Source: Cyanophora paradoxa CCMP329 (lineage: Eukaryota > Plantae > Glaucophyta). From it: 64,000 nt of DNA. The notes beneath the pieces were generated by a model. The model was given only the letters and a program-made list of their open reading frames with translations, ran no database searches and had not been told where the DNA came from. Position numbers and translations under genes: made by a program. How positions within the stretch are numbered: position 1 is the first letter of the stretch; every line of letters begins with the position of its first letter. The stretch is from the NCBI GenBank assembly GCA_004431415.1, contig QPMI01000280.1:1-64000 (forward strand). Direction: 5' to 3'. Below, piece after piece: positions 1 to 64,000 of this stretch.

Positions 1-3000
1 GATGCATCCGAAATCTCTCTGAGGGAATATGCACAAGGCGCTAGCCTTAGGCAGATGGCCTACCCACTGGCAAATCACTCAGTTGGAGGCCCCAGGTTTC
101 TGATCTGTCAAAAAAAAGAAGGTGGATGCTTCTCAAATCTCTCCAGGGGAATATGCACAAGGCGGTAGCCTTAGGAAGATGAACCCACCCACCAGCAAGT
201 CAATCAGTCGAAGGCCGCAGGTTTCTGATCTGTGACAAAAAAGAAGAAAGATGCACCCCAAATCTCTCTGGGGGAATATGCACAAGGCGCTAGCAAGTCG
301 CCAGAAAATACAAGAAAGATGCACCCCAAATCTCTCTGGGGGAATATGCACAAGGCGCTAGCCTTAGGCAGATGGCCTACCCACTGGCAAATCACTCAGT
401 CCAAGGCCGCAGGTTTCTGATCTGCCACAAAATAGAAGAAAGATGCACCCCAAATCGGAGGCCCCAGGTTTCCGATCCGCAACAAAATAGAAGAAAGATG
501 TACCCCAAATCCCTCTGGGGGAATATGCACAAGGCGCTAGCCTTAGGCAGATGACCCACCCACCAGCAAGTCACTCAGTCCAACTCCGCAGGTTTCCGAT
601 CTGCCACAAAATAGAAGAAACATGCACCCCAAATCTCTCTGGGGGAATATGCACAAGGCGCTAGCCGTAGGCAGATGACCCACCCACCAGCAAGTCACTC
701 AGTCGAAGGCCCCAGGTTTCCGATCTGCCAAAAAGAGAAGAAACATGCACCCCAAATCTCTCTGGGGGAACATGCACAAGGCGCTAGCCTTAGGCAGATG
801 ACCCACCCACCAGCAAGTCAATCAGTCAAAGGCCCCAGGTTTCCCATCTGTGCGCTTCAAATCTCTCTGGGGGATATGCACAAGGCAATAGCCTTAGGCA
901 GATGACCCACCCACCAGCAAGTCACTCAGTCAAAGGCCCCAGGTTTCTGATCCGCCACAAAATAAAAGAAGGATGCACCCCAAATCTCTCTGGGGGAATA
1001 TGCACAAGGCGCTAGCCTTAGGCAGATGACCCACCCACCAGCAAGTCACTCAGTCATAGGCCCCTGGTTTCTCATCTGCCAGAAAATAGAAGAAAGATGC
1101 ACCCCAAATCTCTCTGGGGGAATATGCACAAGGCGCTAGCCTTAGGCAGATGACCCACCCAAAGCACGACACTCAGTCAAAGGCCCCAGGTTTCCGATCT
1201 GCAACAAAAAAGAAGAAAGATGCACCCCAAATCTCTCTGGGGAATATGCACAAGGCGCTAGCAAGTCGCCAGAAATACAAGAAAGATGCACCCCAAATCT
1301 CTCTGGGGAATATGCACAAGGCGCTAGCCTTAGGCAGATGACCCACCCACCAGCAAGTCAATCAGTCAAAGGCCCCAGGTTTCCCATCTGTGCGCTTCAA
1401 ATCTCTCTGGAGGGATATGCACAAGGCAATAGCCTTAGGCAGATGACCCACCCACCAGCAAGTCACTCAGTCAAAGGCCCAGGTTTCTGATCCGCCACAA
1501 AATAACAGAAGGATGCACCCCAAATCTCTCTGGGGGAATATGCACAAGGCGCTAGCCTTAGGCAGATGACCCACCACCAGCAAGTCACTCAGTCATAGGC
1601 CCCTGGTTTCTCATCTGCCAGAAAATAGAAGATGGATGCGCTCCAAATCTCTCTGGGGGAATATGCACAAGGCGCTAGCCTTAGGAAGATTACCCTCCCA
1701 AAAGCAAGTCACTCAGTCGAAGGCCCCAGGTTTCCGATCTGCAACAAAAAAGAAGAAAGATGCACCCCAAATCTCTCTGGGGGAATATGCACAAGGCGCT
1801 AGCAAGTCGCCAGAAAATACAAGAAAGATGCACCCCAAATCTCTCTGGGGGAATATGCACAAGGCGCTAGCCTTAGGCAGATGACCCACCCACCAGCAAG
1901 TCAATCAGTCAAAGGCCCCAGGTTTCCCATCTGTGCGCTTCAAATCTCTCTGGGGGATATGCACAAGGCAATAGCCTTAGGCAGATGACCCACCCACCAG
2001 CAAGTCACTCAGTCAAAGGCCCCAGGTTTCTGATCCGCCACAAAATAAAAGAAGGATGCACCCCAAATCTCTCTGGGGGAATATGCACAAGGCGCTAGCC
2101 TTAGGCAGATGACCCACCCACCAGCAAGTCACTCAGTTATAGGCCCCTGGTTTCTCATCTGCCAGAAAATAGAAGATGGATGCACTCCAAATCTCTCTGG
2201 GGGAATATGCACAAGGCGCTAGCCTTAGGAAGATGACCCTCCCAAAAGCAAGTCACTCAGTCGAAGGCCCCAGGTTTCCGATCTGCAACAAAAAGAAGAA
2301 AGATGCACCCCAAATCTCTCTGGGGGAATATGCACAAGGCGCTAGCCTTAGGAAGATGACCCACCCACCAGCAAGTCACTCAGTCAAAGGCCCCAGGTTT
2401 CCAATCTGCCACAAAATAGAAGAAAGATGCACCCCAAATCTCTCTGGGGGAATATGCACAAGGCGCTAGCCTTAGGCAGATGACCCACCCACCAGCAAGT
2501 CACTCAGTCAAAGGCCCCAGGTTTCCAATCTGCCAAAAAGAAAAGAGAGATGCACCCCAAATTTCTCTGGGGGAATATGCACAAGGCGCTAGCCTTAGGA
2601 AGATGAACCCACCCACCAGCAAGTCACTCAGTCATAGGCCCCTGCTTTCTCATCTGCCAGAAAATAGAAGAAAGATGCACCCCAAATCTCTCTGGGGGAA
2701 TATGCACAAGGCGCTACCCTTAGGAAGATGGCCTACCCACTGGCAAATCACTCAGTCGAAGGCCGCAGGTTTCTGATCTGTGACAAAAAGAAGAAAGATG
2801 CACCCCAAATCGAAGGCCCCAGGTTTCCGATCTGCCAAAAAGAGAAGAAAGATGCACCTCAAATTTCTCTGGGGGACGATGCACAAGGCGCTAGCCTTAG
2901 GCAGATGACCCACCCACCAGCAAGTCACTCAGTCGAAGGCCCCAGGTTTCCGATCTGCCACAAAATAGAAGAAACATGCACCCCAAATCTCTCTGGGGGA

Positions 3001-6000
3001 ATATGCACAAGGCGCTAGCCTTAGGCAGATGACCCACCCACCAGCAAGTCAATCAGTCAAAGGCCCCAGGTTTCCCATCTGTGCGCTTCAAATCTCTCTG
3101 GGGGGATATGCACAAGGCAATAGCCTTAGGCAGATGACCCACCCACCAGCAAGTCACTCAGTCAAAGGCCCCAGGTTTCTCATCCGCCACAAAATAAAAG
3201 AAGGATGCACCCCAAATCTCTCTGGGGGAATATGCACAAGGCGCTAGCCTTAGGCAGATGACCCACCCACCAGCAAGTCACTCAGTCAAAGGCCCCAGGT
3301 TTCCGATCTGCCACAAAATAGAAGAAAAATGCACTCCAAATCTCTCTGGGGGAATATGCACAAGGCGCTAGCCTTAGGAAGATGACCCTCCCAAAAGCAA
3401 GTCACTCAGTCGAAGGCCCCAGGTTTCCGATCTGCAACAAAAAAGAAGAAAGATGCACCCCAAATCTCTCTGGGGGAATATGCACAAGGCGCTAGCCTTA
3501 GGCAGATGACCCACCCACCAGAAAGTCACTCAGTCCAAGGCCCCAGGTTTCTGATCCGCAACAAAATAGAAGAAATATGTACCCCAAATCCCTCTGGGGG
3601 AATATGCACAAGGCGCTAGCCTTAGGCAGAGGACCCACCAACCAGCAAGTCACTCAGTCCAACTCCACAGGTTTCCAATCTGCCACAAAATAGAAGCAAC
3701 ATGCACCCCAAATCTCTCTGGGGGAATATGCACAAGGCGCTAGCCGTAGGCAGATGACCCACCCACCAGCAAGTCACTCAGTCAAAGGCCCCAGGTTTCC
3801 GATCCGCCAAAAAGAGAAGAAAGATGCACCCCAAATTTCTCTGGGGGACGATGCACAAGGCGCTAGCCTTAGGCAGATGACCCACCCACCAGCAAGTCAC
3901 TCAGTCATAGGCCCCTGCTTTCTCATCTGCCAGAAAATAGAAGAAAGATGCACCCCAAATCTCTCTGGGGGAATATGCAAAAGGCGCTAGCCTTGGGCAG
4001 ATGACCCTCCCAGAAGCAAGACACTCAGTCAAAGGCCCCAGGTTTCCGATCTGCCACAAAATAGAAGAAGGATGCGCCCCAAATCTCTCTGGGGGAATAT
4101 GCACAAGGCGCTAGCCGTAGGCAGAGGACCCAACCACCAGCAAGTCACTCAGTCCAACTCCGCAGGTTTCCGATCTGCCACAAAATAGAAGAAACATGCA
4201 CCCCAAATCTCTCTGGGGGAATATGCACAAGGCGCTAGCCGTAGGCAGATGACCCACCCACCAGCAAGTCACTCAGTCGACGGCCCCAGGTTTCCGATCT
4301 GCCAAAAAGAGAAGAAAGATGCACCCCAAATCTCTCTGGGGGAACATGCACAAGGCGCTAGCCTTAGGCAGATGACCCACCCACCAGCAAGTCACTCAGT
4401 CATAGGCCCCTGGTTTCTCATCTGCCAGAAAATAGAAGAAAGATGCACCCCAAATCTCTCTGGGGGAATATGCACAAGGCGCTAGCCTTGGGCAGATGAC
4501 CCTCCCAAAAGCACGACACTCAGTCAAAGGCCCCAGGTTTCCGATCTGCCACAAAATAGAAGAAGGATACACTTCAAATCTCTCTGGGGGAATATGCACA
4601 AGGCGCTAGCCTTAGGCAGATGACCCTCCCAAAAGCAAGACACTCAGTCAAAGGCCCCAGGTTTCCAATCTGCCAAAAATAGAAGAAAGATGCACCCCAA
4701 ATCTCTCTGGGGGAATATGCAAAAGGCGCTAGCCTTAGGCAGATGACCCTCCCAAAAGCAAGTCACTCAGTCAGAGGCCCCAGGTTTCAGAAAGATGCAC
4801 CCCAAATCTCTCTGGGGGAATATGCACAAGGCGCTAGTCTTAGGCAGATGACCCACCCACCAGAAAGTCACTCAGTCGAAGGCCCCAGGTTTCCGATCCG
4901 CAACAAAATAGAAGAAAGATGTACCCCAAATCCCTCTGGGGGAATATGCACAAGGCGCTAGCCTTAGGCAGAGGACTCCCCACCAGCAAGTCACTCAGTC
5001 CAACTCCGCAGGTTTCCGATCTGCCACAAAATAGAAGAAACATGCACCCCAAATCTCTCTGGGGGAATATGCACAAGGCGCTAGCCGTAGGCAGATGACC
5101 CACCCACCAGCAAGTCACTCAGTCGAAGGCCCCAGGTTTCCGATCTGCCAAAAAGAGAAGAAAGATGCACCCCAAATCTCTCTGGGGGAAGATGCACAAG
5201 GCGCTAGCCTTAGGCAGATGACCCACCCACCAGCAAGTCACTCAGTCATAGGCCCCTGGTTTCTCATCTGCCAGAAAATAGAAGAAAGATGCACCCCAAA
5301 TCTCTCTGGGGGAATATGCACAAGGCGCTAGCCTTGGGCAGATGACCCTCCCAAAAGCAAGACACTCAGTCAAAGGCCCCAGGTTTCCGATCTGCCACAA
5401 AATAGAAGAAAGATGCACTTCAAATCTCTCTGGGGGAATATGCACAAGGCGCTAGCCTTAGGCAGATGACCCTCCCAAAGCAAGTCACTCAGTCAGAGGC
5501 CCCAGGTTTCAGAAAGATGCACCCCAAATCTCTCTGGGGGAATATGCACAAGGCGCTAGTCTTAGGCAGATGACCCACCCACCAGAAAGTCACTCAGTCG
5601 AAGGCCCCAGGTTTCCGATCCGCAACAAAATAGAAGAAAGATGTACCCCAAATCCCTCTGGGGGAATATGCACAAGGCGCTAGCCTTAGGCAGAGGACTC
5701 CCCACCAGCAAGTCACTCAGTCCAACTCCGCAGGTTTCCGATCTGCCACAAAATAGAAGAAACATGCACCCCAAATCTCTCTGGGGAATATGCACAAGGC
5801 ACTAGCCGTAGGCAGATGACCCACCCACCAGCAAGTCACTCAGTCGAAGGCCCCAGGTTTCCGATCTGCCAAAAAGAGAAGAAAGATGCACCCCAAATCT
5901 CTCTGGGGAAGATGCACAAGGCGCTAGCCTTAGGCAGATGACCCACCCACCAGCCAGTCACTCAGTCATAGGCCCCTGGTTTCTCATCTGCCAGAAAATA

Positions 6001-7662
6001 GAAGAAAGATGCACCCCAAATCTCTCTGGGGGAATATGCACAAGGCGCTAGCCTTGGGCAGATGACCCTCCCAAAAGCAAGACACTCAGTCAAAGGCCCC
6101 AGGTTTCCGATCTGCCACAAAATAGAAGAAAGATGCACTTCAAATCTCTCTGGGGGAATATGCACAAGGCGCTAGCCTTAGGCAGATGACCCTCCCAAAA
6201 GCAAGTCACTCAGTCATAGGCCCCTGGTTTCTCATCTGCCAGAAAATAGAAGAAAGATGCACCCCAAATCTCTCTGGGGGAATATGCACAAGGCGCTAGT
6301 CTTAGGCAGATGACCCACCCACCAGAAAGTCACTCAGTCGAAGGCCCCAGGTTTCCGATCCGCAACAAATTAGAAGAAAGATGTACCCCAAATCCCTCTG
6401 GGGGAATATGCACAAGGCGCTAGCCTTAGGCAGAGGACCCCCCACCAGCAAGTCACTCAGTCCAACTCCGCAGGTTTCCGATCTGCCACAAAATAGAAGA
6501 AACATGCACCCCAAATCTCTCTGGGGGAATATGCACAAGGCACTAGCCTTAGGCAGATGACCCTCCCACCAGCATATCACTCAGTCGTAGGCCCCAGGTT
6601 TCCGATCCGCAACAAATTAGAAGAAAGATGTACCCCAAATTCCTCTGGGGGAATATGCACAAGGCGCTAGCCTTAGGCAGAGGACTCCCCACCAGCAAGT
6701 CACTCAGTCCAACTCCGCAGGTTTCCGATCTGCCACAAAATAGAAGAAACATGCACCCCAAATCTCTCTGGGGGAATATGCACAAGGCACTAGCCGTAGG
6801 CAGATGACCCACCCACCAGCAAGTCACTCAGTCGAAGGCCCCAGGTTTCCGATCTGCCAAAAAGAGAAGAAAGATGCACCCAAATCTCTCTGGGGGAATA
6901 TGCACAAGGCGCTAGCCTTAGGCAGATGACCCACCCACCAGCCAGTCACTCAGTCATAGGCCCCTGGTTTCTCATCTGCCAGAAAATAGAAGAAAGATGC
7001 ACCCCAAATCTCTCTGGGGGAATATGCACAAGGCGCTAGCCTTGGGCAGATGACCCTCCCAAAAGCAAGACACTCAGTCAAAGGCCCCAGGTTTCCGATC
7101 TGCCACAAAATAGAAGAAAGATGCACTTCAAATCTCTCTGGGGGAATATGCACAAGGCGCTAGCCTTAGGCAGATGACCCTCCCAAAAGCAAGTCACTCA
7201 GTCATAGGCCCCTGGTTTCTCATCTGCCAGAAAATAGAAGAAAGATGCACCCCAAATCTCTCTGGGGGAATATGCACAAGGCGCTAGTCTTAGGCAGATG
7301 ACCCACCCACCAGAAAGTCACTCAGTCGAAGGCCCCAGGTTTCCGATCCGCAACAAATTAGAAGAAAGATGTACCCCAAATCCCTCTGGGGGAATATGCA
7401 CAAGGCGCTAGCCTTAGGCAGAGGACCCCCCACCAGCAAGTCACTCAGTCCAACTCCGCAGGTTTCCGATCTGCCACAAAATAGAAGAAACATGCACCCC
7501 AAATCTCTCTGGGGGAATATGCACAAGGCACTAGCCTTAGGCAGATGACCCACCCACCAGCAAGTCACTCAGTCATAGGCCCCTGGTTTCTCATCTGCCA
7601 GAAAATAGAAGAAAGATGCACCCCAAATCTCTCTGGGTGAATATGCACAAGGCGCTAGCCTT
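1..7662. repeat. 124-bp tandem satellite array (left), with variant and deleted monomers and local higher-order repeats
   Basis: The monomer GAAGAAAGATGCACCCCAAATCTCTCTGGGGGAATATGCACAAGGCGCTAGCCTTAGGCAGATGACCCACCCACCAGCAAGTCACTCAGTCGAAGGCCCCAGGTTTCCGATCTGCCACAAAATA (124 nt counted) repeats head-to-tail. Variant blocks recur at periods of about 540, 720 and 988 bp. Confidence 0.97.
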
Positions 7663-10496
7663 GGGGAACATGCACAAGGCGCTAGCCGTAGGCAGGTGCA
7701 CCCTGCCCAGCAGAGGACCTGTGCGAGGCTCTGCCCATCCAAGTGGGATCTCCACCGAGTGTTTGGGGACTTGAATGTTTCCTGGGTTCACTCCCTCTTA
7801 GCCCTGGTCGGTTTGAATTCCCGTCAGGCCCACAATAGCAAGGTCAGGTGCACACAAAACAATCCAGGGGGAACATGCACAAGGCGCTAGCCTAGGCAGG
7901 TGCACCCTGCCCAGCAGAGGCCCTGTAAGAGGCTCTGCTCTTCCAAGTGGGATCCCCGCCAAGTGTTTGGGGACTTGAATGTTTCCTGGGTTCACTCCCT
8001 CTTAGCCCTGGTCGGTTTGTATTCCTGTTTGGCCCACAACAGCAAGGTCAGGTGCACACAAAAACAATCCAGGTGGAACGTGCACAAGGCGCTAGCCTTA
8101 GGCAGGTGCACCCTGCCCAGCAGAGGCCCTGTAAGAGGCTCTGCCCTTCCAAGTGGGACCCCCGCCGAGCGTTTGGGGACTTGAATGTTTCCTGGGTTCA
8201 CTCCCTCTTCGCCCTGGTCAGTTTGAATTCCCGTCTGGCCACAAAAGCAAGGTCAGGTGCACACAAAACCTTTCCAGGGGGAACATGCACAAGGTGCTAG
8301 CCTTAGGCAGGTGCACCCTGCCCAGCAGAGGCCCGGTACGAGGCTCTGCCCTTCCAAGTAAAATCCCCACCAAGTGTTTGGGGATTTGAATGTTTCCTGG
8401 GTTCACTCCCTCTTAGCGCTGGTCAGTTTGAATTCCCGTCTGGCCCACAAAAGCAAGGACCGGTGCACACAAAACCTTTCCAGGGGGAACATGCACAAGG
8501 CGCTAGCCTAAGGCTGGTGCACCCTGCCCAGCAGAGGCCCTGTACGAGGCTCTGCCCTTCCAAGTGGGATCCCCGCCGAGTGTTTGGGGACTTGAATGTT
8601 TTCTGGGTTCACTCCCTCTTAGCGCTGGTCAGTTTGAATTCCCGTTGGGCCCACAATAGCAAGGTCAGGTGCACACAAAACCTTTCCAGGGGGAACATGC
8701 ACAAGGCGCTAGCTGTAGGCAGGTGCACCCTGCCCAGCAGAGGCCCTGTAAGAGGCTCTGCCCTTCCAAGTGGGATCCCCGCCAAGTGTTTGGGGACTTG
8801 AATGTTTCCTGGGTTCACTCCCTCTTAGCGCTGGTCAGTTTGAATTCCCGTTGGGCCCATAACAGGGAGTCAGGTAGACACAAAACCTTTCTAGGGGGAA
8901 CATGCACAAGGCGCTAGCCTTAGGCAGGTGCACCCTGCCCAGCAGAGGCCCTGTAAGAGGCTCTGCCCTTCCAAGTGGGATCCCTGCCAAGTGTTTGGGG
9001 ACTTGAATGTTTCCTGGGTTCACTCCCTCTTAGCCCTGGTCAGTTTGAATTCCCGTCGGGCCACAAAAGCAAGGTCAGGTGCACACAAAACCTTTCCAGG
9101 GGGAACATGCACAAGGTGCTAGCCTTAGGCAGGTGCACCCTGCCCAGCAGAGGCCCTGTACGAGGCTCTGCCCTTCCAAGTGGGATCCCCGCCGAGTGTT
9201 TGGGGACTTGAATGTTTCCTGGGTTCACTCCCTCTTAGCCCTGGTCAGTTTGAATTCCCGTCGGGCCCACAAAAGCAAGGTCAGGTGCTCACAAAAACAT
9301 TCCAGGGGGAACATGCACAAGGCGCTAGCCTTAGGCTGGTGCACCCTGCCCAGCAAAGGCCCTGTACGAGGCTCTGCCCTTCCAAGTGGGATCCCCGCCG
9401 GGTGTTTGGGGACTTGAATGTTTTCTGGGTTCACTCCCTCTTAGCGCTGGTCAGTTTGAATTCCCGTTGGGCCCACAATAGCAAGGTCAGGTGCACACAA
9501 AACCTTTCCAGGGGGAACATGCACAAGGCGCTAGCCGTAGGCAGGTGCAACCTGCCCAGCAGAGGCCCTGATCCTGAGTGACATTTGATCTTGTGTCCTT
9601 CCTTTTCCCGGGGCAAACCCTGATACCCTCGGGCTGCCCGACAGGGAGCGGGCCGTCACGGGGATTCAGGCCCTTCCTATGTGGCGCCGTCGGGTGTCCA
9701 CATAGGTTGGCTTTCCATTCTGCTGGCGCCCTGGGGGTGGTGGCCCAGGGTCCTGTACGTGGCTTCCACTCACTCCCCACGCTAGTGGGTCCCTGACGGG
9801 CCTTGCACGTCCCATTCGGGGCCTCTGCGGCTTTGTCATACCCAGTCTTGCTGGCGTGGATGTGTCTACTGCATTTCTCTCTCTCTCTCTTGTAAGATGC
9901 TCTGCCCTTCCAAGTGGGATCTCCACCGAGTGTTTGGGGACTTAAATGTTTCCTGGGTTCACTCCCTCTTAGCCCTGATCGGTTTGAATTCCCGTCAGGC
10001 CCACAATAGCAAGGTCAGGTGCACACAAAAACAATCCAGGGGGATCATGCACAAGGCGCTAGCCTTAGGCAGGTGCACCCTGCCCAGCAGAGGCCCTGTA
10101 AGAGGCTCTGCTCTTCCAAGTGGGATCCCCGCCAAGTGTTTGGGGACTTGAATGTTTCCTGGGTTCACTCCCTCTTAGCCCTGATCGGTTTGTATTCCCG
10201 TCAGGCCCACAATAGCAAGGTCAGGTGCACACAAAAACAATCCAGGGGGATCATGCACAAGGCGCTAGCCTTAGGCAGGTGCACCCTGCCCAGCAGAGGC
10301 CCTGTAAGAGGCTCTGCTCTTCCAAGTGGGATCCCCGCCAAGTGTTTGGGGACTTGAATGTTTCCTGGGTTCACTCCCTCTTAGCCCTGGTCGGTTTGTA
10401 TTCCTGTTTGGCCCACAACAGCAAGGTCAGGTGCACACAAAAACAATCCAGGTGGAACATGCACAAGGCGCTAGCCTTAGGCAGGTGCACCCTGCC
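7663..10496. repeat. 206-bp tandem satellite array, interrupted at 9571-9890
   Basis: Head-to-tail ~206-bp unit (...GGGTTCACTCCCTCTTAGCCCTGGTCAGTTTGAATTCCCG...CATGCACAAGGCGCTAGCCTTAGGCAGGTGCACCCTGCCCAGCAGAGG...). The artefactual ORFs recur every 205-206 bp. Confidence 0.97.
9571..9890 (+). mobile_element. 320-bp insertion in the satellite with a (TC)n 3' tail; probable 5'-truncated non-LTR retroelement 3' end
   Basis: The satellite GGCCCTG|TAAGA is split by unique sequence ending TTTCTCTCTCTCTCTCT, with only TG duplicated. The insert starts ATC CTG AGT GAC ATT TGA, a possible ORF end followed by a UTR. Confidence 0.55.
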
Positions 10497-11009
10497 AGCT
10501 GAGCTTGGCGCGGTGTCTCCAACAATTAAATCCGCGAATTCTTACGATTTACCGTAACAGCATCGAATCTAATCGAAAATCACCGTAAGGCTCAGTGTCA
10601 CGATCGATTCATCTTCGATTCATCTTCGATTCACTCGATTCATCTTCGATTCAATCGATTCAATTCAACTTTTTATGCGCGGCTTCTCCCACGATTCCGC
10701 ACGATAGACAGTAAGGAGATCTATTGTACAATCGATTCCGCAAGATAAGCGGCAATGTACAATAGATCTCGCACGATAAACAGTAACAATTCACGTTTTT
10801 TCGTGCGGTGTCTCCCACGATAACAACACGCTTCAATAAAAATAAATCTTACGTCGGGTTTCGCCCTTCCCCCGTCGTTTTCGGTGCAGCAAATGGTTGC
10901 GCAACCATTTTTTTTGGTTGCGCAACCACCGCAACCAGGTCGCGCAACCACCGCAACCAGGTCGCGCAACCATTTTTTTTGGTTGCGCAACCACCCCGCA
11001 ACCATTTTT

Positions 11010-12079
11010 TTATGATCCCCCCCGCTTCGTTACGCCGCTCCTCAGATTGTACCGACGCCTCACGACCCTACTTCGATTGGGTCTGACGCCCTCCTTCGCG
11101 ACCAACCGATTCACCTTATTCGTTTTCTTTACGCGTTCAATGCGCTTTTGCGACGGGATCTTTATGATCTCTTCCTTATTCACCTTCTGTAATTCTTGCT
11201 TCTTAAAGCGCCGCTTTACTTCCTTCTCGTCTCCGTCGTTATCTTCTAAAATCTTGAACCGGTTCCCATCCGACCTTCCCACTTTGTAGACCTTTTGACT
11301 AAAACGGGCGCCCTCTTTGTCGAAGGCACCCACGCGACCCTCCAAAACACGCACTGTGTCGCCCGGTTTCACGGGATTCGTTTCATTCGCCTTCACGTTG
11401 TCGTTGTGAACAGTATCCCGTAGATACACAAAAAGTTGTTTATCTACGTTTGCATACACGGCGTTCGGCGAATCATTCTTTAAGGAACTATGGGGGCTAT
11501 TGTTATAAATCGATAGAACTTCGGGAACCATATCTATCCATTTCGTTGTCCCTTTCGAAGTCATCGACTTGCGTAGATACTGTTTAAAAGTGCGCGTAAA
11601 TCTATCTATGATTCCAAGTTTATTTCCTACGGTTATGTGTTCTTCTTTCGCGACATCTGTATACAACCTCACACCATTCGCATTACACCAATCTCTATAC
11701 ATCGCGCTACTGAATTCATTATCACCTGAGAGTGCAGCAACCATACCCGCTTCCTGTTTGAATTTATTCAGAATATTCGGAATGTCTTCGTTGTTCTTAA
11801 AAGGATACACGAATGCCTTTCGACTTAGAATGTCAACGAAACTGATCATCTTGTAAATACCATTGTTTGCTGTCTGATACCCTTTAAAAAACATAATGTC
11901 TACCTGAAATGAATTCGGTTTCGCGACGATTCTTAAAAATGTGGTGGGTTTTCGGGGTTTCTTAAAAATCTGATGCACTTCGGAATTTAAATATCGCTTT
12001 TCAATTCTTTTTCGTCAAATGTTACATTTTCGTTTATAAGTTTCTGTCGATACTTCTTGTAAGATAGAACGTTGTCCAT
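11010..12079 (-). CDS. Retroviral-like (rve) integrase of Polinton type; one-base frameshift in an A-run near 12000
   Basis: Catalytic motifs are FQVDIMF, SGDNEF and GIIDRFTRTFK, followed by YNNSPHSSL and an SH3-like C-terminus (PGDTVRV...QELQKV). The true start MDNVLSYKKYRQKL at 12079 matches copy 2 MDTVLSYKKYRQKL. The track ORF 11010-11978 lacks this N-terminus. Confidence 0.9.
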
Positions 12080-15000
12080 TACTGAGCAGCACAGTTACAC
12101 CTAATATGAGACAGGAAACAATTTTTGGTTGTATGGGGCAATGCGTTATTCACTCGATCGATCGAGATTACATTAAGATCGAAATCCATACCACCATAGC
12201 AACGAAGGCAATGACCATATTGTTTTCCGTAGCGTTTTTTGAACCACTCCCAATTCACATAATCGTTTTCGTCAAATGGTCGGTTTGCCTTCTTATCCTG
12301 TTCCTTATACTGTTCAATGCGCTCATTGAACTTGCGCTTGTCAACGACATGTGTTGCCCACTCGAATCCATCATGGTAAATTTTGACCCGATTTAGTTCA
12401 GTAGTTCGTGTGACCGCTGTGTAAAACCATTCGCTCGAAACAAACGGTGCGCCCGCTTCGTAAATGACGACGTTCCCATTCTTGCACACAATAGTATCAC
12501 CCTGAATGACGTGACAAGTGTAAGCGTAAGGGAGCGCGAAATAGCGCATTGCGGGCGGGTCTAACCTCACTTCCTCCTTCGTCGCGATGTCCTCGATGAC
12601 GAATTCTGTGTCGTTAAACGCCTTAATCGTGTAGCTGAACCCATTGTGAATGGTTACGCCATTCTTCACGATCCTTTGCTTCGCGACAATTTCCACGCCT
12701 TTCGCGTAAATAGGAACATCTTCCCCGTGATTCATCCTGTGGATTTGTAGATTTACTTCCGCCGCTTTGCGGTTGGTGTAAACTATCGCGCGGTCATCCT
12801 TTCCCAATGCGTTCACCGTCTCAAACTTGTATTTATTAATTACATCGGGAACACTCAAACCGTTTTCGAAAAGATCACGGCGTATACACTCGACTGTATC
12901 GCGATCTTCCTGGGTCTTGTGGCGCTTGTTAACTTTCAGGACTAACTCGTTTCCGAAAAGATGCCGAAGAATATACGCGTAATACTCTTTCTGATTTACG
13001 GTCATCTCCTGTATCGGTGGGTTCTGAAAGGGGTCGCCGGTAGCCACGTAGACCTTGTCGGGGAACAGAACCCCCATAATGTGGGCGAGCGCCCCCAACT
13101 CGGGGACTGTGAACTGACAGATTTCGTCAATGAAAATACCATCAAAGTCCGCCAAACCGGAAGCGTTCCCGCCTACGATCTCTTCCATGTTCGAATCGTC
13201 AACTTTGAGATGGAGCGCATCGTAAATAGTTTTGACATTCTTTATGCCTTTCAACTTCATGTCTCGAATGCGCTTGTTTGTCGGAACGATGAAAAGTGGA
13301 TTTTGGAATTGCTTCGAATACTCCATCATCATGTGAGTTTTCCCCACTCCGGGAACAACGCCAAGAATAATCCATCTTTTCTGAGTCGCAAGAGTTAGAC
13401 AAATCGCTGGTGTGTCGAATTCATCAACTGCTGAGAAAGTGAAATAGTTCAACTTCTCTAATTTCACGAAGTCGTCCTGTCGCTCCAATTTGCCGTAGTG
13501 AATACGCCGCAAGTTTAGCACCTTGTCTTTGCCGATATACTTCTTGATGAAATTGGGGCAATGCTTTACACTGAACCCCCCGATGTTTTCGTAGGCGTGG
13601 CGGTCGAAACTAACGAGGGGGATTGGGTCGCACGAGGTAGTGTAGACGCAATCGGTATTCACAGCAACAGGATTAATCCCTTTTGCACTGAGTTCTACGC
13701 ACTTCTCGTATAGATTCATGCGCATTAGGGAATACATCAGGTTGTGGAACGGCATGAACCCATCGGTAAGATATCTTTCGGCTACTTGATTCACATAGTA
13801 GATACACGGTTCCGTAATCTCTTCCTCGCTAATGACGTAACAAGTTGGGTCATACGATGTTGGATCTTTACCAAACACGTAGAGCTTTACTTCTCCGCCA
13901 TATTGCTTTTGGAATTCGATCGCATCGTCTCTCTTGTTGAAGATCGTGGTCTTTACTTTGTGGTTTTTCTGTTTCCCAATCTGTCCGATATTGGCGACAA
14001 GCATTTGCTTTTTATCGTTCGGGTCAAGATCACTTTGCATGATTTGCCGAATCACATCGCCCGAGAAATTCGGAACCAACTTAAATGGTCGGAGAACTCC
14101 CTTTATGGTAATGTCGTCTTTCAGAGCATCGTAGTGTTTTTTCAGAACCATTCCCGGAATGACATTGTAAGCCGAATCAATTAGCATGCGCTTGTGACGA
14201 TCATACGTGTTAAGAAAATACGTCGATCCGTCGGGGTTCTTCATTGGTTTGAAAAACTTCGAGTGCAACTTCACGTAATAGAAATTGTAGTTTTCGATCT
14301 GATCCGCGGAAGTTACAGTCGTCTTTTTGAAGTAATCGAATTTACTAACGACAGGAACGAATTCGATCTGTTTCGCGATGATTGCGGGGTATGCCTTGCA
14401 CACATCGTGTTCGTAAATGTTTTCGTTCCAATGGAGGTCATCCCGGGTTTCGGTATCTAAGTCGAAGAACCCACGAAGGGCGGTCTGTGACCCAAGGCGG
14501 AAGGCTGTCATGGTCTGATCGTTGTATGAACTCTTGTTTGCATTGTTCACGAGACTCAGATACATTTTCAGATTCAGCCGCTCGAACTTATCACGATACT
14601 CTGCGTCTTTGAATTTCACTTCGTAAGCGGTTTCCACATCTGTGTCGGAACCGGGTGGTGTGATCGTAATACTCTTTTCACCATACGTGAAATGAATGTG
14701 TGTGATCTTGCGCATTGGGGAAATCCCCGCATGCACCTGGTAATTCACATCAACAATGAACTCTTTCAGAAGATCGTCGAGGTATCCACTGTAACAGATC
14801 GAAATTTTGCTCTGGTTCTTCATCTCCTCCGAATTGATGATTTTCACGATATCCTCAGGAGTTGCCGCAAATTCGCGATGTTTTCTTTGCTTGACAATCT
14901 TGAATCGCGACCCCACCGAAAGATTCGTGTCAGAATTCGACTTCGACCCATTGAAAGAGTGAGTTAGTGATTTCAGGTTATCGTTTAGTAGATACATGTG

Positions 15001-16182
15001 ACCGTTTTCGATTTTCACGTATGCAACCGATGGCGTGAGGTGTGTATTTCTCGTTTTCGGTTTGAAAGTGAGTTCGGGTATTTCGGTCTTATCGTCTTTA
15101 TCGATCGTGACCATTCCGATGCGGTATGGTGTCAGAACCTTTTCTACGATTTCCTCAAAGGTGAAGCCCCAATCGTCCCCCTCTGTGGGTTCCCGACCCC
15201 GAATCATTTTAAATATTCCACTGTGTGTCCAATCGACCGATTTATACTTGCCTTTCGCTTGCGCTTTCTGAAACGCCTGTGCGAAATGCATCACAAGCAC
15301 ATCCGGAACACACCGACCCACTTTAAATCTATCACCCCTAATGAACAGTTCCCCCAAAGTTTTGGCTTTTGGGTTCGTCTCATTGCGCAAATACTTCGAT
15401 ATGATCATCGGGGCATGTTGCGTATCGCGTAGCGCTTGCTGTTGTCTCGGCGTATACGTTTGGTTGTCGGTGGTGATGATTCGTTCAATTGTGATGATCT
15501 CACCGTAAATGTCCTCTTGAACAATCGTCAAGTATCGGAAGTCCTGGTTTTCCTGATTGAAGCGGACGATTTCGAACATGAATTGATGGATGTCTTCGAC
15601 AGTTGTTAGAGCAGGGAAAGAATTGAATGTGTTCGTTATTTTTTCGAGATTTGCAAGCAGCGCTTCTTTCGAACATTGGATTGCAAGAGGTTGATTACTA
15701 CGGGTCTTTTTCAGATCCCGGTAATACAAACCGTTCGCTTGAATCACAACAGCGTTTGCGGGCAAATTCGCGATTTCGTCCTCTGCGACCTCTTTGTAAA
15801 GTCGAACATGCAGCGTGACCATGTCGCCTGGCGAGTTCGCAATGAACTCGCCAAGATCGGTTTTCATCCGATTGAACGGATTCGTGTGTGTCTTTGTGTT
15901 TCTCTCTGGTCGCTGATTCACCAACTCCTGTGGAACATCAATACGACCCAAGCGGTTAATTTCGTCTTCTGTGTTTTGCTGAGCCTCACCTCTCGCAATG
16001 ATATCATCAATTGAGTATTCGATGTCGTTCAGTGCGCTTAGTCTCGGTCGTCTGACGAAGGCAAAGTGACCGAATGCGTTAAATTGCTCTTCATTCATAA
16101 ACCCATTTCCAAGAGCATAACCAAGCTTCGAAAGAATACTCGCTCTCTTCTTAGCGGATTGGATACTAACTGCGCGAGGCAT
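12079..16182 (-). CDS. polB: 1367-aa replicase: N-terminal domain + vOTU-like Cys/His domain + protein-primed-type family B DNA polymerase + SF1 (Pif1/RecD-like) helicase + His-Me/HNH nuclease
   Basis: PolB motifs: A YEHDVCKAYP, B KKQMLVANIGQIGK, C AVNTDCVY. Helicase motifs: PGVGKT, IFIDEI, GDPFQNPP, YAYTCHVIQGDT, YTAVTR. C-terminus: CLRC...SIDRVNNALPHTTKNCFLSHIRCN. N-terminal RCVPD...NGHMYLL. The ORF is uninterrupted. Confidence 0.85.
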   Translation of the reverse strand: MPRAVSIQSAKKRASILSKLGYALGNGFMNEEQFNAFGHFAFVRRPRLSALNDIEYSIDDIIARGEAQQNTEDEINRLGRIDVPQELVNQRPERNTKTHTNPFNRMKTDLGEFIANSPGDMVTLHVRLYKEVAEDEIANLPANAVVIQANGLYYRDLKKTRSNQPLAIQCSKEALLANLEKITNTFNSFPALTTVEDIHQFMFEIVRFNQENQDFRYLTIVQEDIYGEIITIERIITTDNQTYTPRQQQALRDTQHAPMIISKYLRNETNPKAKTLGELFIRGDRFKVGRCVPDVLVMHFAQAFQKAQAKGKYKSVDWTHSGIFKMIRGREPTEGDDWGFTFEEIVEKVLTPYRIGMVTIDKDDKTEIPELTFKPKTRNTHLTPSVAYVKIENGHMYLLNDNLKSLTHSFNGSKSNSDTNLSVGSRFKIVKQRKHREFAATPEDIVKIINSEEMKNQSKISICYSGYLDDLLKEFIVDVNYQVHAGISPMRKITHIHFTYGEKSITITPPGSDTDVETAYEVKFKDAEYRDKFERLNLKMYLSLVNNANKSSYNDQTMTAFRLGSQTALRGFFDLDTETRDDLHWNENIYEHDVCKAYPAIIAKQIEFVPVVSKFDYFKKTTVTSADQIENYNFYYVKLHSKFFKPMKNPDGSTYFLNTYDRHKRMLIDSAYNVIPGMVLKKHYDALKDDITIKGVLRPFKLVPNFSGDVIRQIMQSDLDPNDKKQMLVANIGQIGKQKNHKVKTTIFNKRDDAIEFQKQYGGEVKLYVFGKDPTSYDPTCYVISEEEITEPCIYYVNQVAERYLTDGFMPFHNLMYSLMRMNLYEKCVELSAKGINPVAVNTDCVYTTSCDPIPLVSFDRHAYENIGGFSVKHCPNFIKKYIGKDKVLNLRRIHYGKLERQDDFVKLEKLNYFTFSAVDEFDTPAICLTLATQKRWIILGVVPGVGKTHMMMEYSKQFQNPLFIVPTNKRIRDMKLKGIKNVKTIYDALHLKVDDSNMEEIVGGNASGLADFDGIFIDEICQFTVPELGALAHIMGVLFPDKVYVATGDPFQNPPIQEMTVNQKEYYAYILRHLFGNELVLKVNKRHKTQEDRDTVECIRRDLFENGLSVPDVINKYKFETVNALGKDDRAIVYTNRKAAEVNLQIHRMNHGEDVPIYAKGVEIVAKQRIVKNGVTIHNGFSYTIKAFNDTEFVIEDIATKEEVRLDPPAMRYFALPYAYTCHVIQGDTIVCKNGNVVIYEAGAPFVSSEWFYTAVTRTTELNRVKIYHDGFEWATHVVDKRKFNERIEQYKEQDKKANRPFDENDYVNWEWFKKRYGKQYGHCLRCYGGMDFDLNVISIDRVNNALPHTTKNCFLSHIRCNCAAQ

Positions 16183-16417
16183 TTTGTTGGCGCTTTCCTT
16201 ATTCTATACAAATAAATTTATTCTTTAAGTGATTTTATTCTATGACGTCATTTTTTGACCGGCGCATTTTAGCGATCGGTCAAGCAAATAGGAAAAATAA
16301 CAAAGGGTCGACCATCATACAATGGTTCTAAAAATAATACAAACAAGATTTATTACGATTAAGCGCGGTTGCGCTCGCGCTGGGTTCTCAGGGCAAACGC
16401 GCTGAGAAAAAACAAGA

Positions 16418-16672
16418 TCAGAAGTAGATCGAGGGGCGCCCCCGATTTGAGTGCGGAACCCCATAAAGGTATTTAATGTAACACACGGCGTTAGCGACGT
16501 ACTGGCGTTGTGAACTATCGACTATCTTCATCGCTCGGTAACACTCGTCGGTGTCGTATAATTCCTTCATTTGTTTCGACAGTCTGTTGCTGTACTTTTT
16601 AAGATATTCACGACCCTTTTCGGTCTTGCGGTAACGGTAAATTGCGCGCTTCTGTGCTTCGCTAATCGGCAT
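16418..16672 (-). CDS. Small basic 84-aa protein, possible DNA-binding regulator
   Basis: MPISEAQKRAIYRYRKTEKG...GVPHSNRGRPSIYF. A syntenic homolog lies at 47154-47370. Confidence 0.7.
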   Translation of the reverse strand: MPISEAQKRAIYRYRKTEKGREYLKKYSNRLSKQMKELYDTDECYRAMKIVDSSQRQYVANAVCYIKYLYGVPHSNRGRPSIYF

Positions 16673-17037
16673 CGTACTTTGTCCTCTTCTGATATATAAC
16701 AAGAAATCTTTAAGTCCTTTTTGTTGTTGGTATATACTTGTCTTGAAAAGCCGTCATTTTTTTGCACCGTTTTGAAAGAAGATGCCGGAAAAATAAATCG
16801 AAGTGTCCCCGATTGTCTACTTGTCGGTCGCAAGTTTCCACGAATGAACCCCGTAGAACAGGTGATAAAAGCGCGATATACATGGATATCACTTCTTTCT
16901 ACAACGCCACCCATAAAAATGAGTAAACGTGAGCCTACGCGAATGGATTGTTTACGTAGCGCTACATTTGAACAAGAAATTTTTTAACGGCAAAATGATC
17001 ATTTACGCAAAAACGTCGGGCTACGCAAAGGTCGGTT

Positions 17038-17494
17038 TTAAAACCTCCGGTAACCGGGGCGGATCCCAAGTTTTGCGAACCCCGAAAGCATGGGGGCGGC
17101 GGAGGGAACCGATGTAATGGGGTCGGCTTGCGAAGTGGCGACCCGAAGTAAACTCTTGTTCATTACCGGTAAATCGGTCTTGTTACTCTCCGCGTAATCG
17201 ATGGTCTTAGCGATTAATTCAATTGGCGTATTCTTCGCGGTTGTGATTGGATCGGGAAGAACGTCGAACGTCACATCCGGTTTCTTTTCGACCTTCTCTT
17301 TCGTGATCTGCTGTTCGAGAATCTTGTTCTCTAACGCGGTCTCGTTCGCAATCCCCTGAACCATTTTTTTGGCGTCCTGGTATTTGACCGATTTAAGACC
17401 GCCCGTTTTCAAGCGGATAAAGTAACGATTGCGGTTATCCTTCTCCGAGTATGTCGAATAAAGTCGCTCGCCGCCATCATAAAGTCGCTCGCCG
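17038..17494 (-). pseudogene. 5'-truncated homolog of the 46032-46778 viral gene
   Basis: DGGERLYSTYSEKD...AAPMLSGFAKLGIRPGYRR aligns closely with the 46032 product. The N-terminus in the track ORF is satellite sequence, and there is a ~21-bp tandem duplication at the breakpoint. Confidence 0.85.
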
Positions 17495-20400
17495 CCAAGT
17501 GGGACCCCCGGCGAGCGTTTGGGGACTTGAATGTTTCCTGGGTTCACTCCCTCTTAGCCCTGGTCAGTTTGAATTCCCGTCTGGCCCACAAAAGCAAGGA
17601 CCGGTGCACACAAAACCTTTCCAGGGGGAACATGCACAAGGTGCTAGCCTTAGGCAGGTGCACCCTGCCCAGCAGAGGCCCGGTACGAGGGTCTGCCCTT
17701 CCAAGTGGGATCCCCACCGAGTGTTTGGGGACTTGAATGTTTCCTGGGTTCACTCCCTCTTAGCCCTGGTCGGTTTGAATTCCTGTTTGGCCCACAACAG
17801 CAAGGTCAGGTGCACACAAAAACAATCCAGGTGGAACATGCACAAGGCGCTAGCCTTAGGCAGGTGCACCCTGCCCAGCAGAGGCCCTGTAAGAGGCTCT
17901 GCCCTTCCAAGTGGGACCCCCGCCGAGCATTTGGGGACTTGAATGTTTCCTGGGTTCACTCCCTCTTCGCCCTGGTCAGTTTGAATTCCCGTCTGGCCAC
18001 AAAAGCAAGGTCAGGTGCTCACACAAACATTCCAGGGGGAACATGCACAAGGTGCTAGCCTTAGGCAGGTGCACCCTGCCCAGCAGAGGCCCTGTACGAG
18101 GCTCTGCCCTTCCAAGTGGGATCCCCACCGAGTGTTTGGGGATTTGAATGTTTCCTGGGTTCACTCCCTCTTAGCGCTGGTCAGTTTGAATTCCCGTCTG
18201 GCCCACAAAAGCAAGGACCGGTGCACACAAAACCTTTCCAGGGGGAACATGCACAAGGCGCTAGCCTTAGGCAGGTGCACCCTGCCCAGCAGAGGACCTG
18301 TGCGAGGCTCTGCCCATCCAAGTGGGATCCCTGCCGAGTGTTTGGGGACTTGAATGTTTCCTGGGTTCACTCCCTCTTAGCCCTTGTCAGTTTGTATTCC
18401 TGTTTGGCCCACAACAGCAAGGTCAGGTGCACACAAAAACAATCCAGGTGGAACATGCACAAGGCGCTAGCCTTAGGCAGGTGCACCCTGCCCAGCAGAG
18501 GCCCTGTAAGAGGCTCTGCCCTTCCAAGTGGGACCCCCGCCGAGCATTTGGGGACTTGAATGTTTCCTGGTCTCACTCCCTCTTCGCCCTGGTCAGTTTG
18601 AATTCCCGTCTGGCCACAAAAGCAAGGTCAGGTGCTCACAAAAACATTCCAGGGGGAACATGCACAAGGTGCTAGCCTTAGGCAGGTGCACCCTGCCCAG
18701 CAGAGGCCCGGTACGAGGCTCTGCCCTTCCAAGTGGGACCCCCGGCGAGCGTTTGGGGACTTGAATGTTTCCTGGTTCACTCCCTCTTAGCCCTGGTCAG
18801 TTTGAATTCCCGTCTGGCCCACAAAAGCAAGGACCGGTGCACACAAAACCTTTCCAGGGGGAACATGCACAAGGTGCTAGCCTTAGGCAGGTGCACCCTG
18901 CCCAGCAGAGGCCCGGTACGAGGGTCTGCCCTTCCAAGTGGGATCCCCACCGAGTGTTTGGGGACTTGAATGTTTCCTGGGTTCACTCCCTCTTAGCCCT
19001 GGTCGGTTTGAATTCCTGTTTGGCCCACAACAGCAAGGTCAGGTGCACACAAAAACAATCCAGGTGGAACATGCACAAGGCGCTAGCCTTAGGCAGGTGC
19101 ACCCTGCCCAGCAGAGGCCCTGTAAGAGGCTCTGCCCTTCCAAGTGGGACCCCCGCCGAGCATTTGGGGACTTGAATGTTTCCTGGGTTCACTCCCTCTT
19201 CGCCCTGGTCAGTTTGAATTCCCGTCTGGCCACAAAAGCAAGGTCAGGTGCTCACACAAACATTCCAGGGGGAACATGCACAAGGTGCTAGCCTTAGGCA
19301 GGTGCACCCTGCCCAGCAGAGGCCCGGTACGAGGCTCTGCCCTTCCAAGTGGGATCCCCACCGAGTGTTTGGGGATTTGAATGTTTCCTGGGTTCACTCC
19401 CTCTTAGCGCTGGTCAGTTTGAATTCCCGTCTGGCCCACAAAAGCAAGGACCGGTGCACACAAAACCTTTCCAGGGGGAACATGCACAAGGCGCTAGCCT
19501 TAGGCAGGTGCACCCTGCCCAGCAGAGGACCTGTGCGAGGCTCTGCCCATCCAAGTGGGATCCCTGCCGAGTGTTTGGGGACTTGAATGTTTCCTGGGTT
19601 CACTCCCTCTTAGCCCTTGTCAGTTTGTATTCCTGTTTGGCCCACAACAGCAAGGTCAGGTGCACACAAAAACAATCCAGGTGGAACATGCACAAGGCGC
19701 TAGCCTTAGGCAGGTGCACCCTGCCCAGCAGAGGCCCTGTAAGAGGCTCTGCCCTTCCAAGTGGGACCCCCGCCGAGCATTTGGGGACTTGAATGTTTCC
19801 TGGTCTCACTCCCTCTTCGCCCTGGTCAGTTTGAATTCCCGTCTGGCCACAAAAGCAAGGTCAGGTGCTCACAAAAACATTCCAGGGGGAACATGCACAA
19901 GGTGCTAGCCTTAGGCAGGTGCACCCTGCCCAGCAGAGGCCCGGTACGAGGCTCTGCCCTTCCAAGTGGGACCCCCGGCGAGCGTTTGGGGACTTGAATG
20001 TTTCCTGGGTTCACTCCCTCTTAGCCCTGGTCAGTTTGAATTCCCGTCTGGCCCACAAAAGCAAGGACCGGTGCACACAAAACCTTTCCAGGGGGAACAT
20101 GCACAAGGTGCTAGCCTTAGGCAGGTGCACCCTGCCCAGCAGAGGCCCGGTACGAGGCTCTGCCCTTCCAAGTGGGATCCCCACCGAGTGTTTGGGGACT
20201 TGAATGTTTCCTGGGTTCACTCCCTCTTAGCCCTGGTCGGTTTGAATTCCTGTTTGGCCCACAACAGCAAGGTCAGGTGCACACAAAAACAATCCAGGTG
20301 GAACATGCACAAGGCGCTAGCCTTAGGCAGGTGCACCCTGCCCAGCAGAGGCCCTGTAAGAGGCTCTGCCCTTCCAAGTGGGACCCCCGCCGAGCATTTG

Positions 20401-22530
20401 GGGACTTGAATGTTTCCTGGGTTCACTCCCTCTTCGCCCTGGTCAGTTTGAATTCCCGTCTGGCCACAAAAGCAAGGTCAGGTGCTCACACAAACATTCC
20501 AGGGGGAACATGCACAAGGTGCTAGCCTTAGGCAGGTGCACCCTGCCCAGCAGAGGCCCTGTACGAGGCTCTGCCCTTCCAAGTGGGATCCCACCGAGTG
20601 TTTGGGGATTTGAATGTTTCCTGGGTTCACTCCCTCTTAGCGCTGGTCAGTTTGAATTCCCGTCTGGCCCACAAAAGCAAGGACCGGTGCACACAAAACC
20701 TTTCCAGGGGGAACATGCACAAGGCGCTAGCCTTAGGCAGGTGCACCCTGCCCAGCAGAGGACCTGTGCGAGGCTCTGCCCATCCAAGTGGGATCCCTGC
20801 CGAGTGTTTGGGGACTTGAATGTTTCCTGGGTTCACTCCCTCTTAGCCCTTGTCAGTTTGTATTCCTGTTTGGCCCACAACAGCAAGGTCAGGTGCACAC
20901 AAAAACAATCCAGGTGGAACATGCACAAGGCGCTAGCCTTAGGCAGGTGCACCCTGCCCAGCAGAGGCCCTGTAAGAGGCTCTGCCCTTCCAAGTGGGAC
21001 CCCCGCCGAGCATTTGGGGACTTGAATGTTTCCTGGTCTCACTCCCTCTTCGCCCTGGTCAGTTTGAATTCCCGTCTGGCCACAAAAGCAAGGTCAGGTG
21101 CTCACAAAAACATTCCAGGGGGAACATGCACAAGGTGCTAGCCTTAGGCAGGTGCACCCTGCCCAGCAGAGGCCCGGTACGAGGCTCTGCCCTTCCAAGT
21201 AAAATCCCCACCAAGTGTTTGGGGATTTGAATGTTTCCTGGGTTCACTCCCTCTTAGCGCTGGTCAGTTTGAATTCCCGTCTGGCCCACAAAAGCAAGGA
21301 CCGGTGCACACAAAACCTTTCCAGGGGGAACATGCACAAGGCGCTAGCCTTAGGCAGGTGCACCCTGCCCAGCAGAGGACCTGTGCGAGGCTCTGCCCAT
21401 CCAAGTGGGATCCCTGCCGAGTGTTTGGGGACTTGAATGTTTCCTGGGTTCACTCCCTCTTAGCCCTTGTCAGTTTGTATTCCTGTTTGGCCCACAACAG
21501 CAAGGTCAGGTGCACACAAAAACAATCCAGGTGGAACATGCACAAGGCGCTAGCCTTAGGCAGGTGCACCCTGCCCAGCAGAGGCCCGGTACGAGGCTCT
21601 GCCCTTCCAAGTGGGACCCCCGGCGAGCGTTTGGGGACTTGAATGTTTCCTGGGTTCACTCCCTCTTAGCCCTGGTCAGTTTGAATTCCCGTCTGGCCCA
21701 CAAAAGCAAGGACCGGTGCACACAAAACCTTTCCAGGGGGAACATGCACAAGGTGCTAGCCTTAGGCAGGTGCACCCTGCCCAGCAGAGGCCCTGTACGA
21801 GGCTCTGCCCTTCCAAGTGGGATCCCCACCGAGTGTTTGGGGACTTGAATGTTTCCTGGGTTCACTCCCTCTTAGCCCTGGTCGGTTTGAATTCCCGTCA
21901 GGCCCACAAAAGCAAGGTCAGGTGCACACAAAAACAATCCAGGGGGAACATGCACAAGGCGCTAGCCTAAGGCAGGTGCACCCTGCCCAGCAGAGGCCCT
22001 GTAAGAGGCTCTGCCCTTCCAAGTGGGAGCCCTCCCAGTGTTTGGGGACATGAATGTTTCCTGGGCTCACTCCCTCTTAGCGCTGGTCAGTTTGAATTCC
22101 TGTCGGGCCCACAAAAGCAAGGTCAGGTGCTCACAAAAACATTCCAGGGGGAACATGCACAAGGCGCTAGCCTTAGACAGGTGCACCCTGCCCAGCAGAG
22201 GCCCTGTAAGAGGCTCTGCTCTTCCAAGTGGGATCCCCGCCAAGTGTTTGGGGACTTGAATGTTTCCTGGGTTCACTCCCTCTTAGCCGTTGTCAGTTTG
22301 TATTCCTGTTTGGCCCACAACAGCAAGGTCAGGTGCACACAAAATCAATCCAGGTGGAACATGCACAAGGCGCTAGCCTTAGGCAGGTGCACCCTGCCCA
22401 GCAGAGGCCCTGTAAGAGGCTCTGCCCTTCCAAGTGGGACCCCCGCCGAGCGTTTGGGGACTTGAATGTTTCCTGAATTCACTCCTTCGTAGAATGTTTT
22501 CTGGGTTCACTCCTTCTTAGCCCTGGTCAG
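17495..22530. repeat. 206-bp satellite array with a ~1233-bp six-monomer higher-order repeat
   Basis: Same monomer as 7663-10496. Near-identical variant ORFs recur at 17544/18777/20011 and 17705/18938/20172 (period 1233-1234), with a ~617-bp sub-period. Confidence 0.96.
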
Positions 22531-25500
22531 CCGCCCCAAGGTCACGAACTAGGACCATGTCGTCGATCTCAAAACGTGTCCTATCCTCTTTAGCATTCTC
22601 CGCCATAACTTCCTCCTTACTCTTTGCGAAAATACTGTCAACTCGCTGCTTGGCATCATTCAATCGAGAAAGCATATGTTCCGATTCGTGAGAAAGAGAC
22701 AAATCATGAGGGAAGACCGCCTCGCGCCCGTAGACGAGAAAGAACGGCGATACGCCCATTGTCTTGTTTACGTGGCTTCGAATCGCGAACAATGCTGACG
22801 AAATATACTTATCCCAATCCGAGTGCTCGTCATTTATGTAATTATAAATAATATCTTTGAGAGTCTGGTTGAGCTGTTCAATTTTACCAGTCGCCTGAGG
22901 TCGGTATCCAGAGTTGAGCACAGATTTAATTCCAAACTTGCTACAAAGTCGTTTTGTGACTCCACTAGCAAATGCTCCACCTTGATCAGTGTAAATCATT
23001 TTTGGAAAAAAATCTCCTCATAAAGCATGATGCAAGTTGCTCGAGCTTCGCCATATCCAGTGTAGACACATATAGCTGTACATATAAAGCGATTTCCAGA
23101 TCATGTCCAAAGTGTCCAGACATAGACTGATCATGAGATTTCGACATCAACTCATGCTGTAAAAATTTAGGAATAACCACTCTCTGCTGCAGATTGGAAG
23201 GCTTGAAAACTAGAATCCCATTCTTGTCCAAGCCGAAAAACTTGGACGTGCGTAAAAGCTTTTCTTCGTGTGAGTTGTTGCCTTCCAAAATGTCAATCAG
23301 TGATCTACAGAACTCATCTTGGCGTTGGGCCTCGAACAATTCCTCGAACTTATCATCTCCAAATATCATCTCCAGATGCAAAATATCTAAAACATCTTCA
23401 GCACTATTGCTGATTTCGTGAGCCACTGGATAACGTGATGGGCCATCAGCCTTGTTCAATAGTCCTCTCCGATACTGAATGTCAATGTCATATTGCTGAA
23501 TCAGAGCTGCCCATTGCGCAAGCTTTCCTTTTCCGGGTTTCAAAGAAAACAGCCATTCCAATGCCTTGCAGTCAGTGTAGAGAATCGATTTGGGGGCACC
23601 TTTGATGTAGTGACTCCGAGTATTGAGACAATCGACAACAGCTGCACATTCAGCCTCCGAAGCTGCACATTCAGCCAGATTCAGCCTTTTCTCCTTTTTC
23701 TGCTATAGAAGTAAACTGGCATGATTTTTCCATCCTTCTCCTGCGATAATATACCAGTTTCAAGAATGAAGCGCTTGTTGAAATCGGGGAAGTGGAGAAC
23801 AGTCTTTTTCAATATCTCTTGCTTCATTTGCTCGAAGAGTTGCTGATGGTGGTCTGTCCACTTCCACTCAATATTCTTTTGAGTCAATTCATATAAATCA
23901 GATGTGATTTGCGAGAAATTCTGGACATTGTCCCTATAATAGTTGCAAGTGCCCAAGAAAGATCGCATCCGTTGGCTGTGGAAACTCCACAATTGCCTTC
24001 AACTTTGCTGGGTCGGGACTTCTTCCAGTTCCATCAACAATATGCCCAAGAAACTTCAAATCGTTTTGGAATATGTGACACTTGGTAGGTTTTAATTTCG
24101 CATGGTTCTTTCGCAGCCTGTTAAACACTTTCTGCAAATGGGTGCAATGCTCATCAAAAGACTTTGAGAAAGTAATCAAATCGTCAATAAACACAAGCAC
24201 AAATATCCACAGAAAATTGTTCAACATTCCTTCCATTATAGACTGAAAAGTTGGGGGTGCATTAGTGAGCCCCATCGCCATCACTTTTAGCTGAAATAAT
24301 CCAAATGGCGATTTGAATGCTGTCTTCTCTTTCTCTTGATCCTTCATCTTAACTTGCCAGAACCCACTTGAAAAGTCCATTGTGGAGAATCTTGGGAAGA
24401 GGATACACATTCTTCTTTGTTATGGCATTCAACTTGCGATAATCAGTAACTAGCCGCATTTCATCTGTGCCTTGCTTTGTAACAAAGAATGCTGGTGCTG
24501 ACGATGGACTCTGCGAAGGCTCAGCAATGTTTCTGGAAATTAAATCTTCCAATGTTGTTTTGAAAAGTGCTCTATCCTTAGGAGACCAGTGCATAGGCCT
24601 TGAGTTAATGGGAAGTGAAGATCCAGTGTCGATGGAGTGCTCACCTGGTAAACAAGCCTTGGGATCAAAAACAAATTTTTCGACAAACACATCACAATTG
24701 TTCTGCAACAAAGACTCTATCCTTTCCTTCTGATCAGCTGTAGCTCCTCAAAATCCATAATCGATTTGCGACTTGATCTTATCAAAATACCCCTTGTCGA
24801 ATGAAGGCAGAATTGTAGAGACTTCAAAGGACATTCCAGGGGAACCTCTTTTTGACCAATTTCCAAAGACATGATCTCGCAGTCCGCTTTAGGCCACCAT
24901 TCTCTACAGGTTAGCCCTTTGTTCAAAATTACAGGAAAATTAGAGGAAGAGTTGTACAAAATTCAAAATTCAAGTTGTACAAAATAGAGGAAGTGAGGCC
25001 ATTCGAAACTTGTTGCACAGTGGAGAGTTGATAAATTCCAGGGACAATTTCGCATTCAGGAAAAACTATAACTCCTTCTCCATTACTATCTACTTGAAGT
25101 ACTACCCTAACACCAGTGTTTTCAGGAATTTTAACATCTTCTGCAAGAGCGACATTTGACTCAGATTTGATTGTTCCAAGTGACAATGGGACTTGCAATG
25201 AGGGGTTCACAAAGGAGTGTACACTTCCTTTAGAATGGGAAATGTCGATCTTATTCTTTTGACAATAATCTCTTCCAAGAATCGCATCGTGGGAAAGCTT
25301 ATCCATCACTACCACTGGTTCAACAGTCTGCAAATTTCCTAACTCTATTCTCAATTTTGTTGATCCAACAGCGGGGACAATTTCCTTTGTAAAACCTGGA
25401 AGCTTGGGTGCAGCCTTTACAACTTCAGGCTGCACTGGCAACTTGTTTAGCAATTTTTGTGAAGCCAAAGAAACGTCTGCTCCTGTGTCCAATGAGGCCC

Positions 25501-25720
25501 AGGTGGGAATTTCCTGTACCTTTACAGGTACTGCCCCTGCCCGGCCCTGCTCATGGACAGTTGGCTTTAGTGCTAGAATTTCCTTGGGGGTAAACACTAT
25601 TTTGGACGTGGTGTACTGTGCCATCCACTTTCCCTGCCTCTGCTCCCTTATTTAGCCCTGTCCTCTGGGCCTGTACCCTTGTACGCGTTGCCATCTGGTC
25701 CAGGGACCATCTTAGCACGC
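22531..25720 (-). pseudogene. pol: Decayed Ty3/Gypsy LTR-retrotransposon pol (PR-RT-RH-IN), AT-rich; no LTR seen
   Basis: Protease LDTGAD...ILGRD; RT LVTDYRKLN, MDFSSGFWQ, MGLTNAPPTFQ, VFIDD; RNase H FLGTCNYYR, VLHFPDFNKRFILET; integrase SGHFG, YTDQG, GKIEQLNQTLK, GVSPFFLVYGR. Several frameshifts and deletions. The left boundary is satellite and the right boundary is approximate. Confidence 0.92.
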
Positions 25721-28700
25721 TCAGAATAGCCCTAGCACTATGACTAGCCTCGCTGCAGCTATGTCTAGTGCTATATTTGTGCCCTCTGTACTCAATCCTA
25801 CCGAGACTCTGCTGCTCCGTCGCACTGGTGCTGCTCAGCCTCTTGCTATCGACCTGCCTGCTCAGGTCTGCACTGGGCGTGCTTCTCTTAGCCGCGCATG
25901 GGGGCTGCTGCAGGGATCCCGCCTGGAGCGGAGTCAGGAGCCGGACCCGCGCGGAGGGCAAATCAAGAGGCCCACCTCTACTGCACAGTATGGCGGACGC
26001 TACGCCGTGCTCGCAATAGACGGTGACGTGGAAATGGAGGACGGCGATGACTGGAGTGAAGACGAAGACTAGGAGGACGACGACGGCGAGGAGAATGGAG
26101 ACGTTGACGGAGACAAAGATGGAGATGAGGACGAAGACGGAGATGTTGACGGCGACGACAAGCATGACATGGAGATCGACGACGAAGTCGCCCGTCCGCA
26201 CAACGCCCACCAGCACAAGGCTCTGTGAAAGGACGAACAAGTCAGACGGGGGCGGAAAGGAGCTGTGTGCGAGGACGAAACGCAACAGGCTCAGTGCGAG
26301 GACGAACATCAGACCGTTCGATCCCGTGCAGGACGCAAGGGTGCCCAACCCCTCACGGGCGGGGCGTCGCGTGTTCTGTGCGAGGACGAACGAAGGCCCG
26401 TGAGTGATCGGAAGGTTCAATCACTACGAGCAACGCAAATCGCTGTACCTCGATCGGCGCACGCGGCCACCCTGCCCAAGGAAGGCGGGGCGGATGACGT
26501 GTCGATTGGAGGCGAGCGAAGGCCACAACGTGACCAGTGGAGCACCGTCGCGGAACGAGGCACGCTGAGCTCCAAGAGCGAATGCACAAGCCATGGCGCA
26601 GAAGCGACGGGGCGAGACTCCTCCTCGAGGACTCGGCCAGCGACCACTGTTGAATCACACCTGCAGCAACGGACCTCCACGAGGATCCAGCAGGTTGGTG
26701 GGCGCAAGACGGCAGCTGCGACAGCGCCGGCGCCGCATCAGCACAGCGGACTGTACGGGAGCAAGCTACGAGCGCACCGTCAGAGCTCCGCGGCGATGCA
26801 GGAATCAGGAGAGGGGACAACTGGACGCAAGAGTCAGTCATCCTCCTGCGCGGCGCAGGACGTCGGGTCGCACCCGACGGAAGACGCCGCGAGGGCGGAC
26901 AGTACCAGCTTCAGTTGTGCTCCTGGCTACGCGAAGACGTGGAGATCACAGCTGGCGGTGCCTGCACCGGCCAGCAACCTGTGGACGAACCCCACGGGTT
27001 CGATCATCTTCAAGCGTCAAGCCGAATGGAGGCGGGATTACCTCAAGCGGAAATCGGACGAGCTCACAGACGAGGAGAGCAAGTGTTCCACCACGAGCTC
27101 GCCCCAGTCCGACTTCAACCGCTCCTACCCGCTGGCCCCCCCCTTCTACGAGCGACGAGCGCGACGCGCGCGTACCGCCGAGACATCGAACGATCGACGC
27201 ACGGGACGCGTCCCGGATGTTGCAGTCGACGACGATAGCGACAACGACAATGTTGAGGGTCTGGACGACCTTGACGGCATGACTCTGGCTGAGGAGCAAG
27301 AAACAATCATTGCCAATCATTGCGATTGAGCAAACGAACCGGAGTTCATGCGGAGATTCAGGCGAAACTCAACGGCAAGGGACCGTTGAAGGCACTCGTC
27401 GACACCAGGGCCGCGTTCTCGATTATCTCGAGGCGCCTGGTGGAGAAGCTCGGCCTGCAGGAGAAAATCGACAAGAGCAGGAGAGGCGAGTTTGCGACGG
27501 CGGACGGCTCACCAGTCAACGTATTAAACTCCATCGACATCGAGGTGACGCTGGGGACGCTCGCAAAATCAGTGCAAGAATTCTTCGTGTGGGAGAATTT
27601 GCCAACGCACATTATTCTTGGCGCCGACTACATCATGGACAATGCGTGGGCCATTGATCTGTCCGAGGGCATCATGAAAAACAAGTCGGGAGAGACAGTC
27701 AACATGGAGCCACGCGTACCAAGCGGCGTCGCGGTGATCGCGTCGGAGGACGTGAAGATCAAGGCTTGACACGAACACGATGTTCTGGTCAAGCTGGATC
27801 AAAAGGGCGATCAGCCGAAAAATGGCACTCACGGCATGGTGGAAGAGCATCCGTGACTGTATCAGAAGACGAACCTCATGATGGCCGGGAACCTGACAAC
27901 GTCCCACGACGGCGTCTGCATGGTGCGGGTGTTGAACTCGCAATATGCAAATCGTCGGATCAAGAAGGGCGCCGTGCTTGGTTACTGGACGCCGGAGGGT
28001 CCCGATCTGCAGACAATCAGCTCTGTTCACGAAGTCAGCGTGAAGAACGACCACACCAGGAAGGAGGAGACGGAGATCAAGAAGGAGGCGACAACACCGG
28101 CGGCGGCGAACGGGCCAACGGTGGCGTCGGTCGGCGAGACGCCGACAGCAACTCGACCTGCGACGCAGCGCAAGGAGTCATGCACCTGCGGGCAATGCGA
28201 GGAGTGCCGCACTCGGGAGGCGGACCCGGCGTGGCAAGCTCTTCGTGCAAGACTTGACGTCGGACATGAGGGTCTGAACACAGCCGTTGTCAGAGGCGTC
28301 TGCTCGGTGCTGTACGATTTCAGACACATGTTTGCATCCGAGTACAAGGTCGAGACGGGCAAGCTGCTGCCCCAAAAATACGCGCACCACATCGACATTC
28401 AAGGAGCACGTCCCATTCAGATTCCGTTGCAGCGGAACAATGCTCACAAGAACAAGGTGATCTCGGAGCACGTCGAGCAGATGCTCAAGGACAACGTTGT
28501 CCGGCCATCCAAGTCACCGTGGGCATTCCCTGTCGTTCTGGCTAAGAAGAAGGACGGGACGTGGCGATTTTGCGTCGATTATCGTGAATTGAACGCGAAG
28601 ACGAAGCCAGACGCGTACCCTCTTCCTCGTGTTGACGACATCTTGGACTCGCTCCAAGGCTCGGTCATCTTTTCGACCGTGGACATGATCAGCGGATACT

Positions 28701-31700
28701 GGCAATTGCCCCTTGACGAGGCGAGCAAAGAGAAGACAGCGTTTCTCACCAGTAACGGCCTCTACGAGTACAATGTGACCCCGTTTGGCCTGTCGAACAG
28801 CACGATGGACTGCATCTTAACGGGCCTCAAATGGATCCATTGCACGGTTTACCTCGATGACATCTGTATCATGTCTCGACGCGTCGAGGATCATGCGGCC
28901 GACCTGCGGCGAATCCTGCAGCGACTGGACGAGGCCAACTTCAGACTCAAGTCGACAAAGTGCTGATTTGCGAAGGCGGAGGTCAAACTTCTGGGCCACA
29001 TCGTTGACAAGAACGGCATCCGAATGGACCCCAAGAAGATCGAGAAAATCGTGAAGTGGCCGGTGCCGACGAACCCGAAGCAGCTGCGAGCATTAGCCCT
29101 GCCAATTTCGGAAATCCGGGTCGGCGACCGAAATTCATGGTCACGTCCGGGTCACATCCGTCCCGCGTGTTCGCCCGCTACCTACCCGCCCTGAATCAAT
29201 TCACGCACTCACCTCGACGATGACGTCACGCGACTTTCCATCCACTCTCTCTCGTGGATCGAATCTCGAACTTGTACGCTGCAATCTCGAGAGCTGTCAT
29301 GAATCAAATTCGACCCTAGCTCCCCTAAGACGATCGCTCTCCCGTGGACGTCGGCCGAAAATCGAATTTCTCACGCGGATCGATTCCAGTATTTATACCC
29401 GGTTCGATTGCGAAACTCCAAAAAGTGGGACCCGGTCCCGCCCGGTCCCGCGACGAAAGCGCGCCAGGAACACCCCAGAGCGGTACAGAATGAGAGCCGA
29501 GGGCGCGCGCACCGCTGCAAGCTCGATTTCGGGCGCCCTCAACGCTGCAGTGCAAAGACTCAGCCGAAACTTTGACCCAGCCGGTCCCACCCGGTCCCGC
29601 GACGCGCGCAATCGATGCATACTGGCGTGCATAGACATAGCACGGCGTGCGCACGTGCACTCCAGCGACTCGCTTTTCGGAGCCGGAGCAGTGCAGGAAG
29701 GCACCCGGCGGCGAACTTCGGAAAATTCGATCCTGCACAGGCCCGGACATCTTTCCGCGCGCCCACGCCGCGGCGCATGCACGGAACAATAGTATAAGCA
29801 TTTGAGATGTAGACAAATCCTTCCGGGCGCTTTGCAGATGCGCCGGGCCGCGAGGACCCAGCCGACCCCAAGAATTCGATCCTTGACAAACCTGCCCATC
29901 TTTCCGCGCGCCCTCGCATCCTCACGCATGCCCATCCGTACAGTATTCATTTGAGAGCTTTTCCAAGCTTTGCGCAAGCTCTCTGGGGGCGAAAGAGCAC
30001 AAGAACCCAGCCGACGCCAAATTTTCGATCCTGCACAGGCCTGCACATATTTCCGTGCGCCCTCGCCTCCGCAGCCCTCCACATTGATAGTATATGCATT
30101 CTAAGAGATTCGCAAGCTCTACGCATGTGCATGCGCCTGGCCGCGGGAACCTCGCTCCTCCCCTTCATGAGGAGCTCGAGCGCTAGCTCGAGGTGAGATC
30201 GACCTAGGGGGGAAATATATATATATATATTTCCCCCCTAGATCTCACCTAGAGCTCGAGCTCCACCGACCAATATATATATTCCCCCCCAGATGTCACC
30301 TCGAGCTCGAGCTCCACCGACCAATATATGGCGGCGATGAATAAGGTGGCGGCGGGCCCGGGGGGGGGCTTCGAAAAAGCCCAACCTTTCGGACACGCAA
30401 GCTTAAGGGCCCACGGCTTATATAATTATTCAGTTAGGCCCGGCTCGGCGGTGTACATGTACATGTAGAGGCGCGGCGAGGGGCTGCGACGGCCTGGGGC
30501 GGAAGCGCGGCGCGCAGCCGCCGGCTGCCCTGGCTGCCGGGCTCGCCGGGCGGAGCGCAGCCTCGGAGCACGGCGGCCTGGCGGCATGACTTGGTGGACG
30601 GGGCGGGGGCTCGCCAGGCGAAGCGGAGGCGCGCGGGGCGGCCGCCGGGCGCCGTGGCTCGCCGGGTGGCCATGGGGCGCAGCCTCGGAGCGCGGTGCCG
30701 GCGGGCTGGCGCTGCGGCGTGCCACGGTGGCTCAGCGGCTTGGTGGACGGAGTCGAGGCCCCACGGGCGGCGGCGAGGCTCTCACTGAGCCAGGGCGGGG
30801 CAGAGGCATGCAGGGTGGCGCAGGCAGCTCGCGGGGGGGCTCAGCCATGGCAGAGCAGAGGAGGCCCGGCACGGAGGCGGCGGATCCAGAGCAGCGTGCA
30901 GCCTACGGTGCAGGGCCAGGTCTACGCCTACCGAGCGCTGCAGCTGCCCGCTAAGCCTCATTGACGCTAAGACAGACAGGGAGGCTGAGGGAGCAGGCAT
31001 GCATTGGCAGGGCTTACCACACGTGAGTGTGGGCTTGTTCTACGGCTTCGGGTCATATTACAGGAGATTTATTAAAAACTTCGCAAAAATATGTGAACCT
31101 TTGACTGGCCTGCTTCGGTCTGGCATCGACTGGACCTGAGGAAAGGAGCAACAGTCAGCTTTCGAAGAGCTTCGACGGAAGTTGACGGAGGCACCTGTTC
31201 TCCGCTATCCGGATTTCGAGAAGAAATTCATCTTGCAGACCGACGCTTGCAAGTACGGACTCGGTGCAGTCCTGAAGCAGAAGGACGATCAGGGGAACGA
31301 ATACATCGTCGCTTGCGCGAGCCGATCAACGGGCCGCCACGAGAAAAATTACAGTGTACCGGAACTGGAGGCGCTGGCAGTTGTCTGGGCCGTGACGGAC
31401 GTGTACCGCCCGTACCTCGAGTTGCGGCCGTTCACTCTGCGGACGGATCACGAGCCGCTCAAGACGTTCCTCAAGCTGACTTACGAGCTGAACGGAGCAA
31501 AGGGTGGTCGGATCACTCGCTGGGTCATGAAACTGAGCAAGTTTCAGTTCGACGTGGAGTACATCAAGGGCAAGACAAACCTCGATGCCGATGCACTCTC
31601 ACGACTCTGGATCCTCTACTACGGTCAACGCGACGTTGGCACGCAGACGGAGGGTTCAACTGCGCAAATTCAGATCAGCGCTGTGCGGGAATTCAAGCAG

Positions 31701-32208
31701 ACAGCGGCCGAGGAGAGGGCCCTTGCCTGCAAGATCATTGCCGCCCTGTGGGAGAAGCGGGCCGCGAAGACTGGCAAGAAGGCGAGCTCGCCGCCGACTC
31801 TCCAGCAGCTGGCGAAGGAGGCGCACATCGCCAAGCTCGCGGCCGGCGGCGGCGACAAGCGTGCAATCGAGCGCATCCTCTCGAAGGAGCAGCTGCGGGC
31901 GGAAGACCCGTCAGCGAAAACGGCACCTCCAGTCGTGGCGGCGACACGGATGTCGTACCTGTACGACCGCGGTGTCCGGAAGCTGCCGGCTCGGGAGCAC
32001 GAGAAGATGGTGGAGGAGATTCGGGCCGCAGTAGCCCGTCTGCATTCGAAATCGAAGGTCAGCTGCCCTGGATTCGAGGCCACATGCAAACGAGTGGCAG
32101 CGCACTTGAAGAAGGACTTGTTCGGTGGCGACGTCATCAACCGCACCTGGTTCCATCGCATCGTCCGCGACGTGATTGGCAACTGCCGGATCTGCGTGGC
32201 GGCGCGCG
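25720..32208 (+). pseudogene. pol: Decayed GC-rich Ty3/Gypsy element (gag-like region, PR, RT, RH, start of IN), split by the 29093-31037 insertion and cut at 32208
   Basis: Protease LVDTRA...ILGAD; RT SPWAFPVVLAKKKDGTWRFCVDYRELN, VYLDD; RNase H FILQTDACKYGLGAVL, ELEALAVVWA, RTDHEPL, DADALSR; integrase zinc finger H...CRIC. In-frame TGA at 27767, 27854, 28964 and 31138. The left boundary is approximate. Confidence 0.92.
29093..31037 (+). mobile_element. Non-autonomous Helitron2/Helentron-like element (1945 bp)
   Basis: Removing it restores Gypsy ...CAG CTG CGA GCA|TTC TAC GGC... (QLRAFYGFGSYYRRFI) with no TSD. It has a 12-bp asymmetric inverted repeat (AGCCCTGCCAAT 29095-29106, ATTGGCAGGGCT 31003-31014), then hairpin CCACAC-GTGA-GTGTGG and terminal CTTG. 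About 870 bp are homologous to 33913-34790. Confidence 0.88.
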
Positions 32209-32465
32209 AGCTGAGCTATACGCCATTACTCCGCACGTTTAAACTTCCGAGATCCAGCGTATCCAATCGGATTTATTACGATATTCAGTGTATCCAATCG
32301 ATCTAATCGAGAAACTCAGTATTCTCAGTATTGCAATCGACGAGATTCCCGATATCCTTCAATCGATAAAATCTAAACCATTCTCAGTCTGAAAATAAAA
32401 ATAATCCGCTTCAATTCATGCAAAAAATGAAAGAGTTTAAAACTATTATCACATCGATCTACAAA

Positions 32466-32738
32466 ATGACCACCATTATACCAGATAACGTAAGAGAGAT
32501 ACTACAAGAGATTACAACAACTCCAAATGAAGAGCAAGCAAACGCAATTTTAGAGAGAACCGCTAAGAGTATTGGTTTAGATGTTAGCAAACTACCCAAT
32601 AAATTTAAAAAAGAAATCATGAAAGACTTCTTTTCTTCCATGGAAACTATCGACACATCCAAATGCTCAAAAATATTAGAAAAACGACATGATGCAAACC
32701 ATGCACGGGAGAAATTACGCAGAAAGCATGGTTTCTAA
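32466..32738 (+). CDS. Hypothetical viral protein (90 aa)
   Basis: AT-rich ORF MTTIIPDNVRE...AREKLRRKHGF, preceded by CAAAAAATGA at 32421. Confidence 0.55.
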   Translation: MTTIIPDNVREILQEITTTPNEEQANAILERTAKSIGLDVSKLPNKFKKEIMKDFFSSMETIDTSKCSKILEKRHDANHAREKLRRKHGF

Positions 32739-32812
32739 GTTTTAGCTTGATGCAAAAATTGATTGAATTTTAAGAATGCTTAAAAAGAAGTAGTAGAAAT
32801 CGAAATATCACA

Positions 32813-32947
32813 ATGGGTTGGGAAAAGCGCAAAAGGGACGTTAAAGAATGTGGATGTCACACAGTATGTGAAGTTCATGACTTTTTTAACGATGAAAGGG
32901 AATCGTATCGCGTTTATTGCGAAAAGCACAAACCGAAAACCAAGTAG
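32813..32947 (+). CDS. Possible 44-aa Cys/His-rich viral micro-protein (below the track cutoff)
   Basis: MGWEKRKRDVKECGCHTVCEVHDFFNDERESYRVYCEKHKPKTK*, preceded by AAAATTGA at 32755. Confidence 0.35.
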   Translation: MGWEKRKRDVKECGCHTVCEVHDFFNDERESYRVYCEKHKPKTK

Positions 32948-33511
32948 TCTTAAAGAGGGCATCGCGACGATTCCGAATCTTTTTTCAGAATCGAAAACGG
33001 AGCTGTTGGTGAAGAGTTACAGCAGTTTGTATGAATTTCGTCGAAATTTGTAGTCGGCTTGTCGATTAAACGTCAAGCCGTATCAGGCTTGTCGTTTTTA
33101 AGTCAAGTCTCAATCGCATTTTCCGGTATCCCCCGTTTCGCCTTATGAATGGAACTTTCGCTTTTTAGGTATCCCCCGTTTCGCCTCTGACATCTTCCCC
33201 CCATCGTCCTGAAATCATCCCCCCATTGTCCTGAAATCATCCCCCCATCGTCCTGAAATGTCCGAAATTCCCATAACATATATACCGCATATAATACACA
33301 ACCTCCGACATATATACGTCATAAATACCTAAAACCTCCGAATTCCCGGTTTGATCATACGGAATTTCCGGTGAAAAAAGTGTATATATATGTGCATATA
33401 TACATCGTCGTTTCGCGTGTCGGCATCTTCAAAACCTCGTAACTCTTCACCAGATCATCACCTATTCAATCTAAAACCGTCGCCGGAATGCTCATTTAAA
33501 GCGCTTTACAA

Positions 33512-33912
33512 CTATACCGTAATCGTAGTGGGTTCATTACTAATTCTTACTGATTCTCTCTTTTTTATCGCTCGTCTCTTAACAAACTTGCGAAACGCTT
33601 TCAAATCATCATCTGTTATTATTGCACGGTCTGTGTATACTTTGATGTCATACCCTTGTAATCCAGTTATGACGGTCTGATAGTTGTAACCCCAAAGTCT
33701 TCTTGTCCAATCCACCATTATATTCATCAAATGCACAATTAAACTCTTTTTCGTTCCCAAGAATATTGAAAAATACCACAAATTCCACGTTACGACGAAT
33801 GGTAGTAGAAATAGAGCATATACGTTGGACATTGAAAATAACCGTGATACCATAATGTCTTCCGCTCGTTACCAGTTTGGATAACACAGCCGAATTATGC
33901 ATATCCAAATTA
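33512..33912 (-). pseudogene. C-terminal remnant of an A32/FtsK-like genome packaging ATPase
   Basis: LSKLVTSGRHYGITVIFNVQ...IRRNVEFVVFF matches the GRH, Q and IRxN motifs of A32 ATPases. The Walker A/B half is missing at the Helitron junction, and there is a frameshift near 33690. Confidence 0.78.
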
Positions 33913-36900
33913 GATCAATTTTTAACGTCCTGGCTCCCCTAAGACGACCGCTCTCCCGTGGGCGTCGTGCGAAATCGAATTTCCCTCTGCATCAATTCCG
34001 GTACTTAACCTCCGACAAACACAGTCCAGGTCCGAAGGTGGGACCCGGTCCCGCCCGGTTCCGCGACGAAACTGCGCCAAGCACGCCCCAGAACGATACA
34101 GAATGCCGCGCGAGGGCGAGCGCATCGCCGCAAGCTCGATTTCGGGCGGCCTCGAGCTCGACGCTCCAGTGCGAAGAGTCGGCCGAAAATTTGATCCAGC
34201 CGGTCCCGCAACGTCCCGCGACGCGCGCAATCGATGCGTACGGACGCGCATAGACATAGCAGGGCCTGCGCACCCCCGAAATCCGCTTTTCGGAGCCGGA
34301 ATAGCGCACGAAGGCTCCGGCGGCAAAAATTCGATCCTGCACAGGCCCCGACATCTTTCCCCGCGCGCACGCCGCGGCGCATGCGCGGAACAATAGTATA
34401 AGTATTTGAGATGTAGACGAAGCATTCTGCACGCTTTGCAGGTGCGCTGGGCCGCGAGGACCCAGCCGACCCCAAAAATTCGATCCTGGGCGGACCTGTG
34501 CATCTTTCCGCGCGCCCTCGCGTGCTCACCCATGCCCATCGCTACCTAGTATTAATTTGAGATCTATACGAAGCCTTCCGCAATCTCTGTGGCGGGGACA
34601 GAGCACGAGAATCCAGCCGACCCTAAAAATCAGATCCTGGCCACGCCTGCACATCTTTCCGCGCGCCGTCGCCTCCGCGCCGCAGCCCTCCGCATTGATG
34701 CTATATGCATTCGAGATTCTGTTTAAGCGGTTCGCAAGCTCTGCGCATGCATATGCGCCTGGCTGCGAACCTCGCCCCTCCCGGGCCTCCGGATCCCCCC
34801 CAACAATTGCAATATATTAATATGAAATTAATCTCCTCTCAATTGCAATCTGCTCCACCAGTTGAAACCAAGCATTACCGGTCCAACTCCTCCCCTAATT
34901 ATAATAAGCTATCGGACCAGCCTGGCAGCATGGCCCGGCAGCCAGCCAGCTGTTCAGCCAGGCCGCTGGCAGTGCGCATGCGCCAAGCCTACCGTGCACG
35001 TGCCTACTCGCCAAGGAGCGCGTCGATCCGCTCCATGCGGCCAGGGCGCCCGGCCTCCCTCCGAACAACATTATATAATTATTCTCCGAGCGATGTAAAT
35101 TAATGTGACTCCAGTAGACTAGAGGCTGTGGCCGGAAATTCACCAAAAACAAAACACTAGGCCTAGGCTGGGGAGTGCTTACTATTAAATATTCCTCCGA
35201 GGCTCGCCGGCGAGTCGCCGGTAGGCAGTACTTACTACCGCGGTAATTTGCTGCTGAGAATTCGAAGTCGCGCCATACAGTACCGTCTGAAATTACTTAA
35301 AAAGCTTCCCCGTACAATTGCAAGCCTCAAAGTTTTAAACCCGCGTTAATTTCGTACTGCGGTATTTCGGTCAGAGGACGCCCATTTTTGAAACCGCGTT
35401 AATTAACGCGCAGTAATTTAGTGCCCGACGGTATTTCAGACTAGCCGACTCGGGCACGACCAGCTATATATAGTGGACCGCCGGACCTGCCGCTGGCTGC
35501 CATGCAATGGCATGCATATCGCCAGCTTCCCAGCTTCCATGCATATCCCTACTGATTCGCCAGCTGGCCAGCTTCCAGCCAGACAGGTCAACGGTCAGAC
35601 AGGTTAAAAAAAGATCTTGAGAACGCGAAAAGGCCATTAACAGAAGATCTTGTCAAATCTTGAATAAAAAAAAGATCTACCGAAACCAAAACGGCGCCAT
35701 TGCCCAATCCACCGTGCATGTACATCGATACATATAGACGAATGGATGCACAGACTAACACAGTCATACACTACTAGTAGTGTAGAGCTTATGCTAGTGT
35801 TGATCGACACATAATCTACCTTCCAATTCACAAAAGATTTTGCGGATCTCACTGATTCAGATCTAGAGTCTTAGCTATAGCGAATCTCGAGATTCTCGAC
35901 GTTCGCGACTCGGCGATGACCGCAAACGCTATAGCTATATATCTCGTACTGACTGCCACTACCAGGGCCCGGCGTTTCTCGCTGTTGCGGCACTACGTAG
36001 CGAGAAATTAAGGACGCGTAGCAGATATTGAAAAACCGCTAGAGGCAAGATCGGAAGCTCGGCGCTTGCGTGCAGCTCAAGCTTGCGTGTAGCTTACGCG
36101 GCTGAGGAAAACCGCGTAGCCCCGGAGCTCCCAGCGCCGCGATTGGCTGCCAGGCTGCTCGCGTAACGCGTAGCTTGCGGCTGTAGCTTAGGCGCGGAAC
36201 CTTAATCTTCAAATTAGGGTTCCGCGCGTAAGCAAAATTGCTTACACTCCGTTACGAAATTACCTTTTCCTTGATATCGCTCTACGTAGCTTAATTCGTA
36301 AGCGCTACGTAAGGCCTTACGCGCAAGGCCGCCATACATTTTGGCGACAGCGAGAAACGGCCCTGCCAGGCCGAGCCTCGGAGGCTGGACCGTCGCACGC
36401 CGCACTGCGGCATTTCGAAAGCGCGAATTCGAAATGCCGCAGTGCCAGCAAGCCTAAGCCGCCAGCTCCAGTTCCCGGCGGCCAGACACTCGCACGCAGT
36501 GCCAGCCGACTCCCGCCTGCAGATCTGGCCAGCAACAACGCTAGCTAGCTACGACTCTTGCACGCCACTGGGCCAGCCTGGCAGTGCTCGCGATCGTGCC
36601 ACGGTGCCGCAGTGCTAGCCTATAGTACCGTATACTAGCCTAGTAGCAACATCGACGCCAGAGCGCGCAAGCAGTAATTGCCAGGGAGCTTAAGCAGACA
36701 GTGCGTGGTCAGGCTGGCCATGGCTAGCGCCCGATCGGGGGCCTGGACAGCTACTAGACTATAGCTAGCTACGAATCTTGCACGTTACCCTAGTACTACG
36801 GTAGTGCTCGTGCTATAGCTAGTCTAGCATACGTACCTGCATGGCCGCCTCATCCCGCAAGCAGTAAGTGGCCAGATTAGCCTATACTAGCAAGATCGGC

Positions 36901-39900
36901 GCCGGATCGCGCGAGCAGTAACTGCCAGGAAGCTTAAGCAGACAGTGCCATGTCAGGCTGGCTAGCACCCGATCATACGTACCTGCATGGCCGCCTGATC
37001 GCGCAAACAGTAAGTGTGACGAGCTTAACCAGACAATGCCAGATTAGGCTGGCTAGCTCGCCGGCTTCACACCAGAATTTACTATCGCCGCGCTGCGCAG
37101 ACCGCGGTCAACGTCAATGTACACGCACGACTGCGTTGACAATTCACCCATACGTACACGTACATATACGTACGTGTTGACAGCGACTCCCTTGAACGTA
37201 TATATATACGTTCAAGGGAGTTGATGTATATTTTTTTTTCAGGATAGCCCAATTCTTGGGCGGTGGTTTTATTCTCAGACCACTGACTTCAACGTATGCA
37301 CTACTGGTTCGGAATGGGCCGAACTCTGGGTCAGCTCATGACCTGTGGCCGGTACACAGGGATAGGCGCTTCGACGCTAACTCTAAGCGTTCAGTGTGGC
37401 CTTGGGGGAGAGCTTGGGCGGGGTGTCCTTCTTGGGCTCGCGTTGGCGGTACGTGGATCAGCGACTACGAGCACCCGAATGAGCTACTGCACGACGTAAT
37501 TGACGCAATCGCAAAGAAGCGGAGTAAATTTCCGCAGTTTCTCGAAGCGCTGAAGGACGCTATCATCGACATGCTGTACAGTGTGTTAATTTCAATTCGA
37601 TTATGTCCATTTCGCCATTAATGCTCTCCGCAGCTCTGTACCAGCCGATGGTGCCATGCGATTGCTGCGGCGTCCGTGACTACATCGACGATCTCTACCC
37701 CGAGACGCACCCGAACATATTGAAGCCCCACGGGATCGACGACGCCGCGATGCGGCGCATTCAGGAGACGGAGGATTACATGCACAAGCTGGAAACCGGA
37801 ACATCGAAACCGCGGAAACCGTTGCTGTGCGCAATGTGCCACAGACATCGCGCAGAGCAAGGTGTCGATATCTGTGGGCTTTCGAAAGAGGTCCGAGTCA
37901 GTCTCTACCACTCTCCAGTATGTTCACTGACTATCCCCGCACAGAACGGCATCCACCCGACACCACCGTCGGAAGATCTCACCCGGGAGGCAGCAGGCCT
38001 CACGTTTCCAGAGGCTGTCGAATGCAGTCCTGCCGTGTCGTTCGTGAACATCGCAACCACGCGCATCGGTCGGCAGCAGGCCGCGCACCCGAAGGTCACC
38101 ATGGTTTACTCGCAGCCCGCCGAGCTCGTTGAATCGATGAAGCCCCTCGCGCCGGGAGACGCTATGATGTACGTGAACATGGAGAAGCCGACGGCGCCCG
38201 GACACGACCGCAAGTTCACGAACTTCTGGGAGTTCAGCACTTCCAAGGTGAGAAGCGTCATGAAGCTGCTCGTCGCGGCCGGCAACAAGTGGTACCAGAA
38301 ATGCGGATTCGACAAGCTCGACGACGCCTACTGGGAGAAGGCCACTGCCGACGCAGAGAACTGGAAAGCGGACCTCGCTGACGAAGAGCAGCACGACCGC
38401 ACCCCTGCACCGCCGCGAGTCGCCCGCAAACGTGGACGCCAGCCTCACGTTCCCGGAACCGGAGAATCGGTGGACCTGACAGCAGTACCGCACGCGGCGA
38501 CGGGAACCGAGTCAGCTACCAGCGACGAGGAGACCGAAGTTTCGGAAGAACCCGAAGTGCACGACGACGTTGGATACGAAATCGCCAGCTCCGGAGCCCG
38601 TCGCCTGTTGACCGACGTAGGAGATCCCGTGTTGAAGCAGTTCATGGAGTCGTCGTTGAAGCTCGCAATGACAGCACGTCCTCCTCTGCCAACGGCAAAG
38701 CCGGAGGTCGGGCCAACACGTGACGCGTCAACAGCAAGGTCGACACGTGACACCGGATCCGAGGACGAAGCCGACGACGCGCCCAGATTCGCCCCTCCCG
38801 ATCTCGTGGACCTCGACAAGCTCGCGCAGATCAACAACAAGGACGTCGACGAGTTCGTGCAGCTTGCACGTGCTACGGCGCACGACGTCGATACAGAGGC
38901 CGCAGTGTACAGCGACCCCACCGGATTCGACATGCCTCAACAGCCGGCAACGCCCGCAGTCGTGCAGTCCGAGTATCACCACAGGCTCGTCGACGTTGCC
39001 ACAGCGTTCGGCGAAGATGTTGCCGAACGTACTCGCACGTTGCCGATCCTCGATCGCGTCCACTTAAATTTCAGCAAGGGTGCAGAGTACTGCACAGCCC
39101 CATTTCCATTTGCGTTTCCAGACGGTGAGCACTGTGCACCGGCACCGTCGTCGATTTGTGATTTCGTGCAGACGGACATTGACCCTTTCTGAACGCAGGC
39201 CGGCACGGACGGATAGGCGACCCTGCAGACCCTCTCGATCAACGCAAAGTACCGCTGTCGATCAGCAAGTACAACAAGTGGTTCCTGCTGTCCGACAAGG
39301 CGCGCGCCCTTGTCGCCGACATCGGATTCTTCTTCGTCCAGGCGACGGATTATCTCAACCTCAAGGCTTACCAGAAGAGCAACTGTGCAATTCAGAGTCT
39401 CGAGCTCGACAAGTTGGAGGCGGCCGGTCACCCGGTGACGGCCGTGCACGTCATGGACCACCTCACCACCGCCGTCGATGACCCCGACGTTACCGTAGAC
39501 TTTGTTAAGCGCCACCTCGTCCGTGCGACGCTGAATGCGGTGAGTCCGCAGCACACCCTTGACAACAATTTGCACATTATTTCCTGACGCGCCCATCTCC
39601 AGGTGCCGGGATCGCACCAGCATCTCGAGACCGGTCACGGCCAGCTCATTGCTGCCGCACAGACGTACGGCCCGCCGCAGATATGGTACACTATGAGCTT
39701 CAACGATCACGGTGACGCGAGTCTGTACAGAGCCATCGACCGCGAGAGGTTCCACAACCAGGCCGCAATCGATGCACTAAGCGCAAACGAGAAGGACGCG
39801 ATCCTGAACTCGGAGTCCGGAATCGTTGTCCGTCACTATCAGCGGCGCTGGAACGCGTTGATCGAGCTGATGTACTCCGAAGGCGCGAGGGCGATGTTCG

Positions 39901-42900
39901 GCGGTTACAAGATGACAGGTCATTTCATCCGTCACGGCGAGCAGCAGCGGCGGACCTTGCATGGGCACCTCATCGGCTGGTGCGAAGGCATGCCTATGTA
40001 CGACACGTGCGAGAAGCAGCACATGAAAGACTACCTCGAATTCTTTGACAGCATCGTCAAGGCGGAGATCCCTCGACCTCCAAAGCCCGACGACCCAGCC
40101 GTCCAGGACAACCTTCACGTGCCGGATGCCCTTCGACATGATTGGGCGACCGCGTTTCTCCGGAAGGTCATCCTCACGTTCAACATTCACCGACACAGCG
40201 GCACGTGCCGCATGACGAAGGCCAAGCAGGCACAGCACTATTCATCTTCCACGCACAAGCGTCACGAAGAGCTCTTCGCCGCTGCAGCGCAGTTCAAGCC
40301 GACTCAGGAGTACACGAACCCGTTGCTGGAAGGATGCCAGCCCATCCACGGCGCTTCCGACAAGGACGCCCAGGAACTTGCCGACCTTGTCAAGAAGCTG
40401 AACAACGCCTGGTGGAGGGCGAGGAAGTGGTGCCGCTTCGGACTGCCAGGCCGCGCGTCCCGATACGCGAGACTCATGTGCGTGCTCAAGTTCTGCGATG
40501 ACGTGCCCCCGGTCGACGCCAGGTCGACGCCAGAGCTCAAGAACGCGCAACGCGGCGACAGGCTACTGGTGCCGATGCGACGCACAGTAGAAAACTTGTT
40601 TGTGGCGCTGTTCAACGAGTGGCTGTCCCGCATTGCGCACTCCAACCTCTTCTTCGATCTCGTCGCGGACTTCGAAGCGATGGGAGCGTACATGTTCAAG
40701 TACGCACTGAAGGTACGCCCGTGCTCACGCGTCCCTGGACAGACGTAGCACGTACTGAAGCTCATTGTGCGCCCGCAGGTCGAACCGCAAGCATTGGAGA
40801 GCATATACGCTGCGCTCGCAAAGGCGGGCGAGAAGGGAGGCACCCTACGGAGCGCGATGGCGAAAGCAATTCGGAAGTCGCTCTCGCACCGCGAACTCGG
40901 CCGGCCGGAGGCAGCTTTCCATATGCTCAACTACCCCATCTGGCACTCGTCGTTTCACGCCCGCACCGTTCCGTGCATCCCTCCGGACAAGCGGACAAGA
41001 CGTTCGTACCAGCGCGGCTTCATGCGACCGATCCGCAACCGCAATCCTGGCGAGACGAAAATATTCGTCAACAACGACATCGACTGGTACATGGAGAGGC
41101 CTGACGACCAGTTCTGGAACGTGATGCTGCTGTACAAGTTTCTGCAATGGTTTGCCGTCGTCGCCAAGAAAGACGGGATTCGAGGCGACAAGATCGACAT
41201 GTCTCCCTTGGCAACAGCCACGTTGGAGACAGGACGAACCGAGCCGCATCACACCGACTCGCAACACGGTGGCGACGAGCCGGAGGATGACGAGGATGAC
41301 GACGACGACCATCCTGACTCAGACGCCCCGGAGTACCCTCAGCGCCAGATCGAACGCGAGCACCGCGAGGAGAAGGCACGGCAGGCCAAGACGTGGGTAT
41401 TGGACCCGCTCTGGCAGCGATGGCTGCGTGAAGACGCTCTGTCGGACGAAGAGTGGCGACAACTACAGAAGACGCCACCGCTCGTGATCCCGGACGGAGA
41501 AAGGTGCATGCCGTGCTTCAACACCGCGAGCGGCAAGAAACAGCTACGGATGCGACGGCAACCCATGCCAGTTGTGATGCCGTTCAACGTCCACTCCGGC
41601 CAAGTTGCCAAGTACGCGCCGCTCCTCTTCTACCACCCGTTCCGCAACGAGTGGACGGACCTGCTCGACATGCCGGCTCGTGCGGAAGTCACTGACGCCA
41701 TCCTCGCGGCGGCAATGACAAAAGCACGGAAGGCAACAATCACGCGCCACGCCTCGGCTGCAAGCGACAACATCCGCGTGCGCATGGAAGAGATCATCAG
41801 CCGGATCACCGACATTCCGAACATGACGGCGACGGGCGCAATCGTGACGGAACACGCGGAGCCCAGCACCATCAGAAACGCAGCGAGCGGCTTGGGAGCG
41901 GGACTGCCAGCGCCATCGTTTCAGCCTGCATCCGTTGAAACCGAACAGGCGGTCCTACGAGCGCATGGTGTCATTCCACCCTCCGCTGAAGCGGGGACCG
42001 GCGGACCGTCCGTTCAGGCGGCCCCACCGTCATCCCGAGCTCCACTCGTGTCGCCCGACAACCTGAAGCCCGAGCAACGCGAAATCTACGACAAGATGGT
42101 GAAATACTTCGAGCTCAGACGCAAAGCGGAAGCGCTGAAGGCAAGAGCTATGCGATACAGGCGCGATGCGGAGGGCGGTCAAGACGTGCCGGAGATTCTG
42201 AAGTGCTGGTACATGCCTGCAGGACCGCGCTTCTTCGTCACAGGAGGAGCGGGGTGCGGAAAGACCGTCCTACTGCGCTGCATCGAACACGCTGCAAACC
42301 AGTACAACGTTGGTGATGCGGGACTGGAGGCCCTCCCTCACGGCCGCTGCACCGTTGCAGCACCGTTCGGTTCCGCAGGCTTCAACGCAGGTGGGGGGAC
42401 CATGCACACGCGCTTCCACCTCCAAACGCACCTCTCCGGCAAGCGCGACCAGATCAAGCACAGCAGCTTCACAATCGACAAGCTGCGACTCGAGCTGCAG
42501 CAAACGTACGTCCTGCAGATCGACGAAATCATGTCCTGCTGGACGAACATCTTCTACTCGTTCAAGACGGCCCTGGAGGACGCCATGTGCGGACGAGAAG
42601 CCGTCGGCGACCCGGAGACTGGCTTGGCGCCGCCACCTCTTCCGCAGTACCAGGTCGGACCCGACGGAAGGACGCCGGTGATGCAACGCTACCCATTCGG
42701 AGGCTTGGCAATCATCACGTACGGGGACGCGGCCCAGGTGCCGCCGGTCATGTCGCAGTCGTTGTGGGAGACATTGTTGCCGGCACGGAAGGACATTACG
42801 ATGCAGAATGACGTCAAGTGGCACACGCCGAACCTGCACACCTTCCCCAGCTACTTCACGGCTCACGTCCTGCCCTCGTCGATGCGGCACCTGGCGGATC

Positions 42901-45019
42901 CAGAACTCGGCCAAATCCTCAACTGGTTTCGAGACGGGGATCCGGACCACGTCGACGACGTCTACCACTACCTTCTCCGCCGGTGCCTGGACCTCAACAA
43001 CGATCTCGGCGACGACAACGAGAATGCCATCCACAACACGCTGACCAAGAACCAAGACCCCACATGGGACGAAGCGTACCACATGTTCCTCACGAACAAA
43101 CTCGCAGAGCAGCACAACGACGCGATGATCCGGCGGCACCACGCGCAGTACCGCGACCCTGTCCTAAAGATCGTCGCCAAGGACACCCATCCCCGCGAGC
43201 ACATCAAGAAGTGCGAGACCGTGGACGCGTATGGCCAGATAATCCCATGCACGAACGAGCAAGGCAGCATCCCACACAAGGTCATGGTGACGCCCGGCAT
43301 CAAGGTCATGCTCAGACAGAACCGCGACACAGACGACGGCCTCCTCAACGGGGCCATCGGACTGATCGCAGGTTACAAATGGCGAGAGCACACGGAGACG
43401 CCCGACTACATCAGTCAGCACGCCGCAGACTTTACGCCCGACACGCCGCTCGTGCTCGAACACGCTGCGCCGGATCTCGTCCAGCACGCGCTCGACACTG
43501 CGGACCGTGCCCCCAAGCCCGAGCCGGAACCGGAACCGGAACCCGAACCCGAGCCAGGACCTTCGGACCGGAAGAAGAGCAAGCCAAAGGTCAGCAAGGA
43601 CAACATCGTACGGGCCGCAGCGGCGGTGACGAGGCAGAAGAAACAGAGCATAGAGGCGAAGGTGGAGCACCTCCCGCATCCGCACCTCATGCCCCCGATG
43701 ACGTACTACATCTACTTCCACGATGACCGCGTCGGCCGGCGTGCAATCACGGAACGCTGCCAGCTCCCCGACGGTCGAATCGTCGATGCCGTCGAAATCA
43801 ACGTCGAGCCCAGAAATGCCGGTGAGCCGCTGCATCTGTCATCACGATCGTCAACGGAGATCCGCTTCCCTCTCGAGATTGACTACCTTCTGCCGGTCCC
43901 ATTGCGCAGACCACGAGGACGAAATCGCCGGCGGGGCAGGAGGCACGCACAACGTCAGGATAGGCCCGCCGTTCCGCGTCGCCTACGGCACGACGGTCTA
44001 CAAGGCTCAAGGGCACACCCTGAAGCGTGCAATCGCCGACGTGCGGGGCATGAACAGCAGGGACTACACGCACCGACAGCAGCTGTACGTCATGCTCAGC
44101 CGCCCGCGCGAGGGAGCGCACTTCTTCATCGCGAACGCCTCGCTCCTGCAACGGTACGAGCTGCTGCACGTGATTCAGAACGTCAACCCCGACCTGCAAG
44201 CCGCCATCAAGGACCAGAAGGCCGAGAGCGCAGAATTCGCGCGGCTCCGGCAAGACGATCCGAAAACGCACGCAAGAATGTGGGGCCACAAGCTGCAGTA
44301 TCTGCGCTGGATCGAGGACAGCACCGCGCCGCACGGTCAGCGACTCGTCAACGCCGTCGCGATGGAATGCGAGCCAGGCGACTGGGGCCAAGTCGAACAG
44401 TTCCAGTGCGAGTTCGAAAAGGCGGAGGCCGAGTTCAAGAACAAGCGCTTCGTCGACACGATGCCGAAGCGCGTTTCCGCGGCGGCACGCAAGCGTTAAG
44501 TGCGTTACTTCATGCAGATCTAGATGCATTCTGATCATAACTCCCACTGACGTATTTTTGTGTGCAGAAAGAAATAACGCGGTGCATCTACGGGACCTGC
44601 ATGCACGTGCAGCCAGACTGCCCGTCGATCATGCCCGCGTTTCTAGGTAGAATTTCGTCCAATTACATGTGTTTCTATACGTTCGCTCGCTCGGCCAGTT
44701 ACACGCATCTGCATAACTCGGCCAGCTGCATGCATCTGCCACTTCCTCGTAGCTGCACGTTAATGATTGCGATCATGCCCTGGGCCGTCCCCCGTCCCTG
44801 TGCTTGCAGATTGAAAGTTCTTGTCCAATCAACTCCAATAAATATTACGTGTGTACTCGCTAGGCTGGACTCGCTCCTCAACTGTCTCGCTCCCTTGCGC
44901 GTACGGGCCAGCCCGGCGGCCCAGCTATATATACGCTAGCCAGCCAGCCAACTGTGACAGCCCTGACGGCGTCCTCGAGGCTTCGCCGTACTTAGTGCTC
45001 CGCAGGAGCACGGATCTTG
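33913..45019 (+). mobile_element. Autonomous-type Helitron (Helitron2-like), 5' end probably missing
   Basis: Contains a RepHel gene and ends with hairpin GTGCTCC-GCA-GGAGCAC (44995-45011) then CTTG|T (45016-45020). The left part is homologous to the 29093-31037 element. Confidence 0.85.
37603..44499 (+). CDS. Helitron RepHel (HUH Y2 Rep + Pif1-like SF1 helicase), spliced; introns 39125-39198, 39540-39602, 40713-40778, 43822-43909; start uncertain
   Basis: Rep motifs: GPPQIWYTMS, EQQRRTLHGHLIGW, YMFKYALK, RELGRPEA. Helicase motifs: TGGAGCGKT, IDEI, GDAAQVPPV, VMLRQNRDTDDGLLNG, AYGTTVYKAQG, YVMLSR. Four GT-AG introns join the track ORFs in frame. Confidence 0.9.
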
Positions 45020-45096
45020 TAAGGGTCGTTCCAGTAAGCGCCATGTCTTATGTTTAAAATACGAAAAGAAATTTTTAATTTACATTATTAAACAGA

Positions 45097-45999
45097 ATGA
45101 CGCGTTACTATCTTAATATTGATTCCCGGGATCGGGATGATGGAACCCCCACAAACTATTCATACAAACTTCCCCATGCAATCCAAAATGTTAAAGCATG
45201 TCGTGTTACCAATTTCGAAATGTTCAATAACATTTACAATCTCAGCGAAAATGGAGCGCTCGTAACCTCTACACTCGATGGACAAGGAGCAACCAAAACT
45301 AAATCAAACACAATTTCAAAAGGGGCATACACAGCAGAGAGTTTGGTGAATTATCTAAATGCTCTACTGTTATCCCAGACATACAGTGCATCGGGAACTA
45401 CATATACCCGTCATTTCAATGTGTCTTATGACTCTACCACAATGAAACTAAGGATTATTGGCGAAGCAACATTTACTATACGTTTCGGTAGTCGGATTTT
45501 AGCCAATTTCTTAGGTTTCCCGGATCCATCAATTAATGGCTCGGGTTTAGGTTATCCATCCACACCTCTTGGTTCACCCGTTACTGTTGGTGGTTTTACT
45601 TATAATCATTACCTCGACAGTGTCATACCACTCGATCTTCTGTTTAATTCTTACATCCTTCTACATGTCGATCCACTCAAAGGCAACTACGTAAGCAAGA
45701 ATACCAGCGATGATAAAACCTTAGCTAAAATTGAGATTGACCAGACCGTAGGTAGTCTCCTAAAATATGATTCTACCAATAACTCTATGATCATTCATGA
45801 GCAAAACGGATTAGTGGAAGTTGAGACGCTTAAAGTGCGTTTGACGTATTGGAATGGTAACGAAACGGACATTACCACGGATTGGTCAATGACCTTAGAA
45901 CTGATCACTGAAGATGAAAAGGATCTAACGAAAGCAGCATTGAAAAACGTCGTTAGAGATTTGGAAAACGTCTATTTACCATTTGGTCGTAATATGTAA
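45097..45999 (+). CDS. Minor capsid (penton-like single jelly-roll) protein
   Basis: N-terminal YLNIDSRDRD...NYSYKLP..IQNV and C-terminal YILLHVD...LAKI...LKVRLTYWNG...DWSMTLEL resemble PLV/NCLDV pentons. The 300-aa ORF is intact. Confidence 0.75.
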   Translation: MTRYYLNIDSRDRDDGTPTNYSYKLPHAIQNVKACRVTNFEMFNNIYNLSENGALVTSTLDGQGATKTKSNTISKGAYTAESLVNYLNALLLSQTYSASGTTYTRHFNVSYDSTTMKLRIIGEATFTIRFGSRILANFLGFPDPSINGSGLGYPSTPLGSPVTVGGFTYNHYLDSVIPLDLLFNSYILLHVDPLKGNYVSKNTSDDKTLAKIEIDQTVGSLLKYDSTNNSMIIHEQNGLVEVETLKVRLTYWNGNETDITTDWSMTLELITEDEKDLTKAALKNVVRDLENVYLPFGRNM

Positions 46000-46031
46000 T
46001 ATTGCTGAATAATTTTGTGGGGTTATTTCAA

Positions 46032-46778
46032 ATGGCTCGTAAGACACAACCCAAGAATTTCTTAGCAAAACCCGTCGAACAAGCGGAACCGGAACGGAAG
46101 CATTACAAGAAATCGAAAGGAACCGCAGCGTTTGGAACCGCTGATATCGAAAAGAATATTAATAATATGATTAATTCCCATGCTGTGGCGCCAGTAGACG
46201 ACATTAACGATGGTAACGCCCTTGTTGAGCAAGTGCCGCTAAATCGTATGCCCGGTGCAAAGCGTGGGATCAAAAAGGGGCAGTTCAACAGTTCCACCGT
46301 TGATGCCGTTAACAAGAAGTCTACTCTTCTTAAACTTCTCGATGGCGGTGAACGTCTGTATTCCACGTATTCGGAAAAAGACCACCGTAACCGTTACTTT
46401 ATCAGAGCAACCACTGGTGGACTGAAAACGATCACATACAAACACGCTAAAAGTCTCATTGAGGGAATCGCTGATGAGACACAAAAAGAGAAGAAGATAA
46501 CAGAGCAACCGATAACCAAAGAGAAGGTAGACAAGAAACCAAATGTTACGTTTGATGTCCTACCGGATCCGATCAAAGAGGAGAAACACACACCGACGGA
46601 ATTAATCGCTAAGACGATCGATTACCAAGAATCCAATAAAACGGATTTACCAGTGCTTAACAAATCAATCCTCCGGGTTGCTACATCGCAATCCGACCCG
46701 CTTAACTCCATTCCAAATGCAGCGCCGATGCTTTCCGGATTCGCTAAATTGGGTCTCCGCCCAGGCTATCGCCGTTAA
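46032..46778 (+). CDS. Conserved hypothetical viral protein (248 aa, Lys-rich)
   Basis: Intact ORF from ATG 46032 (MARKTQPK), with a close homolog at 17038-17494. Confidence 0.8.
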   Translation: MARKTQPKNFLAKPVEQAEPERKHYKKSKGTAAFGTADIEKNINNMINSHAVAPVDDINDGNALVEQVPLNRMPGAKRGIKKGQFNSSTVDAVNKKSTLLKLLDGGERLYSTYSEKDHRNRYFIRATTGGLKTITYKHAKSLIEGIADETQKEKKITEQPITKEKVDKKPNVTFDVLPDPIKEEKHTPTELIAKTIDYQESNKTDLPVLNKSILRVATSQSDPLNSIPNAAPMLSGFAKLGLRPGYRR

Positions 46779-47153
46779 GCGACGGCTCACGCATCATTCT
46801 CACGTTAAAATTTTCTTTTCAAAGAATAGCGCAATACCCTCCATTCCGAAAGTTTGCGCTCACGTTTACTTATTTTTATAAGTGGCGTTGTAGGAAAGTT
46901 GTGAAACATTCTATGTTTTTCACTTTTTAATCACCTTTTCTACGGGGTTCATTCGTAGAATCGAGGAAGCGAAGACGGCACGCAAGCGAGCCTTAGCGAT
47001 GCTCTTTCGGCTTATTTTTCCGGCATCTTCTTATTATCGATGCGCAGCGCTCCAATGCATAGGGGCAAAAAATGACAGCTTTTTAAAGCGGTCTTATATC
47101 AAAGAAGAAAACCACTTAAAGATTTCTTGCTATATAGTAACAGTGATATACCA

Positions 47154-47370
47154 ATGACGACCAGCGCAGCCCAGAAGCGTGCGAATGCGAATTACCGGGC
47201 GACCGGTAAAGGTAAAATTGCCCTCCAAAAGAATAAGGACAAAATGCTATCGGTCGTTAAAGATCGTTCAAGCAAGCCACCGGGCATATTCCAATAATGC
47301 GATTTGTTTCGTGAAGTTCTTGATTGGCGTTCCCTACAATAATGTGGGTCGCCCATCGAAATATATCTAA
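47154..47370 (+). pseudogene. Frameshifted homolog of the 16418-16672 small basic protein
   Basis: MTTSAAQKRANANYRATGKG is in one frame and NAICFVKFLIGVPYNNVGRPSKYI is in another. Confidence 0.75.
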
Positions 47371-47377
47371 GTCTTTT

Positions 47378-47401
47378 TTCTCAGCGCGCTTGCTCTGAGA
47401 A
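47378..47401 (+). terminator. Conserved hairpin just after the small-gene stop codon (also 16385-16408, minus)
   Basis: TTCTCAG-N10-CTGAGAA lies 7-9 nt after the stop in both virus copies, and the loop bases differ between them. Confidence 0.5.
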
Positions 47402-47567
47402 GACAAAACCGCGGTAAACGCGCTAAACACCATAAATACACCTTTGAGTTATTTTTAGGTCTCCATGCGTCTCGCTAAGCAAGCCTTGCGCCAGCGCTGA
47501 TGGAGCCGCTACTTTTGTTATTTTTACATAACCCTCAAAATTCGCGATAATTGATTTTGTGGGTCGC

Positions 47568-47625
47568 CAAAAAATGACGTCAAGGTGAAAAAATGATTTA
47601 AGGATAATTTTCTTTGAATATATTA
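47568..47625 (+). promoter_or_regulatory. Candidate viral promoter AAAAAATGA ... TTAA(A/G)GA ... TATA upstream of the replicase
   Basis: CAAAAAATGACGTCA is conserved upstream of polB in both copies (copy 1 at ~16243-16257, minus). The same AAAAA(A/T)TGA motif precedes four other small viral ORFs. Confidence 0.55.
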
Positions 47626-50001
47626 AGAACGCCTAAGGATGCCTCGCGCTGTAAGTTATCGGAATGCTAAGATTCGTAAAGAAATTAGAGCGGTAAATGA
47701 TTATGGATACGCGAGTGGGTTTCTGACTGAGGAACAGTATGATGCTTTCAATTACTTTGCCTTTCAGAAAAGACCAAGGGGGAATGGATTGAATGATATC
47801 TTATATTCGATTAACGATATCATCGCACGCGGTGAAGCTCGACAGAATGCGGAAGACGAAATACGTCGTCTCGGGGCTATTGATGTCCCACAGGAACTTG
47901 TGAATCAGCGACCGGAGAGAAACACGCAGTCTCACATGACCCGGTTCAATCGCATGATGAAGATTATCAGCGACAGTATCGAAAATTCAAACAGTGAAAC
48001 GTTTTCGGTGATGTTTCTTCTCTATCGGGAAGTTACCGATGAAAACGAAAGAATACCCGAACGTCGTCGAATACCCGAAAGAGGGCGGTAAACGCTACTA
48101 TACGCCAATGAAAGGGAGAAAGGATGAATCACTACATGGGATTACTTGCAATAAAGCCACACTCATTAGATCTCTTGCACTCTCAAAAGACATTTTCCGA
48201 AAGAAGCCATGTATCCGTGAGTATGACATTAACGAATTCATCCTTATTAATTTGGAATCCGGACGTAATCAGGATCTAACATACCTTCGACATATATATA
48301 GTGATCAATACCCTTCCGTCTTAACAATCGAAAAGATCATACCAGACGGTCAAGCGAACATTATCCCGAAGGTGAATCAAATTCTACGCGAATACCAAGC
48401 CCCCATGATTTCATTCAAATATCTCGGTTATGAAATCCCGACAAATGCTAAATCATTTGCAGAACTATTCGATAGAGACGGTATATATCAGTATCGTATT
48501 AAGGCGTGCGTTTTCGATGCGCTTGTTCTTGTTTTCGCTTCCGCTTTTGAGAAGGCAAAAAAACAAGGTCGTTATGGTTCTGTCCGTTGGGATCATGCCT
48601 ATTTGTTTAAAATGGTGCATGGAAGAGATCCCGTGGATGGTGATGATTGGGGGTTATCATTAAACCAAATGATCGATAAGATATTGAAGCCTTACCGCAT
48701 TTCGCTTGTCGTTGTTGACGAAATGGACAAGATCGACCACGATTTATCTTATATTCCGATGGATTCTGAGGGAAAGCGAATAAGAAACAAGCGACTGTGT
48801 CCTTCCACTATGTATGTGAAGATTCAAAATGGACACATGTATTTGCTGAATAAGAAGGTGGAAAGTCTCATACAGTCTTTCAATGGAACTAAACCGGTTG
48901 AAAAGAAACGCCCACTTTCTTGCAGATACAAGATTAACAAGAAGTTCAATCATAGCTATTTCGCACGCAATCCTGATGATATCGCGGTAATCCTCCATTC
49001 GAAGGCAGTCGAAGATAAGACACTTATTCGTATCATGTATGGCGGCGAAGGTGGGCTTAATGCATTATACGCGTATTTCGTGGCGGTTCATAACTACATC
49101 CCCGATGCGAAGGTTTCCCTTCTAAGATCCGTTCAAGACATCAAATTTAAATACGGCGAAAAGGATGTATTGATAGTAGGGGTTTGCTCTGATGTGGATG
49201 TAGAAACGGCTTATAACATTCAGTTTGATAACGAAGAGCAACGCGACACGTTTTCGAAGTATAACCACAAATTCCGGTTATCTTTGATCAATTCCCAGCA
49301 TAAGAGCTGTTACAATGAGAACACGCGAAATGCTTTCATCATTGGTTCCCAAAGTGCATTAATCGGACGCTTTGAGGATTCAGCAGAGATCGCGAAAGAT
49401 TTAGCGGATGGTGTCCTAAAAGTAATCGAACATGACGCCATTAAATCTTACCCTTCTCATCTTAACAGTCTCGAAGAATTCCCAGTATTTAGCGAATTCG
49501 ACGATTTCAAGCAGGTAACCGTGAATTCATCGGACGAAGTCGAACCTTACAGTTTCTACTATCTGACACTGAAAAAGGGAACCTACAAGATCAAGAAAGA
49601 CACGAAAGGCAAAGAATACATTTCATATCAGTTTCCCAAGGTGAAACGTATTCTCGTAGATTCCCCATGTAATCTTCTACCCGGCTTTGTTCTAAAAGAG
49701 CATTTCGAAGATCTGAAAGACATCGTGGACATTAAAAGCGTTCTCAGACCATAACGACCTGTCAAGAACAACGTTAAACACATGATTAAACAGATCTTAG
49801 AAAGCAATTCTTGTAAGAAGCAGATTCTTGTAAGTGTTATTCTTGTAAGTGTTATTGGAATGCTCGGTAAACAGAAAAACCAAAAGTTCAGAACTAAGAC
49901 ATTCTTTAACAAATCCGACGCTTATGATTACGCTAAGAAGCATGGCGGGGAGGTGAAGTTACTTTATTTGGGTAAGCAGGAACAGACCGAGGAGTTCTAC
50001 G

Positions 50002-53000
50002 GTTTTTTTGGAAAGTCTGCTCCATTCGTACACACATGACAGCAGTCCCCCGCTCCGCGCCTACCGGATACTGGGAAAGCCAAGCTACACTGAGGAAAAG
50101 GGCGAGCTCGGTTCTATAGCTTGTTGTCGTAGTCGAGCTGATGCTGAAGCTGTAGCCGTCAGGTCGCCCCCAACACATAATATGCGCCGGTCCTCAAGTA
50201 GGAGGCGTAGGCATGCTGAGCTACACGGTCCTAGATGCCCTCTTGCTGGTTCTAAAACATGGCCGCGGGTCGCTCGTGAAGGGGGGAGTTGAGAGAGGAG
50301 GTGGGGAGGGAGAGATGGGAGGGTAGGTTCAGGTTGTTGCGCTGGGTCTTGGATCGCGCCGCCCAAGTCCACGGGTGCGGCGGGGTGTTGGGAGCAGGGC
50401 GTCGCTGGCCGAACGTGAGGAGCCGAAGCTCCTAAACCTCGGCCTTACGGGCCCGCTGGGCCCTGCCGACGCCGCGTTCGAGTCTCCTCCAGCTGGGCCT
50501 CCTCCCGCTCCCGTCGCCGCCGTGGGGTCCTGAGCGGGCGCGTCCTTACCTATGCGCGCACCCTCGTCCTAGCCCGCCCCCCCCCCACTCCGAACCCCCC
50601 CCCCCCCTCTTCCTATCTATATTGCAGGAGGACGAAGGCAAAAAACTTCCAAAAAGGCCTTCGCGTTCACATTAGGGGCTGAGCCCGGGGAGGAGAACAT
50701 CAGTTCCAGGCTAGGGGCACAACCCCATGAAATCTACTGTTGTAGACGTGAAAGTTCATTCGACTGAAAGAAAAGATTGTCCAAAGAAAGGAAGGATAGC
50801 TAGAGAAAGGGTCTCCTGCACAGGAGAGGAAAGGAGCTAGCTGCTCGATAGCTCCGGGCGGCCGTGAGCCGGAGCCTCCCGCCTTCGAGGCTACGCTGCC
50901 TGGTTGAGGTAGCGTTTGGCCGCCTTGTTGGCGGCGATCTCCGCGGCCTTCTGGGCGAGCCGGCGCTTGCTCTCGCGGCCGGTCTGCTGGCGCGGGGCTG
51001 GCGGGGCCGGCATCATGCCGGCGGCAGCGGCGGCGGCGGCGGCTTCGCGCTCAGCCGCACGGCGCTCGTTGCGACGCATCTGCGGGCAGCGGGGTCGGTC
51101 ATTCCGAAGGAGACGGGCGGGCGCGCTGGGCTCGCCTCGGACGGAGACTGGTGCCGGTGGACCGGGCGTTGCATGTCGAGGAGGCTGAAGCGGCGGACCG
51201 CGCTGCTCGTGGTGCTGACGGAGGCGGCGGACACGACGGAGGCGCGGTCGTCGTCGTCGCTGTCGGTGTCAGCGTCGGCGTTGACGGCGGCGCGCGTGCG
51301 CGCAAGGTCCGTCCGGAAGGTGTCAGTGGCGGAGCGCGCGGCGGCCGCCCGAGCCGCTTCGGCGGCCGCTTTCGCCACCGCGGAGCCCACGGGCGCGCCG
51401 CAGACACGCACTGCCTTGGCGGCCGCGTAGTCGGCGGTCTTTTTGATGAAGTCGTCTTGCGCCTTGGGGCACTTCCCGGTTCGCCCAGGGGTGGCCGTAC
51501 GGGTCGTCCATGATGCAGCACGCCTGTAACGGAGTGAGTGTGCGCGAGTTCGCGACGCATAGACGCGGCGGGGCGTCGCGCGTACCGAGGTACAGATGAT
51601 GCCGAGAGGCTCGCCGGCGGGCGCCGGAATGAGACGGAAGCGGATGTCGAGCGGGTTGAGGCCGCCGACACGCCAGCGAGGCCGGGAGTTGCCCAGCGGG
51701 TGCGCAGCAAAGAAAGAAGAGTTGACGTAGCGCTCGAAGTCCGGGTTGCGGAGGACGAGGCGGAGGGCGAAGGGCGCCTGCGAGGTCGATTCGACGTAGA
51801 AGATCTCCCAGTGGTGGATGTTCTCCACGCCACAGTGGCGGAGAAAGTGCACGACCTGGGGGCGCGCCCGTCAGGCGTCGGCGTGGGTGCACGCGTACGC
51901 GGGCACGTGGGGCGGTGCGCGCACCAGCGAGCCGTCCGGGCGGCGGCCCTTGGGGGCGGTCATTAGCAGCACGATGGCGTCCTTGGGGTACTCGCTGAGC
52001 GGGAACCGTTGTTCCCCGGTCGCCGTTACGTCACGGATGCAGACCTGATGCTCGCTTTCAAGGATCGCGTAGTCCTTCGACATTGCCAGGAGCACGTCCG
52101 CGTACTGCCCGAACAGATTCTCGTCAGCTTAAGAGACCGGGTGCGAGGTGTGGGCGCCATCAGGTGCGCACCTTGCGAGGCATGGCAGCGAAGAGGACGG
52201 GGCGGGCGTTGAGCCGCTCCTGGCGGTCTTGCGCGAAAGTCGAGGCCTCGTATCCGATGCCGAGGATCGCGTTCTGGACCTCCACCGGGTCCGGACGCGG
52301 GAGCTTCGCGGAGGTGAAGGCGTTGACGATGAACGACGTCACCTTTTCCTTGCACTCCTCATGGCGGATGTGCGTGTGCTGGTCCGTTTTCTTCTCGCCG
52401 CGGCCGTCTGCAAGAGAGGGGCGACGGCAGGGTAAGGCACGTGCGCGCAGGGCTCCGCAGCGCGGCGGGGCGTACAGAGAGGCGGCATGCCGTGGAACGC
52501 GAGTGTCGGGTTCTCGCGGTCCTCGATGAGAATAGTGGACTCGAAGTGAATCCTGAGCAAGGGTGGAGTGAGAGGCGGTGAGCGCGCGCACGGGTGCGAG
52601 CACGTGCACCGGTCATTGTTGAGGTCCCGAATGTCGAGCTCTCGCAGCTCCTCTATCGTCTTGTAAACGGCGGCCTTGTCGTCGAGCTGCCGCACGCAGA
52701 AGGCGAAGGTGTTGGACACCGGGTAGTTCTCCGTGACCACGACCTTGCTGGCAAGGCCGTGTAGCTTGAGCTGTTGCTCGAGGTGAAGCATGATCTCCCG
52801 CTTGGACGGGTCGCGGTTCTGGAAGTTGCAGCCGGGAATGAAAGGCTTGCACGCTTCCTTGTAGGCGAACAGTGCCGCATTGTAGGACTGGAGTCGGGAC
52901 TCGGCTGTCTTGCCGTAGGGAACAACTTCGGTGTAGCCGGCCTGTGCCGACGAGTTCGCCGGGTTTATCGGAGCTGGTAGTCCCGACGGCGGGGCCGGTC

Positions 53001-53273
53001 CATCGGTCATCATTTCGTCCGAGCTCGAGGAGCGCGAGTTCGTCGATGAGGAAGCAGGGCGAGGTGTCTGTCCGGGCACGCCTGGCTTGACGCCCAGCGA
53101 GCCGATGCCGGGAATCTGGGGAAAGTGTCGGCCGACCGTCGCAGCGGGCACCGCCGCGGTCCGGCACGCACCAGAGATGCAGTGGACATCGGGAGAGGCT
53201 CTGACGAGCAGCAGGGACGCCTATGCGGCGCGACGACCTTGCGGTCGTGAACTTTCCGGGTACCGGAAAGTCC
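50002..53273 (-). mobile_element. 3.27-kb GC-rich insertion with an 18-19-bp TSD, oligo-A 3' end and an intron-containing gene; no RT or transposase seen
   Basis: Direct repeat CAGACCGAGGAGTTCTACG at 49983-50001 and 53274-53292. T7 at 50003-50009. The PolB frame (QEQTEEFY|DEYEDP) resumes after the insert. Confidence 0.88.
50891..53189 (-). CDS. Spliced gene of unknown function, possibly ORF1/gag-like; predicted introns 53116-53171, 52553-52609, 52408-52475, 52105-52171, 51856-51924, 51524-51585
   Basis: ATG 53189 (MSTASL|IPGIG). GT-AG introns of 56-69 bp, most with CTGAC/CTCAC-like branch sites, connect the track ORFs in frame. A Cys/His cluster CTS|ACC...GH..C lies near 51470-51590. The 3' end is uncertain. 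Confidence 0.6.
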
Positions 53274-55069
53274 CAGACCGAGGAGTTCTACGACGAATAC
53301 GAAGACCCACAGGTAATGTGTGATGAGTTGGACATTAAGGTTCCGCACGTGTGGTATGTTATCAAAGTTGAGGATAAGTTACTTATCGATGGGTTCCTTC
53401 CAATTCAGTGTATGATTTATTCCATGCAGCGCATGCGTCTTTACGAAAAGTGCAAGGAATTAAAGGGGATTGTTGGAGCTATTAAGGTTGATGCGGTCTA
53501 CGAACTAATCGATGAAGGCGAAAAAGTCGATTACATCACGCTCGACCGAACCAAATATGAGAATATTGGAAAGTTCACCAGCAAGCCCATTAATTCCAAG
53601 GATTACCACAAAAAGGTGTATCAGAACAAAGGGAAGAACTCAAACGGTAACATCCGATTTTGCAAGCCTGAGAGAATGAAGGATTTCGTCCAAACGCACA
53701 CATGGGAATGCAAAACTTACACTGTTGCGGATGAATTTAGCACCCAGTCCATCTGTGATTTGATGCATAACGGTAAGAATCGGATCGTGAAGGCTCTTTA
53801 TCCGGGAGGCGGAAAATCGACCGCTTGTTTCGCAGTGACCAAAGCATTTCTCAAAAACCCCGCGTTCATTGTTCCTTTCAATAAGCGTGTTAAGGAATTG
53901 AAGACTGAAAATGGGTTTACGAATGTGTTCACCATTCATGATGCTTTCAATCTCAGGGTAGATAACAACGATATGGACGATGTCGTAGGTATTAATGTGC
54001 GGAAGTTAGAGGCTCACGATTGTTTCGTAATTGATGAAGGGTATCAGTGGACTATTCCGCAACTTGCCGCGCTTAAACATGTTATGACGGTTGCGTCCCC
54101 GGAGAAGACATATATAATCAATGGTGACCCTACACAGAATCCACCTATTCAGTTCCTAAGCGTGGATCGAACAGCTCTTTTCGTGTAAGTTGGAACTTCT
54201 AATAGACAAGCGCCATGTTTTGCCGGAGGATCGGGAAATGATCAAGGAGATGAAGAAAGACCTTATCGAAGGTGATATGGAGGTTTCCGCGATGATTCAG
54301 AAATATAAGTTTCAAGTTGTTCACCCCGACGAATTGCAACCGGGCGATAAGATTATTACTTACACGAACCGGAAAGCCGCACAGATGAATGCTTTCATAC
54401 ACCGTAAAAAAATGGTAAAGATGCTCCGACTCATTTCAAAGGTCTCGAAATCGTCGCAAGGCATCGAATCACCAAAGGGAAGACGGTAGACGGTGAGCGC
54501 GTTATGATCCATAATGGATTCTCGTATATTATCGAAAAGATCGACGAAACCACACTTACGATTTCGGATTACGCGGATCGAAACATAGTAATCACGCTTC
54601 CCTATGATTGCATTCAGAGCTTCTCGTTTCCGCATGCTAATACCTGTCACGTTGCGCAAGGCGACACCATTAAAAATTCTCGTGTTGCGATCTGTGAAAC
54701 GAGTTCTCCTTACGTTAATAAATATTGGTTTTGGGTAGCCATTACACGAACGCCGTATTTAAAAGACACGGTTATTTGCGTGGATGAAAGCGAAATATTC
54801 AATATGGGTGCGTTCAAAACCCGAATGCATCGATCTATTCAGGGATACAAGCAACAAGACCAGAAGGCAGAGCGACCTTATGATGAATCCCAGTATGTTA
54901 CATACGAATGGATCAAGCAAAGGATGGGTAAACAATTTGGGTTCTGTTCAAGATGCTACCAAATCATGGATCTCGAAGAAGTTTCGGTAGATCGTGAAAA
55001 TAACGCAGTCGCTCATGTGATAGGGAATATTTCCCTCTCTCATATTAGTTGTAACTGTGCCGCGCAGTA

Positions 55070-55800
55070 ATGGATACCGTCTTATCTTACAAGAAATACC
55101 GGCAGAAGTTGATAAATGAAGGTGTGAGTTTTGATGAAGCGAAATTAAAACAGCAGTTTGCAAATTCGGAATTACAACAAATTTTTAAAAAACCCCAGAA
55201 ACCTTAAACGTTTTTAAGTATCGTAGCTAATCCCCGTTCATTCCAAGTAGATATTATGTTTTTTAGAGGATTCCAAACAGCAAACAGAGGAATGGGAGAG
55301 GCGCTTACGTTTATTGAAATTCTTAGTCGAAAAGCGTTTGTTTATCCTTTTAAAGACTCTTCCGAAATTCGCGATATATTAGATAGATTCAAACGGGATG
55401 CGGGAAGAGTTGTAGGATTGGCGGGAGATAATGAGTTTAGCAATGCAGTTTATCGGGAATGGTGCAGTGCGAATGGCGTAGAACTTTACACAGATGTAGC
55501 AAAAGACGACCATGTAACAGTTGGTAATAAGTTAGGTATCATAGATAGATTCACAAGGACTTTTAAGCAATATCTGAGAAAGGCGATGGTTGCAAAAAGG
55601 GACAAGTAAATGGCTCGATTTAGTAGGCGATGTTTTAAACACTTATAATACATCTCCTCATTCTTCTTTGAAGAACGACACACCAAACAACGTATACAGT
55701 AATGACCAAAAACAATTATACATTTACCTACGTGACAAAGTGCATAATGAAAGATTGACACAGAAAGAAGTGGGAGACGTCAAACCGGGCGATACAGTTA
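55070..55800 (+). pseudogene. rve integrase (copy 2), with an internal stop, a frameshift and 3' truncation by satellite
   Basis: MDTVLSYKKYRQKL...FQVDIMF, AGDNEF, GIIDRFTRTFK, YNTSPHSSL. It ends at PGDTVR, where the 124-bp satellite begins. Confidence 0.9.
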
Positions 55801-58800
55801 GAAGAAAGATGCGCTTCACATCTCTCTGGGAGAATATGCACAAGGCGCTAGCCTTAGGCAGATTACTCTTCCAACCAGCAAGTCACGCAGTCAGAGGCTG
55901 CAGGTTTCCGATCTGCCAGAAAAAAGAAGAAGGATGCACTTCAAATCTCTCTGGGGGAATATGCACAAGGCGCTAGCCTTAGGCAGATTACTCTTCCAAC
56001 CAGCAAGTCACCCAGTCAGAGGCCGCAGGTTTCCAATCTGCCAGAAAATAGAAGAAGGATGCACCCCAAATCTCTCTGGGGGAATATGCACAAGGCGCTA
56101 GCCTTAGGCGAATGACCCACCCACCAGCAAGTCACTCAGTTGAAGGCCCCAGGTTTCCGATCTGCCACAAAATAGAAGAGAGAGATGCACCCCAAATCTC
56201 TCTGGGGGAATATGCACAAGGCGCTAGCCTTAGGCAGATGACCCACCCACCAGCAAGTCACTCAGTTGAAGGCCCCAGGTTTCTGATCCGCCACAAAATA
56301 GAAGAAAGATGCACTTCAAATCTCTCTGGGGGAATATGCACAAGGCGCTAGCCTTAGGCAGATGACCCACCCACCAGCAAGTCACTCAGTTGAAGGCCCC
56401 AGGTTTCCGATCTGCCAGAAAATAGAAGAAAGATGCACCCCAAATCTCTCTGGGGGAATATGCACAAGGCGCTAGCCTTAGGCAGATGACCCACCCACCA
56501 GCAAGTCACTCAGTCGAAGGCCGCAGGTTTCCGATCTGCCACAAAATAGAAGAAAGATGCACCCCAAATCTCTCTGGGGGAATATGCACAAGGCTCTAGC
56601 CTTAGGCAAATGACCCACCCACCAGCAAGTCACTCAGTCGAAGGCCCCAGGTTTCTGATCTGCCACAAAATAGAAGAAAGATGCACCCCAAATCTCTCTG
56701 GGGGAATATGCACAAGGCGCTAGCCTTAGGCAAATGACCCACCCACCAGCAAGTCACTCAGTCAGAGGCCCCAGGTTTCCGATCTGCCAGAAAATAGAAG
56801 AAGGATGCACTTCAAATCTCTCTGGGGGAATATGCACAAGGCGCTGGCCTTAGGCAGATGACCCACCCACCAGCAAGTCACTCAGTCGAAGGCCTCAGGT
56901 TTCCGATCTGCCACAAAATAGAAGAAAGATGCGCTTCACATCTCTCTGGGAGAATATGCACAAGGCGCTAGCCTTAGGCAGATTACTCTTCCAACCAGCA
57001 AGTCACCCAGTCAGAGGCTGCAGGTTTCCGATCTGCCAGAAAAAAGAAGAAGGATGCACTTCAAATCTCTCTGGGGGAATATGCACAAGGCGCTAGCCTT
57101 AGGCAGATTACTCTTCCAACCAGCAAGTCACCCAGTCAGAGGCCGCAGGTTTCCGATCTGCCAGAAAATAGAAGAAGGATGCACTTCAAATCTCTCTGGG
57201 GGAATATGCACAAGGCTCTAGCCTTAGGCGAATGACCCACCCACCAGCAAGTCACTCAGTTGAAGGCCCCAGGTTTCCGATCTGCCACAAAATAGAAGAA
57301 AGATGCACCCCAAATCTCTCTGGGGGAATATGCACAAGGCGCTGGCCTTAGGCAGATGACCCACCCACCAGCAAGTCACTCAGTTGAAGGCCCCAGGTTT
57401 CTGATCCGCCACAAAATAGAAGAAAGATGCACTTCAAATTTCTCTGGGGGAATATGCACAAGGCTCTAGCCTTAGGCAGATGACCCACCCACCAGCAAGT
57501 CACTCAGTTGAAGGCCCCAGGTTTCCGATCTGCCACAAAATAGAAGAAAGATGCACCCCAAATCTCTCTGGGGGAATATGCACAAGGCGCTAGCCTTAGG
57601 CAGATGACCCACCCACCAGCAAGTCACTCAGTCGAAGGCCCCAGGTTTCCGATCTGCCACAAAATAGAAGAAAGATGCACCCCAAATCTCTCTGGGGGAA
57701 TATGCACAAGGCTCTAGCCTTAGGCAAATGACCCACCCACCAGCAAGTCACTCAGTCGAAGGCCCCAGGTTTCTGATCTGCCACAAAATAGAAGAAGGAT
57801 GCACCCCAAATCTCTCTGGGGGAATATGCACCAGGCGCTAGCCTTAGGCGAATGACCCACCCACCAGCAAGTCACTCAGTCAGAGGCCCCAGGTTTCCGA
57901 TCTGCCACAACATAGATGAAGAATGCACCCCAAATCTCTCTGGGGGAATATGCACAAGGCGCTAGCCTTAGGCAGATTACTCTTCCAACCAGCAAGTCAC
58001 TCAGTTGAAGGCCCCAGGTTTCCGATCTGCCACAAAATAGAAGAAAGATGCACCCCAAATCTCTCTGGGGGAATATGCACAAGGCGCTAGCCTTAGGCAG
58101 ATGATCCACCCACCAGCAAGTCACGCAGTCAGAGGCTGCAGGTTTCCGATCTGCCAGAAAATAGAAGAAGGATGCACTTCAAATCTCTCTGGGGGAATAT
58201 GCACAAGGCGCTGGCCTTAGGCAGATTACTCTTCCAACCAGCAAGTCACCCAGTCAGAGGCCGCAGGTTTCCAATCTGCCAGAAAATAGAAGAAAGATGC
58301 ACCCCAAATCTCTCTGGGGGAATATGCACAAGGCTCTAGCCTTAGGCGAATGACCCACCCACCAGCAAGTCACTCAGTTGAAGGCCCCAGGTTTCCGATC
58401 TGCCACAAAATAGAAGAAAGATGCACCCCAAATCTCTCTGGGGGAATATGCACAAGGCGCTAGCCTTAGGCAGATGACCCACCCACCAGCAAGTCACTCA
58501 GTTGAAGGCCCCAGGTTTCTGATCTGCCACAAAATAGAACGCAGATGCACCCCAAATCTCTCTGGGGGAATATGCACAAGGCGCTAGCCTTAGGCAGATG
58601 ACCCACCCACCAGCAAGTCACTCAGTTGAAGGCCCCAGGTTTCCGATCTGCCACAAAATAGAAGAAAGATGCACCCCAAATCTCTCTGGGGGAATATGCA
58701 CAAGGCTCTAGCCTTTGGAAGATGACCCACCAACCAGCAAGTCACTCAGTTGAAGGCCCCAGGTTTCCGATCTGCCAGAAAATAGAAGAAGGATGCACTT

Positions 58801-61800
58801 CAAATCTCTCTGGGGGAATATGCACAAGGCGCTAGCCTTAGGCAGATGACCCACCCACCAGCAAGTCACTCAGTCGAAGGCCCCAGGTTTCCGATCTGCC
58901 ACAAAATAGAAGAAAGATGCACCCCAAATCTCTCTGGGGGAATATGCACAAGGCGCTAGCCTTAGGCAGATGACCCACCCACCAGCAAGTCACTCAGTCA
59001 AAGGCCCCAGGTTTCCGATCTGCCACAAAATAGAAGAAAGATGCACCCCAAATCTCTCTGGGGGAATATGCACAAGGCGCTAGCCTTAGGCAGATGACCC
59101 ACCCACCAGCAAGTCACTCAGTTGAAGGCCCCAGGTTTCGATCTGCCACAAAATAGAAGAAAGATGCACTTCAAATCTCTCTGGGGGAATATGCACAAGG
59201 CGCTAGCCTTAGGCAGATGACCCACCCACCAGCAAGTCACTCAGTGAAGGCCCCAGGTTTCCGATCTGCCACAAAATAGAAGAAAGATGCACCCCAAATC
59301 TCTCTGGGGAATATGCACAAGGCGCTAGCCTTAGGCAGATGACCACCCACCAGCAAGTCACTCAGCGAAGGCCCAGGTTTCCGATCTGCCACAAAATAGA
59401 AGAAAGATGCACCCAAATCTCTCTGGGGGAATATGCACAAGGCTCTAGCCTTAGGCAAATGACCCACCCACCAGCAAGTCACTCAGTCGAAGGCCCCAGG
59501 TTTCGATCTGCCACAAAATAGAAGAAAGATGCACCCCAAATCTCTCTGGGGGAATATGCACAAGGCGCTAGCCTTAGGCAAATGACCCACCCACCAGCAA
59601 GTCACTCAGTCAGAGGCCCCAGGTTTCCGATCTGCCACAAAATAGAAGAAGGATGCACCCCAAATCTCTCTGGGGGAATATGCACAAGGCGCTAGCCTTA
59701 GGCAGATACCCACCCACCAGCAAGTCACTCAGTCGAAGGCCCCAGGTTTCCGATCTGCCAGAAAATAGAAGAAAGATGCACCCCAAATCTCTCTGGGGAA
59801 TATGCACAAGGGCTAGCCTTAGGCAGATGACCACCCACCAGCAAGTCACTCAGTCAAGGCTGCAGTTTCCGATCAGCCAAAAATAGAAGAAGATGCACTT
59901 CAAATCTCTCTGGGGGAATATGCACAAGGCGCTAGCCTTAGCAGATGACTCCCAACCAGCAAGTCACCAGTCAGAGGCCCAGGTTTCCATCTGCCAGAAA
60001 ATAGAAGAAGATGCACTTCAAATCTCTCTGGGGAATATGCACAAGGCTCTAGCCTTAGGCAATGACCCACCCACCAGCAAGTCACTCAGTGAAGGCCCCA
60101 GGTTTCCGATCTGCCACAAAATAGAAGAGAGAGATGCACTTCAAATCTCTCTGGGGGAATATGCACAAGGCTCTAGCCTTAGGCGAATGACCCACCCACC
60201 AGCAAGTCATTCAGTTGAAGGCCCCAGGTTTCCGATCTGCCACAAAATAGAAGAAGAGATGCACCCCAAATCTCTCTGGGGAATATGCACAAGGCGCTGC
60301 CTTAGGCAGATGAACCACCCACCAGCAAGTCACTCAGTGAAGGCCCCAGGTTTCTGATCTGCCAGAAAATAGAAGAAGGATGCACTTCAAATCTCTCTGG
60401 GGGAATATGCACAAGGCGCTAGCCTTAGGCAGATGACCCACCCACCAGCAAGTCACTCAGTCAGAGGCCCCAGGTTTCCGATCTGCCACAAAATAGAAGA
60501 AAGATGCACTTCAAATCTCTCTGGGCGAATATGCACAAGGCGCTAGCCTTAGGCAGATGATCCACCCACCAGCAAGTCACTCAGTCGAAGGCCGCAGGTT
60601 TCCGATCTGCCAGAAAATAGAAGAAGGATGCACCCCAAATCTCTCTGGGGAATATGCACAAGGCCTAGCCTTAGGCAATGACCCACCCACCAGCAAGTCA
60701 CTCAGTCGAAGGCCCCAGGTTTCGATCTGCCACAAAATAGAAGAAAGATGCACCCCAAATCTCTCTGGGGAATATGCACCAGGCGCTAGCCTTAGGCAAT
60801 GACCCACCCACCAGCAAGTCACTCAGTCAAGGCCCCAGGTTTCCGATCTGCCACAAAATAGAAGAAGATGCACCCCAAATCTCTCTGGGGAATATGCACA
60901 AGGCGCTAGCCTTAGGCAGATGACCCACCACCAGCAAGTCACTCAGTTGAAGGCCCCAGGTTTCCGATCTGCCAAAAATAGAAGAAAGATGCACCCAAAT
61001 CTCTCTGGGGAATATGCACAAGGCGCTAGCCTTAGGCAGATGACCCACCCACCAGCAAGTCACTCAGTCAAGGCCCAGGTTTCCGATCTGCCAGAAAATA
61101 GAAGAAGATGCACTCAAATCTCTCTGGGGGAATATGCACAAGGCGCTAGCCTTAGGCAGATGACCCCCACCAGCAAGTCACTCAGTCAAGGCCCAGGTTT
61201 CCGATCTGCCACAAAATAGAAGAAGATGCACTCAAATCTCTCTGGGGAATATGCACAAGGCGCTAGCCTTAGGCAGATGACCCACCCACCAGCAAGTCAC
61301 TCAGTCGAAGGCCCCAGGTTTCCGATCTGCCACAAAATAGAAGAAAGATGCACCCAAATCTCTCTGGGGAATATGCACAAGGCTCTAGCCTTAGGCAAAT
61401 GCCCCACCCACCAGCAAGTCACTCAGATGAAGGCCCCAGGTTTCCGATCTGCCACAAAATAGAAGAAAGATGCACCCCAAATCTCTCTGGGGGAATATGC
61501 ACAAGGCGCTAGCCTTAGGCAGATGACCCACCCACCAGCAAGTCACTCAGTCGAAGGCCCCAGGTTTCCGATCTGCCACAAAATAGAAGAAAGATGCACT
61601 TCAAATCTCTCTGGGGGAATATGCACAAGGCGCTAGCCTTAGGCAGATGACCCACCCACCAGCAAGTCACTCAGTCGAAGGCCCCAGGTTTCCGATCTGC
61701 CACAAAATAGAAGAAAGATGCACCCCAAATCTCTCTGGGGGAATATGCACAAGGCGCTAGCCTTAGGCAGATGACCCACCCACCAGCAAGTCACTCAGTC

Positions 61801-64000
61801 GAAGGCCCCAGGTTTCCGATCTGCCACAAAATAGAAGAAGGATGCACCCCAAATCTCTCTGGGGGAATATGCACAAGGCTCTAGCCTTAGGCAGATGACC
61901 CACCCACCAGCAAGTCACTCAGTCGAAGGCCCCAGGTTTCGGATCTGCCACAAAATAGAAGAAAGATGCACCCCAAATCTCTCTGGGGGAATATGCACAA
62001 GGCGCTAGCCTTAGGCAGATGACCCACCCACCAGCAAGTCACTCAGTCGAAGGCCCCAGGTTTCCGATCTGCCACAAAATAGAAGAAAGATGCACCCCAA
62101 ATCTCTCTGGGGGAATATGCACAAGGCGCTAGCCTTAGGCAGATGACCCACCCACCAGCAAGTCACTCAGTCGAAGGCCCAGGTTTCCGATCTGCCACAA
62201 AATAGAAGAAAGATGCACTCAAATCTCTCTGGGGAATATGCACAAGGCGCTAGCCTTAGGCAGATGACCCACCACCAGCAAGTCACTCAGTCAAGGCCCA
62301 GGTTTCCGATCTGCCAGAAAATAGAAGAAGATGCACTTCAAATCTCTCTGGGGAATATGCACAAGGCGCTAGCCTTAGGCAGATGACCCACCACCAGCAA
62401 GTCACTCAGTCAAGGCCCAGGTTTCCGATCTGCCACAAAATAGAAGAAAGATGCACTCAAATCTCTCTGGGGAATATGCACAAGGCGCTAGCCTTAGGCA
62501 GATGACCCACCCACCAGCAAGTCACTCAGATGAAGGCCCCAGGTTTCCGATCCGCCACAAAATAGAAGAAAGATGCACCCCAAATCTCTCTGGGGAATAT
62601 GCACAAGGCGCTAGCCTTAGGCAGATGACCCACCCACCAGCAAGTCACTCAGTGAAGGCCCCAGGTTTCGATCTGCCACAAAATAGAAGAAAGATGCACC
62701 CAAATCTCTCTGGGGAATATGCACAAGGCCTAGCCTTAGGCAGATGACCCACCCACCAGCAAGTCACTCAGTTGAAGGCCCCAGGTTTCCGATCTGCCAC
62801 AAAATAGAAGAAAGATGCACTCCAAATCTCTCTGGGGGAATATGCACAAGGCGCTAGCCTTAGGCAGATGACCCACCCACCAGCAAGTCACTCAGTCGAA
62901 GGCCCCAGGTTTCCGATCTGCCACAAAATAGAAGAAAGATGCACTTCAAATCTCTCTGGGGGAATATGCACAAGGCGCTAGCCTTAGGCAGATGACCCAC
63001 CCACCAGCAAGTCACTCAGTCGAAGGCCCCAGGTTTCGATCTGCCACAAAATAGAAGAAAGATGCACCCCAAATCTCTCTGGGGGAATATGCACAAGGCG
63101 CTAGCCTTAGGCAGATGACCCACCCACCAGCAAGTCACTCAGTCAAAGGCCCCAGGTTTCCGATCTGCCACAAAATAGAAGAAGGATGCACCCAAATCTC
63201 TCTGGGGGAATATGCACAAGGCGCTAGCCTTAGGCAGATGACCCACCCACCAGCAAGTCACTCAGTCGAAGGCCCCAGGTTTCCGATCTGCCAGAAAATA
63301 GAAGAAGGATGCACTTCAAATCTCTCTGGGGGAATATGCACAAGGCGCTAGCCTTAGGCAGATGACCCACCCACCAGCAAGTCACTCAGTCGAAGGCCCC
63401 AGGTTTCCGATCTGCCAAAAATAGAAGAAGGATGCACCCCAAATCTCTTTGGGGGAATATGCACAAGGCGCTAGCCTTAGGCAGATGACCCACCCACCAG
63501 CAAGTCACTCAGTCGAAGGCCCCAGGTTTCCGATCTGCCACAAAATAGAAGAAGGATGCACCCAAATCTCTCTGGGGGAATATGCACAAGGCTCTAGCCT
63601 TAGGCAGATGACCCACCACCAGCAAGTCACTCAGTCAAGGCCCAGGTTTCCGATCTGCCAAAAATAGAAGAAAGATGCACCCAAATCTCTCTGGGGAATA
63701 TGCACAAGGCGCTAGCCTTAGGCAGATGACCCCACCAGCAAGTCACTCAGTCGAAGGCCCCAGGTTTCCGATCTGCCAGAAAATAGAAGAAGATGCACTT
63801 CAAATCTCTCTGGGGGAATATGCACAAGGCTCTAGCCTTAGGCAGATGACCCACCCACCAGCAAGTCACTCAGTTGAAGGCCCCAGGTTTCCGATCTGCC
63901 ACAAAATAGAAGAAAGATGCACCCCAAATCTCTCTGGGGGAATATGCACAAGGCGCTAGCCTTAGGCAGATGACCCACCCACCAGCAAGTCACTCAGTTG
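55800..64000. repeat. 124-bp tandem satellite array (right)
   Basis: Same monomer and orientation as 1-7662. It is more homogeneous, with many single-base homopolymer losses beyond ~59100. Confidence 0.97.

What the first reader, a model, noticed from the sequence alone, without database searches (positions are those of the whole stretch)
10497..10620. Opposite ends of the two virus copies share an AGCTGAGCT terminus, implying hidden terminal inverted repeats
Seen: copy 1 starts AGCTGAGCTtggCGCggtgtCTCCaacaaTTAAAtccgcga...TTACGAT...ATCGAATCTAATCGAAAA...CTCAGT, exactly where the satellite stops. Copy 2 starts at 32209 AGCTGAGCTataCGCcattaCTCCgcacgtTTAAActtccgaga...TTACGAT...ATCGATCTAATCGAGAAA...CTCAGT, exactly where the Gypsy integrase stops. 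The copies are oppositely oriented, so these are the integrase-side end and the far end. Known: Polintons begin 5'-AG, and protein-primed replicons have short terminal reiterations for slide-back initiation. Inference: these are TIR origins with an AGCTG-AGCT reiteration.
Basis: partly seen in the sequence, partly recalled or inferred. Interest (0 to 1): 0.7.

Follow-up and report, generated by a model that had tools for sequence, protein, structure and literature searches.

The report
Conserved ends of integrated polinton-like viruses
Two broken, distantly related virus-like elements in this eukaryotic genome start with the same nine bases and a similar 100-base stretch at opposite ends, which likely are the matching inverted ends used for copying and integration, an expected feature of this known kind of element.

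Summary
AGCTGAGCT occurs only at 10497 and 32209. The next 100-120 bases align at 71 of 98 positions, and 0 of 1000 shuffles reach the score. Both sites are junctions: 10497 breaks a 206-bp satellite, public contigs start exactly there in 4 of 4 runs laid, and one contig bridges the retrotransposon/32209 junction in 3 of 4 runs. The elements are polinton-like, with a Tlr1-type replicase (protein-primed-type polymerase fold, SF1 helicase, HNH-like tail) and an rve-type integrase. They are two families (about 66-70% DNA identity), not copies. 10497 lies beside the integrase and 32209 beside an ATPase fragment, so they are likely opposite ends and terminal inverted repeats are the best reading (0.8). 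This is inferred: each element has lost its other end, so no repeat pair and no target-site duplication can be seen, and no major capsid gene was found. The 5'-AG start fits Maverick end motifs. A five-base jump-back at AGCTG-AGCT is untested (0.2). Ordinary for the class; interest 0.3.

The parts
10497..10505 (+). Terminal 9-mer AGCTGAGCT of element 1 (integrase-side end)
   Evidence: contigs start at 10497 in 4 of 4 runs
10497..10602 (+). Conserved terminal block, homologous to 32209-32329; multi-copy in the genome
   Evidence: 106-107-base contig in 3 DNA runs at about 8-13 times the depth of the single-site contigs
10603..11010 (.). Subterminal non-coding region with short tandem and palindromic repeats (11-mer, 22-mer, 14-bp palindrome x3); likely the rest of the inverted repeat
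   Evidence: extent of the repeat is inferred
11010..12014 (-). rve-type integrase of element 1; frame broken near its 5' end in the window
   Evidence: Pfam rve E 0.0037, below cut-off; 155 homologues, the listed ones 34-42% identical, most with PF00665; contigs of 4 of 4 runs differ from the window at the break
12079..16203 (-). Open 1374-codon frame: Tlr1-like replicase (putative vOTU Cys/His, PolB motifs A-C, SF1 helicase, HNH-like tail)
16328..17497 (-). Two small conserved frames; element 1 is cut off at about 17497 by the 206-bp satellite
   Evidence: 21-bp tandem at the junction
32209..32420 (+). Left end of element 2 (ATPase-side end), starts AGCTGAGCT, inserted in a Gypsy-type pol frame
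   Evidence: 401-base contig bridges 32140-32363 in 3 of 4 runs
32370..32738 (+). Small frame of unknown function; a related contig carries it close to the ATPase 3' end
   Evidence: joint 32680 to 33510
33500..33914 (-). C-terminal half of a likely A32-type packaging ATPase, frameshifted; 5' half missing
   Evidence: Pox_A32 E 7.9e-4, 19.4 bits, below the 22.8 cut-off; many high-depth relatives in the runs
33925..45010 (+). Helitron-type insertion splitting element 2 (boundaries approximate)
   Evidence: Helitron_like_N and PIF1 hits; GC 0.585 against 0.38-0.42
45097..45999 (+). Possible minor capsid protein (unproven)
   Evidence: Atlas neighbours are viral hypothetical proteins; fold unusable; no homologue found; motif likeness is recalled
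45993..55799 (+). Rest of element 2, collinear with element 1: two small frames, broken replicase with a GC-rich insert, broken integrase cut by the 124-bp satellite at about 55799

Best explanation
10497 and 32209 are the outer ends of two related polinton-like elements, and they likely are the two arms of a terminal inverted repeat that begins 5'-AGCTGAGCT. The element would replicate as a linear DNA from both ends with its polymerase-helicase fusion, predicted to be protein-primed, and would be inserted by its rve-type integrase, which would read the same ends. Shown: the ends, their homology, the junctions, the polymerase fold and the multi-copy nature of the 10497 end. Inferred: that both arms sit on one element, that 32209-33914 belongs with 45010-55799, and that the ends are origins and integrase sites.
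For: Homology above chance. Junction at 10496/10497 fixed by satellite phase (35 of 36) and by contigs that start at 10497 in 4 of 4 runs while satellite contigs turn away at 10496: several different flanks precede this end. A single contig bridges the 32209 junction in 3 of 4 runs. The two ends have different neighbours (integrase against small frame plus ATPase), while gene order is the same wherever the elements can be compared. In public relatives the integrase is mostly near a contig end: 16 of 18 loci over 4 kb end 45-899 bases after it, 13 of 15 groups at 90% identity. The replicase model (mean pLDDT 78) has phi29 polymerase as all 9 PDB matches at E <= 0.001 and protein-primed polymerases at the head of the viral library; candidate vOTU Cys and His and PolB motif A and C aspartates are invariant in 102 of 102 aligned sequences, as described for Tlr1-like helicases (PMC11161782, section 9). 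Maverick ends are 5'-(AG)3 or (AGT)2 (PMC8097293, passages).
Against: No element shows both ends: element 1 is cut at 17497 (satellite resumes 31 bases out of phase, no duplication), element 2 at 55799; no reverse-complement copy of either end is in the window. Depth is ambiguous: 10742-10912 has about 2-4 times the depth of the integrase 3' part, but the integrase core has as much summed depth (1426 in X3 at 11804) as the terminal contig (840), and the tool says depth is no copy number. The link between 32209-33914 and 45010-55799 is broken by an 11-kb insert, and the ATPase 5' half and any major capsid gene are missing. None of the 80 metagenomic loci shows this or any common end motif, and none of 19 long loci shows terminal inverted repeats. 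A terminal-protein domain was not identified. Motif B has V where 91 of 102 have N.
Confidence: 0.8

Rival explanations
1. The two sites are the same end of the element in two families with different gene order, or 32209-33914 is a third, separate insertion; the element need not have inverted repeats.
For: The 32209 piece is separated from the rest by the Helitron-type insert with loss of sequence; L047 and L071 have an internal integrase, so order varies among relatives; depth does not prove two arms.
Against: Order is conserved over all four genes that can be compared; no further end-like sequence lies between 33914 and 45097 or elsewhere; linear protein-primed elements with rve integrases generally have inverted ends (PMC12220804, passages).
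Confidence: 0.13
2. The true end is 5'-TG (TGAGCT), as in retroviral-type integrase substrates, and the shared AGC is host target sequence; the reiteration is then illusory.
For: The satellite reads CAGC at this phase, so a one-base loss would supply AGC, and the tandem-repeat finder runs the array to 10503. TG..CA ends for such integrases are recalled.
Against: Multi-copy contigs start at 10497, not 10500, in 4 of 4 runs; 35 of 35 other satellite units keep the extra C; AG starts are the rule in vertebrate Mavericks.
Confidence: 0.05
3. The match is chance, picked after the fact from AT/CG-patterned junction sequence.
For: Margin over the next hit in the window is small (72 against 66); bases 10-45 alone are weak.
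Against: 0 of 1000 shuffles and 0 of 234 interior windows; both matches begin exactly at independent junctions.
Confidence: 0.02

Closest known systems
Tlr1 elements of Tetrahymena and PLVs with Tlr1-like helicase (pPolB-S1H)
   Same: Large vOTU-palm-SF1 helicase-endonuclease replicase together with an rve integrase and a packaging ATPase; multi-copy and integrated (PMC11161782 section 9 and passages; PMC5499653 passages).
   Different: HNH-like rather than GIY-YIG tail; no major capsid gene found in the window; nearest public replicases only 25-33% identical; I saw no end sequence for Tlr1-type elements in what I read.
Maverick/Polinton elements
   Same: 5'-AG start with a short reiteration, rve integrase, protein-primed-type polymerase (PMC8097293 passages).
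   Different: Polymerase fused to a helicase, without a recognised exonuclease; repeat unit of 5 bases rather than 2 or 3; 6-bp target duplication not testable; no maturation protease gene found.
Endogenous PLVs and mavirus-like elements of protists
   Same: Low-GC inserts in a higher-GC host, terminal repeats of hundreds of bases, nested transposons, insertion near host repeats (PMC10120064, PMC12220804, PMC8547959; passages).
   Different: Those described as complete have both repeats; here both elements are truncated by satellite arrays. Host lineage was not determined.

Membership tests
Tlr1-type polinton-like virus | Replicase with pPolB palm fused to a C-terminal SF1 helicase | tested here: met
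   phi29 polymerase best fold match, E 6e-8; motifs A-C; Pif1/RecD/Dda matches for the helicase part
Tlr1-type polinton-like virus | vOTU Cys/His upstream of the palm | tested here: inconclusive
   One Cys and one His invariant in 102 of 102 sequences at the expected place; the domain was not searched on its own
Tlr1-type polinton-like virus | Terminal-protein domain | not tested
   N-terminal part of the model has low to medium confidence; no separate fold search
Tlr1-type polinton-like virus | rve integrase | tested here: met
Tlr1-type polinton-like virus | A32/FtsK-type packaging ATPase | tested here: inconclusive
   88-residue fragment, Pox_A32 E 7.9e-4, below cut-off
Tlr1-type polinton-like virus | [quoted passage not shown] | tested here: inconclusive
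   Not found in the window, but both elements are truncated and the two query frames were only presumed capsid genes
Tlr1-type polinton-like virus | Minor capsid protein | tested here: inconclusive
   45097-45999:
Maverick/Polinton (strict) | Stand-alone full pPolB with exonuclease | tested here: not met
   Polymerase is fused to a helicase; it fits the Tlr1-like layout
Maverick/Polinton (strict) | Terminal inverted repeats on one element | tested here: inconclusive
   Opposite ends of two elements are homologous; no element has both ends
Maverick/Polinton (strict) | 5-6-bp target-site duplication | not testable with these tools
   Second ends lost; no whole genome held
Maverick/Polinton (strict) | 5'-AG end with short reiteration | tested here: met
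   AGCTG-AGCT at both junctions; unit length differs from (AG)3 and (AGT)2

The most novel reading that the evidence does not exclude
AGCTG-AGCT is the base-exact replication origin of an integrase-bearing Tlr1-type element, where the exonuclease-less polymerase-helicase initiates at position 6 and jumps back five bases, a longer jump than in phi29, PRD1, Bam35 or adenovirus. With an open 1374-codon replicase frame beside it, this gives a matched enzyme and origin for testing whether Tlr1-like 'helicases' are active protein-primed polymerases. In favour: conservation between two families stops exactly after the 9 bases, and only 0.3% of interior 9-mers have this period-5 pattern (2.4% at any period 1-5).
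Probability: 0.2. Interest if true: 0.55.

Novelty: new member of a known kind. Interest (0 to 1): 0.3.

Why it matters
It fixes one end of each of two integrated virus-like elements to the base and gives a probe for finding complete members in a genome that seems to hold many relatives. Whether Tlr1-like polymerase-helicase fusions are active protein-primed polymerases is a prediction in the literature (PMC11161782, section 9); a defined end sequence is what such an assay needs. Inverted ends themselves are expected for this class, so surprise is low.

Tried and rejected
Degenerate end patterns: 1 match in viral contigs, inside a coding region of an unrelated-looking contig and treated as chance; 0 in metagenome contigs with the stricter pattern. 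Single-protein locus searches found nothing for the window integrase and P0009; the replicase alignment was too divergent to search with. Word-based protein searches found no relative for the replicase region or the possible minor capsid protein. Contig ends of 80 integrase loci gave no common motif; metagenomic ends are imprecise, so this says little. L002, L003/L071 and L047 showed no terminal repeats. The single-sequence fold of 45097-45999 was unusable (pLDDT 33.5). No Rfam match in the window. No RNA holder listed. A weak match of the 10497 end at 33381-33530 was inspected and rejected. Earlier scan findings: none by place, sequence or words. Literature: no paper held both AGCTGAGCT and polinton; the motif is not in the two supplement files of PMC12220804 as held. 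The original Polinton paper was not held, so its end rules are cited through PMC8097293. Supplements of preprints were not visible and may list such ends.

Full report
Observation. The two stretches are as quoted. AGCTGAGCT occurs only at 10497 and 32209 and its reverse complement nowhere in the window. 17 of the first 24 bases are identical; 10497-10596 and 32209-32329 align at 71 of 98 columns with 25 gap columns, the main gap lying on a 31-bp duplication in the 32209 end. 0 of 234 interior windows reached it. Against this, bases 10-45 alone are weak (4-211 of 1000) and the window-wide margin is 72 against 66.

Junctions. 35 of 36 satellite units at this phase continue as satellite; the one ending at 10496 continues with the 9-mer. 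Twenty of 24 listed public runs, from 12 studies, hold 10497-17490; I laid 4 of them. In all 4 a contig starts at 10497 and satellite contigs turn away at 10496. In a de Bruijn assembly this means that more than one flank precedes the end (inference). The terminal contig has depth 840, 785 and 184 in the three DNA runs, against 61-90 (X3, X19) and 19-23 (X11) for single-site contigs at 32140-32992. The tool warns that depth is no copy number, and the integrase core has as much summed depth from related families, so this shows a multi-copy end but not a 2:1 repeat. At 32209 one 401-base contig bridges retrotransposon and element in 3 of 4 runs; the fourth run has no cover there. In one run a variant skips 10609-10668 and carries 17 letters of which 14 match 32358-32371, a small further link between the two ends, though 11 of them also occur at 10649-10659.

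What the elements are. Element 1 (10497-17497, minus strand) has an rve-type integrase and an open 1374-codon frame. That protein has 934 relatives at E <= 0.001, the best about 30% identical. A model of residues 8-900 (mean pLDDT 78) matches phi29 polymerase in all 9 PDB hits at E <= 0.001 and protein-primed polymerases in the viral library; the alignment profile matches SF1B helicases; a Cys, a His and the motif A and C aspartates are invariant in 102 of 102 sequences. This is the Tlr1-like helicase layout, predicted in the literature to be an active protein-primed polymerase (PMC11161782, section 9 read whole). Element 2 is collinear over four genes at 45993-55799 on the plus strand but only 66-70% identical in DNA. 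To the left, beyond an 11-kb Helitron-type insert, lie half of a likely packaging ATPase (Pox_A32 below cut-off), a small frame and the 32209 end. The ATPase 5' half is missing and no major capsid gene was found; the 45097 frame may be a minor capsid protein but this is unproven. The host is a eukaryote; I did not determine its lineage.

Are they opposite ends? 10497 lies 513 bases past the integrase stop; 32209 lies beside a different gene set. Of 80 metagenomic integrase loci kept (of 105), 18 exceed 4 kb, and 16 of these end 45-899 bases after the integrase; that is 13 of 15 groups at 90% identity, and only 2 of the 18 carry a replicase matching this family's profile, one of them with an internal integrase. 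So the integrase is usually a terminal gene, which suits 10497 as a natural end. No shared end motif or terminal repeat was seen in those loci. Both window elements have lost their other end: at 17497 the satellite resumes 31 bases out of phase beside a 21-bp tandem, and at about 55799 the 124-bp satellite cuts the integrase. No inverted pair and no target-site duplication can therefore be seen.

Mechanism. Most likely (0.8) the element is linear with inverted ends that serve as origins for protein-primed synthesis and as integrase sites. Vertebrate Mavericks end in (AG)3 or (AGT)2, thought to allow jumping back (PMC8097293, passages). Known back-steps are one base at a time (phi29, PRD1), a third-to-first jump (Bam35) or three bases (adenovirus) (PMC5175343, passages). 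AGCTG-AGCT would need five. Conservation stops right after base 9 and the pattern is uncommon inside the elements (0.3%; 2.4% for any period 1-5), but integrase recognition explains a short conserved tip equally well. I give the five-base jump 0.2. Rivals: same end or a third insertion (0.13), a TG start with AGC from the host (0.05), chance (0.02).

Comparison and novelty. Endogenous polinton-like viruses with terminal repeats, nested transposons and low GC are widely described (PMC10120064, PMC12220804, PMC8547959, bioRxiv 10.1101/2025.10.09.676808, PMC12721341, PMC5499653; passages only). The element works like a Tlr1-type member; strict Polinton membership fails on the polymerase, and capsid features are inconclusive. 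The motif was not found in print; closed supplements may hold it. Verdict: a real, correctly read terminus of a new member of a known kind; interest 0.3.

Noticed in passing
window 49983-53292: A GC-rich (0.66) insert of about 3.3 kb in the element 2 replicase is flanked by an exact 19-bp direct repeat (49983 and 53274) with a T run at its left edge, like a non-LTR insertion on the minus strand; no Pfam match in 8 frames scanned.
   Followed up: partly
window 33360-33908: The ATPase fragment draws contigs of many diverged relatives at summed depths of thousands, against about 65 for single-site DNA, so the genome likely holds a large family of such elements.
   Followed up: no
window 29315-30162 and 33929-34782: 79% identical copies of the left end of the Helitron-type insert; a second, probably shorter member sits in the retrotransposon cluster.
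   Followed up: no
window 17458-17497 and about 55799: Both elements are cut off by satellite arrays without duplication; the first junction has a 21-bp tandem that may be a repair scar, the second shows short microhomology.
   Followed up: partly
window 1-7662, 7663-10496, 17495-22492, 55799-64000: The 124-bp and 206-bp satellites share a core of about 30 bases; the arrays enclose a nest of elements, as in centromeric or heterochromatic regions. No Rfam match.
   Followed up: no
window 10891-11010: Three copies of a 14-bp palindrome plus 22-bp repeats just past the integrase stop; DNA runs show a frequent variant joint at 10915 to 10894.
   Followed up: no
window 12079-16203 and 49800-49870: Both families lack the asparagine of PolB motif B that 91 of 102 aligned sequences have; activity may be affected.
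   Followed up: partly
window about 11997: Contigs of all 4 runs differ from the window by one base in the 5' part of the integrase gene, so the break in this frame may be an error or a private change of this copy.
   Followed up: no
L010, L014, L047, L066: The closest integrases sit right behind 1,240-1,370-residue proteins that do not match this replicase profile, pointing to exchange of the replication gene beside a shared integrase family.
   Followed up: partly

Follow-up and report, generated by a model that had tools for sequence, protein, structure and literature searches.

A very probable pPolB-S1H (Tlr1-like helicase) gene in a truncated endogenous Polinton-like virus of Cyanophora paradoxa

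A 1367-aa protein encoded in the genome of Cyanophora paradoxa CCMP329 is very probably the pPolB-S1H (Tlr1-like helicase) of a truncated endogenous Polinton-like virus (PLV), in which it is likely to have served as an all-in-one genome replicase. The gene lies in a stretch of 64,000 nucleotides (positions 1 to 64,000 of contig QPMI01000280.1), referred to here as the window, together with a second, broken copy (Table 1). Proteins of this kind are known. The available parts of PMC5499653 (2016) describe Tlr1-like helicases as proteins 1000-1400 aa long that combine a pDNAP palm, altered in motif C, with an SF1 helicase and have no exonuclease, those of PLVs carrying a C-terminal HNH domain; PMC11161782 (2024), as far as its text was accessible, adds a vOTU domain with conserved Cys/His, coins the name pPolB-S1H and reports that the first Asp of the DTD motif is missing, yet predicts activity. 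Excerpts of other work indicate that such fusions occur in many endogenous elements (PMC13215967), that polB-SF1 is among the common PLV replicases (bioRxiv 10.64898/2026.06.19.733378) and that PolB pairs with DDE integrases (bioRxiv 10.64898/2026.10.13.758929). The protein described here resembles pPolB-S1H in its size, its variable N-terminus, the vOTU Cys/His pair, the pPolB palm, the SF1B helicase and the C-terminal HNH domain, and equally in lacking the exonuclease motifs and the first Asp of motif C.

The replicase gene, its element and the second copy

Table 1. Features of the two copies and their surroundings in the window
Feature	Position	Strand	Remarks and evidence
Very probable pPolB-S1H (Tlr1-like helicase) gene, copy 1	12079..16182	-	1367 aa, intact, stop-free frame
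N-terminal region, aa 1-257	15412..16182	-	variable
vOTU-like cysteine protease domain, aa ~258-404, C291/H395	14971..15411	-	VIA rows and conservation
Candidate exonuclease-fold remnant, aa ~434-585, without ExoI/ExoII/ExoIII motifs	14428..14883	-	phi29 alignment
Protein-primed-type PolB palm, aa ~586-890	13513..14427	-	Foldseek and VIA phi29 matches
SF1B (Pif1/RecD/Dda-like) helicase, aa ~920-1270	12373..13425	-	family profile against PDB; Pfam AAA_19
C-terminal Zn-binding HNH (His-Me finger) domain, D-R replacing D-H	12082..12315	-	PHROG and PacI matches
rve integrase, directly downstream of the replicase	11010..12078	-	4e-13 to rve of L001
Likely terminus, beginning with AG at 10497, with short subterminal repeats	10497..11009	-	satellite border, TRF
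Small basic ORF preceding the replicase gene	16418..16675	-	
3' part of conserved hypothetical gene, cut by satellite	17038..17478	-	76% to copy-2 gene aa 101-248
Replicase copy 2, broken	47639..55070	+	37-56% identical to copy 1
rve integrase of copy 2, broken, cut by satellite	55071..55790	+	
Full-length hypothetical gene of copy 2	46032..46778	+	
Penton-like (minor capsid) candidate of copy 2	45097..45999	+	Atlas feature matches; lead only
A32-like packaging ATPase fragment, 38% GC island	33657..33914	-	Pox_A32 E 7e-4, below curated cut-off

The single intact reading frame given in a preliminary description made from the letters alone was found again on the minus strand, free of stops and with every motif quoted there in its place: RCVPD (C291) and NGHMYLL (H395) in the protease region, D593 (motif A), K725..G733 (motif B, K725-x3-V729) and NTDC (motif C, D844) in the palm, the Walker A residue K948 and DE 1019-1020 in the helicase, and CxxC..SIDR..H...N....H..CN at the C-terminal end. 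The three motifs quoted for copy 2 (ACVFD, NGHMYLL and KVDA) are likewise present there.

Copy 1 is a 45% GC island (10497-17478, ~7 kb) within a 206-bp satellite array. The satellite stops at 10497, and this end is likely a true terminus, because in run X2 the same end adjoins a different flank. The rve frame of the window is interrupted close to the 5' end of the gene (~12.0 kb). Since the contigs of four of four runs differ from the window at this point, the interruption may reflect misassembly or damage to this particular copy. The other border, 17478, is a truncation point in the middle of a gene, at which the run contigs continue in non-satellite sequence, and we propose that copy 1 has lost an arm that would carry the capsid genes. 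The window holds no inverted-repeat pair, the end at 10497 being the only one and without a partner, and no major capsid gene, both copies being truncated. Among the runs listed, the stretch is present in at least 20 from 13 studies, all of a single organism, in many divergent variants; RNA runs are absent from the listing, which carries no information on expression. Of 40 variants listed (201 further), 25 fall in the replicase ORF, with 24/25 at third positions and 22/25 synonymous, an excess that points to purifying selection among the copies.

Copy 2 matches aa 1-141, 153-772 and 783-1367 of copy 1 at 56, 41 and 37% identity, and is disrupted by frameshifts, one stop and a 3.3-kb insertion (~50.0-53.3 kb, 66% GC). 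Its penton-like candidate has Atlas feature matches of 0.97-0.98 to viral clusters, one of them with DUF5901 in 17% of its members, at a recognition value below the reliable line; neither Pfam, the protein database nor the capsid-like genes of L001-L003 gave a match. The A32 fragment, possibly a part of copy 2, sits beyond a Helitron. This Helitron (37.5-44.5 kb) is an element in its own right, and an origin of the replicase gene from a Helitron or Pif1 was rejected. Three IMG/VR contigs of 15-16 kb (L001-L003) encode distant relatives of the replicase at 24-25% identity. In L001 (16 kb) the replicase is followed by rve, a capsid-like gene (Capsid_N 0.017) and Pox_A32 (1.7e-10); L002 has the same capsid module and no rve after the replicase.

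Domain assignments and conservation across the family

The structure of aa 100-925 was modelled with a 58-row alignment (pLDDT 81.3, pTM 0.83), the single-sequence fold being too poor to use (pLDDT 33.6). A pPolB palm had been expected at aa ~590-870, and the model bears this out as phi29-type: in Foldseek against PDB the nine top rows are all phi29 polymerase (E 6e-9 to 1e-6), with RNA-primed PolBs ranking after them at 1.6e-3 or worse, and VIA (48,161 chains) gave phi29 polymerase at Z 14.7 (rmsd 5.0, 357 aligned), followed by an entry at Z 8.5. The alignment ends at phi29 residue 499-531, which presumably is short of the thumb. BFVD gave as its top match H6WBE3 (E 4e-16), an entry without a protein name, and further bidnavirus-like, mavirus (E 3e-8), tectivirus and adintovirus pPolBs. 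For the vOTU domain, predicted earlier at aa ~285-400, OTU-type proteases account for 12 of the 50 VIA rows, with 11 of them confined to aa 258-406. Row by row their Z of 4.0-4.8 is within the tool's background range; an OTU-like fold is supported because these weak rows converge on a single region, the one with the invariant Cys and His. In 37 members Pfam found neither a PolB nor an OTU family, so the palm and OTU assignments are based on structure. Upstream, aa 100-257 form an alpha/beta unit of moderate confidence (block pLDDT 41-84), aa 1-280 had no phmmer match among 151 relatives, and, judging from position only, aa 1-257 would occupy the place of the terminal-protein-like domain of published members.

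The helicase, described earlier as SF1 at aa ~935-1270, can be specified as SF1B by a 127-row family profile against PDB, in which Pif1-like helicases matched at 1e-18 to 8e-17, RecD2 at 1e-13 and Dda at 6e-13 (Pif1-like/RecD/Dda overall 1e-18 to 1e-11); Pfam AAA_19 matched the region at E 0.0014. The terminal HNH (His-Me finger) reading is borne out through relatives: of 5 members aligned, 4 matched an endonuclease VII/HNH PHROG (7.9e-9 at best), and CxxC, DR, H and N are conserved, while PHROGs gave no match for the 1367-aa protein (P0001) and no endonuclease VII match for the copy-1 tail searched alone. In the tail D/N-R stands in place of the usual D-H, and a His of the loop (H1350) is conserved. 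The match of the tail to PacI is weak (E 0.046, 127-row profile), and a 5-row HNH profile did not match PacI. PacI-group enzymes, group 20 of the His-Me fingers, are described, in the portions of PMC5714182 available, as mostly viral and without the catalytic His, a loop Tyr being used instead; the accessible text of PMC3384342 and PMC4081073 agrees with this.

When aa 268-1367 were searched against 1.84 billion representative proteins, the family came to 937 clusters at E<=0.001, falling to 576 at 1e-10 and to 224 at 1e-30. The closest relatives sampled are ~30% identical to the 1367-aa protein. Other searches gave no phmmer match of the protein in PDB, one relative by word-index search (none when a small alignment served as the query) and no closer relative by pattern scans of viral_contigs (IMG/VR) or metagenome_contigs, and hence no neighbouring genes for the subclade nearest to the protein. 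Conservation was counted in a sample of 151 proteins (the best 150 of 937 plus P0002), of which the 122 of at least 1150 aa were retained and the 29 shorter ones excluded; the sample, being made up of the best hits, is biased toward whole-length matches. Ten key residues spanning all four modules are jointly kept in 108 of these 122 relatives. In the vOTU domain C291 is kept in 120/122 and H395 in 122/122; in the helicase K948 in 121/122 and E1020 in 122/122; in the tail the CxxC in 114-115/122, R1343 in 113/122, H1350 in 111/122 (Tyr in 3) and N1354 in 115/122. The palm keeps D593 and Y598 (120/122 each), the motif-B Lys and Gly and D844 (122/122 each), although overall identity is ~25%.

Motif C lacks its first Asp, as noted earlier, and this extends to the whole family sampled, in which DTD occurs in 0 of 123 sequences. 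The form of motif B is K-x3-N in 110 of the 123 sequences and K-x3-V in 9 (the 1367-aa protein and 8 relatives), the other 4 having C or L at the Asn position. A 13-member clade (FastTree support 0.99) includes P0001, and 12 of its 13 members are without the Asn; the helicase tree gives P0001 other neighbours, with weak support. Judged from the alignment, this subclade is one that has lost the motif-B Asn, and the Val found here in the 13-member subclade sets the protein apart from published pPolB-S1H.

The exonuclease region

The ExoI and ExoII motifs are absent, as the preliminary description had it, and no Exo motif was found; an intact exonuclease was rejected. Part of the fold nevertheless seems present. 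The alignment with phi29 polymerase begins at residue 5 of the chain and aa 434 of the model and comprises 357 pairs across residues 5-499. We take the phi29 exonuclease domain to span residues 5-189; because residues 190-499 are 310, at least 47 aligned pairs fall in that domain. The corresponding part of the protein, aa 434 to ~585, consists of strands and helices in the model, which has high confidence there. Five columns of aa 400-591 are acidic in more than 45% of relatives, none invariantly, the best being that of D470 (91/122). A comparison of aa 400-600 with 44 phi29-like exonuclease regions by hhalign was not significant (E 0.4), in a test that is insensitive because even the palm reached only E 0.08. 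The model thus makes it likely that part of the phi29 exonuclease fold is retained at aa ~434-585 without its catalytic motifs. The exonuclease domain is given as lacking in pPolB-S1H in the available text of PMC11161782, whereas part of the fold appears retained here.

Proposed mechanism, rival readings and significance

We propose a replication route in which the vOTU Cys/His pair would cut off the N-terminal part, drawing on what is accessible of PMC11161782, and the released part would prime synthesis at the genome ends, after which the palm would extend DNA through D593 and D844 without proofreading, both in line with published models. SF1B helicases move 5'-3' (PMC5499653, in the part available). 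By this polarity a helicase on the displaced strand would travel 5'-3' in the direction taken by the polymerase; as this is the direction of the fork, a tethered helicase suits end-to-end strand displacement. Because the phi29 match ends before the thumb, the helicase may also stand in for the thumb or supply processivity. For the HNH tail, nicking or binding of DNA is the likely role, and rve would integrate the linear genome.

The main rival reading is of a member of the same family whose palm is catalytically dead and provides the helicase with a scaffold for DNA binding or priming, the copying being done by a host or giant-virus polymerase. The missing DTD motif, the replacement of the motif-B Asn by Val here and in 8 relatives, and the end of the phi29 alignment ahead of the presumed thumb all point that way, and polymerase activity is doubtful, on sequence grounds, in a subclade lacking both the first Asp of motif C and the motif-B Asn. 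Inactivation is also argued in the available part of PMC5499653. However, the near-invariance of D593, Y598, the motif-B Lys and Gly and D844 at ~25% identity, and the active PolBs without the same Asp listed in the accessible text of PMC11161782, speak against a dead palm, which we regard as rather unlikely while giving it real weight. A tentative reading, held with clearly less than even confidence, joins several points: pPolB-S1H proteins would keep a dead exonuclease core like that of mavirus, the HNH tail would be a fixed PacI-type nuclease (Arg at the His position, the loop His as base) acting in replication or end processing and not hitch-hiking, and the subclade would have an active, unusually error-prone replicase.

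It is improbable that the element is no virus at all, being a capsid-less, transpoviron-like replicase-integrase unit. Copy 1 has, at ~7 kb, the size of a transpoviron (PMC5499653, part available), it has no capsid gene, and no MCP is found in the window; but it is cut in the middle of a gene at 17478 where run contigs go on, for which reason a complete transpoviron was rejected, and copy 2 continues into the penton-like gene, with the A32 fragment further left. A Polinton/Maverick proper was also rejected, as a stand-alone pPolB with exonuclease motifs and DTD was not seen. Of the preliminary description, the domain reading and the mechanism (without proofreading, helicase-assisted, likely self-processing) are supported by model, profiles and conservation, whereas its placement in a poorly described or new lineage has to be given up, the architecture being typical of the PLV Tlr1-like helicase / pPolB-S1H and already published in PMC5499653 and PMC11161782, each as far as available. 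That the architecture is new and lineage-defining is very improbable. The nearest relatives are only ~30% identical, the IMG/VR pattern scan gave no close match and Pfam PolB/OTU families are absent in 37 members, but the architecture has been published since 2016 and 2024, is common in PLV surveys according to the parts available, and extends over 937 clusters.

As a very probable pPolB-S1H of a truncated PLV, the protein can be set beside several known systems; the comparison with Tlr1 and PLV proteins rests on published descriptions, the tree holding unnamed relatives only. Tetrahymena Tlr1 likewise combines pPolB-S1H, rve integrase and a capsid module (PMC5499653, part available), its protein ending in GIY-YIG whereas the present one ends in HNH. 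Mimivirus transpovirons likewise have a pPolB-S1H with vOTU, at about 7 kb, and are without capsid genes, whereas the copies here are truncated and lie near penton-like and A32 remains. The mavirus pPolB shares the TP-vOTU-palm order, an exonuclease remnant and the missing first Asp of motif C, according to the available text of PMC11161782, but in mavirus the helicase is a separate SF3 gene and here it is a fused SF1. The best match of solved structure, phi29 polymerase, has proofreading, DTD, a thumb and a separate terminal protein, and is without the helicase, protease and nuclease parts found here.

The architecture itself adds nothing to what has been in print since 2016 and fully annotated since 2024. 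In the parts of the two papers available, the palm of pPolB-S1H is held to be inactive in that of 2016 and predicted to be active in that of 2024, and no biochemical test of pPolB-S1H is reported in the accessible portions of the family literature searched by its names. The present gene is a fair candidate for deciding whether pPolB-S1H palms polymerise, because it is intact, well modelled, multi-copy and under purifying selection. An exonuclease remnant shared with mavirus would, in addition, bear on the published independent loss of proofreading in both groups.

The viral copies and their relatives

The rve integrase segments of copy 1, the truncated Polinton-like element, and copy 2, the second and broken one, both have Asp where the third acidic residue lies; the motif reads IDRF in both copies versus VERV in L001, a viral contig encoding a distant relative of the replicase. 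Small CxxS/CxxC ORFs, which we take to be glutaredoxin-like, lie upstream of the replicase in L001 and in L002, another such contig, which has two. Where the truncation cuts copy 1 there is a tandem duplication of 21 bp (17458-17497), as expected of the repair of a deletion break. The 17-mer CAGACCGAGGAGTTCTA is present on each side of the insertion interrupting copy 2; three ORFs of this insertion that were compared with Pfam gave only weak hits.

Features of the window and of the related viral contigs
Feature	Sequence	Position	Strand	Details
rve segment, copy 1	window	11010-12014	-	
rve segment, copy 2	window	55208-55609	+	
Insertion in copy 2	window	~50000-53300		3.3 kb, 66% GC
Low-GC island	window	32300-33900		38% GC; small ORFs (32418-32738); adjoins A32-like packaging ATPase fragment
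Helitron	window	37528-44534	+	Rep domain (Helitron_like_N 1.7e-9), Pif1 helicase (3.3e-7)
LTR-retrotransposon-like regions, two, decayed	window	22500-32300	opposite	protease, RT, integrase pieces
Satellite arrays, 124 bp and 206 bp families	window	1-10500, 17495-22492, 55799-64000		
Non-satellite insert in 206-bp array	window	9570-9891		~320 bp
Small CxxS/CxxC ORFs	L001	683-976		
Small CxxS/CxxC ORFs	L002	502-1108		

Other elements between the copies

The low-GC island may be a further arm of a Polinton-like element. The Helitron (60% GC) separates the A32 fragment from copy 2. The segment 29315-30162, from the stretch of LTR-retrotransposon-like regions, recurs in inverted orientation, 79% identical, at 33929-34782.

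Satellite arrays as possible insertion sites

A core of ~30-40 bp is common to the two satellite families. No sequence matching the insert within the 206-bp array was found in 22.5-55.8 kb of the window. Because satellites adjoin both viral copies, and additional element-satellite junctions occur in contigs of two sequencing runs (X2 at 10497 and X18 at 14168), the satellite arrays may act as collectors of insertions.

Follow-up and report, generated by a model that had tools for sequence, protein, structure and literature searches.

Two decayed, probable proviruses of a Polinton-like virus lineage in satellite-bounded DNA of Cyanophora paradoxa

The 64-kb window analyzed here (positions 1 to 64,000 of contig QPMI01000280.1) most probably contains two decayed proviruses of one Polinton-like virus (PLV) lineage, characterized by a polymerase-helicase-HNH fusion, an rve integrase, a penton and an A32 ATPase. 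The elements represent a divergent lineage that is new to a known kind of PLV. An integrating virus family had been proposed in the initial annotation, and this stands as far as the penton, ATPase, replicase and rve integrase are concerned; the virus is, however, not a canonical Polinton but a PLV whose polymerase-helicase-HNH fusion is of the Tlr1-like type.

Both copies show the gene order previously claimed for them, namely an unknown ORF, a small basic ORF, the replicase and the rve integrase. In copy 1 the block runs on the minus strand from 17494 to 11010 (ORF remnant 17487-17044, small basic ORF 16669-16421, replicase 16182-12082, integrase 12011-11010), and in copy 2 on the plus strand from 46032 to 55800 (ORF 46032-46778, small basic ORF from 47157, replicase 47639-55070, integrase to 55800). 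The two copies lie inside one 45-kb interval bounded by satellites, and the viral blocks in the window are AT-rich with a common trinucleotide profile. Virus-like DNA left amounts to 7.0 kb in copy 1 and about 9.2 kb in copy 2; such insertions span 15-30 kb (PMC10120064). Within the 64-kb window neither copy has both ends, so that no target-site duplication, such as the 5-6 bp of canonical Polintons/Mavericks, can be read.

Coordinates of the viral features and of the DNA interrupting them
Feature	Positions	Strand	State
Integrase-side end of copy 1	10497..10650		terminal-repeat-like; joined to 206-bp satellite
rve-type integrase, copy 1	11010..12014	-	333 open codons; 5' end out of frame in window
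Replicase, copy 1	12082..16182	-	uninterrupted, 1,367 aa
Small basic ORF, copy 1	16421..16669	-	83 aa; no family match
Conserved ORF remnant, copy 1	17041..17494	-	3' 148 codons; 76% identity to 46332-46775
Second element end	32209..32340		homologous to 10497; inserted in Ty3/gypsy pol ORF
Two short ORFs	32418..33053	+	about 106 and about 89 codons; virus-like AT-rich DNA; no convincing family match
A32-like packaging ATPase, C-terminal remnant	33515..33911	-	frameshifted, cut at 33911; 33651-33911 is the A32 segment
Helitron-type interruption	33912..45019		replaces middle of virus
Penton (minor capsid protein)	45097..45999	+	intact, 300 aa; profile and fold
Conserved ORF, copy 2	46032..46778	+	intact, 248 aa; best-conserved gene between copies
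Small basic ORF, copy 2	47157..47367	+	frameshifted
Replicase, copy 2	47639..55070	+	disrupted: frameshifts, stop codons, 3.3-kb insertion
GC-rich (65%) retroposed insertion	49982..53274	-	short poly(A) end, about 19-bp target-site duplication
rve integrase, copy 2	55071..55800	+	one stop and one frameshift; cut by 124-bp satellite

The replicase of copy 1 begins with about 500 residues without assignment, followed by PolB-like motifs A, B and C at residues 592, 724 and 841, an SF1B helicase at residues 941-1260 and an HNH-like Cys/His pattern at residues 1324-1363. Its profile matches RecD2/Pif1/TraI helicases in the PDB (E 1e-16 to 1e-10); no polymerase was matched in the PDB and no PolB family in Pfam. 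The three motifs are conserved in relatives, and in alignment A3 all six rows that cover each of motifs A and C retain its aspartate; a polymerase domain is predicted from the motifs and the published architecture. The tail of one homologue, L007, matches Pfam HNH at E 0.02, short of the cut-off. According to PMC5499653, Tlr1-like helicases are proteins of 1,000-1,400 aa with pDNAP motifs, an SF1 helicase and, in PLVs, a C-terminal HNH. The replicase has this size and layout, with pDNAP motifs 1, 2 and 3 ahead of the SF1B helicase, no recognized exonuclease, and a putative nuclease at the C-terminus, a position taken by HNH in PLVs and by GIY-YIG in Tlr1. No longer forms were found, in a length window (1,776-5,000 aa) too high to be informative.

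Replicase homologues include P0001 (E 1.5e-33) and occur at seven metagenomic loci; the replicase is directly followed by rve in three of the seven, and L007 carries the replicase, an A32 ATPase and a 465-aa capsid-sized ORF on one contig. Relatives of the window's proteins are only about 25-40% identical to them. None of the five proteins looked up in a 15-billion-sequence collection was present, and scans of viral contigs with the penton, the integrase, the ATPase, the replicase alignment and a replicase motif gave no match. The ORF at 46032..46778 had no match in family searches.

The copy 1 integrase matches Pfam rve at E 0.004, which does not reach the cut-off, while homologues in L001, L004 and L006 (E 1e-9 to 1e-14) pass it. 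A profile built on the integrase matches its counterparts in foamy virus and Ty3 (E 2e-9), and the protein is predicted to belong to the rve fold family. In the alignment the first two Asp residues of the catalytic triad are invariant, whereas the third is Asp in both copies and Glu in all three relatives. A literature search, covering its sources in part, returned nothing on point for DDD-type Polinton integrases.

The element end at 10497 has a counterpart at 32209. One 9-mer is common to these two sites only within the 64 kb, and their alignment beats 497 of 500 shuffles when local and 500 of 500 when anchored (60 and 150 nt); the resemblance is modest, since the local score is reached by 3 of the 500 shuffles. 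A contig of run X4 has a different flank at exactly 10497. Placement of the 32209 end in satellite DNA was rejected, as it is located within a gypsy pol ORF. The trinucleotide profile of 32209-33911 correlates at 0.79-0.83 with the viral blocks (0.83 with copy 2a) and at no more than 0.42 with the transposons. The A32-like packaging ATPase expected of a PLV is represented in this block by its C-terminal remnant, which matches positions 113-161 of Pfam Pox_A32 at E 7.9e-4, short of the cut-off, and is the top segment of the window for the L007 ATPase query; a PDB sequence search gave no match. Contigs of other ATPase copies continue beyond 33911.

This block is likely the left arm of copy 2. 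The assignment of an A32-ATPase remnant to copy 2 in the initial annotation holds for the remnant itself, which is on the minus strand, and its linkage to copy 2 is probable. Alternatively, 32209-33911 could be what remains of a third insertion, moved near the penton block by a deletion between Helitron copies, a reading that is compatible with PLV identity and that we consider possible, if rather unlikely. A deletion and 11 kb of foreign sequence lie between the two blocks, and no joint linking 33911 to 45020 was found among the 15 of 35 joints listed for 28900-48200. Moreover, the penton and ATPase are seemingly multicopy, so chance neighbours are plausible in a repeat graveyard. The difference in contig depth between the 32209 end, near single-copy, and the ATPase, about tenfold, speaks against the favoured reading. 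Against a third insertion, the 32209 end is oriented as expected for the left end of a plus-strand copy that has its integrase rightmost, the blocks complement each other without sharing any gene, and the composition is close to that of copy 2a.

Between the putative left arm and the penton, the interrupting DNA begins with a high-copy non-autonomous unit at its left edge, contains Rep/PIF1 ORFs at 37528-44534 (Pfam Helitron_like_N, E 1.7e-9; PIF1, E 3.4e-7) and has a 7-bp hairpin at 44995-45011. Since no ATPase sequence picks up again at 45020, the interval 33912-45020 is no simple insertion but a deleted region now occupied by Helitron-type DNA. Removal of later insertions therefore does not restore the element here, and merged copies cannot yield a whole virus. 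The idea that the virus is reconstructable in this way is not supported, as both copies lack the ATPase N-terminus, any major capsid protein (MCP) and, probably, several kb of sequence.

As had been noted before, neither an MCP nor a maturation protease gene is visible in the window. Searches of the 64 kb with the penton-family profile and the L007 capsid-sized ORF revealed no MCP, and no protease was recognized among the ORFs scanned; the element has lost its middle portion. Over 1,671 six-frame segments the L007 query gave a best E of 3.4. This test is weak, as an MCP from one PLV group does not pick up those of another, and the L007 ORF has no match in Pfam or the PDB. PLVs and Tlr1 normally lack a protease, as described in PMC5499653. 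The absence of an MCP would also be expected if the elements were capsid-defective, transposon-like derivatives (transpoviron-like or non-autonomous) that lost the MCP before spreading and move within the genome by their integrase or in a helper's capsid. Complete elements with this kind of replicase but no structural genes have been reported (PMC13215967), and the penton/ATPase contigs are deeper than those of either replicase, a hint that some copies are internally deleted. However, an intact penton and an A32 ATPase are of little use without an MCP, foreign DNA occupies the missing middle, and L007 joins replicase, ATPase and a capsid-sized ORF, so we regard a capsid-defective origin as improbable. 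Transpovirons, at about 7 kb, have no virion genes, whereas penton and ATPase are present here.

The penton-like gene attributed to copy 2 was confirmed by profile and by fold as a single-jelly-roll penton, a protein expected of PLVs. Its predicted structure (pLDDT 84, pTM 0.77) consists of a single jelly roll, an insertion domain and a C-terminal helix; a fold from the single sequence (pLDDT 33.5) was of no use. Foldseek matched the model to the mavirus penton (E 1.6e-8), P1v1 (TM 0.58) and also the Sputnik and adenovirus pentons, and profile matches were obtained to PBCV-1 P1v1 (E 3e-25) and P1 (E 8e-18) and to the EhV-201 penton (E 1e-12). Among 1.8 billion representatives, 45 relatives were found at E 1e-3 or better, none better than E 1e-10. 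A word-indexed homologue search found no match, nor did tblastn against phages, and in the window the family profile matches solely at 45079-45996. The penton adjoins the ORF-replicase-integrase block within one AT-rich stretch.

That the penton and ATPase are endogenous giant-virus fragments merely adjoining an rve/helicase element is a reading that we consider very improbable. The penton family does correspond to DUF5901 (matched by 27 of 44 aligned members), the closest sequence profiles are the PBCV-1 and EhV pentons, and a 305-kb giant-virus contig shares the N-terminal motif. The gene is nevertheless contiguous with the viral block, no other giant-virus gene was recognized, in fold the mavirus penton ranks first, and 4 of 10 relatives looked up are on contigs of PLV-like size (three of about 14 kb, one of 13 kb), although assembly also limits such sizes.

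The two proviral copies are 66-70% identical in DNA over three long blastn blocks and, in protein, 64-67% in the integrase, 37-56% in the replicase, 76% in the unknown ORF and 41-56% in the small ORF. In three gene pairs, identity at codon positions 1, 2 and 3 is 0.60-0.80, 0.67-0.87 and 0.39-0.46, respectively. Because the differences are concentrated at third positions, the copies diverged under purifying selection and did not arise by local duplication. The view that they are too diverged for a local duplication and integrated independently is supported by the low third-position identity (39-46%, versus 67-87% at position 2), and they are likely separate integrations or infections by the same virus lineage. 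We give practically no credence to one insertion duplicated locally with its satellite and then decaying neutrally, which would account for the shared gene order within a single satellite-bounded interval but is refuted by the codon-position pattern; the copy 1 replicase, with its 1,367 uninterrupted codons, and the 87-96% likeness of the satellite units around the copies also speak against it.

Among the closest known systems are PLVs with Tlr1-like helicases such as PLV-Bnat and PLV-SAF5 (PMC5499653), which share the 1,000-1,400-aa pDNAP-SF1B-HNH replicase, the penton, the A32 ATPase and the apparent lack of a protease, and whose terminal repeats have a parallel in the terminal-repeat-like ends here; unlike the present elements, most do without rve, carrying a tyrosine recombinase instead or no such enzyme, and here no MCP is visible. 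Tlr1 of Tetrahymena thermophila (same source) is likewise multicopy and integrated, with rve, a polymerase-helicase, and penton and ATPase without protease, but its helicase ends in GIY-YIG instead of HNH and it has an MCP; a further difference is that the host of the window's elements uses the standard code. The polB-SF1 fusion is also found in polB-SF1 PLVs, group 2 Maverick-Polintons and pMVRE groups 2-3. As stated in bioRxiv 10.64898/2026.06.19.733378 and PMC13215967, it is a typical PLV replication gene, occurs with rve in several groups, and these groups are endogenous in many eukaryotes; they are defined by MCP and ATPase phylogeny, for which the present remnants do not suffice. Canonical Polintons/Mavericks share the rve integrase, A32 ATPase and penton, and have terminal repeats, which the related ends here resemble. 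They differ in having a stand-alone, full protein-primed PolB with exonuclease and a cysteine protease, neither of which was seen here, where one protein joins the polymerase motifs to a helicase and an HNH-like tail. EMALEs of Cafeteria burkhardae (PMC8547959) are similarly low-GC integrated viruses in high-GC DNA, many partial, of several types per genome and colonized by retrotransposons, but they are mavirus-type virophages with a protease, and no such genes were seen here. The present elements add a very divergent, apparently multicopy PLV lineage in a much-sequenced host; as this kind of PLV is already well described, the surprise is limited.

The genome of the parent virus would have been linear dsDNA with terminal inverted repeats. 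Its replication would start at the ends and be carried out by the SF1B-helicase/PolB-like protein, either unaided or together with a polymerase of the host or of a giant virus. The A32 ATPase would package it into a double-jelly-roll capsid, built from an MCP that the parent presumably encoded, with the penton at the vertices, and the integrase would insert it into host DNA. The copies may persist here since repeat-rich DNA tolerates insertions, and their later damage comprises satellite junctions, the Helitron-filled deletion, the retroposed insertion and frameshifts. A more far-reaching proposal, that of a distinct PLV lineage with an Asp-Asp-Asp integrase preferring satellites, a catalytic polymerase, copies that are unsilenced and transcribed throughout, and complete MCP-bearing members elsewhere in the genome, seems improbable to us.

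Satellite junctions cut the copies at 17494 and 55800. The unknown ORF of copy 1 is cut by the 206-bp satellite at a junction with a 21-bp tandem duplication, and contigs of runs X1 and X18 continue past 17478 with different sequence. Satellite junctions account for two of the three seen and satellites for 37% of the window, which is not a significant enrichment; a literature search over partly available sources gave nothing on point for satellite-targeting PLVs. The GC-rich neighbours were rejected as host genes, being transposons (Ty3/gypsy, Helitron and the retroposed insert), and no reverse transcriptase was recognized in the insertion at 49982..53274.

Copy 1 is present in 20 public runs from 14 studies. 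The depth of the penton and ATPase contigs is about 10 times that of seemingly single-copy contigs (X1, X14), which suggests that many more penton and ATPase copies exist, although contig depth is not a copy number and the tenfold difference is a hint only. Two RNA-like runs, X4 and X18, cover both elements; their RNA status is taken from spliced contigs, no run being recorded as RNA. Positions 32209-33400 are almost uncovered in these two runs, which proves nothing. A 135-nt skip in the copy 1 integrase was dropped as a splice as it does not have GT..AG ends, and a 64-nt skip in the copy 1 replicase does have them.

The window is a eukaryotic repeat region in which no host gene was recognised. 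Two satellites make up 37% of it, and between them lie two Ty3/gypsy remnants, one Helitron Rep/PIF1 region and three AT-rich blocks. Introns of 48-144 nt in RNA-like contigs and the GC-richness of the transposons would suit a protist, alga or fungus as host. On the best reading, the window holds two proviruses of one Polinton-like virus (PLV) lineage.

Features of the window and their coordinates
Feature	Positions	Remarks
124-bp satellite	1-7662 and 55799-64000	
206-bp satellite	7663-10496 and 17495-22492	
AT-rich block, copy 1	10497-17494	
AT-rich block, ATPase block	32209-33911	
AT-rich block, copy 2	45020-55800	with GC-rich insert
Helitron Rep/PIF1 ORFs	37528-44534	
GC-rich insertion	49982-53274	short poly(A) end, ~19-bp target-site duplication

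Both copies have the order that the initial annotation had proposed, unknown ORF - small basic ORF - replicase - integrase, as found by tblastn and blastn. Their DNA is 66-70% identical in the long blocks, and their proteins are 37-76% identical. By codon position (1/2/3), the identities were 0.80/0.84/0.46, 0.79/0.87/0.41 and 0.60/0.67/0.39 in aligned gene pairs of 152, 148 and 212 codons, respectively. This pattern indicates that the genes diverged while selection acted on them, either before they reached the window or independently of that, and rules out local duplication of one copy, for which the pair had already been judged too diverged. The copy-1 replicase is an uninterrupted 1,367 codons, most of which is covered piecewise by public contigs that differ little from it. 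The copy-1 integrase is out of frame near its 5' end, where all four examined sequencing runs differ from the window, so that the break may be an assembly error of a kind reported for other protist EVEs (PMC10120064). Frameshifts and stops interrupt the small ORF, replicase and integrase of copy 2, and its replicase is also split by an insertion of 3.3 kb with a target-site duplication of ~19 bp. Since contigs of runs X4 and X18 match 44858-48200 with zero differences, the breaks within that stretch are real.

Motifs in the replicase resemble A, B and C of family-B polymerases (at aa 592, 724 and 841); SF1 helicase motifs follow at aa 941-1260, and aa 1324-1363 form a Cys/His tail. Homologues were found in 7 of 576 metagenomic stretches and in one of 6,080 candidates, the database protein P0001 (E 1.5e-33, 25% identity); the motif-A and motif-C aspartates are retained in all six alignment rows covering each. 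A profile search matched RecD2/Pif1/TraI helicases (E 1e-16 to 1e-10) and gave no polymerase match, so the polymerase assignment rests on the motifs and on published architecture. Tlr1-like helicases are described as proteins of 1,000-1,400 aa that combine pDNAP motifs and an SF1B helicase but lack an exonuclease, the PLV versions having a C-terminal HNH; the polymerase of these helicases has been proposed to be inactive (PMC5499653). A 2026 preprint counts polB-SF1 fusions among the replication genes typical of PLVs (10.64898/2026.06.19.733378). In the fusion described for an Oxyrrhis PLV, the domain order is opposite (PMC12721341).

The Pfam rve match of the window integrases is weak. Three homologues, each directly after the replicase on a metagenomic locus (L001, L004 and L006), pass the rve cut-off, and the family profile matches retroviral and Ty3 integrases. 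Two of the catalytic residues are aspartates in every sequence. At the third, both window copies have Asp and all three relatives have Glu; this Asp is a lineage trait, not decay. PLVs bearing rve, with 6-bp duplications, are described as common in cryptophytes (PMC12220804). Related rve integrases at L001:1116-2090 and L006:235-1239 have a C-terminal chromodomain; those of the window do not. At 10895-11010, in the interval that separates the integrase stop from the element end, a 12-nt palindrome-like unit recurs in short direct and inverted repeats, a possible replication or transcription signal.

Neither a word search nor Pfam matched the 300-aa ORF at 45097. Atlas suggested viral clusters, DUF5901 among them (score 0.97-0.98), with a recognition value under the tool's threshold. 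Full HMMER searching turned up 45 relatives; 43 were aligned, P0018 and P0032 being left out as long or partial. The resulting profile matches PBCV-1 P1v1 (E 3e-25), P1 (8e-18) and the EhV-201 penton (1e-12); P1v1 is described as a variant penton that carries insertion domains plus a C-terminal helix (PMC9617893). For the predicted model (pLDDT 84) the top match is the mavirus penton (E 1.6e-8), followed by P1v1 (TM 0.58) and the Sputnik and adenovirus pentons. The product is a penton, as suspected, and the A32-ATPase remnant is likewise confirmed, 33651-33911 (minus) matching Pox_A32 (E 7.9e-4). Contigs of other copies continue past the ATPase cut at 33911.

No major capsid protein (MCP) gene was found in the window, in agreement with the initial annotation. 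A capsid-defective element, transpoviron-like or a non-autonomous derivative that has lost its MCP, is improbable; it stays alive because complete elements with such a replicase and no structural genes are described (PMC13215967). On a PLV-like metagenomic contig of 19 kb (L007, 860-11272), a homologous polymerase-helicase-HNH gene is accompanied by an A32 ATPase that passes the Pfam cut-off and by a capsid-sized ORF of 465 aa. This ORF matched nothing in Pfam or PDB and is a putative MCP by resemblance; no integrase was found in the examined part.

For the two PLV proviruses, gene identities, gene order and independent divergence of the copies are established, in line with the earlier idea of an integrating virus that probably landed twice; its reconstruction by merging the copies is impossible. 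The parent virus would have had an MCP and formed virions, its polymerase may be active, the ATPase block may belong to copy 2, and integration may favour satellites. The gap at 33912-45019 is Helitron-type DNA beyond which the ATPase is not resumed, so viral DNA has been lost there, and only ~9.2 kb of virus DNA remains in copy 2 and 7.0 kb in copy 1. None of the 15 contig joints listed, of 35, links the ATPase block to copy 2. The trinucleotide profile of 32209-33911 correlates with the viral blocks (r 0.79-0.83) and at most 0.42 with transposons. The blocks at 10497 and 32209 begin with the same 9-mer, which has no other occurrence on either strand of the window; the anchored alignment of their first 150 nt beats 500 of 500 shuffles, and the local alignment score was reached by 3 of 500. 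These ends would be two terminal repeats of the virus family, on different copies. The rve integrase would have inserted the proviruses separately, with later erosion through satellite junctions, Helitron-associated deletion and retroposition; partial EMALEs in Cafeteria are described as eroded much alike (PMC8547959). The lineage is new and divergent, the kind of element already known. In an X4 contig the 10497 end adjoins a flank matching, by eye, the 124-bp satellite, the window flank being the 206-bp one; this would be another insertion or a rearrangement. At 33187-33259, a 22-bp tandem repeat and other short duplications lie within the spacer that separates the small ORFs from the ATPase end.

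Between 92 and 95% of copy 1's words are present in 20 of 24 listed runs (14 studies, one species label), four of which (X1, X4, X14 and X18) were examined by contig comparison. Summed contig depth in X1/X14, which the tool warns is no copy number and is therefore only a hint, was 82-105/137 for seemingly single-copy contigs, 226/304 for the copy-1 replicase, 150/206 for the start of the copy-2 replicase, 958-989/1,295-1,502 for bins of the penton and the conserved ORF at 46032, and 1,034-2,682/1,480-2,904 for ATPase sites. On this hint, the virion genes may have some ten or more close copies, and each replicase only a few.

X4 and X18 were taken as RNA by guess. They contain multi-exon contigs (introns of 48-144 nt), with six distinct GT..AG or GC..AG skips at 31193-32037 (gypsy ORF, minus strand), have no Helitron ORFs and show an orders-of-magnitude depletion of satellite. 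They cover copy 1, include one 5.4-5.5 kb contig over 44.7/44.9-48.2 kb and beyond, and show in the copy-1 replicase a 64-nt GT..AG skip (short side 27 letters) absent from X1/X14. Their contigs of 862 and 1,159 nt come from a diverged ATPase paralogue. Splicing, depletion and coverage together suggest that both elements are probably transcribed. The spliced contigs at 31193-32037, antisense to a Ty3/gypsy RNase H ORF and adjoining the viral end 32209, are possibly a transcript read outwards from that end.

The two satellites share a core of ~26 nt. CpG observed/expected is 0.3 in both (depleted), 1.3-1.5 in the viral blocks (rich) and 0.6 in gypsy A (intermediate). A hairpin lies at 44995-45011, close to the junction of Helitron and viral DNA. 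Segments 29308-30150 and 33912-34770 both belong to one non-coding repeat of very high copy number, with contig depths of tens of thousands; it is probably a non-autonomous Helitron. The GC-rich insertion in copy 2, in which no reverse transcriptase was found, seems to keep introns and is an odd non-autonomous retroposed element. Inside a gypsy pol gene lies a 1,945-bp insertion with short inverted ends (29092-31036); X1 and X14 contigs bridge the site without it, which shows that an empty form exists.
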